In this document: positions 1 through 64,000 of the stretch, in pieces
Position numbering within the stretch: the stretch's first letter is position 1
How the letters are laid out: the number at the start of each line of letters is the position of its first letter
Origin: Blastocladiella emersonii ATCC 22665
Taxonomy: Eukaryota; Fungi; Blastocladiomycota
Direction: 5' to 3'
DNA: 64,000 bases
Assembly: GCA_025594325.1 (NCBI GenBank)
Contig: JANHCV010000013.1
Span: 620,001-684,000, forward strand
The notes under the pieces: generated by a model
Told to the model about the DNA's origin: nothing
Database searches by the model: none
What the model saw: only the letters and a program-made list of their open reading frames with translations
Made by a program: the position numbers and the translations under genes

Positions 1-2095
1 CCTCGGCCGTGCCCGGCGGCAATTCCCCCGAAACAAACTGCGCCTGCGGGGGCGCGAGCGTGACGGTCTCGCGGAACGGGACGATCGGCGGGGACACGGA
101 GATCGCGCAGCGCGCGAACCGCTCGCGCAGGTCGACGAGACACCGCTCGAGGTGGAGCTCGCCGGACGTCGAGATGACGTGCTCGCCCGTATTCTGGAGC
201 ACGACCTCGACCGCGGGGTCCGACTGGTTGAGCAGCTTGAGCCCGTCGACGAGTTTGGGGAGGTCCGCCGGGTTGCGCGGCTCGACGGCGACGCGGACGA
301 TCGGCGCCGCGTGCGACTCGAGCGCCGCGAGGGACGGGCAGGCGAGGGTGGAGGATAAGGTAGCGGATTTCAGGACCGCGCGCTCGAGGTCGGCGCCGCC
401 GATCCCGAACAGGTTCCCCGCGCCGACCTCGCCGAGCTCCTCGACGTCGCGGCCCATCAGGATGTACAGCGCGTCGACGGCGATCCGCGTCACGTGCGGC
501 TGGTCGAGGCCGAGCGACGGGTCGTATTTCGGGCCGAGCACGTACAGCGTGTCGCCGCGGCGGAGGCGGCCAGAGTACAGCCGCGCCATGCCGATCATCA
601 CCTCGCCCGATGGCGGCGCCGACTCGGGTTCGGAGGCGGCAGCAGCGGCGTCGGACGCGTCGGCGAGCTGCTCGGGCGTCACGGCGCGGTGATCACCCTC
701 CGAAGCACCGTCGAGCGACGCGGCCGCGAGCCGTTTCGCGAGGATCGCGGCGCGGCGCGCGCGGAGCTCGTCGGCGGACAGCGACTTGGGGCGGTACCGC
801 GGGAGCGAGGCGGCGGGGACCGAAACGAGTTTGCTCAAGAACGCGACGACGGGGGCGTCGTCGTCGGCGGCGCACGCGAACACGGCGTTGCGCAGCGACT
901 CGTCGGCCTCGGCCAACATCGGCAGGGCTTTCGGGAGACGCACGGGCTGGCTGTCGCGCGGCGAGGGGATCTGGTGGATGACGGTGACGAGGAGGGTAGC
1001 GGAGAGCGGGAGCCACTGGTTGAGGAGCGACGCGGCGATGGAGACGGGGGAGGCGGATTTCTTGAGCTCGCGCGGGTTGAGTTTGAGCTTGAGCGCGGCC
1101 GCGATCTTCTCGAGCTGTGCGAGGTCCGGGTCGGGCGAGGGCGAGGTGACGGCGAGCCCGCACGCCTCGTAGATGCGCCACACGTTGTCGAGCATGAACT
1201 GCACGGCGAGCGGTTTCAGGTCGCGGCCCTTGAGCTGCGACGGCTGCAGGATGCGTTTGGTCTTGGGTTCCAGGTAGTACTCGCCCCACATGAAGCGCAG
1301 CAGGGTGGCCTCGTTGAGCTTGAGCTTGGCCGCGTACAGCTTGGCAAAGTACTGGATGCGGAACGCCCACCCGTGGATCGCCGACGCGAAGACGACGTTG
1401 CCGGCCTGCGGCGAGAAGTAGAGGTGCTCGTCGTCGTCGTCCTCCTCCTCGGCTTCTTCTTGCGGGATATCGGGCGAGTCGTCGGTGGTGGCGCGGCGCT
1501 CGTGGGCACGCGTGTCGCGCTCGGCGAGCTCGGACTGGTAAAACGAGCCGATGACGGCGTTGGCGTTCTGGATGATCTTGGCCATGTGGTTGTAGGCCTC
1601 GGTCGGGGTCATCTTGAGCTCGGCGACGAGGCGGTCGACCTTGTTGATGACGAGCACGGGCTTGATGCGCTCGGCCCACGCCTGGTGCAGCACCGTGTGG
1701 GTCTGGGTGCACACGCCCTCGACGGCGTCGACGAGGACCAGGGCGCCGTCGCACAGCCGCGACGCCGTCGACACCTCGGAGGTGAAATCGACGTGGCCGG
1801 GGCAGTCGATCAGGTTGACGAGGTACTCGGTTGGGGGAGCGTCGGCGGCGGACCGCACCGCGAAGTGCAGCGCGATGGCCGACGACTTCATGGTGATGCC
1901 GCGGGCCTGCTCGTCGGGGCGCGAGTCGAGGTAGCGGATCTGGCCCGACTGCTTGGTCGAGATGATGCCATTCGTCGCCAGCAGGCTGTCGGACAGCGTG
2001 GTCTTGCCGTGGTCGACGTGCGCCAGGATGCAGATGTTGCGCAGCTGCGCCGGGTTGGTCTGGATCGCCTGCACCTGCGCGGCGGTGACGGGCAT
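1..2095 (-). CDS. RIA1: Elongation factor-like GTPase EFL1/RIA1 (60S maturation, eIF6 release); 3' end runs off the window
   Basis: Manual minus-strand translation from ATG at 2095: MPVTAAQVQAIQ...RNICILAHVDHGKTTLSDSLLATNGIIS...RYLDSRPDEQARGITMKSS...LIDCPGHVDFTSEVSTASRLCDGALVLVDAVEG...NKVDRL. The G1/G3/G4 motifs, 'EVSTASRLCDGA' and 'LYFSPQAGNVVFASAIHGW' fit EFL1 rather than EF-2. It is missing from the ORF track, presumably because no stop lies inside the window. Confidence 0.93.
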   Translation of the reverse strand, partial: MPVTAAQVQAIQTNPAQLRNICILAHVDHGKTTLSDSLLATNGIISTKQSGQIRYLDSRPDEQARGITMKSSAIALHFAVRSAADAPPTEYLVNLIDCPGHVDFTSEVSTASRLCDGALVLVDAVEGVCTQTHTVLHQAWAERIKPVLVINKVDRLVAELKMTPTEAYNHMAKIIQNANAVIGSFYQSELAERDTRAHERRATTDDSPDIPQEEAEEEDDDDEHLYFSPQAGNVVFASAIHGWAFRIQYFAKLYAAKLKLNEATLLRFMWGEYYLEPKTKRILQPSQLKGRDLKPLAVQFMLDNVWRIYEACGLAVTSPSPDPDLAQLEKIAAALKLKLNPRELKKSASPVSIAASLLNQWLPLSATLLVTVIHQIPSPRDSQPVRLPKALPMLAEADESLRNAVFACAADDDAPVVAFLSKLVSVPAASLPRYRPKSLSADELRARRAAILAKRLAAASLDGASEGDHRAVTPEQLADASDAAAAASEPESAPPSGEVMIGMARLYSGRLRRGDTLYVLGPKYDPSLGLDQPHVTRIAVDALYILMGRDVEELGEVGAGNLFGIGGADLERAVLKSATLSSTLACPSLAALESHAAPIVRVAVEPRNPADLPKLVDGLKLLNQSDPAVEVVLQNTGEHVISTSGELHLERCLVDLRERFARCAISVSPPIVPFRETVTLAPPQAQFVSGELPPGTAE

Positions 2096-2640
2096 GGTGG
2101 CGATCGTGGAGGGGGGTTCGGTCGGTTGCAGCGAGTTGCTCGGTTGCCGTTTAGTAGTAGCAGCGCTTCATGTAGAGTGTCAAGGAGTTCGGGTTGAGTC
2201 GCTCGAAACTCGAAAAGAGAGGGTTGAGTCAGCGTGGCGCGTCACGTGCGCCGTTGCTGCGCTGTCCGACGCGTCGCAATTGTCGCCCACTCCCCCACAG
2301 CCGCCGCCGCCCACCCCCGCTCGGCAACGCCCGGCCGCACGGCCAAAGCGTCCTCGGGGTGTCCCAACGGCTCCAGAATCGATACTCATATCGGAGAGTT
2401 CCTACTAAGCGCTTCGGGTTGACGTGGGTGGAACCCCTTTTGCCTCGCGCTCGGCTGGCGCTTCAACGCCTTTGCTCTGGAGACTTTAAGACGGCGATGC
2501 GGCGTGGAGAGCGAACGCGCCGTCCCGTTCCGGACGCGTCGGACACGCCACGTGCGGCCGCCCTCGACGCGTCGATCACGCGCCCGCTTCTCCTGCTCGC
2601 CCTCATCCTCGCGAACCCAATGAAATAGGCACATGCAACC

Positions 2641-4902
2641 ATGAGCAGCGGCTACTCGGACGACTTTGACGAACTCATTGGCGAGCTCGACGCCGTCAGC
2701 GTCGCCAGCGAGTCGACCGGCGGCGGGCACACGGCCACGTCGCGATCCGTCGCCACCACGCCGTCGGCCGCTGGCGCCAACACCTTGACGCCGGCGGCGC
2801 GTACCGCTTCCGCTGCCGCGTACTCGTCGTCGTTCGCATCCGAGCCCGTCTCGAGCGCGATGCAGACGAGCCGCCGCTCGCGCTCGTCGCTGCCCGACGT
2901 CACCTCATCCGAGTCGCTCCGCTCGCGCACGGGCAGTGTCTCGGCCATGGCGTCGCCGTTGCCGCCCAGCCGGTCGCACTCGTCGGTCGCATCGAGTGTG
3001 CGGTCCGACGCGACCTCGACGGGCGGAGGCAAGTCGGTCGCCGAATCGTCGCTTCCCGCTTCCTCGATCCCGCAGGCGAATAACCCGTCGGCCGCGAGCG
3101 CTGTGCACTCGTCGGTCGCGTCGAGCATGCGGCCCGACCCGACTTCGGCTGCAGCCGCGACGAGTTCGCGTGCCGAGTCGTCGCTCCCCGCATCATCCAT
3201 TCCACCAACGACCGGCCCGTCCGCTACGAGCGCCGTCCACCGCTCCCGCTCATCGCTCGCGCTCCCCGACTCCGACACGCCGCCGCCGATCCGCTCCTCG
3301 GCCGCTTCACCGACCTCGACGTCCATCCCGTCCTCCGCCCCCGCCCCTTCATCGACCGCTGCTGCCCCCGACGCATCCTACTCGAGCGACTTTACCTCTA
3401 CCTCCACCTCCACCTCCGCGACCCCGCCGCGCCCGCCGCAGACCCGCACCACACTGTCCATGGCGACCGACCCGGACTGGGCAGCAGGCATGACGACGAT
3501 CCCGGACCTCGCTGCGGGTGACGTGTCCGCGGCTGTCCCGATCCCGTCGTCGCGCGCGTCCTCGTCGTCGTCGAGTCGTAGTGCGCGGCGGTCCACGTCG
3601 TCGCTCGTCATCGAGATCCGCTCATCACCAGCGCCGCCCGCGCCCGTAACAGCGGCAGCGAGGACGGCGGACCAGGTGTGGTCCGAGGTCGAGGACTACG
3701 TCACGTCCGCGTCGGCGTCGGCCGTCACCGCTGCGCGGACGCAGATCAGGTCGGCGCACGGGTCGCGGTCGAGTTTGGTGGTCCGGTTGCGCTCGGGGTC
3801 TGCGAGAGACCTCGTAGCTGCGTCGAATCCGCCCGCAGTCCAGCGCAGCAAAAGCGGCGAGGCCTCGGTCCCGCCGCCGGCGGTGCGGCGGTCGAGCAAA
3901 ACCGCGTCGTCGTCATCGCTTTCGCGCACCCACTCGGCGTCGTCGCTCGCCAGCACCTCGGCAGCTTCCCGTCGCCGATCTACGGACCACGCCGCGCCCA
4001 CAGCGCCAGCGGCAGGCGCAGCGACCGCTTCCGCCGAGATCCCGCGCGGCGCGTCATGCTGGTCGATCGCGGACGCCGTCGCGGGACCTGTGGTCGCCGC
4101 GACAGATGCAACGCCGTCGCTTCCTGCTGCTCGCGTCGCCCTCGAGGTCGCTTCGGCGGTGGCACAACCGCTTCCCGCTCCGCAGCCCGCCGCCGACGAT
4201 GTCGCGAGACCGCGGCAGCAACCGGTCGCCGCGGCGCCCTTGCCGTCGCGTAGCTCGTCCGCATCGTCGCTTCCACGGCCTCGCTTGCGCGACGGCGCGA
4301 AAGTCTCGCCAGCGGCCGTACTCGCTGCACCGCATGACCCTGCTCGCGACGTCTCATCACCCTCTCCCGCTCCTCCACCTCGCACCGGCGGCGGCGGCGG
4401 CGCCTCGTGCTGGTCGCTCGCCGACACCGCGGGCCCGCTCTCCTCGTCCGCCTTCCGCATGTCCACCGCGCTGCCGAACGTCACCGCCACCTGCCCGCCG
4501 CCCGCCGCCGCCGATACGACGCGCGGCACCTTCACCAGCTCGTGGGGCCTACTCGGCGACGACGCGATGCGCCGTGAGCTGGTGCAGTCGGCGTCGCTGG
4601 TCCTCGTCGCGCCGAGCGTGTCGGCGGCGAGTCCCGCGCCCGCGCCAACGCGGAGGAGGGAGAAGCCGCTCGTGCTCGCGACGGCAGCCGCTCCACCACC
4701 GCCGGCGCCGGCGCACGAGGTCGCGCAGGAGAAGTGCGCGCCACGGGTGCGGCAGCGACGGGCGAAACCCGCAGCCCCGCCTCCCGCAGGCATGGTCGTG
4801 GCGGACCCGTCTCTCGATGTGTGGGCGGTCCCGCAGAAGCTCGTCGACCGGGTCCGGCTCAACGCGGTGCTCAACGACCTGCCGTCGCTGTGTCCAATGT
4901 AA
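2641..4902 (+). CDS. Ser/Ala/Pro-rich, probably disordered protein of unknown function (753 aa)
   Basis: Long ORF with ATG and TAA and C/G-ending codons like the core genes. It has an internal ~40-aa tandem duplication (HSSVASS..AESSLPASSIP..SAVH), recurrent YS.(D/S)F and SCWS(I/L)AD motifs, and a short ordered-looking C-terminus (DVWAVPQKLVDRVRLNAVL). Confidence 0.7.
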   Translation: MSSGYSDDFDELIGELDAVSVASESTGGGHTATSRSVATTPSAAGANTLTPAARTASAAAYSSSFASEPVSSAMQTSRRSRSSLPDVTSSESLRSRTGSVSAMASPLPPSRSHSSVASSVRSDATSTGGGKSVAESSLPASSIPQANNPSAASAVHSSVASSMRPDPTSAAAATSSRAESSLPASSIPPTTGPSATSAVHRSRSSLALPDSDTPPPIRSSAASPTSTSIPSSAPAPSSTAAAPDASYSSDFTSTSTSTSATPPRPPQTRTTLSMATDPDWAAGMTTIPDLAAGDVSAAVPIPSSRASSSSSSRSARRSTSSLVIEIRSSPAPPAPVTAAARTADQVWSEVEDYVTSASASAVTAARTQIRSAHGSRSSLVVRLRSGSARDLVAASNPPAVQRSKSGEASVPPPAVRRSSKTASSSSLSRTHSASSLASTSAASRRRSTDHAAPTAPAAGAATASAEIPRGASCWSIADAVAGPVVAATDATPSLPAARVALEVASAVAQPLPAPQPAADDVARPRQQPVAAAPLPSRSSSASSLPRPRLRDGAKVSPAAVLAAPHDPARDVSSPSPAPPPRTGGGGGASCWSLADTAGPLSSSAFRMSTALPNVTATCPPPAAADTTRGTFTSSWGLLGDDAMRRELVQSASLVLVAPSVSAASPAPAPTRRREKPLVLATAAAPPPPAPAHEVAQEKCAPRVRQRRAKPAAPPPAGMVVADPSLDVWAVPQKLVDRVRLNAVLNDLPSLCPM

Positions 4903-4963
4903 TGATGCGAGTGTACTGTGCAAAACTGATATACAAAACTTGGTGGTGTGCGTGTGCGCGTGC

Positions 4964-5479
4964 TTAGAGCGCAAAGGCAGCGACGGCGCCCGCGACCGCC
5001 GCGACAAGGACGCCGGACCCCGATGCGACGACGTGCGCGGCGCCCGAGCCCGCGGCAGCCGCAGCGGTCGCGGTGCCCGCGGCGGGCGTCGTCACGGCGA
5101 CGGTGCCCGAAGCCGCGGCGGTCGGCTTAGCCGTCGCCGCAGACGCGGAGGTGGTAACGGATCCCGATGCCGTGGCGATCGCGGCCGTCGCCGACGCCGA
5201 CGCAGTCCCCGAGGCGGTGGGCGTGGGCAGATCAATCGGGATCCCGTCGCCGGCGCCGTCGGCCTTGGTGAACCCGGCGGGGACGGCGTCGGGGGCGAAA
5301 CACTGTGCGTCGGCGCAGGACTGGCACGTCTGGCGCGACCGGGCGCACACCTGGCCGCTGGTGCACGGCGGGCACACGGGGATCATCTGCACGCACTGCA
5401 CGCAGTTGCCCGCGTTGCCGAGCTGTGCGGTTGCGGCGGTCGCGAGGGTCGCGAGGAGGGTGAGGGTGAGGAGCTGCAT
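4964..5479 (-). CDS. Secreted, probably GPI-anchored small protein with an Opy2-N-like 8-Cys domain and an S/T/A-rich stalk
   Basis: Signal peptide MQLLTLTLLATLATAATA. CVQCVQMIPVCPPCTSGQVCARSRQTCQSCADAQC matches the Opy2 N-terminal cysteine spacing. Hydrophobic C-terminus SGVLVAAVAGAVAAFAL. Confidence 0.75.
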   Translation of the reverse strand: MQLLTLTLLATLATAATAQLGNAGNCVQCVQMIPVCPPCTSGQVCARSRQTCQSCADAQCFAPDAVPAGFTKADGAGDGIPIDLPTPTASGTASASATAAIATASGSVTTSASAATAKPTAAASGTVAVTTPAAGTATAAAAAGSGAAHVVASGSGVLVAAVAGAVAAFAL

Positions 5480-5840
5480 GGTGAGGGGGCTGGAGGACAG
5501 GGATCGGGGGCGGCGTTAGTGAGAGTTGCGTGGGCGGCGGGCGGCGTGCGGGATGCATATTTACAAGGGGCAACGGCCAGCGTCTAGCGTAGATGATGAC
5601 GATGCAAAGGTTGTTGGTTGGGGAGAGCGAGAGCGAGAGACGCAGGGAGCGCGCGACTTTGAAGACTTCGAAGTCCCCGCGCCGCGCCCCGCACGGTTCT
5701 CGAAGGCGAAACGCTCAGCCCAGCCGAGTCATGAGTGCGCCGCCTGCGCCACTCGCCACGCGCGCCGCCGGACGGACCGGCCGGCCGACCAGGCACCACG
5801 CATCGCGTCGTTCCTCCCGCGTACTGCCACGTTTACACCA

Positions 5841-7240
5841 ATGGAACTCGATGAAAACTTTATGCAACGTGGACCGCCGCCGCCGCTGGCCGCTGTGTCG
5901 CGGTTTGCGGCGTGGCGTGCCTGACGTCCGCGCCACGCGCAAGGAGACGCACGACGCGCTGCTCGGCGCGACTGCGCCGCGGCCGACTCGCGCGCCGCGT
6001 GCACGGCATGGGCGTGGCACAGCTCGAGTACCTGCTCCGTATCGGGACCGCCGCGCTGACTGGTCGGCGAGCCCGACGGGACCCGCCGCGCTGCTACGCT
6101 CGTGGACGAGCACGCCGCTCTCGCTCTGCCCGACTGCCACGCGCGCCGGGTGCCGGTCCGGCTCGTCAAGCACCTCGGCTTTCTCGCCGTCGCGCGGTGG
6201 CGCTTCGATCTCCTTGAACCCGTGCTCGCGGCGGCGGATTCGACGTCCGCGCTTTCATTACATTCCTCGACCACACGGACCTATCCCGCCTCTTCGTCAG
6301 CCAGATCGCCGTAATGCGACAAGACGCTTGACCTGTACGTCCTGGCTGGCTTCTAGACAAAAACGGATGGATGTGGACCGCCGGCTCGCTTGTTGAACCG
6401 CTCGTCTTCTATGGGCCGACCGTGTTCCTGAACGCACTGGCCGAGTCCGAGGACAGCGTCCGCCAAGGGTCGACGCGGAACGAGTTTGGCGCGATTGAAG
6501 CTTCCATCATCGGTTGGAACACCCCGCAATCCGCACCTCGTGCCCGACCAACTCGCGCGTATCTGGTATCGCGTGGATCACCTCGGTCGCCATCAGACCC
6601 GCAGCGACACGCGGGCATGCGTTGGAGTCTGCGGTCCAAGACGAACACCACGTCGTCCTTGCTTGGCACCATGCTGCTTCACACCGTCCTCGACCGCTCG
6701 CCACGCACTTTCACGGCACCGGGCATCACGATCTGCCACACCTGCCCGCTCACGCACCAAGCCGCCTGGCACGACGCGTACGACGCGCTCATCAGCCCAT
6801 CCCTGGCGCCGATCCAGCACGTCGCCGTTTACAGGTGCTGCTGTTCGGGCGACGATGTCTGGGTCCGGCGGCGCGTCGTGGTCGGGTTGGGTGGCGGCGG
6901 CTTCGCCTTTCTTGACAACACGGCAAATGCTTTTTGCTGCACTTCTGAACTGCCGATCCACCACACCCTCGCGTCGGTTACCCGCGCCGACTCGCACTGG
7001 GCGCACGGGTTAGCCGACGCGCGGGATCCGCATCTGGAGGAGCTGTACAGCACGGTGCCCACGGTCCCGATCCCAACCGTCGTCGACCAGGTGGCGGGAC
7101 GGAAGGAAAAGTTGAACGGCGCCCTTGTGGCCGAAGTCGCGCGGCTCCCTGAGATCCCGCCCACGGCCGAGTCCCAGCGCGAACTCGAGAAGATGATGCA
7201 CCAGCTCGAGCAGGGGGAGTGCGTGTGGATGAATGAATAG
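5841..7240 (+). pseudogene. FBL1: decayed copy of the F-box-like family (frameshifts and internal deletions)
   Basis: Family motifs lie in several frames: VKHLGFLAVARW, WLLDKNGW, YGPTVFLNAL, SGIAWITSVA, LLGTMLLHTVLDRSP..ICHTCPLTHQAAW, AFCC. The start MELDE is shared with FBL2. The segment between 'DQLARIWY' and 'IAWIT' is deleted relative to FBL2. Confidence 0.75.
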
Positions 7241-7481
7241 AGCTGTCCTTGCGCGTTGAAATCCGAGGTCTGCTTGCCTACACCGAATCGATTACGGAGC
7301 TTCCACTTGTCGCAGTCCCTCCCGAGTCGACATCGGGCAAATCTCATGTCTCCTCGCGCGGCGCGAGGACTCCCTTGTCGCGATTTCGAGGTGCTTCGTG
7401 GCGAGTGATGGCGAGCGGACCGTACGCAGCGTATCGTGGAACCCTTTGAACGAGGTGAGCGGTGGTCCAGCTTCCAACCGT

Positions 7482-7517
7482 GAAACGCGTCGCGATATCA
7501 TGTGAGCGGCCGCGTGA
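7482..7517 (+). promoter_or_regulatory. Composite ACGCGTCG-N5-TCATGTG motif upstream of FBL2
   Basis: gaaACGCGTCGcgataTCATGTGagcggccgCGTGA, about 115 nt before the ATG. Confidence 0.7.
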
Positions 7518-7619
7518 TCGCGCACCCCTGCATGCACGGACGGGCCATCAGTCGGGCCATCCGCTCTTGCCCCCTCTCCGCCAACCGCTCAGCGCTACAC
7601 GCATACACGCATACACGCA

Positions 7620-9890
7620 ATGGAACTCGATGAAACCTCCGCGCAACATCCAGCGGCGCTGGCCGCGGTACCGGAGCGGCCCTTGCTGCCGCCTCGCGCA
7701 CCTTGTCCACCATCGCCAACGACCGACTCGTCCGTGGCGTGTGGTCGGTGCGCTTGCTCTGGGACCTGCTTCGCTCGGACCACGGTGTCGGTGAGCGGAC
7801 GGCCGCGCCCGCCGTGCTTAAAGAGTACAATTTTATCCTGGTGCCGCATGCGGCACCAGGAGCCGCTGCTACCAGTGGCTGGGGCTCGTTCCGAGCAGAC
7901 GCCGGTGCACGAGTTGCTGCTTTCCGCATTCGCGTCGTACGCATGCGCCGACCGGCTCGCGGGGCTCGTGCGGGGGTTGGATTCGAGCCAGGTCGCGGAC
8001 ATGCTTCGTGTGGCGCCCAGCAAGCGGCAGGTGTACTCGCTTTGGAGCGCCCCGCTGACACTGTACCCGCTCGTCCTGTTCTCGGCGGCGAAAGCGGGCC
8101 AGCTTGCGCTCTTCCGCTTGGCGCTGTCGGTGATTGCGGAGCACTGCCCGGTACTGCTCCAGGCCACGCTGACCCTCGACGAGTGGGAGGCGAAGGACTT
8201 CCACCTGTACTCGCCCAAGCCCGAGCAACACGCGCGGAAACGGGGGCCTGCCGTGAAACGTTACGAAGTCAATGCGAAGCAGCTCCCGCTTCGGATGATC
8301 GAGTACCTCGGCTCCCTGGCCATCGCGCAGTGGCAGTTTGGCATTCATTCTCAAAATTGTGGTCGACATGACGTCGACGGACTTGGACGCGCTGACGGCG
8401 TTCCTATGCCATCCGGGTATCTCGCACAGCATCGACTACCAACTCGGCGTCCTGCGAACGATAGCCGAGTACGAGACTGTTGACTGGCTCATCGCGAGCG
8501 GCGAGACTCGGCCGGTCGGCTCGCTTCTCGAGTCGCTCCTTGCTCGCGGGCCCGACATGTTCTTGCGCGCCATGGCGAAACACAAGCCTTACATCGTCCC
8601 GGGCTTGAAGGAAGCCGAGCTTGCGGCGATCGAAACGCACATCATGAGCTAGATCGTGGGCCAGCAGCGCATCACGCACGACCAGCTCGCGCAGATGTTT
8701 GCGCACGGATTCGTTCGCCTGCGCTCTCCGTTTTAAGCCAAGTTCATGATATGGGGTGTCGAGCATGACGATGCTGAACTGCTTGATGTGATCCGCGCTC
8801 ACCTTGACCAAGAGCGGTGGACTGACGCGATCGTGAAGGGTACGCAAGCTCGCGTCATCACTGATGGGTACCACTTTTTAATCACGCACAAACTGCGTCC
8901 GCATTATGTAGCCTTCCGCGACCTTCGCAGCGACGGAGTTCTCTCGCTTGCACGCTCCGCCACAATGGTCTTTGACTCTTCAGTACCGCACCTGCTCGTC
9001 CGTCTCGCCCCCGACTCGGGCGTCGAGGCTCTCCACGACCAGTTCCGCGACGCTCTGCTCTTACCCTACTCGCCCTCGGGAGCGCCTATTTCGCCCGGCG
9101 ACGCCCTCGCTTGGTTCGTCAGTCGTGACCTGATCGCCGACCCGATCGACGTCTTCGCGATCACGACCAAGACGCTTTCCGCAAACCAAACAAACAATCT
9201 GGCTTCCGCGCGGAGCGGCATCGCGTGGATCACGACGGTCGCGCTTGGTTCCTCGGAGACGCGAGGCCGCGCGCTCGAGCTTGGCACCGAGACAAACACC
9301 GCGCCATACTTGCTCGGCGCCATGCTGTTCAGCGCCGTCCTCGACCGCTCGCCGTGCACTTGGACGGCTCCGGGTCTCACGCTCTGCCGCGATTGCTCGA
9401 TTACGCACCAGGCCGTGTGGCGCGACGCGCTTGACGCGCTGGTTGACCGCTTCCCGACGGCTTTGCGTGATATTGACGCGAATTCTGCGAGGCCCAGGAC
9501 GCGGGCAAGGTCCGCCGGTGCGTAGCGGCCGGCTTGTGCAGCGCGTTCAACTGCACCTCTACAAACGCTTGCTGCGCTTCCAGCAGCGTGCCGCCGATGG
9601 AGCACCTCCTCGCGTCGTTTGCGCGCATCGACCCGCAGTGGGCTCGAAGCTTTGTTGATGTGGCGGCGCCAAGTCCTCCTCCCGTGCACAACGTACTTGA
9701 CGACACGACATCACCGCTAGCCCCCGCGCATCTCATCAACGCTCTGCTCGATCGCCTTGCGTCCTTGGATATTGGCGTGAGCGACGGAACCATGGCCGAA
9801 TTCGTTCAGATTATTCAGATGCAGCCACCGGTTTTTACGGTTCAGGATTGCCAGCAGTTGAATGAGATGCTCGACCAGTTGGCAATTTGA
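7620..9890 (+). pseudogene. FBL2: F-box-like family pseudogene (several frameshifts, two nonsense codons)
   Basis: Family motifs LLLSAFASYACADRL, LRMIEYLGSLA, LARGP, RWTDAIVKG|intron 8840-8911|AFRDL, TAPYLLGAML, CRDCSITHQAVW, NACCASS. Frameshifts near 7680, 7860, 8340 and 9477. TAG at 8650 and TAA at 8734. Confidence 0.8.
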
Positions 9891-10145
9891 GCTTCCAATT
9901 GTTTATGATAAGAAATGCATCCTGTTCTCCACCCGGCCCTCTTTACTCGCGGAAATAGATTATTTCATACTAAACATACCCCTGGGAGTCGCGTCCTTGC
10001 ACTTTCCATTCGTACTTGCAAACTTGGCCAGCTGGGTGTGGGCGGCGAATAGTTTGAGAATCTGGCGTCAAGGGGTGTCAAGTAACTACTCGGTAGCTGC
10101 GTCTCTCTGGTGGTGCCGCACGGTTCGCTCGCGAGGGACAGGCGA

Positions 10146-10181
10146 GAGACGCGTCGGGATATCATGTGGGCAGTCGCGTGA
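10146..10181 (+). promoter_or_regulatory. Composite motif upstream of FBL3
   Basis: gagACGCGTCGggataTCATGTGggcagtcgCGTGA. Confidence 0.7.
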
Positions 10182-10251
10182 CGCAAGCCCACTTCGCCGG
10201 GACTTCGGCGCTCAACTCCGCGTCCGCCTTCCTGCCCCTCAAACGACACCC

Positions 10252-12565
10252 ATGCAACTGGAAACCATGAAACACTCTATGCAACGTAAAGATCCACCGG
10301 AGCTTGGGCTGGGCAACGTGCCGCCCGAGCTCCTCGCGCAAATTCTTAAGCTGACTTATGTGCGATGCCGGATTCCCGCGGCTTCGAGCCAACTCGCCTC
10401 GGCCGTTCGCGATCCGACCACTCTCATTATCTGGGTGTTTCCTTGCTTCTTTCGGCTCTCTCGCGCTCCGGCCAGACCGGCGGCGCGGAACTTCACCACC
10501 AACACGCCCCAACACGTTTCCAAGCGCGCCGCCCACGGTCATGCGCAGCCGTCCGCTTCCTATTTTGACTTGTATTCACCCGACAGGGCGAAACCGCAGC
10601 GGGCGGCATTGCTCCTTTCGTTTGCTTCGTGCTTGTCGGGCCAACGGATGGTCTCATTTACTTCGACTAAGTCAACTTCTCAGCTCGCATCCCACCTCGT
10701 TCAATGCGGGCCTCGAGTAAGAAGCAGGCTGAGCATGACCGCTACTTTGCGCGAACCGCTTGAGGCGTTCCTTTTGGCCCTGTTTGAGGCTGCTGACGAT
10801 GTCTCGCACGCTGCTACGCTCAAGTCCATGATTGACGATGTTGTACGTGATACAGCCCGGCTTTTTGAAGTATCGCTGGCGTGGTCAGAGTGGACTTTGT
10901 ATTACCCAACGCGTTGGGATGCGTACGTACCATTTGTCAATCGATTGGCGCCATCAACGCGGCTTCGGCTCATCGATTATCTCGGTGCTCTTGCCATGCT
11001 CTCAAGGAACTGCAAGCTTTTGGACATAATTTGCGGGGTTGGCCTCGATTTGGCGCCGCTCGTCGAATTCGCCTCACTTCCGGCAGTCGCCACCAAGCTC
11101 ATGGATCGCATCACAAGGCTCAACAGTTCTGGGACTCCTTCTCCCCAGACGGCGGGCGCCGCACGCGTCCTCACTTGGCTTCTCGATAACGGCTGGAACA
11201 ACACATCACGGATGATTTTATCGACAGCGATTCTTGGTCTCGGCCCTGCTGCGTTTGTGAATGCGCTGAACAGCCACACCGAAATGGTCCTTCAGGCGCA
11301 CGGCATTGACGCAAAGAAACGGCTCTTCGAATCCACTCTCAAGTGACTTGCCAACCAACTCGTCTCAGCGCCGCAACTCGCAGCTATGCTTGATCTTGGC
11401 GCTCTTGAGCTATCTCTGGAGGATTGGGGCAGCTTTGTTGTCACCTCGTTCCTCAGCGCGAAAGTTGAGCTTTCAACTCACGACTGCTGGGGAATCTACT
11501 TTGCACGTGAACGCGTCAACGATTCGTCATGGAAAGAAGTCCTTGAACACGATACCGTTCCTTTCCCATCCGAGTTTGACAACGCACAAAACTGACTCAG
11601 TGCACCATGCACCAACTCGCTCAGCTTTTAGGCTCTCACTTAACACTAAAGCACCCCACAGTGTCGTTTGGTTTGCTCGGGAGACCTGCAGCATCGATAT
11701 GACATCCCGCTTCGCTCAAATTCTTGCAGCCTACAAATACCCGTCCGTTGGACTGACGAACTTGTTGAGCTGGGACCTTGTCGCTAACCCGCTTGATGTC
11801 CTTGCAATCGCGGCTCGCGCAATCGAGTTCCTTGGATCCAGTATGACAGACTTGTCCCTGACCTTCAATTGGACGGCTTGGATTGTCACCATCACGCTTG
11901 CCGCACCTACGACGCGAGAGAGTGCTCTCAACGTCTTGGCCGAAACAGGCACTGCGCCGTATTTTCTTGGCGCCATGTTTTGGGCCGGCATCTCAGACCT
12001 TGAGCCGTGCTTGGGTGACGCGCCCGAGATCCAAATTTGCCACGAGTGTCCTCTCATCTACCAGGAACCGTGGCGCGTCGCGCTTACCGCGCTTCTTGCG
12101 CGCTTCCCAGTTGCTTTCGCGGAGTACGATGATCACTTCTACCACAAATCAGGCGCCGACGCACAATTGTTAGCCAAGCGTCTCTCCGAATGCAGAGCGG
12201 CGGAACGAACCAACGGGTGCTGTGCCAAGTCGACCAATGATGGCCCGCTCGCAAATATGCTCGGCCAGATGTCTCGCGCAGACCCGCGGTCCATGTTCCT
12301 GTTCGTCAAACGAAGCCCACACGGTGCACGGACCCCGCTCTTGGCTTCCTTTCCCTCGGGTATCTTTGATGGCGTTGCCACTGCGTCTGAACTCGCGCGC
12401 CTCTCTTTCACTGGCGAAGGCCGCGCCGCCAAAAAACGCCATGCCCAAGCCGCTGGCGGAGACAAACCTGTGATCGACCAACTGAAGCGCCTGGCACCTG
12501 TCGCGACGAGCTGTCCAAACTTCAAGTGCGCCCTTGAAGTCATTGAGCAGAGGCTAGCCAATTAA
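10252..12565 (+). pseudogene. FBL3: F-box-like family copy, full length but with an in-frame TGA (11344) and a mutated splice donor (GT>AT at 11552)
   Basis: N-terminus LGLGNVPPELLAQILKL...LASAVRDP..W. Reading continues in frame after the TGA (LANQLVSAPQLAAMLDLGALE). Acceptor tcag at 11624 gives AFRLSL as in paralogs. C-module has CHECPLIYQEPW, GCCAKS, RADPRSMF, LKRLAPVA. Confidence 0.8.
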
Positions 12566-12593
12566 TTAGTCGACTGTGAGCCGATCACTTACC

Positions 12594-12617
12594 AATTAAT
12601 TTAATTAATTAAATTAA
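12594..12617. repeat. Pure A/T (TTAA-type) low-complexity tract
   Basis: aattaatttaattaattaaattaa in an otherwise GC-rich window. CCAATTAATT occurs at both 12558 and 12592. Confidence 0.8.
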
Positions 12618-12759
12618 GTAGATGTGTTGACAAGTCGTGGGAAAACCGTCACGATGGGCCGAAGAGCAGCAACAGGCTTTCCAGTTGTGACTGCACCAAG
12701 CGATCAGCTCCACGCCCATCCTGACTCGACTCCACTCTTTTCGTGGCGCATGAGAAACA

Positions 12760-13405
12760 GCGCAAATATCAGGCCGTTGGCTTATCAGCTCAAAATCCGT
12801 ACGTTTCAAGTTCCAAAGCTGACCGCGTTCTTTGACACATACATCGGACCCGCAGCGCTCTCAAGGCTGCCTGAACGGCGCGCGACACGAGTTGCTACTC
12901 GCCATGACCGCGGCCGCTGACGTCGCGCCCGCACCCATCGATGTCCCAGCCCTCGCCACCGCGCTACGGGGGCAGCCCGCGCCGCACCCACCCAAGCGAG
13001 TCTCTCGCTACGAACTCGCTCCTGTGCTTCCAGCTCCGCGGGCTCGCGGGCCAGCTGCCGACCCGCGTCCGTCTGCACCAGGTCTGGCCGTACCGCTACG
13101 AGACGCCCAACTGCGCCAAGTGCCTCAGAGCTGGTGTCGAGGTCGAAGACACGCAAGCGCACGCGTTCGCGTGCTCCGCCTCGCGCGCGCTCGTCCCCGC
13201 GGCGCTCGACAACGCAGCTCCCCGCATCAGCAGTGCTCTTGCGGCGGTCGCTGAGAACGAGATAGGCAGCGGTCTCCGCGCAAGCGTCGCCGGCTCGCTC
13301 GCCGAGCGGCTCCTCAACTTGAACCGCATCGAACGCACCGCGGCCGCCATCGTGGACGCGCCGCTCGTCGCGGGGTTCAAGCAGGTGTACAGCCACTTTT
13401 GCTGA
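12760..13405 (+). mobile_element. Non-LTR retrotransposon (LINE) remnant, C-terminal CCHC zinc-binding (zf-RVT-like) region
   Basis: ORF 12941-13405 contains FQLRGLAGQLPTRVRLHQVWPYRYETPNCAKC....EDTQAHAFAC, matching the F.L+..LPT...L....Y...C..C....ET..H.F.C pattern downstream of LINE RTs. No RT domain is seen. Confidence 0.65.
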
Positions 13406-13783
13406 CTCCCGGAACTGCGTTTCGTGCTTCCTGCTGCGACGGCCATCGCCTTGAGCGCCGTGCGGGAGCATTCTTGGCGCCCGCGCTGTAACATGACAGT
13501 GCTGTCTTCACCCGACGCGAGCGACCGGCCGCACCGCCCTCCGTTGAAGCGCGAAAATCGCGCTGTGCTGCGACGCGCTGTGCTGCGACGCGCAAAGCCC
13601 GTTCAAAGTGCGCCCGACCGTCCTTAGCGCGAGCGCGCCAACACAGCGCAGTCGCCCAACGTGGCGCGGGCTTGAGCCCTCAATTGAAAACCAGACGCGA
13701 AGCTTCTAGGTGGCTCAAGTATAATCCCATCCATCCCGGGAACAATCGGGCATCGCGCATCTGAGAGCGGGACGGAAACATGG

Positions 13784-13816
13784 GAGACGCGACGAACAAT
13801 CATGTGATCGGCGTGA
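13784..13816 (+). promoter_or_regulatory. Composite motif upstream of FBL4
   Basis: gagACGCGACGaacaaTCATGTGatcggCGTGA. Confidence 0.7.
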
Positions 13817-13912
13817 TCTCCCGCCGCCACAGGCGGTCCGTTTCGCCTTCACCAGAGGGGCTGCCTTTACAGCCGCGCTGGGGCCACCGCTCTCTTCGAT
13901 GAAAGTTTATCC

Positions 13913-16181
13913 ATGAAGCAAAAACGAACAAACAACTCCATGCAACGTGTTCGCCAAGCACCCCTTGGGCTTGGAGGGCTGCCGTTGTCAGCCCTCGAGC
14001 TTGTCATGCAGCTTAGCCTTGCCCGCCACATCGTCCCGGCTGCTTCGAGCCTTCTGACGGCGGCTGTTCGAGAGCCGCGAAATCTCTTCGTTTGGATGCT
14101 TCCCGACGTCTTTCCTGACCTTAAACTTTACAGGACGAGGCCTCCTGGCCAGGCGAAACTTCTCCCATCCATTGCCGCACAACTCCCGGTCCAACCGCCG
14201 TCGCTCAAGCGGGATGTCTTGCTCTGGTCCTTTGCGTCATGCTTTAGCGGCGATCGACTCGTGGCGTTTGTTTCTGACAAGTCCACCGAGCAGCTATCAG
14301 CGTTTGTGGCTTCGCGAGGCTACAATACAGCAACCAGCCTTCGGACGTTCCGCACCCTTCGAGAGCCGCTTGTGCCGTTCTTGCGAGTTCTTCTCGAAGC
14401 CGTCGCAACAGCGCGTTCAACACTCGTTGAAGTCTTAACCAACGACTTGCTCAATAATGCCCCTGGGATTCTTGATCTTACGCTCCCCTTTCGCAAGTGG
14501 CTGGCCTTACTCTCAAAGGCCGCTAAAAGCACCCTATTTCTGTCGGAACACAATCTCGACGCGTTTGGTGGGTCCTCCTCGCTTGATCTGGCCAACTGCC
14601 TCTGTACCTTTGCGATTCTTCACATGGACGATGAGCTCTTACGACCAATTCTCAAGCTTGGTCGCAGCTTGAGCCCGGCAGTAACTTTCACTTCACTCAA
14701 CCCAACGGCGACTGCGGTTCGTCTCAGGATTGCACACACCGGGTTTCCTGACAAGAGCGATGAAATCGAGGCTGTGGATCGCCGGGCCAGCGCAGCTCGT
14801 GTACTCGATTGGCTCCTTGCCCACAACTGGACCATCGACTTGCCTTCAAACATCTCCTTGATAAATAGAGTCGCTTTCCTCGGACCCAAGGTTTTATCGC
14901 GCAACATCATCCAATATCCAGAACAGATGCTTGAAAATCACACCGGCCGGCAAAAACAGGCACTTTTTCTGAACATTCGGAAGATGCTCTTGCTTGGGTT
15001 TGTTTCCGAGTCCGAGCTTGCGGCACTTGTCGATCACGGAGCATTTGAGATGTCAGTTCAGAATTGGGCCGATGTCATTGTCACTTCATTCTTCAACTCG
15101 ATCCACAACATGGAGCTGGATTGGGGAGCGAGTTTTGCGCGTGCTCGGGTCGAAACCGCGTTGTGGGATGACGTCCTCGTTGAAGGTACGGTCCGCGGAA
15201 GTTGCTTACTTGCGGCTCATTCTTTCTGACACTCACTGTGCGGTGCCCTCGCTAGCGTTTCGACTCTCGCATACGAATGCTGCTGTACAGAGCATGGTGA
15301 AGCTTGCTCGGCAAACCAGCGCGCGTGACATGATGCCTCGATTCGTAGAGATCCTCGCAGCCAGCATTAACGTCTCCAGCTCGCTTGTCAGCCTGCTTGA
15401 TTGGGATCTTATTGCGGATCTGCTTGATATCATGACGATCGTGTGCAGGACCATTGGCTTGCTTGGCGCCGAGACGGTCAACTTGAGTTCCGTCCCTCCG
15501 AAATGGACCTCATGGATCGCCGTTGTTACACTTGCTGCTCCTTCGACGCGCGCTCAGGCACTTGACGTCCTGGCCGCGACCAGCACAGCCCCGTATTTTC
15601 TTGGCGCTATGCTTTGGGCTGCCCTCGAAGACCACGAGCCGTGCACGGACTACGCGCCTGGGCTCGAAATCTGCGAGAAATGCCCGCTTTCGTACCAGCA
15701 ACCGTGGCGTGACGCACTTGGCGCACTCCTTGCCCGCTTTCCGACTGCTCTCAACGAGTACGACAACAAGTTTTTCCCAACAAAAAACCATGCCGCGGGC
15801 ATCCTTACTCGGTCCTTGGACGACGCTTCAAAGCACGAACTCAGCAACACATGCTGCGCCAAGTCCTCAGGCAGTGACAGCCCATTTGCCAACACTCTCG
15901 CTGCGATCGCTCGAGCCGACCCCCGCTCCATGTTTCAATTCTTGAAGCGGAACCGGGGAGTCGTAAACGGCTTAGTCGGCCTCCTGCCTGCGGCCATCTT
16001 TGATGGTGGTGTGGCCTCGATCTATGAGCTTGCCGAGCTCACGTTCACACGCGATGACCGAGCGAGCCTGATTTGTTCCCTCAAGCGCCTCGCGCCGGTC
16101 GCAACTAATGATTCTGCCTTTGATCACGCGTTGGCTGTGCTCGAGCGGCGCCTCAATGGTTCATTGTTTAATGCTGAGTGA
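13913..16181 (+). CDS. FBL4: intact F-box-like helical protein with Cys motif, predicted 732 aa (exons 13913-15185, 15256-16181)
   Basis: Two ORFs are joined in frame by a 70-nt gtacgg...gctag phase-1 intron (VEG|AFRLS). F-box-like LGLGGLPLSALELVMQL...VPAASSLLTAAVREPRNLFVW, plus CEKCPLSYQQPW and TCCAKS. Confidence 0.8.
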
Positions 16182-16361
16182 ACTGATACATATCAGCTCG
16201 CGGTTGCAAGCCGCTTGCAGACGCGGCGGACTCCCAAAATTAAATTGTTTGCTTTGGATATCGGCTTTTCTGTTGTTTGAATTTATATTAATATCATACT
16301 TGATGTAACGTTCAGAATGAAGGACGAACAAGGTCCCTCAGATGTCTCCGCTGTCTCTCAA

Positions 16362-16395
16362 AACACGCGACGGACATTCATGTGACCGAACGTGA
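16362..16395 (+). promoter_or_regulatory. Composite motif upstream of FBL5
   Basis: aacACGCGACGgacatTCATGTGaccgaaCGTGA. Confidence 0.7.
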
Positions 16396-16477
16396 CGCGC
16401 CACAGCGGCGATCGGGTGTCCCTTTGCGCCGCGAGCGGCTTCACACCAGCTCCCACCGCGCAGGCGAATGTAATCGA

Positions 16478-18791
16478 ATGAAGAAGAAAACGAAAGCCAA
16501 CTTGTTGCAACGTGCAGGCCCAGTGGGACTCACGCTCGAGCGCCTACCCTCGCCGCTTCTTGAACGAGTCGTCCAAATTTGCCAGCCGCGGCCCGCCGTT
16601 CCGCTTGCATCGGTCGCGCTTGCGACGGCCATCCGTGAACCGCGAGCCCTTATCGCATGGGTTCACCCGCTTCTGTTTCCGCCTGCTCGCGCACCTCAGC
16701 CCTATGGCCGTCGGGCTGCCCATTTCGCCGTATCAACGGCAGCGTCGCTCAAGGATGTACGTACCCGAACAGTTCATACCGTGATCGATGTATTCGCTAA
16801 ACAGCGGTCCAACGGTGTAGCCGTCACCGAGACGGGACGCCCTACTTCGTTCCTACGTTGCCTGCATCGGCGGTGACCGGCTTGCAGAGTTTGTTGCAGG
16901 CAAGTCCACCGAACAGCTCTCGAATTGCATTCTTGCGAATGACGGCGCGTTGCCGCTCAAAATAACCGTGACGCGCCTCATGCGAGAACCCCTCGTTCCT
17001 TTCCTTCGCGTCCTGATTGAGGCGGTCGTGACCTCTCGTGCCTCGCTTCTCAAGTACCTGATCGCCGACGTGTCAAGCAAATTGCCGCAGGTGCTAACTA
17101 TCACGCACAAGTGGCTTGAATGGCGTACTATTCAGGGTGTACAACTCACGGACGACGATCGCGGGTCAATGGGAGAGTTCCCTCTGCGCTTTATCGACTT
17201 TCTTGGCGTTTACGCCGTCATCTCGCTCGAAGACGACCTTCTTCAGGCCGTGCTGGCTTCTGGTCTTGATACGCCATCGCTCACCAAGTGCGCCTCATTC
17301 AAGCCCCCTGTAGGAGCCATTATGAACCATGCGCAGAGCCGTCGAACCCCGGGCAAACTGGCCGACACGAGCGCAGTTGCTGCGCGCAAGGCGAGCGCGG
17401 CTCGAGTCTTCAACTGGCTCCTTGACCACGGCTGGACCAACTCGTGGCAAGAATCTCGTTCGCTTGCCACGACGATTTCTGCGCTCGGACCAACGCCTCT
17501 TGCGCGCGCTTTGAAAAATCACCCGCAGCAAAGCCTCGCGGGACAGGACGCCCAACAGAAACGGTACCTTTTCGCCGAAACACGCGTCTGGCTTACCTTT
17601 TCCCGGATTACTGAGGCCGAATTTGCTACGTTTCTTGACGCTGGCGCACTCGAGCTTACTGTCGAGGACTGGAGTGATGTGGTCGTTTCCTCGTTTTTAA
17701 CGCCGAATCGCGATCATGCTGTCCCGGACTGGGGCGCCGATTTTGCTTACGAACGGGTTGATGAAGAGCTTTGGGACGAAGTTCTCGGCCATGGTTCGTA
17801 CTGACGGGATTTGTTGGATTGACAAGGACGCGAGTCTGACCCATGGCCCGATTTGCGACGTGTAGCCTTCAAAAACTCGCTCGAAAATTCTGCCATTCAT
17901 GGCGTCGTGTGGTTGGCCCGGGATACCAGCTCGCATGACTTTGTCCCGCAGTTCGCCGAAACGCTCGCTCTCAGCGAGAAAGTCGCCGACTCGCTTGAAA
18001 GGCTGCTTAACTGGGATCTCTTTGCGGATACGCTCGACGTTCTCTCAATCACGGCGCAAACGGTCGGAATGCTTGGCACGGAGGGCGCAGACCTAAGCTC
18101 GCTCTCCAAGTGGACGTCTTGGATTGTGGTCGTGGCGCTCGCGGCTTCCGCCACCCGAGATCGCGCGCTCGAAATAATTGCCAGCACGGGTACGGCACCG
18201 TACTTTCTCGGTGCCATGCTTCACACCAGCATTTCGGACCGTGAGCCGTGCTTGGACGTGGCGCCCGAGCTCGAGTTTTGCGACAAGTGTCCGCTTGTGT
18301 ACCAGCAACCGTGGCGCGACGCGCTCGCTGTTCTCTTATCGCGGTTCCCGGCCGCTTTGTCGGCATACGACAACCGCTTTTACCAGAAGTCGGCGAAGGT
18401 GACGTCCGAGCATTGGTCCCGCGTGCAGCAGGCGGCGCGGCTCGAGCTCTCAAATAATTGCTGCGCCAAGTCGGCCCCGAATGGGCCGTTGCGTGCCTTC
18501 CTTGATACACTTGCGCGAGCTGACCCGCAGTCCATGTTCCAGCTCATCAAGCGCCACCCGGGAGCTGCTCGCTACATTACGAGCTACCTGCCCGAGGCCA
18601 TCTTTGACGGTGTAGCCTCCGCTTACGATCTTGCCCAGCTCACTTACATACATTCGGATCGGGACTCCGTCATCCGCGACTTGAAGCGGCTTGCTCCCGT
18701 CGCGACTTCGGACCCGGGCTTTACTCAAGCACTGAACGTTGTTGAGCATCGCCTCAAGAATAAGTTGACCCGAACGAATGACCGATTCTAG
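16478..18791 (+). CDS. FBL5: intact F-box-like family protein, predicted 725 aa (exons 16478-16756, 16821-17793, 17866-18791)
   Basis: Introns gtacgt...gtgtag (64 nt) and gttcgt...gtgtag (72 nt) restore one frame (SLKD|PSPRRDALLRSYVACIGGDRL and GHG|AFKNSLE). All family motifs are present. The last exon is 926 nt, as in FBL4. Confidence 0.8.
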
Positions 18792-18887
18792 AGTATTTTT
18801 CTTTTGTGTTCGCTACCAACCTCGATACACACATTCTCAACGTTTTTGTCTCCCAACTCGCGAACTCGCGACAAATCGACTGAGCCC

Positions 18888-18924
18888 AAACGCACGTCTG
18901 GATTTCATGTGAGCGGCGTTGTGA
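18888..18924 (+). promoter_or_regulatory. Orphan, partly degenerate copy of the composite motif
   Basis: aaacGCACGTCTggattTCATGTGagcggcgtTGTGA. No intact gene follows. Confidence 0.45.
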
Positions 18925-19601
18925 CGTCCGACCTGATAGAGCGCAATCTCAGTTAGCTGTCAAGGAAGGGCTCATGACGATGGAGCTCTCAACTCTGAAA
19001 GAAGAGCAAGGTGATGGGCGACTCGCACGCCACGGGCTGTGTTGAACACGCGTTGTTGGTGCGTGGGCTGAGCGAGGTGGCCTCCAGCTGCAGGTTGTGG
19101 ATTCATCGAGTTCAATCACCGTTTGGAAGGTTGAATCTTGCGGTAGTGACAGATTTCAGAGATCAATCCCCTGCGGCTGTTTCGAGGCGTGCCAATTAAA
19201 AGCGAAGCAATGATTCCGGGCCAGGAAGCATTTCGATGTTTTGTATTTCTGAGCACGTTTGCTTCGTATTCGCGCTTATTTCTTCCATCTCGGCCTCGTG
19301 GAAGTGCGGATATCTCGAAGTGATGGCCGACAGGCTTGAGGCTGCTCCACACGTGATGGGTGTCGGCCAAGCTTTACGGGTCTCTGGCCATTATCGCGGT
19401 GATTATTGTGCAAGCAAAGTGACGTAAACTCCGATCAGAAACACAGTGAGAAGTCGATCTCCCCTCGTTCTCGTCTGTCTGAGCATGTTCGTCCATAGAC
19501 GCGACCGAGTACGGTCGATCGGCGTGGAGATTTTCAGCACGCGATTTTCGATCGAGTAGGAGCCAAGCGCTGCTTCACGGCGAGCGTCACTGCGCCTGTG
19601 G

Positions 19602-19637
19602 GAGACGCGTCGAGTTATCATGTGACCCGCGGCGTGA
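19602..19637 (+). promoter_or_regulatory. Composite motif upstream of FBL6
   Basis: gagACGCGTCGagttaTCATGTGacccgcggCGTGA. Confidence 0.7.
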
Positions 19638-19728
19638 TGCGCGCGGGCTTGCCGCTCGCACCTTTTCGCTCGCTCCGCGCCTGGCTCCACCCTCTCCCTC
19701 GCAAGCAGCACCCATGCAGCAGTAACCA

Positions 19729-22108
19729 ATGAACGACTCGATGCAACATGCAACCCTTGGTCTAGGCGACCTGCCTGCCGAGGTGCTCGCCGAAGTCTCA
19801 CGGCTCGCCGACTCTCGAGATTGCGTGCCGGCTTGCTCGGGCCTGCTTGCCTCGGCTGTCCGCGAGCCTCGCACTCTCAGCTTCTGGACCTATCCTTGCT
19901 ACTATCGCCTCCCTCGCTCGGGTATCCCTTCCGTCCCCACTCTTGACTACGGAGCAACCAGGGGCTCATATGGCTATGCGAGCATGAACCAGGCTTTTTC
20001 CATTCGACCAAGCTATGCCTCTGCATAAACCAGCTACCATTCCGCGATGCCAACTTATCCCTATTTGATACACCGCCCGCTGGATCAAACCGTCACGCAA
20101 GCGGCGCCCGATAATCGGCACATTCTTCTTCGCGCGTTTGCGTCCTGCGTCGGCGGGGACCGGCTGGCCGCGTTTGCGCTCGGCAAGTCGGCTACCGATC
20201 TTGTGCCACTTTGCGTACCGCCTGTTTGGGACATGCCTGTGACCCCACCGAGTCTAACAAAAGTTTTGCAGGAGCCGCTTGACCCCTTCTTTCGCGTCAT
20301 TATCGAAGCGGCCGCGGCTCCTTTGCCCGCCCTGTTCGAGTCCCTGGTGACCGAAATGGCTCGCGCGACGCCGCAGGTCTTGAGCTTGGCGCTGCCCTGG
20401 TGGCAGTGGATGTTCCTATGCCCTCACGACATGCGGCCGAGCACGTCGGGCCTCAGCGGCAACGTTTCACAAACAACGCTTCGGCTGGTTGATTTCCTTG
20501 GTGTTTTGGCCTTCCTTGGCTTGAACGATGACCTCCTTCGGGCTGTTTGCAAGTCAGGCTGCGGCTTGGCTCCACTTGTCGCGTTTGCCTCTCAAAACGA
20601 ACTGGCGTCGCTTATCGTGGGCCGGATCAAGAGTCTGGCAAACTTTTAAAATGTGCCCAAAACCAATGAAATGGTGGCCAAGTGGGCGCGCGCCGCCCGC
20701 GTTCTTGATTGGCTTCTCAGCAACAGCTGGACGGTCCCGGACGGGTGGAACGCCAATTCTTACAACAACGACAAGGCCTCCCTTGTTCGTATCATCTCGA
20801 TCCTTGGGTCCGGCGCACTGGCTCGATCCGTGACGAACCACGCGAGTGTTGTCTTGGTTGGCCACACGGTCGAGGACAAGAAGGCCTTGAGGGGTACGGT
20901 CATGCGCTGGGTTCGCGACGGGCGAATCAAGCAGGCCGAGCTGACGAATCTGTTGAGCTGCAGCGGCGCCCTCGACCTCGCGTTCCCTGACTGGTGCGAG
21001 TTCGTGGTCTCGGCCTTGGAGGGCCCGATCTTTGAGTTGTTCTACTCGCACTGGGCGGTCGATTTTGCGCGTAGCCGCGTCGCCCCTGAACAATGGGACG
21101 AGCTCCTCCTCGCTGGTACGCGCCATTCTAGATATGTTACGTGTTGTGTTGCCCCGATCCCGACTGACACCGCGTACAGCCTTCAAAACTTCACTTGAAT
21201 ATGCGGGACTCGCAGGCGTGATCTGGCTCGCGCGCCAGACTGCTTCAAGCGACTTGACCGTGGAATTCGCTCAGATTCTCGCGCGCAGCAGCTCGATGGC
21301 CAAGTCACTCGAAAACTTGCCCAACTGGCGGCTTTTCATCGACGCGCTCGACCTCCTCTCAATCATCGCTCGAGCCTTGAGCATGAACGGCGCCGAAGTG
21401 GTCGACCTGACCGAGGTCACGACCTGGACGGCGCTTATCGCCGTTGCCGCGCTTGCCGCTCCAAGCACGCGAACTCGTGCTCTCGATATCCTGGCCGAGA
21501 CGGGCTCGGCGCCGTACTTTCTCGGCGCAATCCTCTGGGCCAGCGTCGACGAGCAACACCCCTGCTCCTACTACACTACAGAGCTCCAGCTCTGCTCCGA
21601 GTGCCCACTCACTGCCCTGCTCGCCCGCTTCCCCACCGCGCTTTCCGCTTACGAAAACCGATACTACGAGGAATCGGCCTTGATCACGGGTGAATTTGTC
21701 GGCCTGTTCAAGGAGCTCCGGGATGACGAGTGCGGCAACAATTGCTGTGCCAAGCTGGTCCCGAATGGGCCGCTCCAGCACGTGTATGGGTCGGTCGCCC
21801 GCGCGGATCCGCGGTCGATGTTCCTCTTCCTCAAGCGCAACCGTGACGTAGTGGACGAGGTGATCGAGCTCCTGCCCGCGGGCATCTTTGACGGCGGCGT
21901 TGCCACTTGCTATGAGCTCGGCCAACTCGTTACGACCTCGTATGCCGGGCCGCTCGTCACGCAGCTCAAGCGCGTCGCTCCCATCGCCACGAGCCAGCCT
22001 GGCTTCTCTCAAACCGTAGAGAACATCCAGCAGAAGCTTATCGCGCGAACCGACCGCCGCAGCCACGAGGCGCACATGCAACGGATCTTTGGCAGCCGCT
22101 CGCCTTGA
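19729..22108 (+). pseudogene. FBL6: F-box-like family copy with two in-frame TAA (20026, 20647) and an in-frame deletion of the YQQPWRDAL motif
   Basis: Clearest F-box-like start (LGLGDLPAEVLAEVSRLA). Three ORFs lie in one frame, separated by TAA. Intron 21116-21179 (LAG|AFKTSLE). CSECPL runs directly into TALLARFP. The first TAA could lie in an unproven intron (19922-20101). Confidence 0.7.
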
Positions 22109-22185
22109 TTTTGGATCACCACCAACCTGTGGTTGTAACATCTAGCGTATTACATGTATTCTTCTTCATCAACTCACCCAAACGC

Positions 22186-23292
22186 TCACGACGCGGGCGA
22201 CATGCGTCCGCGCCAGAACTTCTTGACGGGCTTGCCGTCGACGAGCTGCTCGCGGACGAGGATCGGCACGTCGCACGTGCGCACGCGGCCGTACCAGTGT
22301 CCCTCGCGCTCGCGGTAGACGATGAGTGTACCCGCAAACTTGTGCCCGCCGATATGCGTGGTGCCGTAGATGCCAACGCTGTGCGGGGTGAGCGTCGCCG
22401 ACGACTCGTACGCGTCCACCTCCTCCTGGAACGCGCGGATCAGGAGCGGCGCCGCCTCGCCACACCGCGAGTCGCGCTTCTTGTGCGCGCACACGAGCAC
22501 GCACTGCTCAATGTCGAGGGGGGCGACCGCCGGCGCGCCCGCGGTGCACGTCGCGTCGGGGAAGGCGTCGGGGCGGACCTCGCCGTGCGCGAAGTACGAC
22601 GTGATGACGGCCTCGGCGTTGGCTGCTGTGACGTGCGTCAGGACCACGCGGTCCGGGAACACCATGACGTCCGCGCACTCGATCTCGTTCCCCGCGTCGT
22701 CCCAGTAGTGACCCGGCGAGCCTGCCGACGACGCGCGGTCGCACACGGTCGCGAGGACGCGGTTGACGCCCGGCCGCACGACCGTCGACGTCTGCATGGC
22801 GTCGGCAGCTTTCCCGACGGCGCGCGCGAGCGCCGACTCGGTCTCGACGCGCGCGGCCCACGAGTGCGCCGTGTTGCCCGAACACACGACGAGGTGGTGC
22901 GAGTACGGCTTGACGCTGCCGAGCATCGACGACGTGCTGACCTTGGCCTGCAGGCGCGCCGACATTTGCGGGTGCTCGGCGCACGGGTCGGCGCAGCTCG
23001 CGCACGGGTCGTCGTCGGCGAAGTCGACGTCTTCGGGGTACTCTTCGACGGTCGCGGTGGCGGCGGACGCCGAGCTCGTGGCGGCAGCGGCAACCGAGGC
23101 AGCGCCGCGCGACAGCGTGCTGGCGGCGGCCGACGTGGTCGAGATGATGGAGCGCAGCGAGAGGCTCGACATGCTGCGGCGCAGCGAGCCCATGATCCCG
23201 GGCGTTGACGTCGCTGACGGGGCGGTCGGTGGCGCCGTCGACGCCGAGGAGAGTGCCGGAGCGTCGGTCGGAGTGGAATGCATGCGGTCCAT
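22186..23292 (-). CDS. APD1: Sucrase/ferredoxin-like (thioredoxin-like 2Fe-2S) protein, Apd1 type, ~368 aa
   Basis: CASCADPCAEH...GSVKPYSHHLVVC, VLVCAHKKRDSRCG, THIGGHKFAGTLIVY, GHWYGRV...FWRG. The likely start is MDRMH at 23292; the ORF track extends it upstream from a GTG. Confidence 0.88.
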   Translation of the reverse strand: MDRMHSTPTDAPALSSASTAPPTAPSATSTPGIMGSLRRSMSSLSLRSIISTTSAAASTLSRGAASVAAAATSSASAATATVEEYPEDVDFADDDPCASCADPCAEHPQMSARLQAKVSTSSMLGSVKPYSHHLVVCSGNTAHSWAARVETESALARAVGKAADAMQTSTVVRPGVNRVLATVCDRASSAGSPGHYWDDAGNEIECADVMVFPDRVVLTHVTAANAEAVITSYFAHGEVRPDAFPDATCTAGAPAVAPLDIEQCVLVCAHKKRDSRCGEAAPLLIRAFQEEVDAYESSATLTPHSVGIYGTTHIGGHKFAGTLIVYREREGHWYGRVRTCDVPILVREQLVDGKPVKKFWRGRMSPAS

Positions 23293-23837
23293 GGCGGTGT
23301 AGAGGGTGCGTTGCGGGCAGTTGTATCTCCGTATCGTTGAGTGCGGGAGCGAGAGGGGAGCGGGCGGCCCGCGGCGGGCGAGTGCGGTCCACGTCGGCCG
23401 AGCAGCACTCGCCCCCAAGGCGGAAGAGAGTGCGGCAACTGCAACGGCTCGCATGGGCAGGTCGACGGGAATAGATAGCGGGGGAGGCCGGGTATGCGGG
23501 AGGAGTGAAGAAGCTGCGGCACACGGCGGGCACACCCTCCTCTTGTAGCACTCGTTGTTCGCGGGCCGCCACCGAGGACGGATACGCGGGATCTGCAGGG
23601 GCGTGTCCCTCGTGTTCCGATCGACTCCCTCGTGCACGCCGGATTGGAACGAGGCGACCGCGGCGAGGGACGCGGGGCTGGTCGCTCGGCGCAGCGCGGT
23701 CACTGATGGTCGGTGATAAGAGTCGCAGTTGTGCTGGACGAGGGGTCGGAGTGCGAGGCTTCAAGGAGAGGTGCGAAGAGGCACGGCGGCGGGGGCGGTG
23801 AGGTCGGAGCAGTGTCTCGCGGTGCGGTGGAGACGAA

Positions 23838-23858
23838 AACGTGATATCGCGACACGTC
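23838..23858 (-). promoter_or_regulatory. Variant composite motif (ACGTGTCG-cgata-TCACGTT) about 550 nt upstream of APD1
   Basis: Minus strand ggACGTGTCGcgataTCACGTTtt, nearly identical to the motif at 25964-25984. Confidence 0.45.
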
Positions 23859-24957
23859 CATGGGCCCACGCGGATCGCCCTCGCCTCAGCCTGCACCGCC
23901 TCTCCTTTCACAGCGCAGATGACCTTTAGAGCACAAACGCAGCGGTTTGATTTCGTAATCAAGCTCGTGGGGACTTGGACTTGCATCCGAGGGCGACCAC
24001 GTCCGCCCGTCAAGTTCCTCGCGGTGCTGATGCGCGAGGCCGAACAATGTTCTATAACGCTTCCATTCCCATACATCACGCGGCTAGTAAGGCAAGTACC
24101 GCGTACTTGAAGAATGGCGCCTACGCCTGGTCCGCTGCCCGCTGCCGTCCAGCGGTGACGGGAGCGGCTCGACGGGCAGGCTCGTAGCAGGCGTGGAGCT
24201 CCGGTGCAGCGAAACGCGTATCCCCGCCGCGCGTGCTAACACGACGAGTCGATGGGTGTCAACCTCGTCGAATTCAAGCAACTGCGTGCGGGTAGACGGT
24301 GTTGGACCATCAAAAGGTGAAGGCGGGGACTGGGTGGCGTGCCGAGGCTCCAAAGTCGATGGTCCGGCTGTCGCGTCGCGCTCGCGCGCGGCCGCTACGA
24401 CGGCAAGCCAGCTCAACGACTCGGGCGCTGGCGCACTCGTGGTCGCGACTGAGCCCATGGCCGGCGGGGATGGGTTGCCAAGATCGACCTCGCTCACTTG
24501 GTCGATGCATGCGAACGGAGCTACTCCCACTGCAGCACCATCAACGTCAACCGAATCGAGAGGCAGGGGAAGCGAGTTGTGTGTCGTGTTCAAATGTAAG
24601 CGAAGCGCGTGGTGCTCGGGGGTATGATTGAGAGGAAGGTCCAAAGTTTGATCGGGCTTGTCATGCAGCACCAACAGAGGCGAAAGGCGAAGAGGCGAAG
24701 GCGGAAGCGGAAGCGTGAGAGAAGGCACAAGTGGGACTTCGCTGGTCGAAGCAGGCACCGCAGCGATCCCGTTTCCGAGGCAAGCCGGTGGCGCCGCGCA
24801 GGAAGATGAAGCTGCGCGAGTCGATGGCGTTGCGCGAGATGATGGCCCTGTGCGAGTCAATTGCGCTACAGCAGGAGCAGCATCAGGTGGCGGTGGATCG
24901 ACGCCAAAGGCCGCTACACAGAAGTGTGGGCCGAGCGCGGATCAGGTCAGTATGCCG

Positions 24958-25851
24958 TCACGACGCTAGACGAGCCCAAGCAGTCAAGTCTTGACTTGCA
25001 TTCCATAAAGCCGTACCAATAGTGAGCGGGTAAGGAAGCCCCTCGGGCACCGCGTCCTTGCCAAGCGACGCGAGCACCTCGTTGAGTTGGTCGAAGCCGA
25101 TCTCGTTGACAAAAAGCGCAAGTCGCTCGGCGCTCGTGAGCGACGCGATCCCGTCGTCGTCGTCGTCGCCTCGCTCGGGATCGGGGTACAGGGCCGCAAC
25201 AGTTGTCATAAGTTCGACGTCGCGCGGCGCACCATTGCCAGCTCCGTTCGAGTCGCCGCCACCTCGCGCGAGTTCGACAAGGAACGAAAGCGTGCAGGTG
25301 GTCAAGTTGCGGCGCAGATGGGCAAGAAAGTGGTCGCGGCGGTTGGTCCGGCCCGTGCACCCGCTAACGCAGCCAAACAGAAGCGTTTCGCTCGCGTGTG
25401 CCGTGTGGAAGTGGCGCGCGAGGTCGTTGGAGCGTTTGCTAGACACGTGGGCGGTTCGGACAGAGTGAGTCGTGACGACGCGAGGGAGGATGGCGAGGGA
25501 TACGCACAACTCCATGTTGCAAGCGGGACATGTCGTGGGATGCAAGGTTCCCGTTGCCGACTCGAGGACCAAGCTGCCGTTGACGTTGATGTAAAAGTCG
25601 TATTCGGGGTACGTCGTCTTGAGCCGTGCGAGCGTCGCGTGGGCTGCAAGGTTCGTCAGCCAGATGCTCAAAGTCATTGATGTCCGCCGGTGATCACACA
25701 ATCAGGCAAGAAGCGGTGGATACGGACCTCGTGGCGGAAGCAGCGTCGGGCTGATGGGCACATTGGCCGCCGTGCGCACACGACGCGCATACTGCCGCGG
25801 TTGGCGCGACATTGAAGATGGTTGTGATTGCATGGAGTTGGAGCTCTTCAT
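24958..25851 (-). CDS. Two-finger C2H2/C2HC zinc-finger protein, predicted 246 aa (exons 25851-25728, 25643-25508, 25438-24958)
   Basis: Removing the in-frame 69-nt gtgcgt...ctag intron yields a canonical finger, TCPACNMEFKRSNDLARHFHTAH, followed by GCVSGCTGRTNRRDHFLAHLRRNLTTC. An 84-nt gtccgt...ttgcag intron with branch site gctgac joins exon 1 in phase. Confidence 0.8.
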
Positions 25852-25963
25852 GGAGAGAGATACATGCAGTTGATGCGGGAAACGAGGAGCGAGAGCGGAG
25901 GCCTAGCGGTGACCGGTGCGGTGCACGGTGCGGTGGCTTCCGCTCCACCGAGCCGCACCGCAC

Positions 25964-25984
25964 AACGTGATATCGCGACGCGTC
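25964..25984 (-). promoter_or_regulatory. Variant composite motif upstream of the zinc-finger gene
   Basis: gACGCGTCGcgataTCACGTTg, about 113 nt before the ATG. It shares ACGCGTCGCGATATCA with the FBL2 motif. Confidence 0.6.
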
Positions 25985-27236
25985 GCTCGCTGATGCTCTC
26001 ACCAAGCCTCTCGCGCGCGATACTCAGGTACTACAGCAAGTTGCTTCTATACGACGCGTCCCACGCGCCGGACTCGGCCGCCGACCAATCCTCTGCGCAC
26101 AGTCGATCCGACTCGCGGCCCCGCCCACTCGCCATGGCGCTGACCAGACCCCACGCAAACGAACGCGACGATCGCAGCGATGACACAGTGTACCCAGTCC
26201 CGGCGCCAGATCCAGCAGAGCGAGCGGAAGGAACGCGATCCTCCCTCGACACGATGAACGCGATCAGCGGGCGGCATCTGCTGAAGCTGGCGAGCGGGTC
26301 GGGCCCAGCTTGAGCCGACCGCAGGGGCCGCATAGAATGTGAGGGAGAAGAGCGGCCGACGGGTGGGCGAGATCGCGAATCGGGCGACCTGCGAACGAGG
26401 GTCGAGGTGCAAGAGTGACGAGTCGGCGGCGGTCTGGACTGATTGCGCAACCCTGCCCGGCTTCAGGCTGAGCTGCGAAGTGAGATCACTTGAGCAGTGC
26501 AACTGATGGCGATCCTAGAAACATGATGCGCGTAGGTCAGTCAGCACGCCGTCAGCGGAGCAAACAGCCGCAGGTCGCACCAGTTCGCACGCTGCTCGTA
26601 ACGTTTTCACAAGGTTGCGCAACCACGTTGAACAACCATCGTTGCTGACGTCATCGACTGGAGGACAGCACCTCGTCCATCCTTGAGTGCGGCGGAGTTG
26701 TTCTTTGGCCGGCGACGCCCAGGTGTTACATCAAGTAACATGTAGAGGCCTAGCGTAGCCAGATGACGCCGCACTCGGCCGACGGCAGCTCAAGTCCGCG
26801 GCAGGTTTGAAGAGTGGGGTCGGCCGGATATAAACTCGCGTCTAGAGTGATTGCATGGAGTGCCGCCGAAGCGGGTGCGTCGAGCGTAAAGAGCAGGAGA
26901 TAGGAAGGGCTCGGCTCGCGGAGAAGCGAAAGGCGAAAGGCGAAACGTGACGCGACGCGACTTTGAATCACGCGCCGGTCATCTTTCCCTCTTCCCGCAA
27001 ACCTCGATTCATGGACGGCTCGAATCACTTGATGCAAATCCAACTATGTGTCATGTAATCGCCAGCGTTGGCGTTTGAGAGACGCTCGGCTCGCTGGTTG
27101 CATCTGTGCGAACGCACCTTGTCTGCTCAACTCGGCCGACATCTTTGCTTCAGAATCGGGCTCAGGTTCTGTCAGCGCAACACTTCTACCCTACTCTATT
27201 CATCAGCTGAGAGCCGCCGTGCGACCGAGCCCGCCA

Positions 27237-28992
27237 TCACCCGCTGCTCTCATCCTCCAAGAGCTCAGGCTTGACCGCAAGCTTTGCGTTGAGCAGCTCA
27301 AACACGTCGCGGCCGAGCGCCATCCTGCTCAGTCCGAGCCGCGCGAGCCCGTCGGGTAGGTGAGCCGCGAGCACACGTGCGCCCGCGTTCGTGAACAGGT
27401 TCCACCCGAGATCCACGTCCTTGAGCGTTTGCGGGAGCACCGGCGCGAGCACACGCACAGCGTCATCGTCAAGGTCCGCCCCTGATACGTCGAGAAGCAC
27501 GAGTACAGGCGGAATGTGGTCCGCGAGCAGCTGCGCGCCCGCTGCGCCAATGCATGCGCGGCGGAGGTTGAGTTCGCGCAGCGACAGAGACAAGGGAGGG
27601 GCGAGGAGCGCCATGGCTTAGGGCGAGGTTTCACCGGGGTGAAAGCGGTTGGTGCGCGAGCGGAAAACGTTTTCCTAGGGTTGGTGCGGAGCGTCGCGCA
27701 GCTCGACGTTGGTCAGGTGCAGGAACACGAGGTTGGGTGGGATTGACGCAGCGAGCAGGGCGGCGAGCTTAGGCCGTGGGATCGCGCGGTGCTTGGAAGC
27801 GCGTTCTCTCTTCGAGCAGGGCCCGCTGCAGAGCCCCATCTTGAGCACTTCGAGGCCAGCAGGGAGCGTCCAGCCGAGCAACGACGTGTCAAACTCGTCC
27901 TCGTCGTCGCCTGGGACGGCGGCGCGAAAGATATCCGTGTTGCACAGGTTGAGCGAGCGCAGCGTCGGCGGAAGGTGGTGGTACGCGGCGCTGAGCTGCG
28001 TCGCCGTGAGCGAGTTGGCCTGAAGATCGAGCGAGACGAGGGCGGGCGGGAGGTGCGGGAGGAGGATTGCGAACGCGTCGTCCTCGAGCTGGCAACCACG
28101 CAGCCTCATGTCCGTGATCCCGCGAGTGAGCAGCGAGAAGCAGCCGTACTCGCTCGGCTCCAGCGTAACATGCTCGAGCGAGAGCGATCGTAGAGTCGCG
28201 GGGAACGAGCGGAACAAAAGCTTCGAGTGGCCGCCCGGCGTAATCCACGCGAGTGAGAGTGACTCGAGCAGCGGCGGCCACGACCACTACTCAAACTGCT
28301 TGGGATCAACGCGCCGCGAGGTCCAGCCCTGTGTCCACTTGAGGTGGGTGAGAGAGTCCGGGAAGCGGAACTCGAGGAGCCGTGGGATGTCGAGCGTGCA
28401 CTGCTTCAGCTTGAACGAGCGCAGCGCCTGGTCGGGGCTCGCCATGGCCGCGTTGAGCTGTGCGATGGCCGCGAGCGAGCAGTGCTGGTTGGCTATCGCG
28501 ACCTCGGTCGTTTGGCCGGAAGCAATCAAAGTCACCGCTTGCTCGATTGAGACGCAGTTTGCGCTGACGGGCAGCTGGGGCTACGTGTTGGCGGTCGTCA
28601 GCATCAAGGAGAGAGCCGCAATCCATCATTGAGCGACGAACCTTGTCAGGAAAGAAAAGACATGGAGACTGAAGGGTGTAGTGCTCGCGCAACGACCGGC
28701 ACGAGTTGTAGTCTGGAAGCTGAATGGGGAGGCCCGATGCGGCCCACCACTCCAAGGCCTCGAGTGACGACATGTTGGCGTCGCGCAGGACGGCGGACGA
28801 GTACACGAGCGGCAGGTCAGAGCTGCGCCACTTGTCGAGCACTCCGACAGCGCCTCGCGCGCTCGCCGCGTCCATGGAGAGCGCGGGCGCGTGATGCAGG
28901 ATGGTTTTGGCGACGGCGGGGATCCTGTTTGTCGGCAGCACCCGCGCGTACTGCATGAGCCCCGCGACATCCGCCGGGTCGCTCAGATACAC
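27237..28992 (-). pseudogene. Ankyrin-like repeat plus RNI-like leucine-rich-repeat protein, disrupted and 5'-truncated
   Basis: SMDAASARGAVGVLDKWRSSDLPLVYS...LEALEWWAASGLPI (ankyrin-like), then LRRs (LRSLSL, LVSLDLQANSL, LRSLNLCNT, LRELNLRRACIGAAGA, LKDVDLGWNLFTNAGA). These lie largely in one frame, interrupted by TAG/TAA and a frameshift near 28600. Confidence 0.7.
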
Positions 28993-29769
28993 GGCCCGGA
29001 CGAGAACGCACCGTCAAACTCACACGGCGTCTTGGTGGCGTGCTAGTTGCGCAAGGCCCGCACAACTTACCCCGTGGAAGCCCTTAACGTCTTGTCGTAC
29101 GCCCTTGTTGCGACGTCCTTCAAGCACACGTTTTCGCCGTAGCTTGACGCCGTTCAAATCACCTTGGTCCTCTTCGCCAACGTCTTGTTCAACGACTCCC
29201 ACAAGGACGACGGCCTGAAAGTTGTTCGCTTGCGGGGTGCTGCACCTCACTTGCTCAGCATCATGATCGCCGGGCTTCTTTCCAGCCATCGCTTTGAAGC
29301 AGCAAACCATATCTCTTGCCACCACCTGTGCCTCGATTGCCCTTCGCCGTACCAGCAGGGCTGGCGCGACGCGCTCTGCAGCTTTCTTGCGTTTGAGCCG
29401 TTAAGCTCCGATCTCTCACCCGTACCGCGCGTGATCCCATCGTACTTGGTCCATGTCAAGGACGAGTTGGTCGACTCGATTGCCTTTGAGGCGGCCAACG
29501 AATGCTGCGCGCCCAAGACTGCTACCGCGACGTCGCAGTCCTCGATCGCCTTCCTCATCACGACGCTTGCCGCTCATGACCCGCGGCTCGTTGCTGAGCT
29601 TCTTACTAATCTGTCTCCCGTCCCGGTCGCCTTCACAAAGTGTCTTTCAGACGGCGCGCTCGACTCAATTCTCACATCTGAAGACGTGCTGGCACTCTCG
29701 GCAGCGAATGGCATAACGACTGAGCAGAGATCGGAGCTCGCACGATTTGCACCGTCGCACGCGCAGTAG
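28990..29769 (+). pseudogene. FBL7: C-terminal-module-only remnant of the F-box-like family
   Basis: HGVLVAC*LRK, VEALNVLS, APHLLSIM, LCLDCPSPYQQGWRDAL, NECCAPK, LAAHDPR, DGAL. In-frame TAG at 29044 and 29140. No N-module or promoter motif. Confidence 0.7.
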
Positions 29770-31078
29770 GCTGCACGACGTCACTGTGTCGCTCGATATT
29801 TGATAATTTTTGCATGTTCGTTTGATTACTGAGTCTCTCTTTTGTGGGGCTCAGAGTCGCTCTTTGCGGTATCTCGGCAAGATAGCGCGGGAAGCGCGGC
29901 CGTTAGTCGTCGTCGTGACGCTCGACCTCGCGACGGCGACGGGCGCCGTGGTGAGCGCACCGCTTGGCCGACCGCTGCAGTTCCTGTTCCGCGAGCTCGA
30001 CACGGCCATGATGAGGTAGCTGATCGTCATGAAGCGTTTCGCTCGGATTCACGCCCATCGCTGACCCATTCGCGCGCGGCACCACGACCGCCGCGCCGAT
30101 CTGTCGCCTCTCCACGCGTCGGTCCCGTCGTTAACATGGTTCATGATCAGCTCGAGAGATCGCTTGTAGTTTCATGCGCGCCGTGCGCGGTGGCGGGCTT
30201 CCCGTGCTGCGTCCAACAACGTGGACCGCGATTGCTGTGATACCAGTGACGTGCGGCGACATGTACGAGCTGGACGACGACGGCCCGACCGCGATAAGGA
30301 CTCGTTATGTGCCGGATCTGGGCCGGAGGCGCGTCCACAGTGATTGGTATTACCAAGTGTGCCCTCGCCGTTCAAGTTCGCGAACGGGCGCATGTGTGCT
30401 TGATGTTGGGACTGATCTTGTGAAAGTCTGGTTTCATGAGCGCCTGGGTGCATTCATGACCGTGTTACGACGCGGGAGAAGAAGCGCGTCGCGGCCAAGC
30501 GGCCGAAAGTTTGAGCGCCGCGCCGCTCCCCTAGCGCTTTCTCTCGCCAGCTGCCCCTAATCCATGAAACGTTGCCACTTCCTTGAATCACTCTATGCAA
30601 CGCACTTGAGGAACCAGTAAACTGCCGAATTTACGTTACGCCGACCTTCCAGCTGAACTTGCCATCACCGTCCTGTTGTTCGTTGAGCCGGCCTGCGCCG
30701 TCCCCGTCGCCTTGCGCACTCAGTACTTGACCGCCAAAGCTGATCTGGTTTGCCCAGCATGAACTTTTCGCTGTTTTGCCCGCATTACGCTGGAATACCG
30801 GGAAAGCTTCCACGAGCGTGAGGATCAAGTGTCAAAGGTTAACGTGGGCCTTACCGAGGCTAAACAACGTGGATGGACGGAATTGATCTAAATATTGACG
30901 CATGTAATCGCTGTGAATACGCGCAGGGGATGTCGAAAGACAGGCCCCATAGCTCTCGCGTTGCGCCACTTGGTGATCGCGAGCGGGGTGGCAGGGCAAA
31001 CACGTGAGTGGCTTGACCGAGTGCGGGACGAAATTGTCTCGCGGTGCGTCTCCATGATCCCTCCCCTCGCTCGTTGCA

Positions 31079-34000
31079 ATGAAGCCAAAGAAGAAAACGA
31101 AAAAGCCTGCGACTAGCGGCAATGCATCCAAACCTGCTATTATGTCCAAGTCGCTGAACGCCGCGGTCCCGGCGCTTCTCACATGCCGCACGGACGAGCG
31201 CGGTGACCGAATCGAAGGATTCCGCCCGTTCCGTCACCGCCCGCCGCGTGACCTGTTCATGTACCATGATTCTCGCACCCGCGCCGACCTGCACGCTCTC
31301 CTGTGCGGGTGCGGCGACTTGGCTGAAGTTGCGCGTACCGTGTCCGAAGCGGCAGTCAAGGGCGGGACGGCGACGCTCTCGTTCACGCTCAACGACTGGC
31401 AGCCCGAAGTCCTCGCGCGGAACTTGCTGATCTTGCATGCCATTGCTCACGTTCCGTCGGTCGAGATCGACTCGTCAACCCTCACGCGCTGGGTCGGTCA
31501 GCTCTGGTACTCGCACTTTCTCGATCCCGACGCCCTCGAATTTTGGAAAGCCCAGCTGCGTGCTTGTCTCGATACGGATTGGCTCAACGTCATGGCTGAG
31601 TCGCCCATTCGCGTCTTGAACGACTCAACCCTGGTCGAGCTCCGCCGTTGCTGGCGCGCCTGGCTTGACTTGGGCTGGTCCGTCGAGGCTTTCCGAGTCA
31701 AGCGCGATAATTTCAACACCAAACATTTTGATATCAACGACTATGGGTCTCCCGACTGCACGTATTACGCGTGGGCATCGTCCTTGGCCATGGAGCGGCT
31801 GCACGCACAGTATCGTTACGTGGTCCAGGCCGTTGCGTCCGCGCGCCTCTCGTGTAACCTCGAGCGCCTTGGTGAGTACGGTGTTTGTACGCAGTCGGGG
31901 CATGACCGTTCTGGTCGCAAACTCGTTGTCAATCCGACGATGCTCCTCCTCGCCAGCGACGGTGCCGCCTACTTTGCCGCCTACAGCGATCCGCTCCCTG
32001 GTGCATGCTTCGACTTTCTCGTCGAGGAAGGCCTCCCCGAGCCGCACATGATTTCCCGCTTGGATGATTGGGTCCAGTCGCTTTCGAAGGCCATGCGCGG
32101 TGACGGCTTCCGAGTTCAAGTCAGTTTCATTCACGGCCACGCGGTTGCGGTCATGGAGGAGCTCATCGCCGATTCTACTATGCGCTTCGATATCGTGGAC
32201 ACGAATACGCTCATGACGACCTGCGGACTTCTCACCATCCTTGTTCACGGTTCACCGCTGCTTCGCAACAATGACGACTTTTCGGAGCGCGCCCGCCTGC
32301 TGACCTACTCCATGGAGGACGTGGAGGTGAAGACGGGATCACGGCTTGCGTACCTTCGTTTCTTGTCCGGCCTCAAGCCCGGAGCTTTCCCGGCTCTGTT
32401 TGGCGTAACTCTTGCGGAAAGGTTGTCAGACGACGACTCAGCAACGTGGTCTCAGCCCTTCTCGTGGGCATTTGACCCAGGAGTTGATCGCACCGTCCGC
32501 TACCTCACTTTCACCAAGCTTCCGCATCCCACAGTGCCGACTTCGCTGGACGCTTCGCCTTACCTGCGCAATGCGTTGACCGATTGCGCGGCCAATTTGT
32601 TGTCAACCGATGGCCCAGGCACGTTATCCGAGCGCTTATCAACTGTCTCCCAGACTGACAACTAACCACGACTGCGCGTGTATGTGCTCTAGTGACGAGA
32701 ACCGTTTTCATCAAACTTCTCGCGTTCGCTTTCGCGTCGAAACGCCTTGTCTGGGAGGGCAGCTTGGCAGATTCCGTCGGCCCTTACTGGCAATTGTTGC
32801 CCGCTGTTGAATTCTTAACTGGCGTTGTCTTGTCCGCTGGTAAGCCGACAAACAAGGCCGACACCTTGGATCCCCTTGAGCTCTCAGTTGGTTTGCCCTA
32901 CTATGGAATTGCAGGGATCAATGGGGTGAGCAACAATTACCTTGTCGAGTTGACCGTTCCCGCGGACAAACAGTTGGCTGTTGGATCGCCCTCCCTCTTG
33001 TTGGAAATTGCTCGCCCGAGGCGTGGTCCGGTTGGTTTCGCCGCCCTTCGCGTCAACTCGACAATCCAGGACGATTCTCCGTCCGTGCGCGTCATAGGAC
33101 TTGTTCCTCGCTTTCTGGTGGACGCCGCCCCGGCCGGTACCACGGTCGGCGTGCACTCTCAGGGCCTCGACGAGTCGAGCAAATTCATCAACGGCAAGTA
33201 TGTACCGCTCTTCGCTGCCCAAGTTACGCTTGTCAAAGTGGAGTCGAACACGCAGCTTTTGCGCGCGCTTGACCAGTCGCTTCACTCACCGGCTCCTTCT
33301 GGCCCGTCCGATCCTTGCAACTGGCCGCTTTCAGTCGAGCACGTAATTGACAATGCGACTGTGGTCGAGCTTGTGCTCAAGTTTAAACCTGGCGCGAAGA
33401 CCGTGTTTGAGCTCGTTCCAAAGTCTGATTCTTGGTCGGAGCGCGGCGCCGTGACCCTTTTCGTCGATGGACAGCGCCAAACGATGCGCGTTTCGTCTCC
33501 CGTGTCCGTTACCGACATGCATATCTCTCGCGAGCAGGGCCGCGTGACGCTTGTCCTCAAGCGCATCATGAACGTGGGCCGCAGCATGGGGCTTCCGCCT
33601 TCGCTTCCTCGCATTGGCCGCTGCATGCCGGTTGCTCCTCATGGCGAACTCTTTCAGCGCTTGATGCGAACGGCGATGTTTTTGACGCAGGACATTATCG
33701 AAACGAGTGGCTCGATTCGACCAGCGGAACGCTCATCGAACAACAGCCTCATTGATCGTCTGCTCGAGCAGCATGCTGAGAACATGACCGCCAAAGTGCT
33801 CTCAACGATGATTGCTGATCTCACAGTCCAATTGTTCGCCGCTTCTGACACTAAACGGCATCTTGTTGCGATGCGGAATCCCGAGGGCGAGGTTGTTGCG
33901 ATGATCTTTCTCAACCGCTCCGTGCTTATCCCCTCCGCTGGGCCCGGCTTTATCCCGACTCCCGCTCTCGAGTGTACTGTCGCGCTAGCGGGAGAAAGGG

Positions 34001-34326
34001 ATGATCTTTACGGCGCGGGCGACCCTCCCCTTGCTGATCGCGGGCGGCTGCTTTCGAGCTGCGGAAACGCGATCCTCGAGCAGTGGCAGAAACCCAAGCG
34101 CGAGCTTTCGTCTTCGTACTCGCTTCCGATGTGCCAGATCCCGTTCTACGCGTTGCCAAACGCCGTCGTGCCCGATTCGGACTCGCAACTCGATGCCGAC
34201 ACGTACGCGGTACTCCGCCCGATTCTCAAGCGAGTTCTGGTTCTCCCTGTGAGCTGGATCGAGTCCGAGAGAACCCAAAGCCAGCTGGCTCGGCGCTACA
34301 TGATGATGATGGGGGCGTCTGGCTGA
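31079..34326 (+). CDS. DUF4470-domain protein, predicted ~1057 aa (exons 31079-32618, 32693-34326)
   Basis: LHALLCGCGDLAEVART...LSFTLNDWQPEVLARNLLILH matches DUF4470 (LL.GCGD.R...T.ND..P.ILARN). The later FDIVDTNTLM...L..LL segment fits fungal members. The two ORFs join in phase through a 74-nt GC-AG intron (cag|gcacgt...actaac...tctag). Confidence 0.7.
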
Positions 34327-34786
34327 TTCATGTCTGCCTCGGATTCCACATTGCAAAGTCGAATTAATACATAGTTGTCTTTTCCTTCTTCCTCCGTGTA
34401 ACTCTCCAGCCTGCCTTCGTTGAGCGTTGAGCGTTTCACCGCTCGCGGAGGCGACGGCCCAACCCAAAACGCGTCGGGCTCGCGTGCGAGTGGCGACTAC
34501 TCTCGGACTCGACAAGCTCATCCAAGAGTTCGATCAAGGCGTAGACAATCACGTCGTGGCCGTTGAATGGAGAGCGGTCGGCTTCGGGTCGTATGTGCTG
34601 GACAATCGTGCTTAGAGCACGCAATGAACAGTCTCCTGCTTCAATCGTTTTAAGAACACGCTGTTAAAGATGTCAACACGACCGTTTTATTGCGAGACGC
34701 CACGTCAACACGCTCTCCACCAATCCGTGGCAGGAACAGGGCCTTGCGAAAACCATCCGCGCACCTTGCCGCGAAAAAATTTCGAA

Positions 34787-34843
34787 CGGCCGCACTTGCG
34801 TAGGCGGCGCGGTCTTTTCACATCGCCCACGCGAGAGCGGCCG
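34787..34843 (-). repeat. Central stem-loop of the foldback repeat (copy 5)
   Basis: CGGCCGCTCTCGCGTGGGCG-ATGTGAAAAGACCGCGC-CGCCTACGCAAGTGCGGCCG. Confidence 0.8.
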
Positions 34844-36059
34844 GCCCGCGCGGTGCGAGGTGGTCAGTGAAGCTCAAGTTCGCTGCCGTACAGAGGAAAA
34901 CGTGTCGGTGGCGCGTGGATGAGGTCTGACGCGTGAAAGCGGGGCGATTGGTGCCGGAGAACGTCAATGATACGCAATGAGTGCGCCAGCGGTTGAAGTA
35001 CGTCTCGAGAACATCGGAAGTGCGGCATGGTATACATGACAGGGTTAAATGAGTGAAGTGGCCCTGAACATCGAAGGGCAGAGTATCGAGCGCCGTCACG
35101 TACTGCGCAAAGGGACTGCCAGTTCGGGCGCTTGGGTCGCACTTCAGGGCATTCTAGCATCTCCGTGGCCCATGAAGGCATTGAGTCCAGCGATCACCAT
35201 CGAGACTGAACGAGTGACTTTGAGGCGCCATCCAACCCAACCTTCTTACAACCTTAAGTCGGCGCAGCATTGCCCAACGATTGCAACTGTGTTGTGCGGT
35301 CCCACTGGTGTCGGCTTATTTCGCTCGAATAACGCCTTCAACCACGTCATACGACCTCACGCAGAAGCAAAAATGCAATTGGGTTAACGTGTGCGTGGAA
35401 ATTCGTCGTGGACTCGGAGCGATCGCGGAAGCAAAGGCGGACCGACGGCTTGCTGCAAGGATGAATAGGCAAGAAACCCGTTTTGAGTGCGGGACCTTCC
35501 ACGAGACTTGATCAAGACCACATTGCATTGAGTTACATTGTCATCAGGACGGGCGCCCGGTCGTGATAGGGAGCGATAGCAGTTGCAGCGCGGCGCTGTG
35601 ATGAGTCCGCCGCCACAGGCCTCCAGGTCGCGTGAGTGGCGCGGCGCGTCATCCGTCGCGGCAGCCCACATCAAAGAAACTATAATAAATCCTCGAGGAG
35701 ATAGAGTAAAAAACATCAGAAGGGTGCGCCCCGCCTCTGAAGGCGCGGTATTCCGCCGTGTTGATCAGAGTATCGAGCACGGGACGACAGACTAAACTGC
35801 CTATGCGGTCCCCACGCCAGCAGGTGCACGCCTACACTGCACGAACCTCAGCACAAGTACCTGACTCCCACCCACGGTACGCGACGTTGCCGACCCTCCA
35901 TCCTCGCACCAGAGCAACATGGCCCGTCCATTCCAGGGGGACTGTGAAAAGGACGAGTACAAGTCGACAAAACGGAGAAGTAAGAAAAACCGCACACGAC
36001 AAACTCGGGTCCAAGTAAGCGTCTCAACAATGAATGGCATCAATCGTATACTCACCCAA

Positions 36060-36437
36060 TCACCTCGTGCCCTTTGGCATCAGTCGTGCCGCGTTCAGCC
36101 CGTACGATTTGCACGCGACGCGGACTTAGTGGCGAAACCCCCACTCGGCGGTGGTCGCAGCGGTCACGGCAACGACCTTAGCCAGCCAGTCGCGTGTCGC
36201 ATCGACCGTCACTTCCCCATCCCTAGCCTTGAGCAGAACCCTCATCGACCGAGCTTTACCCACATCGGGGAGCGCTTTCCGTCAAGTGCCCCGCGCGGGA
36301 GCATCCGCAAGATGTGCCGCGGGGGGTCGGTCGGGATGTCGATAACCCCGTCGAGTACGAGCTTGGGAGCTGCGCGGTACAGCTGTTGGATGTTCCACGC
36401 CGTGTCCGATCCGGGTCCGCTGGTGCCGCTCGCCAAT
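36060..36437 (-). pseudogene. FBL8: C-terminal remnant paralogous to FBL9
   Basis: ELASGTSGPGSDTAWNIQQLYRAAPKLVLD...LPRGALDG...W, then (frameshifted) DATRDWLAKVVAV. Colinear with the FBL9 C-terminus. Confidence 0.8.
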
Positions 36438-37270
36438 TCAGCGCACTCCCGCGTGCGGCGCGGAATTTTCACGGCGCACGCGCGAGTGCAGCCCAGCGGT
36501 GCGGAGCGAGCGAGCCGGCGAGGTCCAAGCGCGGCTGCTGAGTGGCAAACAGTTGTTGCTGGTAGTGGTTCCCAGAGCAGGCGAGCAACGCGTAGGTTGG
36601 TCGAATGAGGTCTGGGGAGCGATTGAGCTCAACAAGGTAGGCAGTGACTACACCAGAGAAATGAGACGGTCATGTTGTAAGTGCACGGTTCTGGTGAGCG
36701 ACATTCACGCGGCTGCATACGCGTCTCAAGCTGAACGAGCTGACGCTCATGAACTACGTTGGTCCTGGCAGTGAGACTCCCGGGCATTTGTCCCAGGCGC
36801 AGTCGCATCAAACCGTGACCGCCACCACCGAGTTGGCGAAGGTCGCGGCTTGCGGGAGCTGCGTGCTCCGCTCGGAAATCATGATGGACCTTCAGTACAC
36901 TCGTCGGCGAGCGGATCGAGCAGCGAAGGCATGGCCCATGGCGAATTAGGGTCGCCCGAGTATCGGCGCAGGTGGAGCAGACTGCTGCGGAGAGCCGCGT
37001 GGTGCCTGACACCTGGTTTTGGTGCTGTTACCGCCCAGTCAACGACGAGCTTGCGAGCCTCATGCGGCGCGACGGCAACTGGCCAAACACCGGACACTTC
37101 AAGTTTACACCAAACTTGGTCCACGACCTGCTTTAAGCCCACAAATCGCAATGCGTCAAGTCCCATATTCCATCCTCTCCTACATCTCGACAGCTCCATG
37201 GCGGGGTCGGCGGAGTGACCCAACGTGACGCGCCGGCCGCCCTTCAACCTGACGCGTCGCCCCCGACGCC
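36438..37270 (-). mobile_element. Left arm plus central hairpin of the foldback repeat (copy 6), replacing most of FBL8
   Basis: Colinear with 49620-50308 (+), with shared runs gcgcgtcacgttgggtcac..gccgaccccgccatggag, ctgctccacctgcgccgatactcg and gctctgggaaccactac. Hairpin at 36438-36494. Confidence 0.7.
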
Positions 37271-37402
37271 AGCCGCACCTTCTTCAGCGCGTTGAATCTC
37301 TCACGAGCACGAACGTCAGCGCGAGAGCGCACGGTGAGGAGCACGGTGGTAGTATGAGGCATGTGCGGGGGTATCAGACCGAGCGAACAGCAACAGGAGC
37401 GG

Positions 37403-37438
37403 TGACGCCACACGTCACATGATTGAACGTCGCGTCTC
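37403..37438 (-). promoter_or_regulatory. Composite motif of FBL8
   Basis: Minus strand gagACGCGACGttcaaTCATGTGacgtgtggCGTCA. Confidence 0.7.
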
Positions 37439-37945
37439 GCATTCGCGCTGGCCCGCGGCCGATGCACCTCAGTAAGCGTCTCCCGTCTCCCGTCTCCATG
37501 ATGCGTGCGCTTCGTGTTCTCACAGCCGGCACATCTTCCACACCTCGGCTCCGCAATTAAACGACTCCCCGCTTGCCAAACACCAAATCTTGGCTCACGA
37601 GCTGGGCAGAACGCTCGTGTTCTGTGGACTGAAACTTTTGATTCACTAGAAGGGAACCTCTCCTCTGGCATTCGGCGTGTACGGGGTAGCGTGAAGCTAT
37701 GTTGCGCGCAGGAGGTATCCAAGGTTTTTAAATGTGCGTCCTTGGCCCAAAGTGACGGTTAAAGAGCAACTTGGTGGCCACGGGCCGAACCTGTCGAAAA
37801 AGCGCGTCCTTAATGTCGCGCGTCGCAAAGTGCATGAAGCCTACCTCCGCCCCCGCGAGGTCGCGCGACATCAGCGCCGATCCGGAGCAACGACACACTC
37901 GCGTTCGCAGCATTGGACTCGAAAACCACTCGTTTATTCATCAAA

Positions 37946-40501
37946 TCACTCCGTCGCCAATGGCAACAGCTGCACCGCGTCCAGCCTGCAAGCTACGCAT
38001 TCGGCGCGAACCGCCTCGCGGAACTTGGGCTTGGCGGTCGCCACCGCGGCCACCGCAAACATTTCCGCGAGCCAGTCGCGGGCATCGTCCATGGCGACCT
38101 CGCCACGCTGCGCGCCTTTCAGAATGTCCATCACCTCGTCCAGGACCCACCCAGGCTGACGCAGCCCGTCAAACGCACCGCGCGGGAGTAGTCGCAAGGC
38201 GTGATGCGGAACGTCGAAGGGAAAGTCAAGGAACTCATCAAGTAGGAGCTTTGGAGCTGCGCGGTACAGCTGTTCAATGATCCACGCCGTGTCTGAGCCA
38301 GGCCCGCTGGTGCCGCTCGCGAGCTCAACACGTCGCAGTTTGTCGGCATCATGCAGCGCACTGTCCGAGAAAAGCAGATTGCGCGCCGCAACCGGGATCG
38401 ATTCGGGTAGGAGAGTGAAGCCCGGAATCTTTGTGAGCATCGCGTTGACGGCGTACTGCCACGGCGCCCACGCGGCGTTTGGGAGGTCACCCGGCGGGGC
38501 ATTGGGATCCGCAAGGCGAGTGCGCGGATGAAGTTGGGGTGAATCGGCAGCCTGGATGAGAGCATTCACAGCGGCGCTCTGAGGAAGCGATGCAAGATAC
38601 GCGTCCATCGTCCAGCACCCGCCCTTGCCTCGAGACTTGGGAAGTAGTAGCAGGTAAAAGTACCAGTGCGCGATTCGCATCGACTCGAGTGTGCGGGCGA
38701 GGCGTTTCCTGGTCGCTGCCGAGGTTCGCTGATCACACATTAGCGCGACGAGAAACGGAGCCGAGAACTCGGGTATTTGGTCCTCGACCTTCCACGCGCG
38801 AAGCTCTGGGGTGCGGCCGCGTGGGTGAAGGACGACGTGAGCATGATTGAAAGCGTCGAGAAACGCGATCAGGTCGAACATTGCGCCGGCCTGTTCGAGT
38901 GCAGCGAGAACAGCGCTGTTGAGCAGCGACTCCAATCTTACGCCCGTCTGCATGGCTGCGGCCAAGACCGTGGTGGTTTCCTGAAGCAGTTTTTCGGTAT
39001 CGCGATGGCCCGCAGACGGGGTTGATTGAACTTTGGCGAGTTTGTTGGTTCCGGTCACGATCGACATGACTAAGCGAGGAGGCAAGCGCTACGTCAGTGA
39101 GCGGAGGCCTATTGGGCTGCGGCGGACGCTCGTACCAGCTGGAAGCGCTGTTGTCAGCTCTTCATGCGAAAGCCGACGCGCCAACGGCAAGAAATCTGCG
39201 ACGGGTGTCCAAATCGCAAGGAAGAGGAAGCGCGCAATTTGGCCCATATTCATGAAGCGACGTTCAAAGATCTCGGTCAGGACCGCGCAGTGCTCGCCGA
39301 TATCGGCCATGGCAAGCAGCTCATCCAAGGCGTCATCGCGCCCGCCAAGAATGGCCGCTGCAAACCGTTTCGTTGGATGCTTAAGGTAGACCGGGCCCGG
39401 GGCGAAGCGGAGGATCATCTGCGCGATGCAATCGCTGCTAGCGCGGTCGAGGAGCTGAGTCGCGAGCGCCAGCACCTCGTCCGAGTCGGTCAGCTCGCCG
39501 TCCTCGCCGGTAAACCACGCGAGGGTCGAGATGACGAGGTCGGTTGGGAGCGACGCGTCAAACGCGCGCTCGATGAGAGGTTGGTACGCAAAGGATATGA
39601 AGTTTTCGCCTTGAATCCCATACCTGGGCTGCTCGAGAATCGCAAGCACCTCGGGGCGCCACCACTTGAGCGCAACGAGCGCGAGGTAGCCAAAGCAGCG
39701 CGGAGTCACCAAGGTGCCGGGGTCGGTAATCTCATAAGTCCACAAATCGGACCACGTATAGTCGCTGGAACGTGTCCGAGTCCGCCAGTCCGGGTCAAGG
39801 CACGCCAGCAAGCCAAAGGGGAGGTCGTGCGACGCTTCTGGAAGCTGTGCAAGCGCGTCCAGCACGAGCGTGAGTAGCTTGATTCGGCCCTGCGCGACGA
39901 AGACCATGGCGAGCTGGCGAAGCACAAAGAACTGTGGCACCAGCCGGAGCGCGGAATCCGAGAGACAGCGCCGACCGCGCTCTTCAAACTCCAATTCAAA
40001 CTGCATTGCCCAAGCGCGGACCTTCTTGTCTGGAAGCGAGTTGAGCGCTTTCGTCGAATACCGCACAATGAGACGAGTGACAGTCGGCGCGTCAAACACG
40101 TCAGCCGACGGAAGCCAACGCACGCGGTCAAGTTCACGGTGCAGGGCTGCAATCCTCTCGCGGCACGCGAGGTGGCACAGGTACGGCTCGAGCGGCATTT
40201 CCTCGCGCGGATTGATCGGGCCGCGAAGCTTGTGGCGGGCACAGGGGCACTCGCCCTTGCCACACGGGTGCAGCCGGCCCCAGCCGCACAGGTCGGGCCG
40301 TAACATGAAAGTAAACCGCCAAACCCACTGTGTGACCGAATCAGACGCAAGCTCGGCGAATCCACTCGTGGTAAGCGGGATGGCGACCTGGGGCACGGAG
40401 AGCTGCAGGACACGCCCGATCAACTCGGCGGGCAAGTCGGAGAATCGGGCGAGGCTAGCGTCCTCGGGCATATTGCAAGCAGTCATTTCATTGGATTCCA
40501 T
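37946..40501 (-). CDS. FBL9: intact, divergent F-box-like family protein lacking the Cys motif, predicted 829 aa (exons 40501-39136, 39069-37946)
   Basis: MESNEM...ARFSDLPAELIGRVLQL...LASDSVTQWVW (F-box-like), RCFGYLALVAL, APGPV. A 66-nt gtacga...cttag phase-1 intron sits at the family position (LPAG|VMS). C-module GVRLESLLN, APWQYAVNAMLTKIP, RAAPKLL, LPRGAFDG aligns with paralogs. Confidence 0.72.
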
Positions 40502-40581
40502 GATGGTGGTGCTTACGTGCTCGGCGCCTGGAAGCGGCGACGCGAAGCCAGCGAGGCCGCGGGCTTTCGGCGGCGCCTCGC

Positions 40582-40607
40582 GCGCGTCACATGATTGATC
40601 GACGCGT
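40582..40607 (-). promoter_or_regulatory. Composite motif upstream of FBL9
   Basis: Minus strand ACGCGTCGatcaaTCATGTGacgcg, about 86 nt before the ATG. Confidence 0.7.
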
Positions 40608-40910
40608 ACCTTGGCCAGTTCAAGTCGCCCTGCCCGGATGCTCACCCTGGCGCTCACGAGCAAGCTCAGCTTGGCATCGACTGGTCGGCGAGGTGCCAAG
40701 AAGTCGTATCTGCGCGGCCCTGTTAAGCGGCCGCACCTCAGCCCGCGCCGCGGCGACAGTATCAAGACTAGAATCAACTGACTCCTCAATCCCTTCCGTG
40801 TCCACGCGTGCCTCCCGCGGGCAATCGTGCTGCACGCCAAACCGCTGAGAAAGATTCCCAACTCGGCCGTGTGCGATGAACGTGATGATACATTGTACAA
40901 GTCTCCACCT

Positions 40911-42160
40911 TCACCCCAGCATCACCGCGACCCCAACCGCGACGAGCGCACCAAGCACGACCCGCACGCCACCCGGCCCCGCCTTGGGCGCCGCAGCACT
41001 GATCCCGGGGGTGCCGTAGTTGGACCCGCGCGCGACGACGCCCGTCGGTGATGGCGTCGCGGCCGATGCGGTCGCGGTACCCGTCCCGTTGACGACGCCG
41101 AACGAAACCCCCGAAGAGACAGCGGCGGGCGGGACCGGGGGCCGCGGGCGCGGGGTGTACTGGACGCCGTTGATCCCGGCGGCGACTTCGAGGAGGTCGC
41201 CGAACTCGTTAAAGTCTACACTCCCGCCCGCCCGCAAACGTCAGTTCCACGCACCCCCGCCCCGCCCCGTCCCGCGCGGCGCGAAAACGTACCAACGAGC
41301 GCGAAATTAACAAACTGCTTCCTGACCGCGGCACACTTCGCCAAATGCGCGCGCATCTTGGCCGCGCCATTCACCTTCTGCGCGTTGTCGGCAGACGGCG
41401 CGTCGAACCCGAACACGGACGTGTAGAGCCAGTGATTGACGAGCACCATTTCCCGCGTCGCGTTCCGCGGGCGGTCAAGCGCACACGTCCAGTCGGCTTC
41501 GGCGCGGAGCTCGAACGGGGTTTCGGAGATGTACGCGAAATGGGCCATGACGGGCGGCAGGGGAGCGCCGGCGGGAGGCGCGGGCAGGTCGCTCGCAAAC
41601 ACCAGTAAGCGCTTATCCCGGACCCCGAGCTCACGCAGCGTCGGCCAGCGGGGCTGTGCGGGCGGCTGCACGTACGCGAGGTTCGCGAGTCCCGCCGCCG
41701 CCAAGAGCGCCGCGAGCTCGGCGTACCCGGCCTTGGCGGCGTTCTCGATGGTCAGGACCACGACCTCGGCGCGGTTCGCGGCGAGGAACGCGCGGATCTC
41801 GCCGAGCCCCGCGGTCGCGGGCCCCGCGTCGAGCAGGCCGCACGAGCCGTGGCACAGGCGCAGGGACGTGGGGCCAGATGTGGAGTTGGCGGACGCGGCG
41901 CGGTGGATGTCAACCGACAAGAGGCGGACGCCGTAGTTGAGCTGGGCGGTGATGTTGGTGAACTGGTTGGCGGCGCCGCCGACGCCCACGGCGAACGAGT
42001 TGTGGGTGCCCGGGAAGAAGACGGCGGAGAGCGGGCGGTCGCACAGCGACGGGTGGCCGTTGCACGCGGTTGCGGGGGTCGCGGCGGCGGCGAGGAGAAG
42101 GGTGAGGAGGACGAGGGCGAGGCCGGCGCGGCCGGCGGGCGCCACAGCGGGTCGATGCAT
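40911..42160 (-). CDS. Secreted PI-PLC X-domain-like phosphodiesterase with a GPI/TM-like C-terminus, ~390 aa (exons 42160-41293, 41215-40911)
   Basis: Signal peptide; CNGHPSLCDRP...PGTHNSF...QLNYGVRLLSVDIH...LCHGSC...EVVVLTIEN. Intron gtacgt...gtgtag gives FALVDFNEFGDLLEVAAGING. Hydrophobic C-terminus. Confidence 0.87.
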
Positions 42161-42738
42161 GGCGGTTGCACCGAGTCGGTCGAGGGTGCGTGTCTATCAA
42201 GTTACATGAAGCGCTCCATGGCGCGCGCGGGTGAGAGAGCGAACGAGAAGCAGCCGGCTTCGCCTCGAGGGTGGCGCTGGGGCTGAGAGGCGCCTGACGC
42301 CGCATCACGTGCGAGTGCATGACGCCGCAGCTGAGCCCGCGCGCGCGTCGACGCGTTCGTTTGTTCGGTTGTGGAGGATGTATTCATGGTGAATGAGGTG
42401 GTACAACAACTGCGGTGGTGTGGGGGCGGGTAGAACGATAACTCAACTGCGGCGGCACGAGGGTGGTGACGATGGTGGCCGCGCGCGAACACGATGTGGG
42501 GGTGGGTGGCCGCGAGAGCAGCCGCGAGCGAGCGAGTGGGAGCGGGAGGACGGCCGTGCGCCGGTCCAGAAGGTCGCTCGCTCGCTCGCTCGCTCGAACG
42601 TGGTGTGGGGGGTAAGGCAGTGCAAACAAACGGATGGTGATGCGGGGGAGAGGGGAAGAGTCGCTACTGCTGCTGCTGCTGCCGTCAACGCGGCGGCACG
42701 ATAGCCGTGGTCACGGCCGCGCGAGAAACCGCGGTCCA

Positions 42739-43276
42739 TCAGATCTCGAGAATTTCGGTGAGCAGCATCTTCTCGAGGATGAACTTGCCCTCCTTGTACC
42801 GCTGGCTCTCCTCGTACGCGTGCTCCTGTCGATGCTGCGAGTCAGCAGCGAAGGTGAGGCGAGAAGGGAGCGAGAGAAGCGTACGTATTTCCAGCCGACG
42901 ACGCGGCCGCACCCGATGCACAGGATGTCGCGGACCGTGTGCAGGCCCGTGGTCATCTGGCGGTCCTCGCAGGTGCCCTCGGCGACGTTGACGCTGTAGG
43001 GCGGATGGTTACTCTGACGGCGTGCGATGGGAGCGCGAGGGGAGAGCGTACACTTTGCCGAACAGGAACGCGCGGCCCGTCTGGCCCTGGAACTGCTACA
43101 AGCTCGGGGGAGGAGCGCCACGTCAGCACCATCGCGGCCATCGCACGCGCCGACGGGAACCGCACCTTGGACACAATCTGGTCGTAGGTCGAGAGGTGCG
43201 TGAGGCACGACGAGCACCCGTAGATGCGGTTGTTGGCGCCGGGCGCGTGCAGGTAGCGCTTGTGCAGGCGGCCCAT
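42739..43276 (-). CDS. MOH1: Yippee/YPEL zinc-binding protein (multi-exon)
   Basis: MGRLHKRYL...[11 protein letters not shown]...[61 protein letters not shown]. Confidence 0.92.
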
Positions 43277-43872
43277 CTTGGTGGTTACGTTGAGGTGTTG
43301 GATGTGGAGCTGCGAGCGATGAGCAGCAGGGCGCGTTGCATAGAAGGCTGATGAATGAACTAGGGCGGGAGTGGGAGCGAGAGGGCGTTCTCACGCCATT
43401 GCACACGGTGCTGCGCTGTGCAGCGGGGAGGGGGGGTCCATCGATGGCCGTTCCGCTCCGCGCCGCGCCTCTCACGCGCAGCCACTCGCCACGGTGGCGC
43501 ACACATGACCCTATCCGCATACCCGCGATACCCACGCGGATTGGTTCGGCGGATGCAGCAATGACTGCCGGCTCCCACGAGCTCGTCGCCCGTGAAATTC
43601 GAGAACACGCAACGGCCGCGACGCGTCTCTTCCGTGGGGGTGGCGACGACGCGCTGCGCCACCCGGCGCGCGCCGCACGTGCCGCCGCGATCGACCTCCC
43701 TCACCCGCTCCTCGCGACCTCATCGCCGCGCCCACCCGTTGCGCGTCCCGAATCAGATCAAGCTCGGGTGGCGCGCGCGCGCGGACATCAGGTCCGGTCA
43801 CGCTGCCTCAGCGTTTGCTAAATGCAAGCTCTCCCTCGTCGCGTGAGCGCTGTCCTCCCCAACCGGCAGCCC

Positions 43873-43940
43873 GGGTCCTCTCCCCGCGCGGTGCGTCCGC
43901 GTGAAAATTTGCTCCGTTGGCACGGCGTGCGGAGTGCTCG
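43873..43940 (+). repeat. Degenerate copy of the central stem-loop
   Basis: ctccccgcgcggtgc...CGTGAAAAttt...gcacggcgtgcggag: imperfect arms around the same loop core. Confidence 0.45.
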
Positions 43941-45571
43941 AGCACTCTGCCGCGCAGGGTTCGCAGCGCGGCCCGTTTGCCCGCGGCGTTCCGTTGGCTC
44001 CCGCGCTGGGCGGCGAAACTCGTTGGCCCCCGCAAGCAAGCGCGGATGGCGCGACGCGACCTCGCCTCGCCGCCGACGGGATCACGGCGGCCATCGCTTG
44101 GGCGATCACGGCGGCGATCGTATCAGCGGCGCGGTGCTCGGTCGGCGAGGTCGTGTTGAAGTGCGAGCGCCACTCAAGTTCGCGCCCGTCGTCGTCGTGG
44201 GCGGGGCCAAGAGGAGAGGCACACACGGCCGCGATCAAGGGACCCACCCGGCCTCGGATAAAACACGTTCCGCTGCGCGCGAGCACGAGTTGTGCCACAA
44301 GGTCCCTGCCCATTCGCTGCGTTGCCGCGCTCCTCCTCCATCGCCCCATCGCAGCGGAAGCGGCCGCGGCTCGGGAGAGGCTCGCTCATCAACTTTTTCA
44401 CGGGAGCGGAAGCGAGAGCGGGGCGGTGGCGGCAGCAGGCAACGTCTAAACCCTGCCGACCGCGTTTCACGTCGTCCGAGGCGGCGCCCAATCGCTCGCG
44501 TTAGGGCATGGTTGGTTGGTTCGACCAAGTGAGACGCGCGGGCTGAGCGCGCAGTTATTCTCGGTCCCTGAGAGAGATGATCAGCTCGGCCGTGGTCGCG
44601 TCACGGTCGCGTCGCGCGGTGATGGTCGCCGTGATCCACGTCGACGACGACGAGAGACGAGCAGACCGGCGCGTCTGGTGGGTTGCCCGACTCGGAAATA
44701 GCGTGGTGTGGCGCGCGGGCCGGCGTACAAGCAGCAAGCGGGACGGTGCGACGCGACGCGGGCGTGTTTCGGGATGGCGGTCACCTGCGCCGCCCGCGGT
44801 CACGCGGCCCTTTTTTTTTTTCGGGTCGCGGCGAGCCTCCCTCACGCTGACGTGACTTGTAAAACCGACTGTATCGGGCCACCTACCTCTGTAAGTGGGG
44901 GCAGTGGGCGGGGGTTTAGCGTTGGCCTCAGAGGGACGCGCGGTCGGGGTGGGCTCAAAGCCGCCGCGCTCCTCCCTCTCCTCCTCTCCCCTGTCCTCCT
45001 CCCTCTCCCATCGCCGTTTGCTCGAGCACCGCCGCGCCCGCGGATCACAGCACTCGATAGACCATAGACGCTGCTGCTGGCGCCGCCCCCGCGCACGCCA
45101 CGCACCACACGCCCTCCCCCTCGCGCTCGCTCGCGCACGCGCACTCGCGCGCCGCTGGGTCTTCTGGAACTCGCGACACCGCGCGCCTGTGCTCCACTCC
45201 GCTCCACAGCGTACGTTGATTGCTCCGCCTCCGTCAGTTGTTCGAGCGGGACCGGGCCGCGCCGGGCCAACCGTGCCGCCCGCCCGTCCCGCGTTCGCGG
45301 CGGTGACGCACCCGCGATGGCCACGCGTGGGCCACACTCACGGTTCAGCGCTGGGCTCTCACGCATGACCCGCGCGTTGGTGTGGGGCCCGGCCAACGGA
45401 TCTTCCGTCCTCGCTCGCTCTCTCCCCCGCCCTCCGCGATCGAACGAATGAACGATAGCTGATGCATCCGTGACGCGACGACCCTCCTCCACAGACAGCG
45501 ACCTGCGCGACCCGAGACCGCCGCGTTTCCGATCCGCCCCACCACCCACCGTCATCACCCCCGCCACCATC

Positions 45572-48500
45572 ATGTCGTCGATGCCCCCGCCCGACGGCTC
45601 GGGCGCCGCAGCAGCGCCCGGCTCTGGCGGCGACCCCTTCTTCGCGTTCCTGCGCCAGCACAACCCGGGCGTCGTGCCGTCGTCGCTGGCCGACGTCGCC
45701 GCGACGCTGCCCATGGGCGACCTGCTGCTCGGCGCTACCCCTACGCCGACGCCGATGGCCGCGGATCAGGTACGGACCAGCTTCACGTTTTCTCGCTGCG
45801 CGGCGTCCGCGGCGGGCACGCGGCACACGGCGTACGCCCAGTTGCCTGTTCCGGACGTTGGCGTCGCGCAGCTCGAACCCGCCCGCTCGGCTCCTCCCTG
45901 CGTCAGCGTGTCCGCACGCGCCGTCATCATTGCCGTGTCTCGCCCGCTCGCCACGATTTTCCTCGTCCTCCTCGACTCGCGCCGGTGGGGGGTCCACGGC
46001 CAGCGCGACCGGTCGCGCAACCGTGACGTGATCGATCGGGCACGGTGGCCGAGCCCGTGGCGCGTGTGGCGGTGGGCGTCGGGCGTCGCCGCACGCGGGC
46101 TTGACGCTCGTGTCGACGCCCACCACCGCTGCCGCGCGCCTCCGGTCCACCCGCGCTCGGTCGCCCGGGCGTCGCGGCGGTCGTGGTCGGTCTCGCTCGT
46201 GTGGCGGTTACGCCCGACACCGGGGGGCACGACGCGGCGACGCGATGCGACGTGACGCGCGGCGACGGCATCTGGTGCAGCAGGTCGGCGTAGCGTAGCG
46301 CGACCCCCCGAAACCAGACGCACGCTGGCCCACGCGGACCCACCCGCTGCGCACATCCCAGCCCACTCCATTCTTCCGCGCCGCGTGTCGCACCGCGTCC
46401 GTGAAACGCGCGTCGCGCCAGCTGTGGCCAACCCACCCGTTCGCTCCCTCCGCCTCCCGACTCTCGCCCATCAACGCTGAAACATCTCACTCACGCCCAC
46501 CCTCTCGCTCGCTCGCTCGCCGCACAGCCGACCCCGCTCCAGCACCCGCACATGCACCAACAGCAGCAGGAGCAGCAGCAGCCCATGACCGACTCGCGCA
46601 CCCGCCGCAACCCCGCGCCGCCACGAAAGACGCCCGCCGCGCGAGGTGGTGCCGGCGCTAAGAAGCGCGCGCCCGCTGCGTCGCGGAAACGCCCCGCGCC
46701 CGCGTCGTCCGACGAGGAGGACGACGACGAGGAGGAGGACGATCTCTCAGACGACGACGACGAGGACGAGGACGACGACGACGACGCCTTCTCCCGCTCC
46801 GACGCCGACGACTCGAACGACGACGACGCGTCGGACGACGACGAGGAGCTGATCCTCGACTCGGACTCGGACACCGGCGGCGGGCGCACCACGCGCGCGG
46901 CCAAGTCGCGCAAGACGTCGCGCGCCGCAACCGCGGCGGCGGCGGCGGCGGCGGCGGGGAAGCGCGCGGCGCCACCACGGACCCGAGCCGCGGCCGCGGC
47001 GAACCGCGGCGACGCGAGCGCGTCGGCGCTCGTGTCCCCGCCCGAGTCCGCGCGGCAGACGCCCGCGGGGAGCGCCGCGTCGCCCGTGGTCCAGCAGCAG
47101 CAACAGGTCGCGCCGGCGGCTGGTGATGGAGCGGCCAAGCCGAAGCGCAAGGGGTACGTGCTCAAGACTCTCACCCGTGACCACCGTCCACTCACACCCC
47201 TCCACCTCCGTAGCCGCGCCCCCGCGTCGTCCGAGACCCGCGAGACGAAACGCCAGCTGCACATCCGCATGGAGCAGCAGCGGCGCGCGTGCACGAACGC
47301 GACGTACGAGTCGATCGAGGCCGAGCTGCCGCCGCTCAACTCGGCCTCGAAGCGGTCCGCCAAGCTCACCACCCTGCAGCGCGCCCTCGAGTACATCCGC
47401 CAGCTCAAGGCCGCCCACTCGGCCGCGTGCGACGAGCTCGCGCATGCGCGGATCGCCATCGTCCAGCTCGGCGGGTCCGTCGCGCCCCGCAACTCGGTCC
47501 TCGGGCCGGCAGAACTCGCGGCGGCCATGGCGGTCCCGCCGCCCGAGCCAGAGTACAAGGAACGCGCGCGGGCGAAACGCGCAGCGGCTGCCGCGGCCGC
47601 GGCGAACGCGTCGGTGCCGGCGACCGTCGCCAAGCGGGCGCACGACCGCGCGCTCCTCCTCCCGCCCGTCGTCCCCGTCATGCTCAACCAGCCCCCGCCG
47701 CCCGCGGACCACCATCACTCCCACCGGCCGCGGCTCCACATCCAGAACCCGTCGCCCGCCGCGACCCCCGCCATGGGCCACCACCACCACAACCATCTCG
47801 GGTTTGCGCCGCACCCGCAGCAGCAGCAGTTTCCGGCGGCGGCGGACCCGACCTCGATCCTGTTCCAGCCCGCGCCCCAGCACCAGCAGCTCGTGACGCC
47901 GCCGCACTCGGCCACGGTGGCCGCGGCAACGGTGTCCGCGGCGGCGGCAGCTGCAGCGACGCACGACGTGTTCGAGTCGATGCTCCTCGACCTCGGGTAC
48001 AACAACAACGCGAGCCCGAACCAGCCCCCGCCAGCAGTCGCGTCGCCGCCGACCGGGATTTCGGGGACGGCGGCCTCGGCGGGCGAGCCGTTCTTCTTCC
48101 CGCCCCAACAGCAGCAGCAGCATCAGCAGCAGTACGGCGGGTACCCGGCGCAGCAGCAGCGGCAGCGGCACATGTCGGGCACCGCGACGTCGACGATGCT
48201 CGTCCCCGCGATGCCCACGATCCTCAACTCGGCGCCGGGTGCCCCCGGGCCGGGCTCGCGCGGCGGGACTAGCGCGACGCCCGTGTCCCCGCCGACGGCG
48301 ACGGTCACGGTCGGCGGCGGCGTGTACCACCACCACCACCCCGGGCACCAGCACCCGCAGGCGCAGCAGTTCGACCACCGCCGGTCCGCGTCGCTGGTCA
48401 TGGACGGGAGCGGCGGCGGCGGCGGCGGCGCGGGGCGCGCGGGATCGGCGTCGTCGCAGAACTTTTACCAGCAGGGCGGCGGCGGTGGTGGGTACCAGCA

Positions 48501-48672
48501 GCCGCACCCGCAGCAGTATCACCACGGCGGCGGCGGCCAGCAGCAGCAGCAGCAGCAGGTGTACGGGTACCACGGCCACCACCAGCAGCAGCACCACGGC
48601 CCGCCGGGTCCACCAGGTCCGCCGCCGCCGCACGGGCACGCGCAGGGCCAGCAGCAGGGCCCGTTTCGGTGA
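45572..48672 (+). CDS. bHLH(-ZIP) transcription factor with acidic, Gln/His/Pro-rich regions, ~780 aa (exons 45572-45769, 46528-48672)
   Basis: KRQLHIRMEQQRRACTNATYESIEAELP...SAKLTTLQRALEYIRQLK is a bHLH with the H-x3-E-x3-R signature. A phase-0 donor CAG|gtacgg (45770) is compatible with the acceptor gcacag (46527). The exon-1 link is inferred. Confidence 0.82.
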
Positions 48673-48817
48673 CGACGATGAAGAGTTGATGATATAGATG
48701 GCGAGGTAGAGACTAGAGCGTTCCGAGATACATGTTCACATGGCTTGATCACATCATATCAATCAACTTGGAGTGTATCGAACGAGAGGAGAGAAACAGG
48801 GAAGTGGGGGGAACGGA

Positions 48818-49499
48818 TCAGCACTCGTTGGTCGCCTTGGTGTTGAGGATGAGCGCGACGATCAGACCTACGCCCCGCTTCGCGCGTCAGTTCCCCGCCG
48901 TCGCCCGCACAACCCCGCAACAGCGCGCGCGTACCGTAGAGCCCGAGCACCTCGGCGAAAATGAGCATGAGGACCATGCCGACAAACAGCCGCGGCGACA
49001 GCGAGTAGCCCTTGACGCCCGCGTCGCCGATCACGCCGACCGCGTAGCCCGCGGCCAGACCCGTGAACCCGACCGACAGGCCCGCGCCCAGGTGCAGCAT
49101 CCCCGTGAACAGCGAGTAGGGTGTGCCGGGCGACACTACAGGTCGGGGGTGAGGGGGTTAGGGGGGGAGGGAGGGTGGGGAGGGAAAAGACGTACTGTTG
49201 CCCGACACAACGACCGAGACGACGAGCCCGTACACGGCAATGATGCCCGCCATGACCACGGGGATCAGCGACTTCATGATCAGGTCCGGCCGGAACGTGC
49301 CCATCATGGCGATCCCGACGCCCGCCTTGGTGGTGCCGTAGGCCGCGCCGAAGGCTACACGACACACAACGTCTCAGCACCCGAGGGACGTCCATAGTAG
49401 CAAACAAAGCGAGCGCGACAAACCGGTCAGGATCATGGCCAGCGACGACCCCGCCAGGCCAAAGAACGACGCGTAGACGGGACACTGCTCGGACGCCAT
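48818..49499 (-). CDS. VMA11: V-ATPase V0 proteolipid subunit, c'-like (3 introns)
   Basis: [14 protein letters not shown]...[46 protein letters not shown]...[10 protein letters not shown]...GYAVG...[47 protein letters not shown] and ILNT favour c' (Vma11) over c (Vma3). The family call is secure; the paralog call is less so. Confidence 0.9.
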
Positions 49500-49649
49500 G
49501 GTGCGGTGCGTGTTGCGCGGTTGCGGCGAGTCGTTGATGCGTTGCAGAAGGGGCGCGTGTGCGTAGCGGAGGAGATCGGACGGATGAGCAACGCGCGGCG
49601 AGGTGAGTGCGGCGGGCGGCCGGCGGGGAGCGACGCGTCGGCGTGAGCT

Positions 49650-50850
49650 TCGGTGGGCGCGTCACGTTGGGTCACCTCTGCCGACCCCGCCATGGAGTTC
49701 TTGGGATGCAAAGAATGGTGGAGTGTATGACTTGGTGCATTGCGATTTATGCGCGTGAAGGAGACCGTGAGCCGAGTTGGGTTGCGGTGGAAGTGAAAAG
49801 TGGTGTCGCCAGACGCCGTCGCGCGCTGCGGGGCTCGCGAGCTCGCAGTCGACTCGGCTGTACATTTCAGTTCAAGCGTGTGTCGGGCACCACACGGCAA
49901 CCATCAGCATGCTGCTCCACCTGCGCCGATACTCGAGCGAGCCGTGCTTGCATTGGGCCGCGGTCCCGCTCCCGCGACCGTCATGATCCGGCACGCATTG
50001 CTGTATCGCGTCGACGTTCGCCTAACAGGCTTGTCCCGTGTACGTACCCACGCGGATCTCGCTCAGCGGACCCGCTGGCGAACTGTGTAGCCGTCCCCTC
50101 TCCCGTTCGGATGTAGAGTGGAACCAGCTCGCACTGTCCCGCTCCGGACACCACTTCGTCTACGCTTGCTCTGGGAACCACTACGCGCACCATCGGTTCA
50201 CCCCTCGCCAGCCACGCTCGGACCTCGCCAGCTCGCTCGCTCCGCGCCGCTGGGCCGCACTCGCGCGCGCGCCGTGAAAAGGCCGCGTCGCGCGCGCGAG
50301 TGTGGCCCTATCGGCTCGTGTGGTTGCGGCGGGTGGTCACGCGAGATCTTGGCGCGACGGCGGCTAGCGGTTACCGTGGTTCCGAGGTGTGGGCCTCTCA
50401 TGTCTCGAATAGAGATCGCTTCTCTGAAATGTCTTCACCGGGTGTCGCTTGCTGAGAGCTCCTCAGTCACGAAGGTGACGGGCATCTCACGGCCACTCTA
50501 GAAACGAGGGTACTTGACGCGCGCGCCGTGGTCCTCGACCAGTTGAGCCCTCGATGCGGCGGTTCACTTGTGATCACCAACGAGCGCGAGGTTGGGAGCA
50601 TGAGCGACGCGTTTGACATGTGTACAGCTCAAGAACTCCCCTGGCAGCTCGCGCGACGGCCACGCTTTTCTCGACCTGCTGTCAATGTGCCCGCGTACGC
50701 GGACAACGGGTTAGCGAGCGGCCAGTGGTCGCTGCTCACGACCGGCACCTACTTTGCCCCGCTTTCCACTTCGTCAGCGGAGGAGGGTTTTTCCGTCGAG
50801 AGCATCAAGAGAACGCGCTCAATCACGCCCATTAACCCAACGAACACAGT
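49650..50850 (+). mobile_element. Unclassified ~1.2 kb foldback (long imperfect palindrome) repeat, most complete copy (copy 1); central hairpin 50252-50308
   Basis: Nested, colinear inverted matches around 50280: 20-bp stem; GGAACCAC 50174 / GTGGTTCC 50376; GCTGTACA 49857 / TGTACAGC 50621; GCCGTCGCGCG 49815 / CGCGCGACGGC 50650; CGTTGGGT 49665 / ACCCAACG 50835. Homologous segments occur elsewhere in the window. Confidence 0.7.
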
Positions 50851-51619
50851 AACGCCGCGTGGCGAACGGGCGACCACGCCGCCAGGACAACCCAGCGACC
50901 GTCCTCGCCCTGGGCAGGCTTCATCAGGCACCTGCAGTATCTGCACATGACGGAGTCCAGCTCTTGCGAGGGAGATAGGCGCGTCGAGGAGCATTGGCGA
51001 CGCGGCGGTGAAACGCGGTCGAGCGCGTCGCGGTCGGCGCACTCAACCGCGTCCCGGACGCTGCACATGGAATACCTTTATGAATGAAACATAGACTTGC
51101 TGCAACGCGATTTATGGTCGGAGACTACGTTGTTCTCCGAGTTCGGCGCCGATTGGGACTGTCGAAGTGCAGCCGGCTGATGCGCGCGCACGAGCCGCAC
51201 GTCCCGCATGACTTGGCTTCTAGTTTGGCGACGACCGGCGTCTGGAGGATAACGCTCACGACCGCCAGATCATCCGGTGATAAAGTTGACGAAGTTCATG
51301 AAGTCGGCCAATCCGATCCGCGATGGGATGTGCTTCCAGCGCTCAGTCTGCGGAGCGCGCACGCGGAACAGGGGAAGCCTGGCACTACTCAGGGCTACGC
51401 CGAGAACCAATTCCTCGAATCCCAAGTCCGATTCATGATCTCGAGTGTACCAGTACGTCAAGCAGTTCTCGAATCACGGCTGCGCGACGAAACGCCACGC
51501 TGGATTGCTCTGCTCTCGTGTGCTTGAGACACGTACGTCTTTAACGCGCGGTACTTCTTCAGCCGACCAATTCGCTGACTTGTGCCCGTCCCATCGACTC
51601 TTGGCAGGCATGGGCAACT

Positions 51620-52300
51620 TGACGACTCACCAATCGCCCAGCTCGCATCCACACGTTTCGCTTCTTCACTCACACCAACTCGCACGCACAAGACTGGCTC
51701 AATGGCCTTTCCCGTTGTGCTGCCACGCCATGGGCAACGTTTTACCGCTCGCCGCCAAAGCTCAAATCTCGCCGCATCGCTTGCGCTGCGTTGCTGGGCC
51801 GCACTCGCGCGGGCGCCGTGAAAAGGCCGCGTCGCTCGCGCGGGTGCGGCCCGCTCGGCTCGTGTGGTCGCGGCGGGTGGTCACGCGAGATCTTGGCGCG
51901 ACGGCGGCAAACGGTCACCATGGTTCTGAGGTGTGGGCCTGTCACGTCTCGAATGAAGATCGCTTGTCCAAACTATCTTCACCGTGTCGTTTGCTGAGAG
52001 TTTCTCATTCATTAATGTGGCCAATGAACCACGGTCATTCGTGCACATGGCGCACTTGACGTGCGCGCCGCGATCCTCCATCAGCCGTCCTCATAACACG
52101 GATCACTTGCAGCCGCTAATGAGCGTGAGGTCGACAGCATGGGCGACGCGGGTCAACATGTGTATGGTTGCAAGTCCCCTTTGCCATCTCGCATGACGGC
52201 CAAGTTTTTCTTGGGAAGTTAATATGCTCGCTGGACAACGGCGCGGCGCGAGGCCTGTGCCTCTCATGCTTGACAGCGTCTATGCCCTCTTCAGCGCTTA
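51620..52300 (+). mobile_element. Foldback repeat copy 2 (hairpin 51796-51852 plus right arm)
   Basis: Colinear with ~50120-50780, e.g. ggcgggtggtcacgcgagatcttggcgcgacggcggc is identical, and gagcatg.gcgacgcg..acatgtgta is shared. Confidence 0.75.
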
Positions 52301-54173
52301 CTGCTGGCACCCGTCCACGTGAAGCTGCGCGCCGGGCACACAGCGGGCCTCAGCGGACGCTTCGTCGGCGCTAAGTCTATCGCAAGTAAATCCTGGTACA
52401 CGAGCTTTTCGCGTAGCTTGGCCGGTACGCGAATTTTATCCTCTTCTACCGCAAACGGTCGGCGCGACCTGCTCCAGTCTGATTTTGGGCGCTTGGGCGG
52501 CGACCGCGTCGCTCAGGTCAAGCGGCTTCGCCCGCCGTGGCGCAGCGCCAAGGTATGTGGACGCGTGATGGGCGTCTGTTTGTCGCGGTCGATTGACACG
52601 CCAGGGACGAGTGTAGATTGAGTGCCTTATTGATCGGGTTCGCCCGACTGCGCTCCACCATCCTGCCGAAACTGGCGAGGATGACGCATCCATGCCCGCA
52701 CCTCAGCATCACGCGCGCGGGAACCGGCGCCTGGCCGTCGTCGCAGTCGACCATTTCGCGGCCTCGCCCGAGATACCCATGGCGGGAATGCTTGTCCCTT
52801 TTGACGTGCGCGCGACCCTCGGTTTCGAGGTGGCCGCGCCGCACGCGGGCCCGACCATCGAGACGAACCGCCAGGACCGGATTCGCGAGGCCGAGGTGCT
52901 CGCAGAGCATCTCGATGACCCATCGTACAAGCTTTTCTACTCGCCCGCTGATGATGCGTGGACAGCGCGACCGCGCCGCTGTTGGGCGAAGCAGCGCCAC
53001 GGAGTTGGATGGATCCAGTTCTTTGTATTTCTTCCGTTTCCTATGTAACAAGCTGTGCCTTATTCAGTTCTATCGTGTTAAACAAACCTTGATGTTTTTA
53101 GTACGTGGGCAGCATGACTCAAGCAACGGCGCACGAACAAACCGCGCAGTTGTGGACGCGTTGGTCATCTGCACGTGACGCGTTGTGGGGTCCGAACAAG
53201 GTTCCGAACCCCTTCGCTCGCGTTCTTACTGCGGCCGGGAGGGTCCTTCCGCCGCGGTGCTATTTAAGCTTCACCCGCCCGCCCTCTCCTCAGCAAGGCA
53301 CACTTCTCCCCCACGGCCGCCCCTCGTCAAGATTTTCGCCCTGTATAACATGTGCGCCACGGTTGACGTGACGGTGACGGGTACGCCTACTCCCAGCTTG
53401 ACCGTGACGGTCGTGTGTGTCTCGTCGGCCGACCTAACTCATGGATAACCTGTCCTGTGTGCGCTCGTCATTGTCCAGGCTAACGGAGTCGGGTCAAGTC
53501 GGCGACAAGGTCAACGGCCATTGTTCGGCCTGTTCTCGTCTGGTCGCTGATCCGTACGTGCGCTGCTGTGTCTCCCCCTTTTCGCCTCCGCCGATGCCTC
53601 TCGTGGCATCTTGACGAGTCTGCTGGCGAGCGGAGCCCGTCCTCACGGGCCTCGTTTGCGGGCCGCCGTCGCGAGGCACCTCGCTCGCGCTCCTCGGACC
53701 GCTCACTGACGTCCTGTGTGCCGTCAATTGTAGCCGGCGTCGCTCAAACATCTCGGTGTACGTGTTCTCCTCATCACGACTTGGCGGTGGTGCTGGGCGG
53801 GCGCGACCGCCGCCACGTCCACGGCCGCGGCTTGCCGCTGCTGCTCGAGCTGTGCCTGGCCATCATCGTGATGGCGGTTGTTACCGGCTCGATGCGGTGG
53901 TTGCGAGTCGCAGTTGACGGGCGCGGCGGTGTTCGCCGTCGCGGCTGACGGGTGCGGCGGCGTGTGACGGGCGGCGGTCGTCGGCTGTGCGGTGCCCGCG
54001 AGCCGGCCAATCGGGGGCGGCGTGATTTCGGGCGGCGAGTGTGGCGCGACGCGTGAAACGCGTGCGCGGGCGCGAGCGGGGTAGTCGCTGTTATGATCAC
54101 CTCAATATACGTGATTTGCCGGATAACGTGTCATGATGAGTCAGTAAATGATATTCAGCTGTATCGAGCCAAA

Positions 54174-54360
54174 TTAGCTGCTAACCAGCTCCTAATCGCT
54201 TCCGATACTAATTTGCGCTAACCTCGCACTAATCCGTCTCGCGATTAGTCGCGCTTCTCTAACCTCGCCGCGCGTCAAACTACGCCTAAGCGCCTTCAAA
54301 CTCGTTACTTGTTAGCCGCCTGCTAACCGTGACGCTAGCTCGACTACTAGTCGTTGCTAA
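54174..54360. repeat. CTAA/TTAG-rich tract
   Basis: CTAA at 54181, 54192, 54208, 54218, 54229, 54259, 54286, 54323 and 54357 (CTAACC four times); TTAG at 54174, 54245 and 54312. Confidence 0.5.
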
Positions 54361-54599
54361 AACGCAGTCAGGATGAACACGAAAAAGTCGCAAGACAGGG
54401 AAATCTGTTAACAGTTAGCAACGTTTGCTGCGGGTTCCCCCTTGCCACCTGCAAAGGGCCAAGCTTGGGGCAGCTGGATGTGGTGCCGCGCGGTTATATT
54501 GGTCTGCATGAAGTCTTCAAGAATGAGGGCAATAGAGGGAGGAGGGGAATGGAGCGCAAAGTGCGCGCTGCCAGCAGCGCGCCTGCGCAGCGGCTTTGG

Positions 54600-55960
54600 A
54601 GCATCACGTGAGCCAGGCACGTGCGCATGTCCCGCGCGTGAGGCAGCGACGGGTCCAGCGAGCGCCTGAGCCTAAAGCCCTGATGGATGTGCAGCGGCAA
54701 GGACAAGGAGGAAGCTTGGTGCCGACCCATGGACATTGCATGCCGTGCGCAAGCGCACTTGGCCTTGGGCGAGTAATGGAATAATGTGAGAGCGCCTGGT
54801 CGGGCCCTGTTAACAGCTCCCTTTGGGTACAGCTGATCTGCGATCGATACCTGATTGACGCGGGCGGGGGTCTGCCAGATCTCACCCTTTTGCTCGCGCC
54901 TCAATTAAATTGGTTGCCTTTACTTTTGACCCAGAATTTGTTCCGCCACTTACGCTGCGCTTTCTATCCATCTTATAGATATATATATATATATTATATT
55001 ATTATACTGCGCAGTATGTGCATGACTTGCATCATGGTTGTCATCAATCGGTTCTCCGAGTTGACGCAATTTATCCCGCTTGCCGCGTTCTCCAGCGCCG
55101 CCACGGCCGCCGACACGTTCTTCAAGCACGCAGCACGACCGCGCAGGCTGCCCGACGACATCGTTTTGGACCGCGGGTTGCAGATCACGTCGCGGTTTTG
55201 GTCGGCTGTGTGCGACGCGCTCGTGATCAAGGCCAAGCTCTCAATGGCGTTACCCCTATCATACAGACCGACCGGCTGACCGAGCGTATAAACCGGACGC
55301 GTAAGGTGGATTTGCGCACGTTTGACAGCGAGGATCAGTCGAACTGGGCCAAGCTGCCGCGGTACGCCGATGGCTATCAACAACTCGGTCAGCGAGTTGA
55401 TGAGCGTGTCGCCGTCGTTCATGGCAAACTACGAGCTCCACCCGCGTCACTTGGCCGCGCCCGCGCGTTTGAATTGAGTTCTGTCGGCCGCGGCGCTGGC
55501 CGAGCGCATCGCCGACATCCAGGGCCAGCTGCTCGAGAAGGTTGAGCGCGCCAAGCAGCTGTATTTACAGAAAGTACGCCGACCGCCATCACCGCGAGGG
55601 CCCCCAGTTAAACGCCGGGGGACATGGTGCTGCTGAGCACCAAGAACCTACGCGTCGACGTGCCCAAGGCCAAGCTCGGGCAGAAGTTCACGGAGCCGCT
55701 CAAGATCGTGCGCCTTATCCGCAAGTCGGCCATCGAGCTCAAGCTGACCATGGCGCGCGTCCACCCGGTGTTCCACGTCTCGCTCATCAAGCCGGTGGTC
55801 GCGCACGACGAGGACACGTTCCCGGGCCGCACGCCACCGCCGCCGGCGCCGTACGTCGTCAACGGGCGCGAGGAGTGGTCGGTCGAGGCGATCGTCGACG
55901 CGCGCAGGTCGGCTTCGGGTCGCAGCATCGAGTACCTGGTCAGGGCTTGCTTTAGACGGG
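54600..55960 (+). mobile_element. Decayed Ty3/Gypsy (chromovirus-type) retrotransposon: integrase core plus chromodomain
   Basis: IMVVINRFSELTQFIPL, LPDDIVLDRGLQITSRFWSAVCDALVIKAKLSMA, frameshifted YH.QTD..TER.N, GDMVLLSTKNL...KFTEPLKI...VHPVFHVSLIKP, and chromodomain EEWSVEAIVDAR...IEYLVR. Frameshifted; no gag or RT seen. Confidence 0.88.
54974..55006. repeat. (AT)n microsatellite inside the Gypsy remnant
   Basis: tatagatatatatatatatattatattattata. Confidence 0.85.
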
Positions 55961-56989
55961 CGCAACTGCGTGTCCGCGTCATAGTGCAAAAAACAAGGCG
56001 CGACATAGCACGAAACAATTTTATCATCTTTACGAGTGCAACCGTCTCTAAGGCAGGCGCGTCGGTTACCCGCACGTGACGGTTGGGGCTTGCCACAACG
56101 ATCGCCGCATGAACCCCGGAGTCTAGTTCTCTTCTCCACAACCCTTCCCATGGTCCGTTGATGTAGCCACTCGATGCAACGTTATGTTTGAGATGTAAAC
56201 TGGGCTTCTATGCAGCCCCATGCGGTCATTTGCACAACTTGCATACCGTGAACGACTCGGAGTGCAAGCTGTGCTTCCGAAATCGGTGCACTTGCCTCGT
56301 TGTTTGACTCGAATCGGGCCTTGATCAATTCGCAGTGCATGCTACTGCTCGGCTCAGTCGATGATGCCGAGCGGGGAGCTTCGCGGCATTGGGGAGCGAA
56401 CGACACCCACCCGCAACTCCAACTCGCAAACGACTTGACTCCTTCCACCGATGTCTAGATAAAGAGCGGATTGGCTTCAGCACTATGCGCAGTGCGTTGA
56501 TGCTGCTCGGGACTCAAGAGCGCACGATTCACAGCGTCGGAAGCGATTTGGACATGCTGTCGGCCAGAGTACTCGCTGAGATGACGCGTAGAAGCGTCCT
56601 TGGCTGCACAATGAGCGCGTGATGCCCTCGTTATCCGTGATCAGCAGCTCGAGCTACCGTCTCGAGTTACACGGCTTGCCCTCATCTCCAGTGCTTAGAT
56701 TTTGTTCGTCCGTTGACTCGCACTGCCGCTCGCATGGGCGTTAGCTCCAAGCTCGCTGGGACTACGTTTTCGGGCACCAGCTCATCGTAAGCGGCTTTTC
56801 GAACAGCGCCCGCGATACATTCCGTGGCTGCCGCCATTGCAGTGGGCGACTCATGCTCTCACTCCGCCAGCTCCAACCTAAGAAGCATCCTTGCCCTCCA
56901 CCCGACCAAACACACTATCTCGCTGCTGCTTAGATCGCCATCTCAAAATCACCATCGAGCCGCTGGATCTCTGTACGCTGTTCGGACCG

Positions 56990-57330
56990 CCGCACAAACT
57001 CGATTCTCGGCCGCTTGCGACCATTACACTCGATTCGCCGACCCGCTCGCGTCGCGTTGCTGGGCCGTACCCGCGCGGGCGCCGTGAAAAGACCGCGCCG
57101 CCCGCGCGGGTGCGGCCCTCTGTACTCTTTGTCGCAGCGCGGTGACGGGTGGTTGGGCGCTTTCGCGTTGGAAGCGAGAGAGGCGGCGCGAGTCAGATGG
57201 CGTTGCGGAGCATGTGAAGGGGCCTCGCTGGAATAGAGCTTGCTTGGTTGCACTGCCATTGTTGGTTCATCGGCTGAGAGGTACAGATTCCGCAGAACGA
57301 GCAGAAGATCAGATCGCTGCGGGAAGCCGA
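56990..57330 (+). mobile_element. Foldback repeat copy 3 (hairpin 57062-57118)
   Basis: GGGCCGTACCCGCGCGGGCG-CCGTGAAAAGACCGCGC-CGCCCGCGCGGGTGCGGCCC. Flanks are colinear with copy 4 (cactcgattcgccgacccgctcg). Confidence 0.75.
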
Positions 57331-58364
57331 CTAGACTACTCTTGATCAACAGATCGCGCGAGCAGCAAGGGCTCGCTCAGTCCAGCGTTCGATCGACGAG
57401 CGACGAGCGGGGCAGACGTAGAAGCAATCAGGCCAGGGAAGCAGTCAACTTCAACCTCGATTGATTGCCAAGGAACTTGCCGAGTCGCCGCGGCGCGCGT
57501 GCGTTGAGTCGCGTCGTTCACTCGCACGTGATGCGCCAGCTGCGGATCGTTCATCGCCGGCTGAGCCCTACGGCCTTGCCCTCCTTTTCCTTGTCCACTC
57601 GATCGTCGGCCGATGCAGTCACTAGATGCAATGTAGCCGGTGAGCATGGAATATGAGCCTGTTCGAATTCCCGGGCTGAAGTGCACAAGCTGGCAGCTGA
57701 CGGCCGTTGCTGCTGCAGGACGCGACTCTGAACAATGGTGCGTTCAACTCACACCGCGTTCGACCACCAGCAGTCCATCTATGTCGCTGGGTGCGCTTGG
57801 CGGCTCTCTCCAGCGTGGTATGATGATGGCGGGAACGTTGCGTCACCCGCGCGGGTGAGGAGTCTGACTCTTACCCATCTAAAGCTGCGCGTCGCGGCAG
57901 TGCACTAATGCCTTCTCCCGTTCGTCCGAACTCCAGAGCCCAGACCGTTTGGCATTGTAAGCGCGGACGGCGCCTCGACTTTTCACGCGCGCAGGGATTA
58001 TGATCTGCGAGTTCAGCGGATCCAGCCAAGTTCCACCATTCCCGAGTAGCAGCTCGAGGCAGCTTCTCCCGCACGTCGCGCTTACCCGCCTTGTCGGTCT
58101 TCGCTCGCGAACTGGCTCAGTCGAGACGCCTCATACACTTCATCCGCGTGAAGCAGCTGAACGATGCGGCCACTCGATTTCGTCGCTCTGCTATATCCCG
58201 CGGCTGCCGCTCCTGCGGGTAGCAGATCTTTCTCTCGCTGTTGATGAACTTGCCCAGGCAATCTCTTCCGAGTCAAGGGCGTCAAACGCAATACCATGAC
58301 GCTGCCCATCGTGCCAATTCGCACTCTACAATCGGCCCGCGGGATCTCATATTCGCTACTTGAA

Positions 58365-58700
58365 CCGCCGCAAGCACTCGATTCTCGACCCCATGCTGTC
58401 AACACACTCGATTCGCCGACCCGCTCGGGCTGCGCTTCTGGGCCGCACCCGCGCGAGTGCCGTGAAAAGACCGCGCCGCCCGCGCAGATGCGGCCCTATG
58501 AACATTGTGTCGCAGTGTGGCGACGGGCGATCGTGTGGGATGCGAGGTCCAAGGGAGCGAGATGGCGTGGGCGGGCTGCGGCACTGGGGTGCGTTGCGGG
58601 GTGTTATTGGATACAATTTGCTCAAGCGCGTTGTGAGCGGTGGTCCGTACACAGCGAGGCGTGCAGTTTACGGAGACGGAGGGAGATCAGGATCGCCGCG
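58365..58700 (+). mobile_element. Foldback repeat copy 4 (hairpin 58440-58496, more decayed stem)
   Basis: GGGCCGCACCCGCGCGAGTG-CCGTGAAAAGACCGCGC-CGCCCGCGCAGATGCGGCCC. Confidence 0.75.
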
Positions 58701-59118
58701 TGGCACTGAATGCACAGGATCGGCGCACCGCGCGAGCTGCGACAGTCCGACGTCCTGTCGTCATACAAAGCGTCGAAGCGAGCAACACATGGACGGCGGA
58801 GACGATAGTAGCAAGAAGGAGACGGGCGTGCAAGATCGGGAGCAAGAGTTGGGCGCCACTCGACGGCAGGGCCGGGGTTGCTGCCGCTCAGCGACGTTTC
58901 GCAACAAACCACGCCAAAGTAGCAATAATGTCTCCCAATTCATGTTGCATCTAGTCTCCCATGACACATGGTCGAATTCATTGCAGGAGGGGAGAGGGAA
59001 GCTAAGGCAACGGAGGTCAGCTGACGCCTCGCGATGGCCGTTTCCGCCCGCTTCGCCCACGCGTCGCTCTCTTCTCTCTGCTCTCCCCCTCCCTCCCTTG
59101 ATCGGGTCGATCGACACC

Positions 59119-62100
59119 ATGAACCCCATGTACCACCACCACACCCCGCGGCGCCGCCCGCGCGCGGCCCTGCACCTTCCCCTCGCGCTGGCCCTCGCCG
59201 CCGTCACGGCGTGCACCCTTCTCCTCCTCGCCATCGCCACCCCGGCCGCCGCCGTCAAGCGCGAGGACTTCAAGACGTGCGCGCAGTCGGCCTTCTGCCG
59301 GCGCCACCGCGCGTGGCCCGCCGTTGTCCCGTCGCTGCCGTCCGCGTGGACCGCGACGCCCTCCCCCAACCCCGCCAAGGACGCGTGGCGCGCGTCCCTC
59401 GTCGCGCCCAACACGCCGAGCCCGCTGACGCTCGAGGTCACGTCGCTCGGCAACGCGGCGGTCCGCGTGCGCGTCGTCGACCCAGCGGACCCGCGTCCGC
59501 GCGTGTTCAGCGCGGCGGAGGTCGCGCTCGTGGCGCGCACGGGCGACGGCGAGGTGACGGTGGTCCGCGAGGATAAGACGGGCGCGACGCTTCGCGTGGG
59601 TAAGGCCGAGGTCCGCGTCACGTACACCCCGCTGCGCGTCGCGCTCGTCACGGGCGGCGTCGAGCAGGTCGTCGTCAATGACCGGAACTGGCTCCGTGTC
59701 GAGACGGGCGCGGTCGCGGATCTCGATGCGCTGGTCGCGGGGGTCGAGGATGAGGAGAAGGCCAAGGCGTGGCGCGCGGCCGAGGAGGACGGCGTTGGCA
59801 AGGAGGGGTTCAAGGAGCATACGGATTCCAAGCCCTATGGTACGCGTTTCCCGATCCATCTCACGCACGACTCGCACTCACCACGCCCGCAACTAGGCGC
59901 CCGCTCCGTCGGCTTCGACCTGACCTTCCCCGCGACCGCGCACGCGTACGGACTCGCCGAGCACGCCACCGACTTCAACCTGCCGTCGACGCGCGGCGCG
60001 GACGCAAAGTACGCCGAGCCGTACCGCCTGTACAACCTGGACGTGTTCGAGTTCGAGCTCGACTCGCCCATGGCCCTGTACGGCGCGGTCCCGTTTCTCC
60101 TGACGCAGGGCGACCGCGGCGCCGCCGGCGCCCTGGTCCTGAGCGCCTCCGAGATGTGGGTTGACGTCGAGCGCACTTCTTCGTCGGACCTCCTTGCGCA
60201 CTGGATGGTCGAGTCCGCTCCCCTCGACCTCGTCCTGCTCGCGGGCCCAACCGCCGCCGACGTGCACGCGCAGTACATGCGGCTGACCGGGTTCCCGACG
60301 CTCCCGCCGCTGTTTGGGGTGGCGTACCACCAGTGCCGCTGGAACTACAACGACGAGGCCGACGTGCGCGACGTCGACGCCGGGTTCGACACGCACGATA
60401 TCCCGTACGACGTGCTGTGGCTCGACATCGAGCACACGGACGGCAAGCGCTACTTCACGTGGGACGCCCTCAAGTTCCCGAACCCGGCCAAGATGATCGA
60501 CGGCGTCGCCGCCAAGGGCCGCAAGATGGTCACCATCGTCGACCCGCATATCAAAAAGGACGACCAGTACTACGTCTCGGCCGAGGCGACCGCCAAGGAC
60601 CTGCTCGTCAAGTCGCCGCCGCCCAAGGACAACGCGGCGCCTGCGCCGTTCGGCGGATGGTGCTGGCCCGGCGACTCGAACTGGATCGACTTCCTGAACC
60701 CGGCCGCGCGCGACTGGTGGGCGTCGCTGTTCTCCCCCGCCAAGTACGCGGGCTCGACGCGCAACCTGTTCACGTGGAACGACATGAACGAGCCGTCCGT
60801 GTTCACGGGCCCCGAGATCACCATGCCCAAGGACGCACTGCACGTCGGCGGGCTCGAGCACCGCGACGTCCACAACGTGTACGGCATGCAGCAGCACCGC
60901 GCGACGCACGCCGGCCACCTCGCGCGGACTTCGGGCAGTCTTGACGCCATCGACCGCCCGTTCGTCCTGTCGCGCGCCTTCTTCGCGGGGACCCAGCGGT
61001 ACGGCGCGATCTGGACCGGCGACAATTTCGCGCGGTGGGACCACCTCGCCTCCTCCACGCCCATGCTTTTGGGGTTAGCCGCCTCGGGCATCGTGTTCGC
61101 GGGCGCCGACGTCGGCGGGTTCTTCGGGAACCCGGACCCGGAACTCCTGGTGCGCTGGTACCAGCTCGGCGCGATGCAGCCCTTCTTCCGCGCGCACGCG
61201 CACATCGACACCAAGCGCCGCGAGCCGTGGCTGTTTGACGACGCCACGCGCGACCTGATCCGCGCCGCGGTCCGCAGACGGTACCGCTGGATGCCCACCG
61301 TGTACACGGCCTTCTTCGACGCGTGGCGCACCGGGTCTACGGTCAATACCCCGCTCGTGTTCGCGTTCCCCGACGACCGCAACACGTGGGCGAGCCAGGA
61401 CGCGTTCCTCCTCGGTACCTCGATCCTCGTCGCGCCCGCTACGCAGCCCGGGCAGCGCGAGGTCACCACGTACCTCCCCGCGGGCACCGCCGGCGCGGGC
61501 TGGTACGACATGGCCTCGTCGCCCGCGGGCTGGCGATACCTCCGCGGCGCCCAGTCCGTCACCGTCGCCGCGCCCCTCGACACGCTCCCGCTCTTCGCGC
61601 GCGCCGGGTCTGTCCTCGTCGCCCGCGAACGCGTCCGCCGCGCCTCCGCCGCCGGGCTCACGGACCCCCTGACGCTGTACATCGCCCTTGACAAGGCGGG
61701 CCGCGCCGCAGGGCACTTCGTCGTCGACGACGGCCAGACGTACGGTGTTCTCGCGGGCGCCGCCGTTGAGGTCCGCGTGACGTTCGCGGACGGCACACTT
61801 CGCGCATCGCTCAGCGTCCCCACCGGCATCGTCCCCGCGCGCCCCGCGGTCGGGGATGAGCGGCTCGTGTCGCAGCGGCGCGAGATCAAGACGGACGACG
61901 GCGTGCGCGGCAAGTTCATGCACCGGTTCGGCGGCGTGCGCGTCGAGCGCGTCGTGGTGGTCGCGCCGAGCGCGGAGGTGGTGAGTCTTGCGGTGCCGGG
62001 CCAGGTCCGTGTTGGGGGTAAGGGGGTGGCGGAGGTTACGGTCCGTGATGAGGGGCGGTGGATCGAGGTCAAGGAGCCTGGGTTCCGCCTGGGCGATGAG

Positions 62101-62121
62101 GGGTGGGAGATGCAGCTGTGA
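59119..62121 (+). CDS. ROT2: Glucosidase II alpha subunit (GH31), ~981 aa (in-frame intron 59840-59896)
   Basis: Signal peptide then AVKREDFKTCAQSAFCRR, EPYRLYNLDVFE, YHQCRWNY, WLDIEHTDGKRYFTWD, catalytic WNDMNEPSVF and WTGDN, FFRAHAHIDTKRREPW. The start is MNPM at 59119; the ORF-track extension to 58360 is read-through of repeat DNA. Confidence 0.95.
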   Translation: MNPMYHHHTPRRRPRAALHLPLALALAAVTACTLLLLAIATPAAAVKREDFKTCAQSAFCRRHRAWPAVVPSLPSAWTATPSPNPAKDAWRASLVAPNTPSPLTLEVTSLGNAAVRVRVVDPADPRPRVFSAAEVALVARTGDGEVTVVREDKTGATLRVGKAEVRVTYTPLRVALVTGGVEQVVVNDRNWLRVETGAVADLDALVAGVEDEEKAKAWRAAEEDGVGKEGFKEHTDSKPYGTRFPIHLTHDSHSPRPQLGARSVGFDLTFPATAHAYGLAEHATDFNLPSTRGADAKYAEPYRLYNLDVFEFELDSPMALYGAVPFLLTQGDRGAAGALVLSASEMWVDVERTSSSDLLAHWMVESAPLDLVLLAGPTAADVHAQYMRLTGFPTLPPLFGVAYHQCRWNYNDEADVRDVDAGFDTHDIPYDVLWLDIEHTDGKRYFTWDALKFPNPAKMIDGVAAKGRKMVTIVDPHIKKDDQYYVSAEATAKDLLVKSPPPKDNAAPAPFGGWCWPGDSNWIDFLNPAARDWWASLFSPAKYAGSTRNLFTWNDMNEPSVFTGPEITMPKDALHVGGLEHRDVHNVYGMQQHRATHAGHLARTSGSLDAIDRPFVLSRAFFAGTQRYGAIWTGDNFARWDHLASSTPMLLGLAASGIVFAGADVGGFFGNPDPELLVRWYQLGAMQPFFRAHAHIDTKRREPWLFDDATRDLIRAAVRRRYRWMPTVYTAFFDAWRTGSTVNTPLVFAFPDDRNTWASQDAFLLGTSILVAPATQPGQREVTTYLPAGTAGAGWYDMASSPAGWRYLRGAQSVTVAAPLDTLPLFARAGSVLVARERVRRASAAGLTDPLTLYIALDKAGRAAGHFVVDDGQTYGVLAGAAVEVRVTFADGTLRASLSVPTGIVPARPAVGDERLVSQRREIKTDDGVRGKFMHRFGGVRVERVVVVAPSAEVVSLAVPGQVRVGGKGVAEVTVRDEGRWIEVKEPGFRLGDEGWEMQL

Positions 62122-64000
62122 TGGGACGGCGAGAGTTGGGGTCAAGAGATTGGTTTTGCAACTATCGCGGGTGTAGCGGAGAAGTTGTTCGTTGGCAGGT
62201 GGTGGCGCAGGATCCGCGACAGCGGCGACCAGCCGCGCAGCTCGCTTGCTGGCTGAAGTCGCGAGCGAGAGAGAGCCACGGTCGTCGATGCGTCGCGAGC
62301 GCGAGCGCGAAAGGCATCCGCGGGTGGAACTGCAGCGTGACGTGCTCGCTTCTGAACGCGGGCCTCGACTTTAGACTCCTCGCGGGTCGGGCGGCGCGTG
62401 CAGAGCGGATCTCACGGCAGGGAGAAGGAGCGAGCTATCCGCGCGGCGGCCACGCGCGACGCCGCGCTGCCTGCGCGATGTGCATCCCATGAGCGCCGCC
62501 GAGCGAGGTTGAGGGGATCAAGGAGGCCGACGGCCAGCGAACTCTCTCACGACATCGGTGCTCATGGCCAGTGAGTGCCTCGCCCTTGGACGGCGAGCAC
62601 TCGCAGAGCCAGAAGCAGGTCGAGAACTCGCTGACGGCCAAGCCCGACTGACCTGCACGAGTTCTTGCTTGCCCACCATCTCGGCAAACCGAGGCGGCGA
62701 AGCCGGATAGGCTGCAAGGCCGCTCGGCATCGCGCTGATCGCACCACCACGATATGAGGCGCTCAATGGACGCGGGCGAGCGCCGCAATCCAGTCGTTGG
62801 CGATCGTCGGCCGCCGTCTCGCACACGGCCAACCAGCGAGCGAACGATGGTAGGAGACAAACGCCAGCATGGAAGCCAGTCGAACAAGGCACGCATTTGA
62901 CATCAAGCGCGATGATCATCGCATCGCGAGCGCGATGATCGCGAGTGCGGGCTGCCCTCTCTCACGCAGCACCCGGACATCGGAATCGGGGATCAGAAGT
63001 AGACCGCGCAGATCGCCGGTCGCCGAACACATGGCAGGGCAGGGACCAAGGCGCGTGGGCGTCCGATCGATGGCGGCGGAAGGGGAGACGCGCGACAGGG
63101 TTGGAGACGCGTCGCGATTTTTTGTCTCTCACCGCGGTCACGCGCAAGTCACGCGTTTCGCGACGCGTCGCGCTTGCTCGCTCGCGGCGGGCGGGTTTTC
63201 AGTCTCCCTCCGCCCCCCGCCCCTCCCCTCGCCGCCCTTCGCGCCGCATCGCATCCCGAGTTTCCGCATAGCACGTAGCGCTGGGAGAAGCCTTGGCACC
63301 CCGCATCGCATCGCACACACGCGCGTCACGGACGTCGCACCTCGCTCGCTCGCCACACCCGCACCGCCTCGATCCTCCCCACCGTCTTGCACGCCCGCGC
63401 GCTCCTTGTCCCCCAGCCACTGCGCATACTACGATAGACGGAGCGACCGCGCGCACGCGACACCGACGACGCGTTCCTCCTCGCAGTACGAATCACCGCC
63501 GCTGCACCCGTTCGCCCCCCTTCCTCCTCGACGCACTCCACGCATACCCTACCCGCGCGCGCGCACCAGCCTGCTGCACCCAACGTCCCCGCCCAACTAC
63601 GGATCCGATCGCCTGGTCGCTGCCCTGCCCTGCCCTGCCCGCCGCCGCTGGTCCGTCTCGCACCCGTCCGCGTCCCTGCATACTCGCGCGCTCGCGCACC
63701 ACCGCCACCGCCTCGACTCGTGGGCGTGTGATTTGATTCCGTCCGTGGCCCCGATCGCGCGCGCGCGTCCACACTTCTTGGACCCTGCCACGCCATCCCC
63801 TTCCTCGCTCTCTCCTCTCGCTTGTGTGTGTGTCGGCCCCGCTCGCCTTGGACTAACCCCATCGGACCTCGCGTATCCAGGCACACGCGCACTTACCCCT
63901 TCCTTCCACACCTGATCCACACCTCCGCTTTCGCTCATCGATCCGCGAGCCGTGATCACCCACCAGCACCGCCTCCTCAACCACCTGCAACATGTCGTCG

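Follow-up and report, generated by a model that had tools for sequence, protein, structure and literature searches.

The locus examined here raises the question of what kind of protein is encoded by a tight cluster of related, unevenly preserved genes in the early-diverging fungus Blastocladiella emersonii ATCC 22665, and whether the short conserved box at the N-terminus of these proteins is an F-box. F-box proteins (PF00646/PF12937) are substrate receptors of SCF ubiquitin ligases, and in nematodes and plants they have expanded into large families that evolve quickly. Combining tblastn with a locally built HMM of seven intronless paralogs, we located nine copies of one gene family in the window (the whole 64,000-nucleotide stretch analysed, C5:620001-684000), to which an N-box HMM added a tenth, N-terminal relic (Table 1). 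The preliminary description of this DNA had proposed a nine-member family of F-box-like proteins; the count of nine stands for the window, with the box-only relic as an additional trace, but not for the family as a whole, of which at least 130-150 genomic matches make these nine a local sample. The cluster is mixed, with FBL3-6 forming one clade and FBL2, FBL7 and FBL9 falling in other subfamilies. A neighbouring gene, which encodes a DUF4470 protein, is also multi-copy.

The ordered motifs originally read by eye are real: TAPYFLGA, CxxCP, CCAK, RADPxSMF, IFDG and LKRxAPxAT are invariant in four aligned C-terminal exons, and the exon-1 motifs SFASC..GDRL, IDFLG, AARVL.WLL..W and LGP are seen in the translations. 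The division into three intact (FBL4, FBL5 and FBL9) and six broken copies is likewise correct once introns are removed. The intact genes have four introns, all of the GT-AG type, and are free of internal stops, as counted on spliced models that were joined locally and only for assessing length, frame and stops, while exons were searched separately and the full-length fold was taken from an intronless paralog. One phase-1 intron is common to the family copies, and the GT-AG introns carry CTGAC branch sites. In FBL9, this conserved position is occupied by a 66-nt phase-1 intron, and we rejected the stop between its two reading frames as a true break, since it falls inside that intron. A bacterial origin of the DNA was rejected as well, given a genome of 32.65 Mb in 21 contigs and the GT-AG introns with their branch sites. 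The B. emersonii ATCC 22665 protein KAI9173268.1 matches contig C21 of this genome at 99%.

Table 1. Family copies, relics and the recently duplicated tract in the window (window coordinates unless marked C5).
Feature	Position	Strand	Description
FBL1	6638-7072	+	C-terminal-module fragment, pseudogene relic; HMM positions 576-710, E 6e-8; closest to FBL2 (154 nt at 77% identity to 9287-9440)
FBL2	7679-9656	+	Decayed, four pieces in different frames; C-terminal end missing; HMM pieces 7679-7792, 7980-8336, 8770-9474; C-terminal profile pieces 8980-9480 and 9540-9656, frames differing
FBL3	10252-12565	+	Full-length; conserved phase-1 intron 11557-11624; single in-frame TGA at 11344
FBL4 exon 1	13913-15185	+	Intact gene (732 aa, one 70-nt intron); open from ATG; HMM positions 1-443; N-terminal box ~13958-14158, then N-terminal helical half; donor GTACGG
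FBL4 exon 2	15256-16181	+	C-terminal module: TAPYFLGAML, CxxCP, CCAKS, RADPRSMF, IFDG, LKRLAPVAT
FBL5	16478-18791	+	Intact, 725 aa; exons 16478-16756 (1a, with N-terminal box), 16821-17793, 17866-18791; introns 64 and 72 nt
FBL6	19729-22108	+	Full-length; conserved intron 21116-21179; in-frame TAA at 20026 and 20647; 10 residues deleted after CxxCP
FBL7	29170-29760	+	5'-truncated C-terminal fragment, other subfamily; HMM positions 556-763, E 1e-37; starts just beyond the end (about 29009) of the duplicated tract
Solitary N-terminal box relic	30610-30759	+	N-box HMM E 1.5e-5; stop codon at end
FBL8	36063-36439	-	Fragment resembling FBL9 C-terminus (44-74% identity to FBL9 residues 254-379, tblastn); frame change; 74% DNA repeat D2
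FBL9	37946-40501	-	Intact, 829 aa; exons 40501-39136 and 39069-37946; N-terminal box 40250-40453; C-terminal half highly divergent, without Cys motifs, E = 0.004 against FBL3-6 profile
Duplicated tract	14950-29009		97-100% identical to inverted copy, C5:507-531 kb

These are genuine genes on which purifying selection acts. dN/dS is 0.39 between FBL4 exon 1 and its diverged twin elsewhere on the contig (dS 0.44) and 0.23-0.42 among C-terminal exons, from which it follows that the copies code for protein. With an identity of 30-50% between copies at the protein level, this range of dN/dS and the conserved intron point to an old, selected, tandemly arrayed family rather than to recent transposition. 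The rival reading, in which the copies are selfish or repeat-derived, being mobile-element cargo or a decaying repeat devoid of host function, would account for the apparent absence of most of the family from the published proteome, and it draws on the family's hundreds of often broken copies, on the window copies being missing from a protein library that holds other B. emersonii proteins, on their lower GC3 (0.59-0.77 versus 0.87-0.92 in conserved neighbours) and on the multi-copy state of the DUF4470 neighbour. Set against these points, in addition to the divergence and selection just described, no inverted or terminal repeats of at least 60 nt flank the copies within 5000-42000, the only similarity found around the genes being internal to the paralogs and not of the terminal inverted or long direct kind, and Pfam searches of the exons and paralogs revealed no transposase, integrase or reverse-transcriptase domain. 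The absence of terminal repeats and of such domains led us to reject a transposable element as such, and we regard the broader selfish reading as very unlikely.

Tandem duplication and recombination or conversion between paralogs, along with nonsense mutation and truncation, drive the growth and decay of the family, and the fast turnover first suspected is borne out by pseudogenes, fragments and a nearly identical inverted duplicate. The latter is the counterpart of a 14-kb tract of the cluster and lies about 100 kb away on the same contig; stretches of 2.6 and 3.9 kb match C5:512-531 kb at 100% identity with the orientation reversed. Such perfect identity, inverted and within one contig, could also arise if the copy were a mis-join or a collapsed haplotype, making some of the recent turnover an assembly artefact, and duplicated contigs indeed had to be purged from the published assembly (PMC9730499), which likewise comprises 21 contigs (PMC9730499). 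The edges of the tract speak against this explanation. On the left, the tract breaks off within FBL4 exon 1, and from there on the twin is an in-register paralog with an open frame and 72% protein identity; on either side of the tract the two loci remain alignable as paralogs of ~70-75% identity; identity within the tract falls to 97% near its right edge; and the twin locus contains an additional stretch of ~11 kb. The edge inside FBL4, the extra sequence of the twin and the identity gradient together argue for recombination between real paralogous arrays, and we consider an artefactual origin unlikely. The existence of the family is unaffected by this alternative.

In six-frame searches of the whole genome, the C-terminal profile gave at least 130 matches and the N-terminal box profile at least 150, where the 150 scored out of 534 box candidates all reach E <= 4e-10; the family alignments comprise about 35-59 sequences. 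Beyond the genome, a search of 1.84 billion representative proteins yielded only six matches, all weak and in every case from B. emersonii. The initial view of an unrecognised, lineage-specific family thus holds, as the proteins carry no Pfam domain and these six are their sole library matches, and our literature search found no paper describing the family. Word-indexed protein searches with FBL4 exon 1 and with a 59-row family alignment gave no match and are uninformative, the latter having also missed known B. emersonii members, and the ESM Atlas provided no lead for FBL4 exon 2 (best score 0.86, low recognition). Overall, we conclude with high confidence that this is a real, selected gene family restricted to one species.

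The encoded proteins are predicted to be soluble and all-helical, of ~730-830 residues and in three parts: the N-terminal box, a variable proline-rich linker, and a helical-repeat body that would itself comprise two parts, a first half that appears weakly ankyrin-like and a second half bearing the TAPYFLGAML, CxxCP and CC motifs. The predicted fold of the full-length intronless paralog L037 consists of helices throughout (mean pLDDT 82.8, pTM 0.73) and matches only generic solenoid or ankyrin-like structures (Foldseek E >= 1.3e-3, VIA Z <= 7.5). As in alpha-solenoids of the HEAT, ARM and PPR-like types, the repeats are all-helical, and the top Foldseek matches are importin-beta, SF3B1, beta-catenin/SYS-1 and PPR10; unlike in those proteins, however, there is no sequence similarity and no nameable family, with TM-scores of 0.12-0.25 and E-values of 1.3e-3 or weaker. 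Many ankyrin-repeat chains align weakly to model residues 85-370 at VIA Z 5.5-6.8, which is below the quoted noise level for helical repeats. This trait recalls Legionella AnkB (PDB 5k35), which combines an F-box with ankyrin repeats and is matched by our control profile of genuine F-boxes, but the family proteins are far larger than AnkB and possess a second, unrelated helical half. Pfam Ank matched neither the window exons nor the seven full-length paralogs, and in view of this and of the absence of a clear structural match we do not assign the proteins to the ankyrin repeat family.

The box itself is conserved over ~45 residues (h..LPxELL..V.QLA.PR..V.AAS..L........W), and the case for an F-box comes from profile-profile comparison and from general architecture. 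In hhalign, the family box aligns with seven genuine F-boxes from this genome at 87% (E 4e-6) and 82% (E 1e-5), in register with LP on LP over 40-42 columns, a match of moderate strength in that the reference profile holds only seven sequences. The score of 32.4 lies far above that of a permuted-column null (7.8 +/- 2.1; highest of 100 trials, 14.9) and above the reversed profile (10.0), and HMMs of the family box and of the genuine F-boxes cross-match reciprocally, with every score at or below 22.6 bits. Furthermore, as can be read from the family-box and genuine F-box alignments (A2, A5 and A3), the N-terminal site and length of the box, its LPxE(L/I)L start, a tryptophan at about +37 and a linker ahead of the repeat body all fit F-box architecture. 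AlphaFold places short helices at residues 25-34, 40-52 and 55-66 of FBL5 exon 1a with pLDDT 80-90, at an isolated-box pTM of 0.33.

Direct searches for an F-box present a different picture. The preliminary description had named the lack of both an F-box profile hit and Skp1 binding as what would count against its reading; on the profile side, every copy falls short of the cut-offs of both PF00646 and PF12937. Direct scans with both models matched none of the window exons or seven full-length paralogs; among 36 family boxes a Pfam F-box scan matched one, at E 0.025 and short of the cut-off; and six-frame genome scans, which recovered roughly 20 and 40 genuine F-box loci, picked up a single family box, at E 0.83. 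Against solved structures, the family-box profiles A2 and A5 found no F-box chain at E <= 10, whereas the control profile A3, built from the seven genuine B. emersonii F-boxes, found more than 50 solved F-box proteins down to E 3.5e-11, including FBXW7, Skp2 and beta-TrCP. The isolated box model has no F-box fold match (none in Foldseek, VIA Z <= 3.2), the full-length L037 model draws the box as a single long helix (pLDDT 57-75), and the family carries leucine where the canonical F-box has the H3 tryptophan. The original F-box reading receives partial support, from the profile-profile similarity and the three predicted helices, while the Pfam cut-offs are missed and neither solved F-box proteins nor an F-box fold are matched. 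The missed cut-offs, the failure of the box profile where the control succeeds, the lack of an F-box fold match and the continuous helix all speak for a box that is not an F-box, in which case the proteins would be orphan ankyrin-like helical-repeat scaffolds with no SCF link, and the box would have some other role, for example in dimerising or localising the protein or in capping the stacked repeats. Against this alternative stand the in-register match to genuine F-boxes, far over its permuted nulls, and the F-box-like arrangement of the N-terminus; we grant it a substantial minority share of the probability.

The reading we favour, to which we give roughly even chances, is that this cluster represents one part of a very large family whose soluble members have so far been seen in B. 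emersonii alone and act as diverged F-box SCF receptors. The box would probably be a strongly diverged F-box docking the protein on Skp1/Cul1, Skp1 homologs being encoded at three loci in the genome, and the repeat body may provide a variable surface for target binding, such that the family would supply this lineage with its own set of SCF substrate receptors. The F-box identity of the box, its binding to Skp1 and a ubiquitin-related function are what we infer from these comparisons. A more far-reaching scenario, in which several hundred Blastocladiella-only ubiquitin-ligase receptors, perhaps with other box-bearing repeat families of this genome and diversified by recombination between paralogous arrays, would recognise non-self or parasites through an undescribed substrate-binding fold, as a fungal counterpart to the 'immune' F-box expansions of nematodes and plants, appears quite improbable when taken as a whole. 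Co-regulation and roles in antiviral or anti-parasite defence, allorecognition or drive, put forward in the preliminary description, gain no support from the present results. Should the box work as an F-box, hundreds of genes in the 33-Mb genome of an early-diverging fungus would encode private ubiquitin-ligase receptors with an unnamed binding domain, and the family would be a new system in which to study the origin of receptor repertoires by duplication and recombination. The public protein set of this model organism lacks the window's copies and apparently also most of the remaining family, which, if true, would change the estimate of its gene content (10,031 genes annotated). Even without an F-box, this is a large, selected, species-restricted family that deserves annotation.

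Compared with known F-box proteins, the family shares the ~45-residue N-terminal box with its LPxE(L/I)L start, placed ahead of a linker and repeats, and differs from them in falling below both Pfam cut-offs, in the replacement of the H3 tryptophan by leucine and in a body that, instead of LRR, WD40, Kelch or FBA modules, consists of helical repeats of an unnamed kind and bears Cys motifs. Its genomic organisation is like that of the nematode and plant F-box expansions, with hundreds of paralogs, tandem arrays and many pseudogenes.

Blastocladiella emersonii is an early-diverging, GC-rich fungus whose genes contain introns. We placed nine copies of one gene family, FBL1 to FBL9, by tblastn with long open frames as queries and with a local HMM trained on seven paralogs that lack introns; a tenth trace consists of the N-terminal box alone (see table). 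Where the N-terminal half seems to lose frame with the C-terminal half, there is in fact a conserved phase-1 intron (64-72 nt) with donors of the GTACG type, CTGAC at the branch site and AG at the acceptor. Once it is removed, FBL4 and FBL9 are open end to end, and FBL5, which requires an extra 64-nt intron, is open throughout with both introns removed. Intron signals were looked for on either side of the in-frame stops of FBL3 and FBL6 and none were found. These two copies carry nonsense codons; FBL1, FBL2, FBL7 and FBL8 are fragments. With the copies mapped and the introns resolved in this way, the count of nine and the division into three intact and six broken members in the preliminary description are confirmed, as is its ordered motif series, present and largely invariant across FBL3-6.

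Family copies, conserved neighbours and Skp1 homologs (window coordinates unless a contig is given)
Feature	Position	Strand	State or match
FBL1	6638-7072	+	fragment
FBL2	7679-9656	+	decayed; several frame changes
FBL3	10252-12565	+	full length; TGA at 11344
FBL4	13913-16181	+	intact; 732 aa
FBL5	16478-18791	+	intact; 725 aa
FBL6	19729-22108	+	full length; TAA at 20026 and 20647
FBL7	29170-29760	+	C-terminal fragment
FBL8	36063-36439	-	fragment
FBL9	37946-40501	-	intact; 829 aa
Tenth family trace	30610-30759		N-terminal box alone
Neighbour	22186-23703		APD1/Suc_Fer-like
Neighbour	41216-42160		PI-PLC-X-like
Neighbour	46552-48672		bHLH
Neighbour	58360-62121		GH31
Skp1 homolog	C15:2012492-2012704		PF01466 dimerisation domain, above cut-off
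Skp1 homolog	C1:792512-792658		PF01466 dimerisation domain, above cut-off
Skp1 homolog	C1:3199651-3199794		PF01466 dimerisation domain, above cut-off

The window copies are real genes, with three intact spliced frames (FBL4, FBL5 and FBL9), and selection on them is purifying, weaker than on housekeeping genes. Pairwise dN/dS is 0.39 for FBL4 exon 1 compared with its diverged twin (dS 0.44, dN 0.17) and 0.23-0.42 among the C-terminal exons of FBL3-6, where dS is saturated. GC3 is 0.59-0.77 in family genes versus 0.87-0.92 in the conserved neighbours, which fits either weak expression or a mutational regime that differs from theirs. In the composition profile of the window, the cluster also stands out as an island of low GC.

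The family extends well beyond the window. The assembly searched (32.65 Mb) comprises 21 contigs, the number published for ATCC 22665 (PMC9730499). The genome-wide copy count returned at least 130 matches to a C-terminal profile (built from four C-terminal exons and run in six frames) and at least 150 to the profile of the N-terminal box, for which 150 of 150 scored candidates, out of 534, reached E <= 4e-10; both counts are lower bounds. The C-terminal matches are concentrated on contigs C5 (which holds the window, at 620001-684000), C21, C17, C18, C4 and C6, and are frequently adjacent. Against 1.84 billion representative proteins the same profile found six matches (best E 2e-9), all annotated as hypothetical proteins of B. 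emersonii, among them the weak match KAI9173268.1 from ATCC 22665, which corresponds at 99% to contig C21. Any window copy would be expected to score below 1e-150 in that search and none of the six does, so the window's genes are absent from the library; with only six annotated proteins beside at least 130 matches in the genome, the annotation appears to miss most of the family. Pfam gave no family match for any window exon or for the seven full-length paralogs, an ESM Atlas search gave nothing usable, and we found no description of the family in the literature on Blastocladiella and F-box proteins. The absence of Pfam matches and the restriction of library matches to B. emersonii support the view of an unrecognised family. 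Another of the six library proteins (1425 aa) consists of two family members joined head to tail.

The N-terminal box, a conserved segment of about 45 residues, had been read as F-box-like and its bearers as possible SCF adaptors, a reading that is plausible but not established. Its consensus, h..LPxELL..V.QLA.PR..V.AAS..L........W, has the layout of genuine F-boxes in the same genome, for example LPQEILLKVLARLDAPSLAAAARVNIRFAHMVRDNVLW. When aligned with hhalign to seven such F-boxes, each with a Pfam match of 35-38 bits, two box alignments, A2 and A5, gave probabilities of 87% (E 4e-6) and 82% (E 1e-5), respectively, with LP placed on LP; the score of 32.4 greatly exceeds those of 100 column permutations, with a mean of 7.8 and a maximum of 14.9, and is higher than the 10.0 of the reversed profile. 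AlphaFold likewise predicted three helices (25-34, 40-52 and 55-66; pLDDT 80-90) in FBL5 exon 1a. However, no box reached either Pfam F-box cut-off in direct scans or genome-wide, and at E <= 10 the box profile matched no F-box protein of solved structure, whereas a control profile of the genuine boxes matched more than 50. Similarly, a fold search with the small FBL5 exon 1a model (pTM 0.33) found no F-box match, and in the full-length model of L037, an intronless paralog, the box is drawn as a long helix at low confidence. Descent from an F-box is close to an even call, perhaps slightly favoured. Three loci in the genome encode Skp1 homologs and are candidate partners of the box. The proposed roles in defence, allorecognition or drive, as well as co-regulation, are unsupported in this analysis.

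For the body of the protein, exons were searched separately and the full-length fold was taken from L037 (730 aa), modelled from a 59-row family alignment. The model is confident (mean pLDDT 82.8, pTM 0.73) and contains about 40 helices and no sheets. Foldseek returned generic solenoids only (E >= 1.3e-3, TM 0.12-0.25), and VIA-align against 48,161 chains reached a maximum Z of 7.5, with many ankyrin-repeat chains over residues 85-370 (Z 5.5-6.8) and UTP-type helical repeats over residues 337-613, all of them under the noise level given for helical repeats. The body is therefore modelled as a helical-repeat domain that cannot be assigned to a named family. Four cysteines, as CxxC and CC (15640-15860 in FBL4, with the corresponding segment of FBL3, FBL5 and FBL6), are invariant in FBL3-6, kept in distant paralogs such as L037 and missing in FBL9, and may form a metal-binding site.

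The proposed fast turnover is supported by the broken copies together with a tract of about 14 kb (14950-29009) that is 97-100% identical to an inverted copy on the same contig, at a distance of about 100 kb (C5:507-531 kb). Within it, 16368-18938 has an inverted copy of 100% identity at C5:527-531 kb and 19682-23563 has one at C5:512-516 kb, and 22001-29009 is 97% identical to C5:507096-514102; the twin holds about 11 kb of additional sequence between FBL5' and FBL6', its counterparts of FBL5 and FBL6. At the left edge, near 14950, identity falls from 100% to roughly 75%, and beyond it the twin keeps its register and an open frame, as a paralog 72% identical at the protein level. Because this edge falls within FBL4 exon 1, the FBL4 twin is a mosaic, its N-terminal part about 75% identical in DNA and its C-terminal part identical. 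Beyond the right edge, FBL7 and the twin's neighbour are 70% identical. The pattern fits an older inverted array pair whose central part was made uniform by recent recombination or conversion between paralogs, yielding the mosaic FBL4; an assembly artefact is a possible alternative that accounts for it less well. Elsewhere, pairs of family matches with identical scores (C5:540-546 and 697-705 kb; C6:733-737 and 922-926 kb; C11:1959-1963 and 2053-2056 kb), far apart and some direct, some inverted, suggest additional segmental duplications of recent date that involve the family.

In a FastTree phylogeny of C-terminal modules, FBL3-6 form one clade, joined by a copy at C5:994 kb, and FBL2, FBL7 and FBL9 are placed in other subfamilies; judged from this tree, local tandem duplication alone would thus be insufficient to account for the cluster. 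Terminal repeats and mobile-element domains were sought around and in the copies, and none were found. A second family with many copies is represented by a DUF4470 gene at 30957-33323 (open frames 31079-32665 and 32692-34326), which has about 40 DNA matches of 68-84% identity on C4, C5, C17, C1 and C6, the best being 84% over 2.4 kb at C5:830399-832768.

Follow-up and report, generated by a model that had tools for sequence, protein, structure and literature searches.

Seven FBL loci of Blastocladiella emersonii ATCC 22665 carry a two-box motif, ACGCGWCG-N5-TCATGTG (ACGCGWCGNNNNNTCATGTG), that is probably a promoter-proximal composite transcription-factor binding site, inherited by the FBL cluster and selectively kept in it. 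The DNA analysed, referred to here as the window, is a stretch of 64,000 nucleotides from contig JANHCV010000013.1 (positions 620,001 to 684,000, forward strand). Comparisons among the copies and their surroundings support the two boxes as a real composite cis-element of fixed spacing under purifying selection.

The motif has seven exact matches in the window and none in 100 dinucleotide-preserving shuffles. These are the seven two-box sites proposed in a first-pass annotation; its coordinates were 3-13 nt off, and the sites are the same (Table 1). The five-base spacers it had quoted (cgata, ggata, aacaa, gacat, agtta, ttcaa and atcaa) are right. TCATGTG occurs 12 times in the window, counting both strands, and seven of these occurrences lie exactly 5 nt after ACGCGWCG. 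When the distance between ACGCG and TCAYGTG was scanned from 0 to 30 nt across the window, eight matches were found at 8 nt and at most one at every other value. The additional match at 8 nt, at 60757, is within a GH31 coding region and was judged to be a chance occurrence. The ACGCG core is separated from the CAYGTG core by exactly 9 nt in all seven copies. By unbiased k-mer counting, the words common to at least six of the seven upstream regions (300 nt each) are motif words only.

The left box reads as the palindrome ACGCGT in four copies and as ACGCGA in three, with the CGCG centre present in all seven. The right box is TCATGTG in every copy and extends to TCATGTGA in six, while g10149 has ATGTGG. 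The consensus in the FBL cluster is GAG-ACGCG(T/A)CG-N4-A-TCATGTGA, often with a (C)GTGA half-site 6-9 nt on. A trailing CGTGA had been described as usual, and it is found in five copies, beginning at the 6th to 9th base past TCATGTG; at 37435 the word is CGTCA, and at 40607 it is absent. The spacer is 71% A/T within a region of 60-70% GC, and the dyad centres of the left and right box are 14 bp apart. A GATA-factor site in the spacer was considered and rejected, as GATA is found in just three of the seven spacers.

Table 1. Two-box copies, decayed copies and the bHLH gene in the window.
Feature	Position	Strand	Associated features
g7485 two-box, ACGCGTCG-cgata-TCATGTG	7485..7504	+	CGTGA 7513-7517; ATG 7620; gene decayed
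g10149 two-box	10149..10168	+	CGTGA 10177-10181; ATGAAA 10267; leader block ACTCTATGCAA 10274-10284; one in-frame stop 11344
g13787 two-box, intact paralog	13787..13806	+	CGTGA 13812-13816; leader block 13935-13945; exon 1 13913-15185; exon 2 15256-16181
g16365 two-box	16365..16384	+	CGTGA 16391-16395; ATG 16478; frame changes between 16690 and 16809
g19605 two-box, pseudogene	19605..19624	+	CGTGA 19633-19637; ATG 19729; leader block 19736-19746; stops 20026, 20647
g37435 two-box, before partial FBL9-like duplicate	37416..37435	-	no ATG for 236 nt; C-terminal fragment 36063-36439
FBL9 two-box, divergent, apparently intact paralog	40588..40607	-	ATG 40501; N-module ORF down to 39089; C-module 39085-37946
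Degenerate copy ACGCGTCGCGATATCACGTT	25964..25983	-	MKSSNSMQ leader at +132 (ACTCCATGCAA 25838-25828), then C2H2-like gene body
Eighth FBL-like 5' end, dead	5716..5867	+	leader ATGGAACTCGATGAAAACTTTATGCAAC from 5841 kept; two-box decayed (ACGCT... + TCATGaGTG), spacing lengthened
bHLH gene	46552..48672	+	Pfam HLH E=5e-7; basic region KRQLHIRMEQQRR (H5-E9-R13, H-x3-E-x3-R, class B)

The motif had been said to persist in pseudogenes and in FBL9, and it is indeed kept in broken copies (g19605, g10149, g7485 and the g37435 fragment, with g16365 perhaps also broken) as well as in the very divergent FBL9. The frame change in g16365 may reflect either a break or an additional intron that was not recognised. 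With this doubtful case included, five of the cluster's seven FBL genes are truncated or have a definite or possible break, and it is therefore not apparent that a functional cluster is co-regulated. The dead eighth FBL 5' end (~5840) has lost the motif.

The DNA around the motif has diverged. The earlier statement that surrounding promoter DNA does not align stands for the upstream flanks, where the mean pair score is -12.7 compared to -14.0 +/- 6.1 for shuffled sequence, and needs qualifying for positions +23 to +100, where weak similarity is left. The motif core scores 13.5 vs -5.4. At four-fold degenerate sites the paralogs are 27-53% identical where 29% is expected by chance, which indicates that neutral DNA is near saturation. 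These comparisons bear on whether recent duplication or gene conversion could have left the motif behind as a remnant without function. All seven copies are indeed paralogs, and spacers within subgroups are similar (cgata/ggata; ttcaa/atcaa), as a remnant would have it. Yet with flanks randomised and four-fold sites near saturation, 15 of 15 specified motif bases are identical in all seven copies, and gene conversion would homogenise the flanks too. A functionless remnant is thus vanishingly improbable, and this reading is effectively refuted by the flank and four-fold-site comparisons. Because the copies are paralogous, they count as one origin followed by retention and not as seven independent events. 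Selection has held the CATGTG variant in the FBL cluster while neutral sites became saturated. Its retention through neutral saturation is evidence that the motif site tolerates or prefers the M-box-like form.

FBL is an orphan gene family with neighbouring copies in B. emersonii. The paralogs are 31-53% identical in protein. Pfam finds no domain in the FBL modules, and an F-box is unsupported in the seven N-termini. The sole Pfam match among them is F-box_4 at E=0.16 in one distant relative; otherwise only a short LPxELL-like signature is present. A search for homologous proteins with the FBL N-module returned no matches, the exons being searched separately, and an exhaustive profile search with the C-module alignment returned 9 weak relatives only. 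All eight of the C-module relatives that were looked up lie in the B. emersonii assembly (JANHCV/GCA_025594325.1). The two-box motif is mostly absent at the distant FBL relatives elsewhere.

The motif had been described as lying ahead of the FBL paralogs. This is correct for the seven FBL loci, but it is not specific to them: the motif recurs elsewhere in the genome and is shared by unrelated genes, usually with CACGTG. The comparison DNA comprised about 145 kb of non-redundant B. emersonii sequence outside the window (loci L001-L008). The spacing class recurs there with the consensus GAGACGCGTCG-N4-ATCAYGTGA, and the spacing peak is at the same value in the window and in these independent loci. 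Positions outside the search pattern also match the FBL consensus, namely the GAG prefix, the TCG after ACGCG, the A before TCA and the A after GTG. The genome-wide motif, GACGCGTC-N7-CACGTG or ACGCGT-N8-CACGTG, shares with the FBL copies the left core, the ACGCG-N9-CAYGTG spacing, the sense orientation and a position ~100 nt before start codons. The FBL copies differ from it in that all seven have CATGTG and not CACGTG (CpG to TpG), three have ACGCGA, and a (C)GTGA half-site usually follows. A second class, ACGCG-N9-TCAYGTG, has a GCGCCAC-like spacer.

A copy in L006 precedes an unrelated conserved gene, ICln/Voldacs, in sense orientation and at 121 nt from its ATG, and a degenerate copy lies 118-132 nt ahead of a C2H2-like gene. 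Some copies elsewhere have no intact gene downstream or converge on a gene's 3' end (L005 11982 and 5795; L002 1814; L007 17408). Copies without an intact downstream gene would fit a motif that ends a small mobile element or delimits a unit of duplication or recombination, either as a passive passenger or as a recombination signal. So would the position of the motif at the 5' edge of detectable paralog homology and, in L005, within a duplicated unit at ~50 nt from its edge. However, there is no homology upstream and no second terminus, and what is homologous downstream is simply the gene. The end of a small transposable element, which the first-pass annotation had raised against its own proposal, was not borne out: the upstream flanks are like shuffled sequence, and distance and orientation to start codons are constant, including at the unrelated conserved gene. 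The conserved core and variable internal spacer are the pattern of a protein-binding site, and an element end or unit boundary is exceedingly unlikely.

The distance from motif to start codon is narrow. From the end of the motif to the ATG, 83-115 nt were measured in the six copies with an ATG, in agreement with the ~85-115 nt given before; from the first base of the motif, the FBL ATG is 103-135 nt away where it survives. Every FBL copy is in sense orientation. No TATA-like word was found from motif to ATG. The tract after the motif is mildly pyrimidine-rich and is followed by the start codon, and the promoters are TATA-less and GC-rich. A core-promoter element that substitutes for TATA in setting the start position, and that recruits basal machinery or a general factor able to displace nucleosomes at a defined distance from where transcription begins, could have these properties. 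The distance of 103-135 nt is kept at unrelated genes too (ICln and C2H2-like), the promoters lack TATA, and orientation is strict in all gene-linked copies. Precedents exist, as the HomolD/HomolE boxes of S. pombe are a TATA substitute of fixed geometry, and the class-B bHLH protein Cbf1 is a general regulatory factor in yeasts. However, the element is absent from most genes in the window, including the bHLH, GH31, APD1-like, PI-PLC-like and DUF4470 genes; it singles out some genes only, as would be expected of a regulon signal. We consider a core-promoter role unlikely, and it partly overlaps with a composite transcription-factor site without excluding it.

If the motif were part of the 5' UTR, as it may be, one might ask whether it acts in the leader RNA, either as a minimal start-stop uORF (the AUG-UGA in TCATGTGA) or as a small hairpin. 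ATGTGA is present in six of the seven copies, and this genome does have mini-ORFs and conserved leader blocks close to start codons. However, the start-stop frame is not kept in g10149, which has ATGTGG, and the genome-wide form CACGTG has no ATG at that place. RNAalifold gives -0.18 kcal/mol with no covarying or compensatory pairs. Each half is a DNA dyad of the kind that dimeric DNA-binding proteins typically recognise, and action through the leader RNA is very unlikely.

For a composite transcription-factor site, candidate readers can be named. The right box suits a class-B bHLH protein, as had been suggested: it is CAYGTG with a flanking T, it reads TCATGTGA in six of the seven copies, and a class-B-type bHLH gene is present in the window. 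The nearest solved relatives of this protein are BMAL1, MITF, Myc and Max, which makes no more of it than a putative reader of CAYGTG. The right box TCAYGTGA is a near-palindrome, and a dimeric class-B bHLH protein would be its most likely reader. The left box, with its ACGCGT-type CGCG core, would bind a second factor, for which the leading candidate is a KilA-N/APSES protein of the MBF type, an assignment derived solely from the ACGCGT core. The 14 bp between dyad centres and the A/T-rich spacer suggest that the two proteins would be in direct contact or bind as one pre-formed complex. The FBL cluster would have acquired the element by tandem duplication, with selection keeping it while the surroundings diverged. 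The cluster would thereby carry the CATGTG variant (CpG to TpG) of a genome-wide motif whose usual form is CACGTG. We infer that the motif lies upstream of the transcription start, that these proteins bind it and do so in cooperation, and that genes carrying it are switched jointly.

A broader proposal joins the two boxes to the DNA-level leader at the start codon (ATGAA ... ACTCCATGCAA), whose reading frame varies by gene. Together these would form a species-wide promoter-leader cassette. The cassette would define a regulon of lineage-specific ("accessory") families under an obligate partnership of a KilA-N (MBF-like) and a class-B bHLH protein, and families would join by acquiring the cassette. 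We regard this proposal as doubtful. To our knowledge, such a partnership is undescribed in any fungus. An RFX X-box in the leader block was considered and rejected, as the match is poor.

Blastocladiella is a model for phototaxis and sporulation. We know of almost nothing on the promoter grammar of zoosporic, early-diverging fungi. A rigid two-box element marking many species-specific families would be a handle for finding the transcription factors involved and would allow a Blastocladiella regulon to be defined. It may also be a starting point for expression tools in zoosporic, early-diverging fungi. In the literature searched, there was no published description of the motif, no paper tying Blastocladiella to ACGCGT and no composite of MCB and E-box at a fixed spacing.

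Each box resembles a known site. MBF/Mbp1 and PCG2 bind ACGCGT, and the MCB is linked to MBF (PMC4862756). The likeness of the left box to the MCB, the MluI cell-cycle box of KilA-N/APSES proteins, lies in the ACGCGT core of four copies and the CGCG centre of all seven. It differs from the MCB in the ACGCGA of three copies and in the conserved GAG...CG extension, which is foreign to the MCB. The right box matches the M-box TCATGTG(A) of MITF/TFE in all seven copies as TCATGTG and in six as TCATGTGA, but the MiT/TFE proteins are metazoan. Five of the seven copies fit the Cbf1 site RTCACRTG on the opposite strand. Unlike a class-B E-box or M-box, the B. emersonii site always stands 14 bp from a second box. 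In this it resembles the composite sites of Cbf1-Met4-Met28, Pho4-Pho2 and Sox-Oct, where the (bHLH) protein gains specificity from another sequence a short, set distance away. The Cbf1-Met4-Met28 site, for example, is reportedly TCACGTG with an adjacent RYAAT. Though the partner motif and the spacing are different from those of all three composites, the two-box motif of B. emersonii most likely works alike.

The two-box, ACGCGWCG-N5-TCATGTG, has seven exact matches in the 64-kb window and none in 100 dinucleotide-preserving shuffles. All seven FBL loci carry this fixed-spacing element, as the first-pass annotation had proposed; it named the right sites, with coordinates 3-13 nt off. The right box TCATGTG is rare, with 12 occurrences on both strands, 7 of which lie within the composite. 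The left box ACGCGWCG is common (54 occurrences in the window), and the DNA is CpG-rich. When the spacing of ACGCG-Nx-TCAYGTG was scanned over x = 0-30, 8 matches were found at x = 8 and at most one at every other x. The eighth x = 8 match, at 60757, falls within GH31 glucosidase coding sequence and was taken as chance. In the seven 300-nt upstream regions, the only common 6- to 8-mers are two-box words; shuffled controls yielded none.

The element has a defined geometry. ACGCGT is a dyad, TCAYGTGA is a dyad one base off the palindrome TCACGTGA, and 14 bp separate the two dyad centres. A/T pairs make up 71% of the five-base spacer, within a region of 60-70% GC. In the six copies that retain an ATG, the two-box ends 83-115 nt upstream of it, in agreement with the distance originally described. 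The CGTGA said to usually follow the E-box is present in 5 of the 7 copies, beginning at base 6 to 9 past the E-box. This (C)GTGA lies 9-12 bp from the centre of the E-box, reads as an extra half E-box and is present again at independent sites in the non-window loci L005 and L006. Between the two-box and the ATG no TATA-like word was found, and the sense strand is 51-66% pyrimidine. A core-promoter element substituting for TATA is compatible with the fixed distance to the start codon, although most genes in the window have no two-box. Action in RNA is disfavoured: the ATG-TGA frame within the element is broken in g10149 and missing from the CACGTG form, and no consensus fold emerges from the alignment (-0.18 kcal/mol, no covariation).

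Coordinates of two-box, FBL gene and leader-block features
Feature	Position	Strand	Remark
Two-box	starts 7485, 10149, 13787, 16365, 19605	+	exact pattern match
Two-box	37416-37435, 40588-40607	-	exact pattern match
Degenerate two-box	25964-25983	-	ACGCGTCGCGATATCACGTT; found with two mismatches allowed
g7485		+	decayed
g10149	11344	+	single in-frame stop
g13787	exon 1 13913-15185; exon 2 15256-16181	+	intact paralog; phase-1 intron
g16365	between 16690 and 16809	+	frame change: break or unrecognised extra intron
g19605	20026, 20647	+	stops
Leader block, window	10274-10284, 13935-13945, 19736-19746, 5857-5867, 27027-27037	+	
Leader block, window	25838-25828, 26861-26851, 40483-40473	-	
Leader block, other loci	L006 8545, 11715; L001 13315, 16078; L003 7380		and others
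Leader block, other loci	L006 281	-	

The genes marked by the two-box belong to one orphan family. With g13787 as the tblastn query, its exons used separately and no joined protein made, the plus-strand copies are 31-35% identical in the N-module and 43-53% in the C-module. The minus strand holds FBL9 and, as the second locus, its partial duplicate. Divergence is so great that BLAST does not link FBL9 with the other copies, but FBL9 has their LPAEL signature at the N-terminus. In the duplicate, no ATG occurs within 236 nt past the two-box, and a C-terminal fragment is retained at 36063-36439. A Pfam search of the family returned no domain, and an F-box identity is not supported, as Pfam gives only one match, at E=0.16, in a distant relative. 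In an exhaustive C-module profile search of 1.84 billion representatives, nine weak relatives came up. All eight that were looked up lie on contigs 9 and 13 of GCA_025594325.1/JANHCV, the 21-contig assembly of B. emersonii ATCC 22665 (PMC9730499). No database record was found for the window's own proteins.

Conservation of the two-box exceeds that of its surroundings. As had been noted, the flanking promoter DNA does not align: in alignments anchored on the two-box, the 100 nt and the 200 nt ahead of the seven copies score as shuffled sequence does (-12.7 vs -14.0 +/- 6.1). Weak similarity is left in the 77 nt downstream, and the 26-nt core scores 13.5 vs -5.4. Four-fold degenerate sites in identical C-module codons are 27-53% identical, with 29% expected from composition, so neutral sites are near saturation. 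Against this background the 15 specified bases are identical in 7/7 copies, which shows purifying selection on the two-box. Passive retention of a functionless element is excluded by the shuffled-like flanks and the near-saturated four-fold sites. The end of a small transposon, raised earlier as an alternative, is also disfavoured, since there is no homology upstream of the two-box, no second terminus was found, and the two-box keeps a constant relation to start codons. The element does persist in broken copies (e.g., g10149 and g19605, with stops) and in the divergent FBL9, as reported before; its presence in broken copies is unsurprising because a count of 1-3 stops per 2.2 kb means that inactivation was recent. 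At ~5840 lies an eighth FBL-like 5' end that retains the start-codon leader; its two-box has degraded to ACGCT, then TCATGaGTG at a longer distance, which has the appearance of neutral decay.

This leader is a second conserved block at the start codon, ATGAA-(n)-ACTC(C/T/G)ATGCAA(Y), also written ATGAA...ACTCCATGCAA. It lies 125-148 nt past the two-box where both exist, and 34 matches with at most one mismatch occur in 198 kb, against a rough estimate of 12 expected. Most FBL-type genes read it in frame, as M(K/N)..SMQ. Other frames, or two-codon ORFs (ATGAAATGA, ATGAAATAG), are seen in FBL9, g7485/g5840, the ICln gene (CAT GCA) and ahead of the gene at 2641. Because the frame differs among genes, the block may be a DNA- or RNA-level leader.

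Variant copies were also seen in the window. The degenerate minus-strand two-box and another at 26955-26974 (+) are divergent, ~970 nt apart; a comparable pair is found at L007 16686(-) and 17408(+). The minus-strand copy precedes an MKSSNSMQ leader, an in-frame stop (likely an intron or a break) and a C2H2-like body. Upstream of an unrelated Ser/Ala/Pro-rich ORF (2641-4902), positions 2534-2582 (+) carry ACGCGTCG-N7-CACGTG, whose spacing exceeds that of the FBL copies by one base, together with GACGCGTCGATCACGCG, then CCAATGAAATAG...ATGCAACCATG. This site fits a second spacing class found in other loci, which is ACGCG-N9-TCAYGTG and has a GCGCCAC-like spacer. The promoter-like region 54500-54640 (-) has ACGCG-N11-CACGTG, a non-canonical spacing, with a perfect TCACGTGA 7 nt on, a CT-rich tract, and ACTTCATGCAG ~125 nt downstream. 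At 31001-31110 (+), a DUF4470 gene has a lone CACGTGA 78 nt upstream of its ATG, without an ACGCG partner, and its basic leader MKPKKKTKKP resembles the g16365 leader MKKKTKAN.

Beyond the cluster, the DNA scanned comprised the window and ~145 kb of other loci (L001-L008) out of the 34-Mb genome. In these loci too, x = 8 is the most frequent spacing of ACGCG-Nx-TCAYGTG (3 matches, two being a recent duplicate), the second class is x = 9 (2 matches), and a one-mismatch search adds further sites. Bases outside the search pattern match the FBL consensus: ACGCG is preceded by GAG and followed by TCG, TCA is preceded by A, and GTG is followed by A, which gives GAGACGCGTCG-N4-ATCAYGTGA. The GACGCGTC-N7-CACGTG form has the same spacing as the FBL two-box. 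At L007 17408, ACGCGTCGATCAATCACGTG is the same as the FBL9 copy, spacer included, but with CACGTG for CATGTG. A two-box at L006 407 (-) lies in sense orientation 121 nt upstream of the ATG of a conserved Voldacs/ICln gene unrelated to FBL. Distant FBL relatives mostly have other upstream blocks instead, e.g., TTGCGCCACA. Thus the element does precede all seven FBL paralogs in the window but is not specific to them. Because it recurs in other loci and at an unrelated gene, while distant relatives mostly do without it, the two-box is a genome-wide signal carried by the FBL cluster rather than an FBL invention. The cluster's CATGTG differs from the common CACGTG by a CpG to TpG change that was fixed in the cluster ancestor and retained since.

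Some copies elsewhere lack an intact downstream gene or face the 3' end of an FBL-like gene in convergent orientation. L005 11963-11982 (-) and 5776-5795 (-) and L002 1814-1833 (+) lie 100-220 nt past FBL-like stop codons and point back; the L005 copies are close to the border of a unit that was duplicated recently. These could be antisense promoters or leftovers of lost neighbour genes. FBL9-like relatives at L002 15850-16100 (-), L002 21740-21950 (-) and L004 9750-9800 (+) share (ACGCGT)TGCGCCACA instead of the E-box half, possibly an E2F-like block.

Judged from sequence, the two-box is a real, selected element and most likely a promoter site for two factors, because its geometry, its orientation and the narrow range of its distances to the start codon fit two DNA-binding proteins that would touch each other near the promoter. 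Cooperative binding and cell-cycle timing are offered as hypotheses. No description of the element was found in the literature searched. The FBL cluster is an instance, in an M-box-like variant, of a motif that occurs elsewhere in the B. emersonii genome. ACGCGT is bound by MBF-type KilA-N factors (PMC4862756), which are candidate readers of the left box; 3/7 FBL copies, however, have ACGCGA, and other CGCG readers are an alternative. The right box would most naturally be read by a class-B bHLH protein. One candidate for CAYGTG boxes is a 706-aa low-complexity protein at 46552-48672 (+) with one bHLH domain (Pfam HLH E=5e-7). Its gene is ~6 kb from the FBL9 promoter, a proximity that is no evidence of regulating the cluster, and no two-box was seen upstream of it. 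The basic region, KRQLHIRMEQQRR, is of the class-B type H5-E9-R13 (H-x3-E-x3-R), and the nearest solved relatives are BMAL1, MITF and Myc/Max.

What the first reader, a model, noticed from the sequence alone, without database searches (positions are those of the whole stretch)
49650..50850. A dispersed ~1.2 kb foldback element that is conserved at its centre rather than at its ends
Seen: five nested inverted matches lie in colinear order around 50280 (20-bp stem, then 8-, 8-, 11- and 8-mers out to about 600 nt), so the region is an old, long palindrome. Arm-specific sequence recurs at 36.4-37.3 (-), 51.6-52.3, 57.0-57.3, 58.4-58.7 and 34.8 (-) kb, so the unit spread after its arms diverged. 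Known: MITEs and Foldback/MULE-type elements keep their outer termini best because the transposase binds there. Here the outer arms are eroded while the central 57 nt stay nearly perfect. Inference: the active site is central. It could be a nick/origin for an HUH rolling-circle enzyme, a recombinase or resolvase site, a captured hairpin-telomere junction of a linear replicon, or a short IR-plus-spacer that seeds large palindromes, as at the Tetrahymena rDNA centre. No cognate enzyme is encoded in this window.
Basis: partly seen in the sequence, partly recalled or inferred. Interest (0 to 1): 0.8.

Follow-up and report, generated by a model that had tools for sequence, protein, structure and literature searches.

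The report
Conserved hairpin inside decayed repeat units
The supposed 1.2-kb "foldback" is not a long palindrome: it is a decayed, non-coding repeat unit, probably of transposon origin, that carries a well-preserved 57-base hairpin found dozens of times in this fungal genome, whose function is still unknown.

Summary
Partly confirmed, reinterpreted. The 57-nt GC-rich hairpin at 50252-50308 is real: z -6.9, six copies in the window, none expected by chance, and about five independent compensatory changes. It is the best-kept part of every copy. The "old 1.2-kb palindrome" is not supported. Outside the hairpin the arms are no more complementary than shuffles (local score 18 vs 17.6±3.0), and the colinear chain of five inverted 8-11-mers is reached by 8% of shuffles.

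The hairpin sits inside discrete, non-coding 1.2-1.4-kb direct-repeat units: A 49560-50821, C 50965-52352, B (-) 37309-36442 (cut at the hairpin), D 56055-57427, E 57507-58781, and a remnant F. They form two families that share only the hairpin and perhaps 30-50 nt on its 5' side.

Assembled contigs of the source sample pile up 11-14x on the hairpin alone, sometimes as 57/65-nt tandems. The scan had already noted this hairpin family on another contig of the genome (s1-283581).

My best reading (0.45) is decayed mobile-element sequence, slightly favouring LTR-type repeats near a Gypsy integrase remnant. The hairpin would be its constrained cis-element, probably also homogenised by short conversion tracts. 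TG..CA ends, TSDs, Helitron/Helentron ends and MITE features could not be shown. No Rep, recombinase or transposase was found in the ORFs scanned, and no RNA run was listed.

The parts
50252..50308 (+). Hairpin A: 24 predicted pairs with one C/U mismatch, and a loop containing the invariant GTGAAAA
   Evidence: -52.9 kcal/mol, z -6.87
49560..50821 (+). The ends are approximate. The 5' end is shared with B and C; outside it identity falls to background
   Evidence: no codon-position bias against B (30/34/30 differences)
50965..52352 (+). Repeat unit C (family 1), head-to-tail with A after a spacer of about 143 nt. Hairpin C lies at 51796-51852. Identity to A is 74% overall, but 84-94% from the hairpin to +130 nt
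36442..37309 (-). Repeat unit B (family 1), containing the 5' part and the hairpin (36438-36494). Homology stops 4-5 nt before the 3' end of the hairpin
56055..57427 (+). Repeat unit D (family 2), with hairpin D at 57062-57118. It starts 112 nt after the last recognisable Gypsy integrase homology
57507..58781 (+). Repeat unit E (family 2), head-to-tail with D after a 79-nt spacer. Hairpin E lies at 58440-58496. The unit ends 8 nt before the ATG of the GH31 gene
34657..34992 (-). Remnant F, with its hairpin at 34787-34843. Its flanks are not significantly related to either family
55010..55944 (+). Ty3/Gypsy integrase remnant (rve core, SH3_Tf2-1, first half of the chromodomain). It is the only mobile-element protein found in the ORFs scanned
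48759..49499 (-). Neighbouring host gene, read by eye as the V-ATPase proteolipid subunit c, in three exons. Unit A begins about 60 nt upstream of its start codon
   Evidence: translations; the family is assigned from my own knowledge and was not run against Pfam
58789..62121 (+). Neighbouring host gene, glycoside hydrolase family 31

Best explanation
The stretch is one copy (A, about 49560-50821) of a discrete, non-coding 1.2-1.4-kb direct-repeat unit, not a palindrome.

Five such units lie in the window. They form two sequence families: A, C and the truncated B; and D and E. They sit in head-to-tail pairs. A sixth hairpin (F) lies in a shorter remnant. The families share only the 57-nt hairpin, plus perhaps 30-50 nt on its 5' side. 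The same hairpin occurs some tens of times elsewhere in the genome.

I read the units as decayed, non-autonomous mobile-element sequence. I slightly favour LTR-type terminal repeats of Ty3/Gypsy-like elements, each adjacent pair being the two LTRs of one internally deleted element. I read the hairpin as the constrained cis-acting module of those elements, working as a folded single strand, most likely in the sense transcript.

The hairpin outlasts the arms for two reasons. Its pairing is maintained, as the compensatory changes show. It is also probably homogenised by short conversion tracts that start at the palindrome.

Shown: the hairpin, its copies, covariation, unit extents, lack of coding signal, lack of arm complementarity, and multi-copy status in the genome. 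Inferred: mobile-element origin, the LTR class, action as RNA, and conversion.
For: - Unit structure and soft but consistent ends. Identity outside the ends is at background, 0.41-0.52 against 0.50±0.04; inside it is 0.55-0.62.
- D and E have unrelated sequence on both outer sides, so they are discrete units, not one segmental duplication.
- No coding signal. Differences by codon position are 30/34/30 and the indels shift the frame. No Pfam family is found in the arm ORFs.
- Each unit's closest relative is its neighbour: A-C 74%, D-E 65%. This is what the two LTRs of one element would show.
- All four units at 49.5-58.8 kb have the same orientation as the only retroelement protein in the window, the Gypsy integrase at 55010-55944.
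- Purine-rich runs (GGAGGAGA, GAGAGA, GAGGGAGA) lie at the 5' edge of A, B and C, and A and E have TGAG at the point where homology starts.
- The hairpin is real and maintained. 93% of cells are paired, four pairs show changes on both sides (about five independent events), and at most 4 of 500 shuffles reach these values. Slid controls collapse to 26-60% paired. z scores are -4.6 to -7.4.
- The sense strand is the more stable in five of six copies. There are 8 G:U pairs on the sense strand against 4 on the antisense.
- The hairpin is 75-93% identical in every pair, while flanks are 36-68%.
- The extra well-kept tract differs from pair to pair. In A-C it extends 130-160 nt to the right; in A-B and D-E it extends 75-90 nt to the left. 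That pattern fits conversion tracts rather than one fixed functional unit.
- Genome-wide, contig depth is 1474-1808 over the hairpin bins against 129 for unique sequence. The matching pieces cover only 50238/45-50307/09, and joints that go back 57 or 65 nt indicate tandem hairpins.
Against: - No LTR hallmark could be verified. TG..CA ends are ambiguous. There is no matching 4-6-bp target duplication: only one 6-mer coincidence for A, and none for C. No clear primer-binding site was found.
- Integrase homology stops inside the chromodomain, 112 nt before unit D, so D is not demonstrably the LTR of that element.
- Unrelated LTR families rarely share one 57-nt block at up to 91% identity.
- The two LTRs of one element should diverge evenly, so conversion or selection must be added to the model.
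- Hairpin E is 9 kcal/mol more stable on the antisense strand, so strand specificity is not clean.
- No RNA run was listed, so transcription is unknown.
- I could not fetch other loci of this genome.
Confidence: 0.45

Rival explanations
1. The hairpin is a structured RNA of its own, for example a protein-binding hairpin or a Dicer-type small-RNA precursor. Copies are kept by purifying selection in each copy. The 1.2-1.4-kb units are merely old local duplications that carried it along.
For: - Compensatory changes and a G:U excess on one strand.
- An invariant GTGAAAA loop in six copies.
- The hairpin is conserved 75-93% while paralogous flanks decay to 36-68%.
- Tandem arrays of the hairpin elsewhere in the genome resemble clustered small-RNA genes.
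- Earlier follow-ups in this genome proposed other hairpin RNA families (not tested here).
Against: - No Rfam family matches. The best hit is mir-1307 at E=4.8 and 18.9 bits, against a gathering score of 69.
- No RNA run was listed.
- Conserved loops with varying arms are the opposite of the microRNA pattern.
- Hairpin E favours the antisense strand.
- All copies lie in repeat-rich, gene-poor islands rather than in a fixed position relative to genes.
- The pair-specific conserved tracts are not explained.
Confidence: 0.2
2. The hairpin is the recognition or termination hairpin of a rolling-circle (HUH) element: Helitron/Helentron-like, or REP/IS200-605-like. It would be shared by otherwise different non-autonomous elements that the same enzyme mobilises, and head-to-tail pairs would come from rolling-circle transposition.
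For: - Only the hairpin is shared between families. In Helitron-like elements the stem-loop end is the better conserved one (PMC11417382).
- No target duplication was found.
- The copies form three same-orientation pairs spaced 1.4-1.65 kb apart.
- B ends at the hairpin.
- Contig matches stop sharply at 50307-50309, and a T follows the hairpin in most copies.
- First-reader notes report Helentron-like elements elsewhere in this genome (untested).
Against: - Within both families homology runs 300-500 nt past the hairpin and then stops, so the hairpin is not terminal in A, C, D or E.
- There is no CTRR after the hairpin on either strand (read).
- There is no inverted match between the unit's 5' end and the leader before the hairpin in four of five units.
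- A 23-24-bp stem is much longer than usual Helitron hairpins (my knowledge).
- No Rep/helicase ORF was found in the ORFs scanned.
Confidence: 0.12
3. The 57-nt hairpin is itself a miniature inverted-repeat element: two 23-bp terminal inverted repeats around an 11-nt spacer, like the 80-bp palindromic MADE1 of mariner. It would have inserted into each unit family and been mobilised in trans by a DNA transposase.
For: - Contigs elsewhere in the genome match only about 65-70 nt.
- The hairpin is shared by otherwise unrelated units.
- Other foldback MITEs are noted in this genome (untested).
Against: - No target-site duplication flanks the hairpin. The 2-3 nt either side do not match in A, D, E or F.
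- The 5' flanking 28-50 nt is also weakly conserved, so the unit is asymmetric.
- Every copy of a unit family carries the hairpin at the same place, and no empty site was seen.
- Compensatory changes and a fixed asymmetric loop are not expected for transposase-bound inverted repeats.
Confidence: 0.08
4. One reading: the region is an ancient 1.2-kb palindrome whose arms have eroded around an active central site.
For: 14 inverted matches of 8 nt or more lie between the arms, against 6.8±2.8 in shuffles (2% of shuffles reach this). Duplex energy shows a weak tendency at ±110 nt.
Against: - Arm-to-arm alignment is at shuffle level. The colinear chain is reached by 8% of shuffles, and the direct control scores about the same.
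- BLAST finds no inverted match beyond 50243-50318.
- The left and right arms each have direct-repeat paralogues that do not resemble each other.
Confidence: 0.02

Closest known systems
Solo or paired LTRs of Ty3/Gypsy retrotransposons, with a structured R-region hairpin (as TAR and the poly(A) hairpin in retroviral LTRs)
   Same: Discrete, non-coding, kilobase-size direct repeats. They occur in same-orientation pairs, and each is the other's closest relative. They lie beside a Gypsy integrase remnant in the same orientation. An internal hairpin is kept better than the rest.
   Different: TG..CA ends, a 4-6-bp target duplication, PBS and PPT could not be shown. The two unit families share nothing but the hairpin. 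The integrase remnant is not contiguous with unit D.
Helitron-like elements (HLE1 Helitron, HLE2 Helentron), PMC11417382
   Same: A GC-rich stem-loop is the conserved cis-element shared by otherwise diverged non-autonomous copies. There are head-to-tail arrangements and no target duplication. A T follows the hairpin.
   Different: Here the hairpin is internal, 300-500 nt from the 3' end of the unit. There is no 5' TC or 3' CTRR, and no 12-16-nt terminal inverted repeats. The stem is far longer. No Rep/helicase was seen.
SINE superfamilies defined by a conserved central domain (CORE-, V-, Deu-, Ceph-, MetaSINEs; PMC4824008, PMC4758252)
   Same: Dispersed non-coding repeats in which an internal block is conserved across families while both ends differ. 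This is the same 'conserved inside, not at the ends' pattern.
   Different: There is no tRNA/5S/7SL head (ARAGORN found none), and no A/B boxes or poly(A)/LINE tail were shown. The units are 3-5 times longer. The conserved block is a near-perfect hairpin.
Small mobile GC-rich hairpin elements: bacterial REP/BIME with RAYT, the mitochondrial double-hairpin elements of Allomyces, yeast mitochondrial GC clusters (my knowledge; cited in papers listed)
   Same: A short GC-rich hairpin is repeated tens of times, sometimes in clusters or tandems, with its structure maintained.
   Different: Those elements live in bacterial or organellar genomes. This one is nuclear, as the host genes with introns around it show. 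No RAYT/HUH partner is known, and the copies here sit inside larger repeat units.
MADE1/mir-548-type palindromic MITEs (my knowledge)
   Same: A hairpin-sized palindromic repeat that could give hairpin RNA.
   Different: There is no TA or other target duplication. The conserved loop and 5' leader are asymmetric. No small-RNA evidence exists.

Membership tests
Foldback / long-palindrome element | Left and right arms are reverse complements over hundreds of bases | tested here: not met
   Local score 18 vs 17.6±3.0 in shuffles. Global score 35 vs 26.7±4.7, with the direct control at 31. The only inverted BLAST match is 50243-50318. The colinear chain of 5 is reached by 8% of shuffles.
MITE | Terminal inverted repeats at the outer ends of the unit, plus a target-site duplication | tested here: not met
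   No inverted repeat joins the unit ends. No duplication flanks the 57-nt hairpin in A, D, E or F, or units A and C.
LTR (solo or paired) of a Ty3/Gypsy element | 5'-TG...CA-3' ends with short inverted termini | tested here: inconclusive
   A and E have TGAG where homology starts. A and C have ...GCTCA / ...CCTCA about 500-513 nt after the hairpin. D lacks TG, and at 65-74% identity these short matches are not significant.
LTR (solo or paired) of a Ty3/Gypsy element | 4-6-bp target-site duplication | tested here: not met
   For A, only a 6-mer coincidence (CGCGTG at 49554 and 50856). For C, no 5-mer or 6-mer match.
LTR (solo or paired) of a Ty3/Gypsy element | Flanks an internal region with gag/pol, with a PBS after the 5' LTR and a PPT before the 3' LTR | tested here: inconclusive
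   An integrase remnant in the same orientation lies at 55010-55944, but 112 nt of unrelated sequence separate it from unit D. No RT/RNase H is found anywhere in the window. Purine-rich runs lie at the 5' edge of A, B and C. No convincing PBS was found.
Helitron (HLE1) | 5' TC, and a 3' short hairpin followed within about 10 nt by CTRR, inserted between A and T | tested here: not met
   Homology continues 300-500 nt past the hairpin in A/C and D/E. No conserved CTRR lies next to the hairpin on either strand.
Helentron / HLE2 | 12-16-nt terminal inverted repeats with a stem-loop after the right repeat, inserted between T and T | tested here: not met
   The inverted match between the unit's 5' end and the 70 nt before the hairpin is at shuffle level in A, B, D and E (p 0.26-0.75); only C reaches p=0.002. 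A T follows the hairpin in most copies. The hairpin is not terminal.
HUH-enzyme substrate (REP/RAYT, IS200/IS605-like, Rep origin) | A cognate HUH enzyme in the genome that nicks at or beside the hairpin | not testable with these tools
   No Rep/HUH domain is found in the window ORFs scanned. The rest of the genome could not be searched.
Known RNA families (Rfam 15) | A covariance-model match at the gathering score | tested here: not met
   No match in the whole window. With permissive filters on 49400-52400 the only hit is mir-1307, at 18.9 bits against a gathering score of 69, E=4.8.
SINE with a conserved central domain | A Pol III head (tRNA/5S/7SL-derived) and a LINE-type or A-rich tail | tested here: not met
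   ARAGORN finds no tRNA-like head in any unit. No poly(A) or tandem tail lies at the unit ends.
Hairpin-telomere (protelomerase) resolution site | A perfect palindrome with a symmetric centre | tested here: not met
   The 11-nt centre is asymmetric and conserved (GTGAAAA invariant in six copies).

The most novel reading that the evidence does not exclude
The 57-nt hairpin, with its short 5' leader, is an autonomous module of a kind not described for eukaryotic nuclear genomes. Either it is a REP-like, structure-recognised hairpin spread by a single-strand (HUH-type) enzyme, or it is a new multi-copy structured RNA kept by selection in each copy. In both cases it would have entered several unrelated repeat units and would also form tandem arrays.
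Probability: 0.15. Interest if true: 0.75.

Novelty: new variant of a known kind. Interest (0 to 1): 0.4.

Why it matters
If the hairpin is only the conserved cis-element of an unclassified transposon family, the result is useful mainly for annotating repeats in Blastocladiella emersonii. No repeat or transposon analysis of this genome turned up in the literature searched. The result also warns that GC-rich DNA yields chains of short inverted matches by chance.

If the hairpin is maintained in each dead copy, it becomes a tractable case of one of two things: a new structured RNA or hairpin-recognising mobility system in an early-diverging fungus, or palindrome-centred gene conversion that shapes repeat evolution.

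Tried and rejected
- Long palindrome: rejected. An extended foldback within ±60-200 nt shows no MFE signal and only a weak duplex tendency.
- Protein-coding arms: a Kozak-like ATG is shared by A and B, but codon positions differ equally (30/34/30), A has an in-frame stop, and the indels shift the frame. No Pfam hits in the arm ORFs.
- tRNA-derived SINE head: none. The only ARAGORN call lies inside the GH31 coding sequence and is a false positive.
- Rfam: nothing.
- A 200-290-nt 'core' shared by all copies: nhmmer alignments extended that far, but profiles built from flanks alone do not find the other family, so I dropped it.
- Unit D as the 3' LTR abutting the pol stop codon: weakened, because integrase homology ends at 55944 inside the chromodomain.
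- Simple tandem segmental duplication for D-E: rejected, because the sequence outside the units is unrelated.
- Helentron inverted repeats: not found.
- Relatives in other collections: metagenome scans gave 0 hits and then 6 chance hits (17-24 bits against 76-100 for the true copies). The viral scan gave 0.
- Routes to other loci of this genome failed. The paralogue ORF and hairpin-spanning ORF protein searches were empty. An exact look-up was not on record. The best integrase relatives lie on very large (~21 Mb) contigs of other genomes, one next to a Sushi-domain gene, so probably animal.
- No RNA run was listed, so expression is untested.
Full report
**Context.** The window is GC-rich nuclear DNA (55-74% GC) with intron-bearing host genes. 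An earlier follow-up note names the organism as Blastocladiella emersonii; I did not verify this independently.
- Left of the finding lies a minus-strand gene whose three exon translations I read as the V-ATPase proteolipid subunit c, with its start codon at 49499 (my reading, not a database hit).
- Right of the repeat cluster lies a GH31 glycosidase gene starting at 58789.
- Between them, at 49.5-58.8 kb, is a lower-GC stretch of about 9 kb in which no ORF matched a Pfam family apart from a Ty3/Gypsy integrase remnant.

- Positions 50252-50274 and 50286-50308 are 91% complementary around an 11-nt spacer.
- As a single strand it folds at -52.9 kcal/mol, z -6.87, and none of 200 shuffles folds as well.
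- A 23-nt pattern across its loop finds exactly six sites in the window with up to 3 mismatches, where none is expected by chance.
- A covariance model finds the same six (76-100 bits) and nothing else above 17 bits.

The long palindrome is not real.
- BLAST of 49.0-51.8 kb against the window gives a single inverted self-match, 50243-50318.
- Aligning the left arm with the reverse complement of the right arm scores no better than dinucleotide shuffles: local 18 vs 17.6±3.0, global 35 vs 26.7±4.7. Comparing the arms in direct orientation scores about the same (31).
But 8% of shuffles give such a chain, and the direct control gives nine matches with a chain of four.
- Pairing of the flanks beyond the hairpin is not more stable than shuffles by MFE. 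Duplex energy shows only a weak tendency at ±110 nt.

**What the arms are.** Self-comparison by BLAST and nhmmer shows direct repeats, not inverted ones.
- Family 1 has three copies:
  - A, about 49560-50821.
  - C, about 50965-52352. It is 74% identical to A over 537 nt, with a weak match of its 5' block at 50979-51183.
  - B, on the minus strand, 37309-36442. It matches the 5' two-thirds of A and stops 4-5 nt before the end of the hairpin.
- Family 2 has two copies: D, about 56055-57427, and E, about 57507-58781 (65% identical).
- F (34657-34992, minus strand) is a short remnant.
- Outside the unit ends, identity drops to background: 0.41-0.52 against 0.50±0.04. Inside it is 0.55-0.62.
- The sequences just outside D and E are unrelated on both sides. 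These are therefore discrete units rather than one large segmental duplication.
- The units do not code. A and B share a Kozak-like ATG, but differences fall equally on the three codon positions (30/34/30). A has an in-frame stop at codon 13, and the indels shift the frame. No arm ORF matches Pfam.

**What is shared between families.** Only the hairpin is.
- Profiles built from the flanks alone, with the hairpin removed, recover their own family at E<1e-25. They do not find the other family (E>1).
- The only hint is a pair of reciprocal, non-significant hits immediately 5' of the hairpin.
- In a common alignment the hairpin is 75-93% identical in all ten pairs. The 40 nt before it are 42-82% identical, and the 190 nt after it are 8-47% identical between families.
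- So 'conserved at its centre rather than at its ends' is true as a statement about conservation, but the hairpin is not the geometric centre. It lies about 690-1000 nt from the 5' end of a unit and about 300-510 nt from its 3' end.

**The hairpin as a structure.** On the six copies, 93% of the 132 stem cells are standard pairs.
- Four of 22 pairs show changes on both sides. By my count across lineages these represent about five independent events.
- At most 4 of 500 column shuffles reach the observed values. Sliding the partner by 1-3 columns drops pairing to 26-60%.
- The loop motif GTGAAAA is invariant.
- Strand evidence is suggestive, not clean. There are eight G:U/U:G cells on the GTGAAAA strand, against four C:A/A:C cells that would be G:U on the other strand.
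- Five copies are 2.8-10.8 kcal/mol more stable on that strand, but E is 9 kcal/mol more stable on the other.
- With six sequences in roughly four lineages these numbers are modest.
- Template-switch correction of quasi-palindromes can also create matched changes without selection (PMC3820800).

**Genome-wide status.** Only DNA runs of one sample, probably the source of this assembly, hold the region. No RNA run was listed.
- I laid their contigs on 49400-52400 at 80% likeness. Summed contig depth is 1474-1808 over the two hairpin bins, against about 129 over unique sequence.
- The extra pieces match only 50238/42/45 to 50307/09, or 51788 to 51852. They lie in the interior of contigs of 3-32 kb.
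- Their adjoining sequence agrees only 47-69% with a consensus.
- Some contigs join a hairpin end back to a hairpin start 57 or 65 nt upstream, which means tandem hairpins.
- Depths of contigs are not copy numbers, so I only say 'some tens of copies at 80% or better'.
- A first-reader note records the same 57-nt hairpin family on another contig of this genome (s1-283581). That fits, but it is not independent proof.
- Exact-pattern scans of metagenome and viral collections found nothing real.

**Why the hairpin is better kept than the arms.** Within each pair the well-kept tract is different.
- In A-C it runs from the hairpin about 130-160 nt to the right, at 84-94%.
- In A-B it covers the hairpin and about 90 nt to the left, at about 84%.
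- In D-E it covers the hairpin and about 75 nt to the left, at 72-91%.
- A fixed functional unit under selection should give the same conserved segment in every pair.
- Tracts that all include the hairpin but extend to varying sides look more like short gene-conversion tracts seeded at the palindrome, laid over constraint on the hairpin itself. This is inference.

**What kind of unit is it?** I tested four classes.
- LTR.
  - For: the units are discrete, non-coding and kilobase-sized. They occur in same-orientation neighbouring pairs in which each is the other's closest relative. They lie next to a Gypsy integrase remnant in the same orientation. Purine-rich runs and TGAG lie at the 5' edge.
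  - Against: TG..CA ends are ambiguous. No target duplication, PBS or RT was found. Integrase homology ends inside the chromodomain, 112 nt before D.
- Helitron/Helentron.
  - For: the stem-loop is the only element shared between families, as in Helitron-like elements, where right terminal sequences are more conserved than left ones (PMC11417382). The pairs are head-to-tail, a T follows the hairpin, and B ends at the hairpin.
  - Against: homology continues 300-500 nt past the hairpin in both families. There is no CTRR, and there are no terminal inverted repeats in four of five units.
- MITE: no target duplication, and the conserved loop and leader are asymmetric.
- SINE with a central domain: the conservation pattern is the same (PMC4824008), but there is no Pol III head or tail.
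- No HUH/Rep, recombinase or transposase domain was found in about 60 ORFs scanned.
- I could not reach other loci of this genome through the protein-based tools, so the class remains open. I slightly favour the LTR-type reading.

**Verdict.**
- The hairpin, its copies and its preferential conservation are real.
- The 1.2-kb palindrome and the mechanisms that depend on it (telomere junction, palindrome seeding) are not supported.
- The most likely picture is a decayed, unclassified mobile-element unit carrying a conserved, structure-maintained hairpin module that belongs to a genome-wide family.
- Whether the hairpin acts as RNA, as single-stranded DNA, or not at all in these dead copies cannot be settled without a genome-wide census and expression data.
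The single read-laying run used 3001 letters.

Noticed in passing
window 48759-49499 (-): A three-exon gene whose translations ([14 protein letters not shown]..., ...[15 protein letters not shown]..., ...[16 protein letters not shown]...) read like the V-ATPase proteolipid subunit c. Unit A starts about 60 nt upstream of its ATG.
   Followed up: partly
window 36041-36440 and 37927-38327 (+): A 400-nt direct repeat (67% identity) brackets the 1.49-kb stretch that holds unit B. The left copy abuts the broken end of hairpin B to within 1-2 nt.
   Followed up: no
window 55010-55944 (+): The Gypsy remnant keeps only the integrase core, SH3_Tf2-1 and the first half of a chromodomain. No RT/RNase H is found anywhere in the window, and the reading frame loses homology right after ...IEYLVR.
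   Followed up: partly
window 6500-22100 (+): A cluster of paralogous ORFs about 59-66% identical at the DNA level (for example 11151-12410, 14780-16156, 17385-18757, 20965-22012). They have no Pfam family and no hit in the protein search.
   Followed up: partly
window 4977-5140: A 164-nt stretch that matches its own reverse complement at 65% identity (E 6e-10). It is a separate imperfect palindrome in a GC-rich coding-like region.
   Followed up: no
window 49630-49700, 37200-37270 (-), 56057-56080, 57507-57535: The 5' ends of the repeat units carry similar short motifs (GCGCGTC / CGACGCGTC and CACGT-type boxes). These could be promoter-like elements, or simply GC-rich chance resemblance.
   Followed up: no
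window 61088-61178 (+): ARAGORN calls a tRNA-Arg(TCG) inside the GH31 coding sequence (...[23 protein letters not shown]...). This is almost certainly a false positive.
   Followed up: yes
window 50269-50355 and 51818-51899: Short-read (Logan) contigs of the source sample break at both hairpins, as expected where a repeat exceeds the assembler's word length. Hairpin loci may be misassembled in short-read assemblies.
   Followed up: no
window 22186-23703 (-), 41216-42160 (-), 31079-32665 (+): Host genes seen while scanning for enzymes: Sucrase/ferredoxin-like (E 5e-41), a weak PI-PLC-X match (E 7e-4), and DUF4470 (E 1e-13).
   Followed up: no
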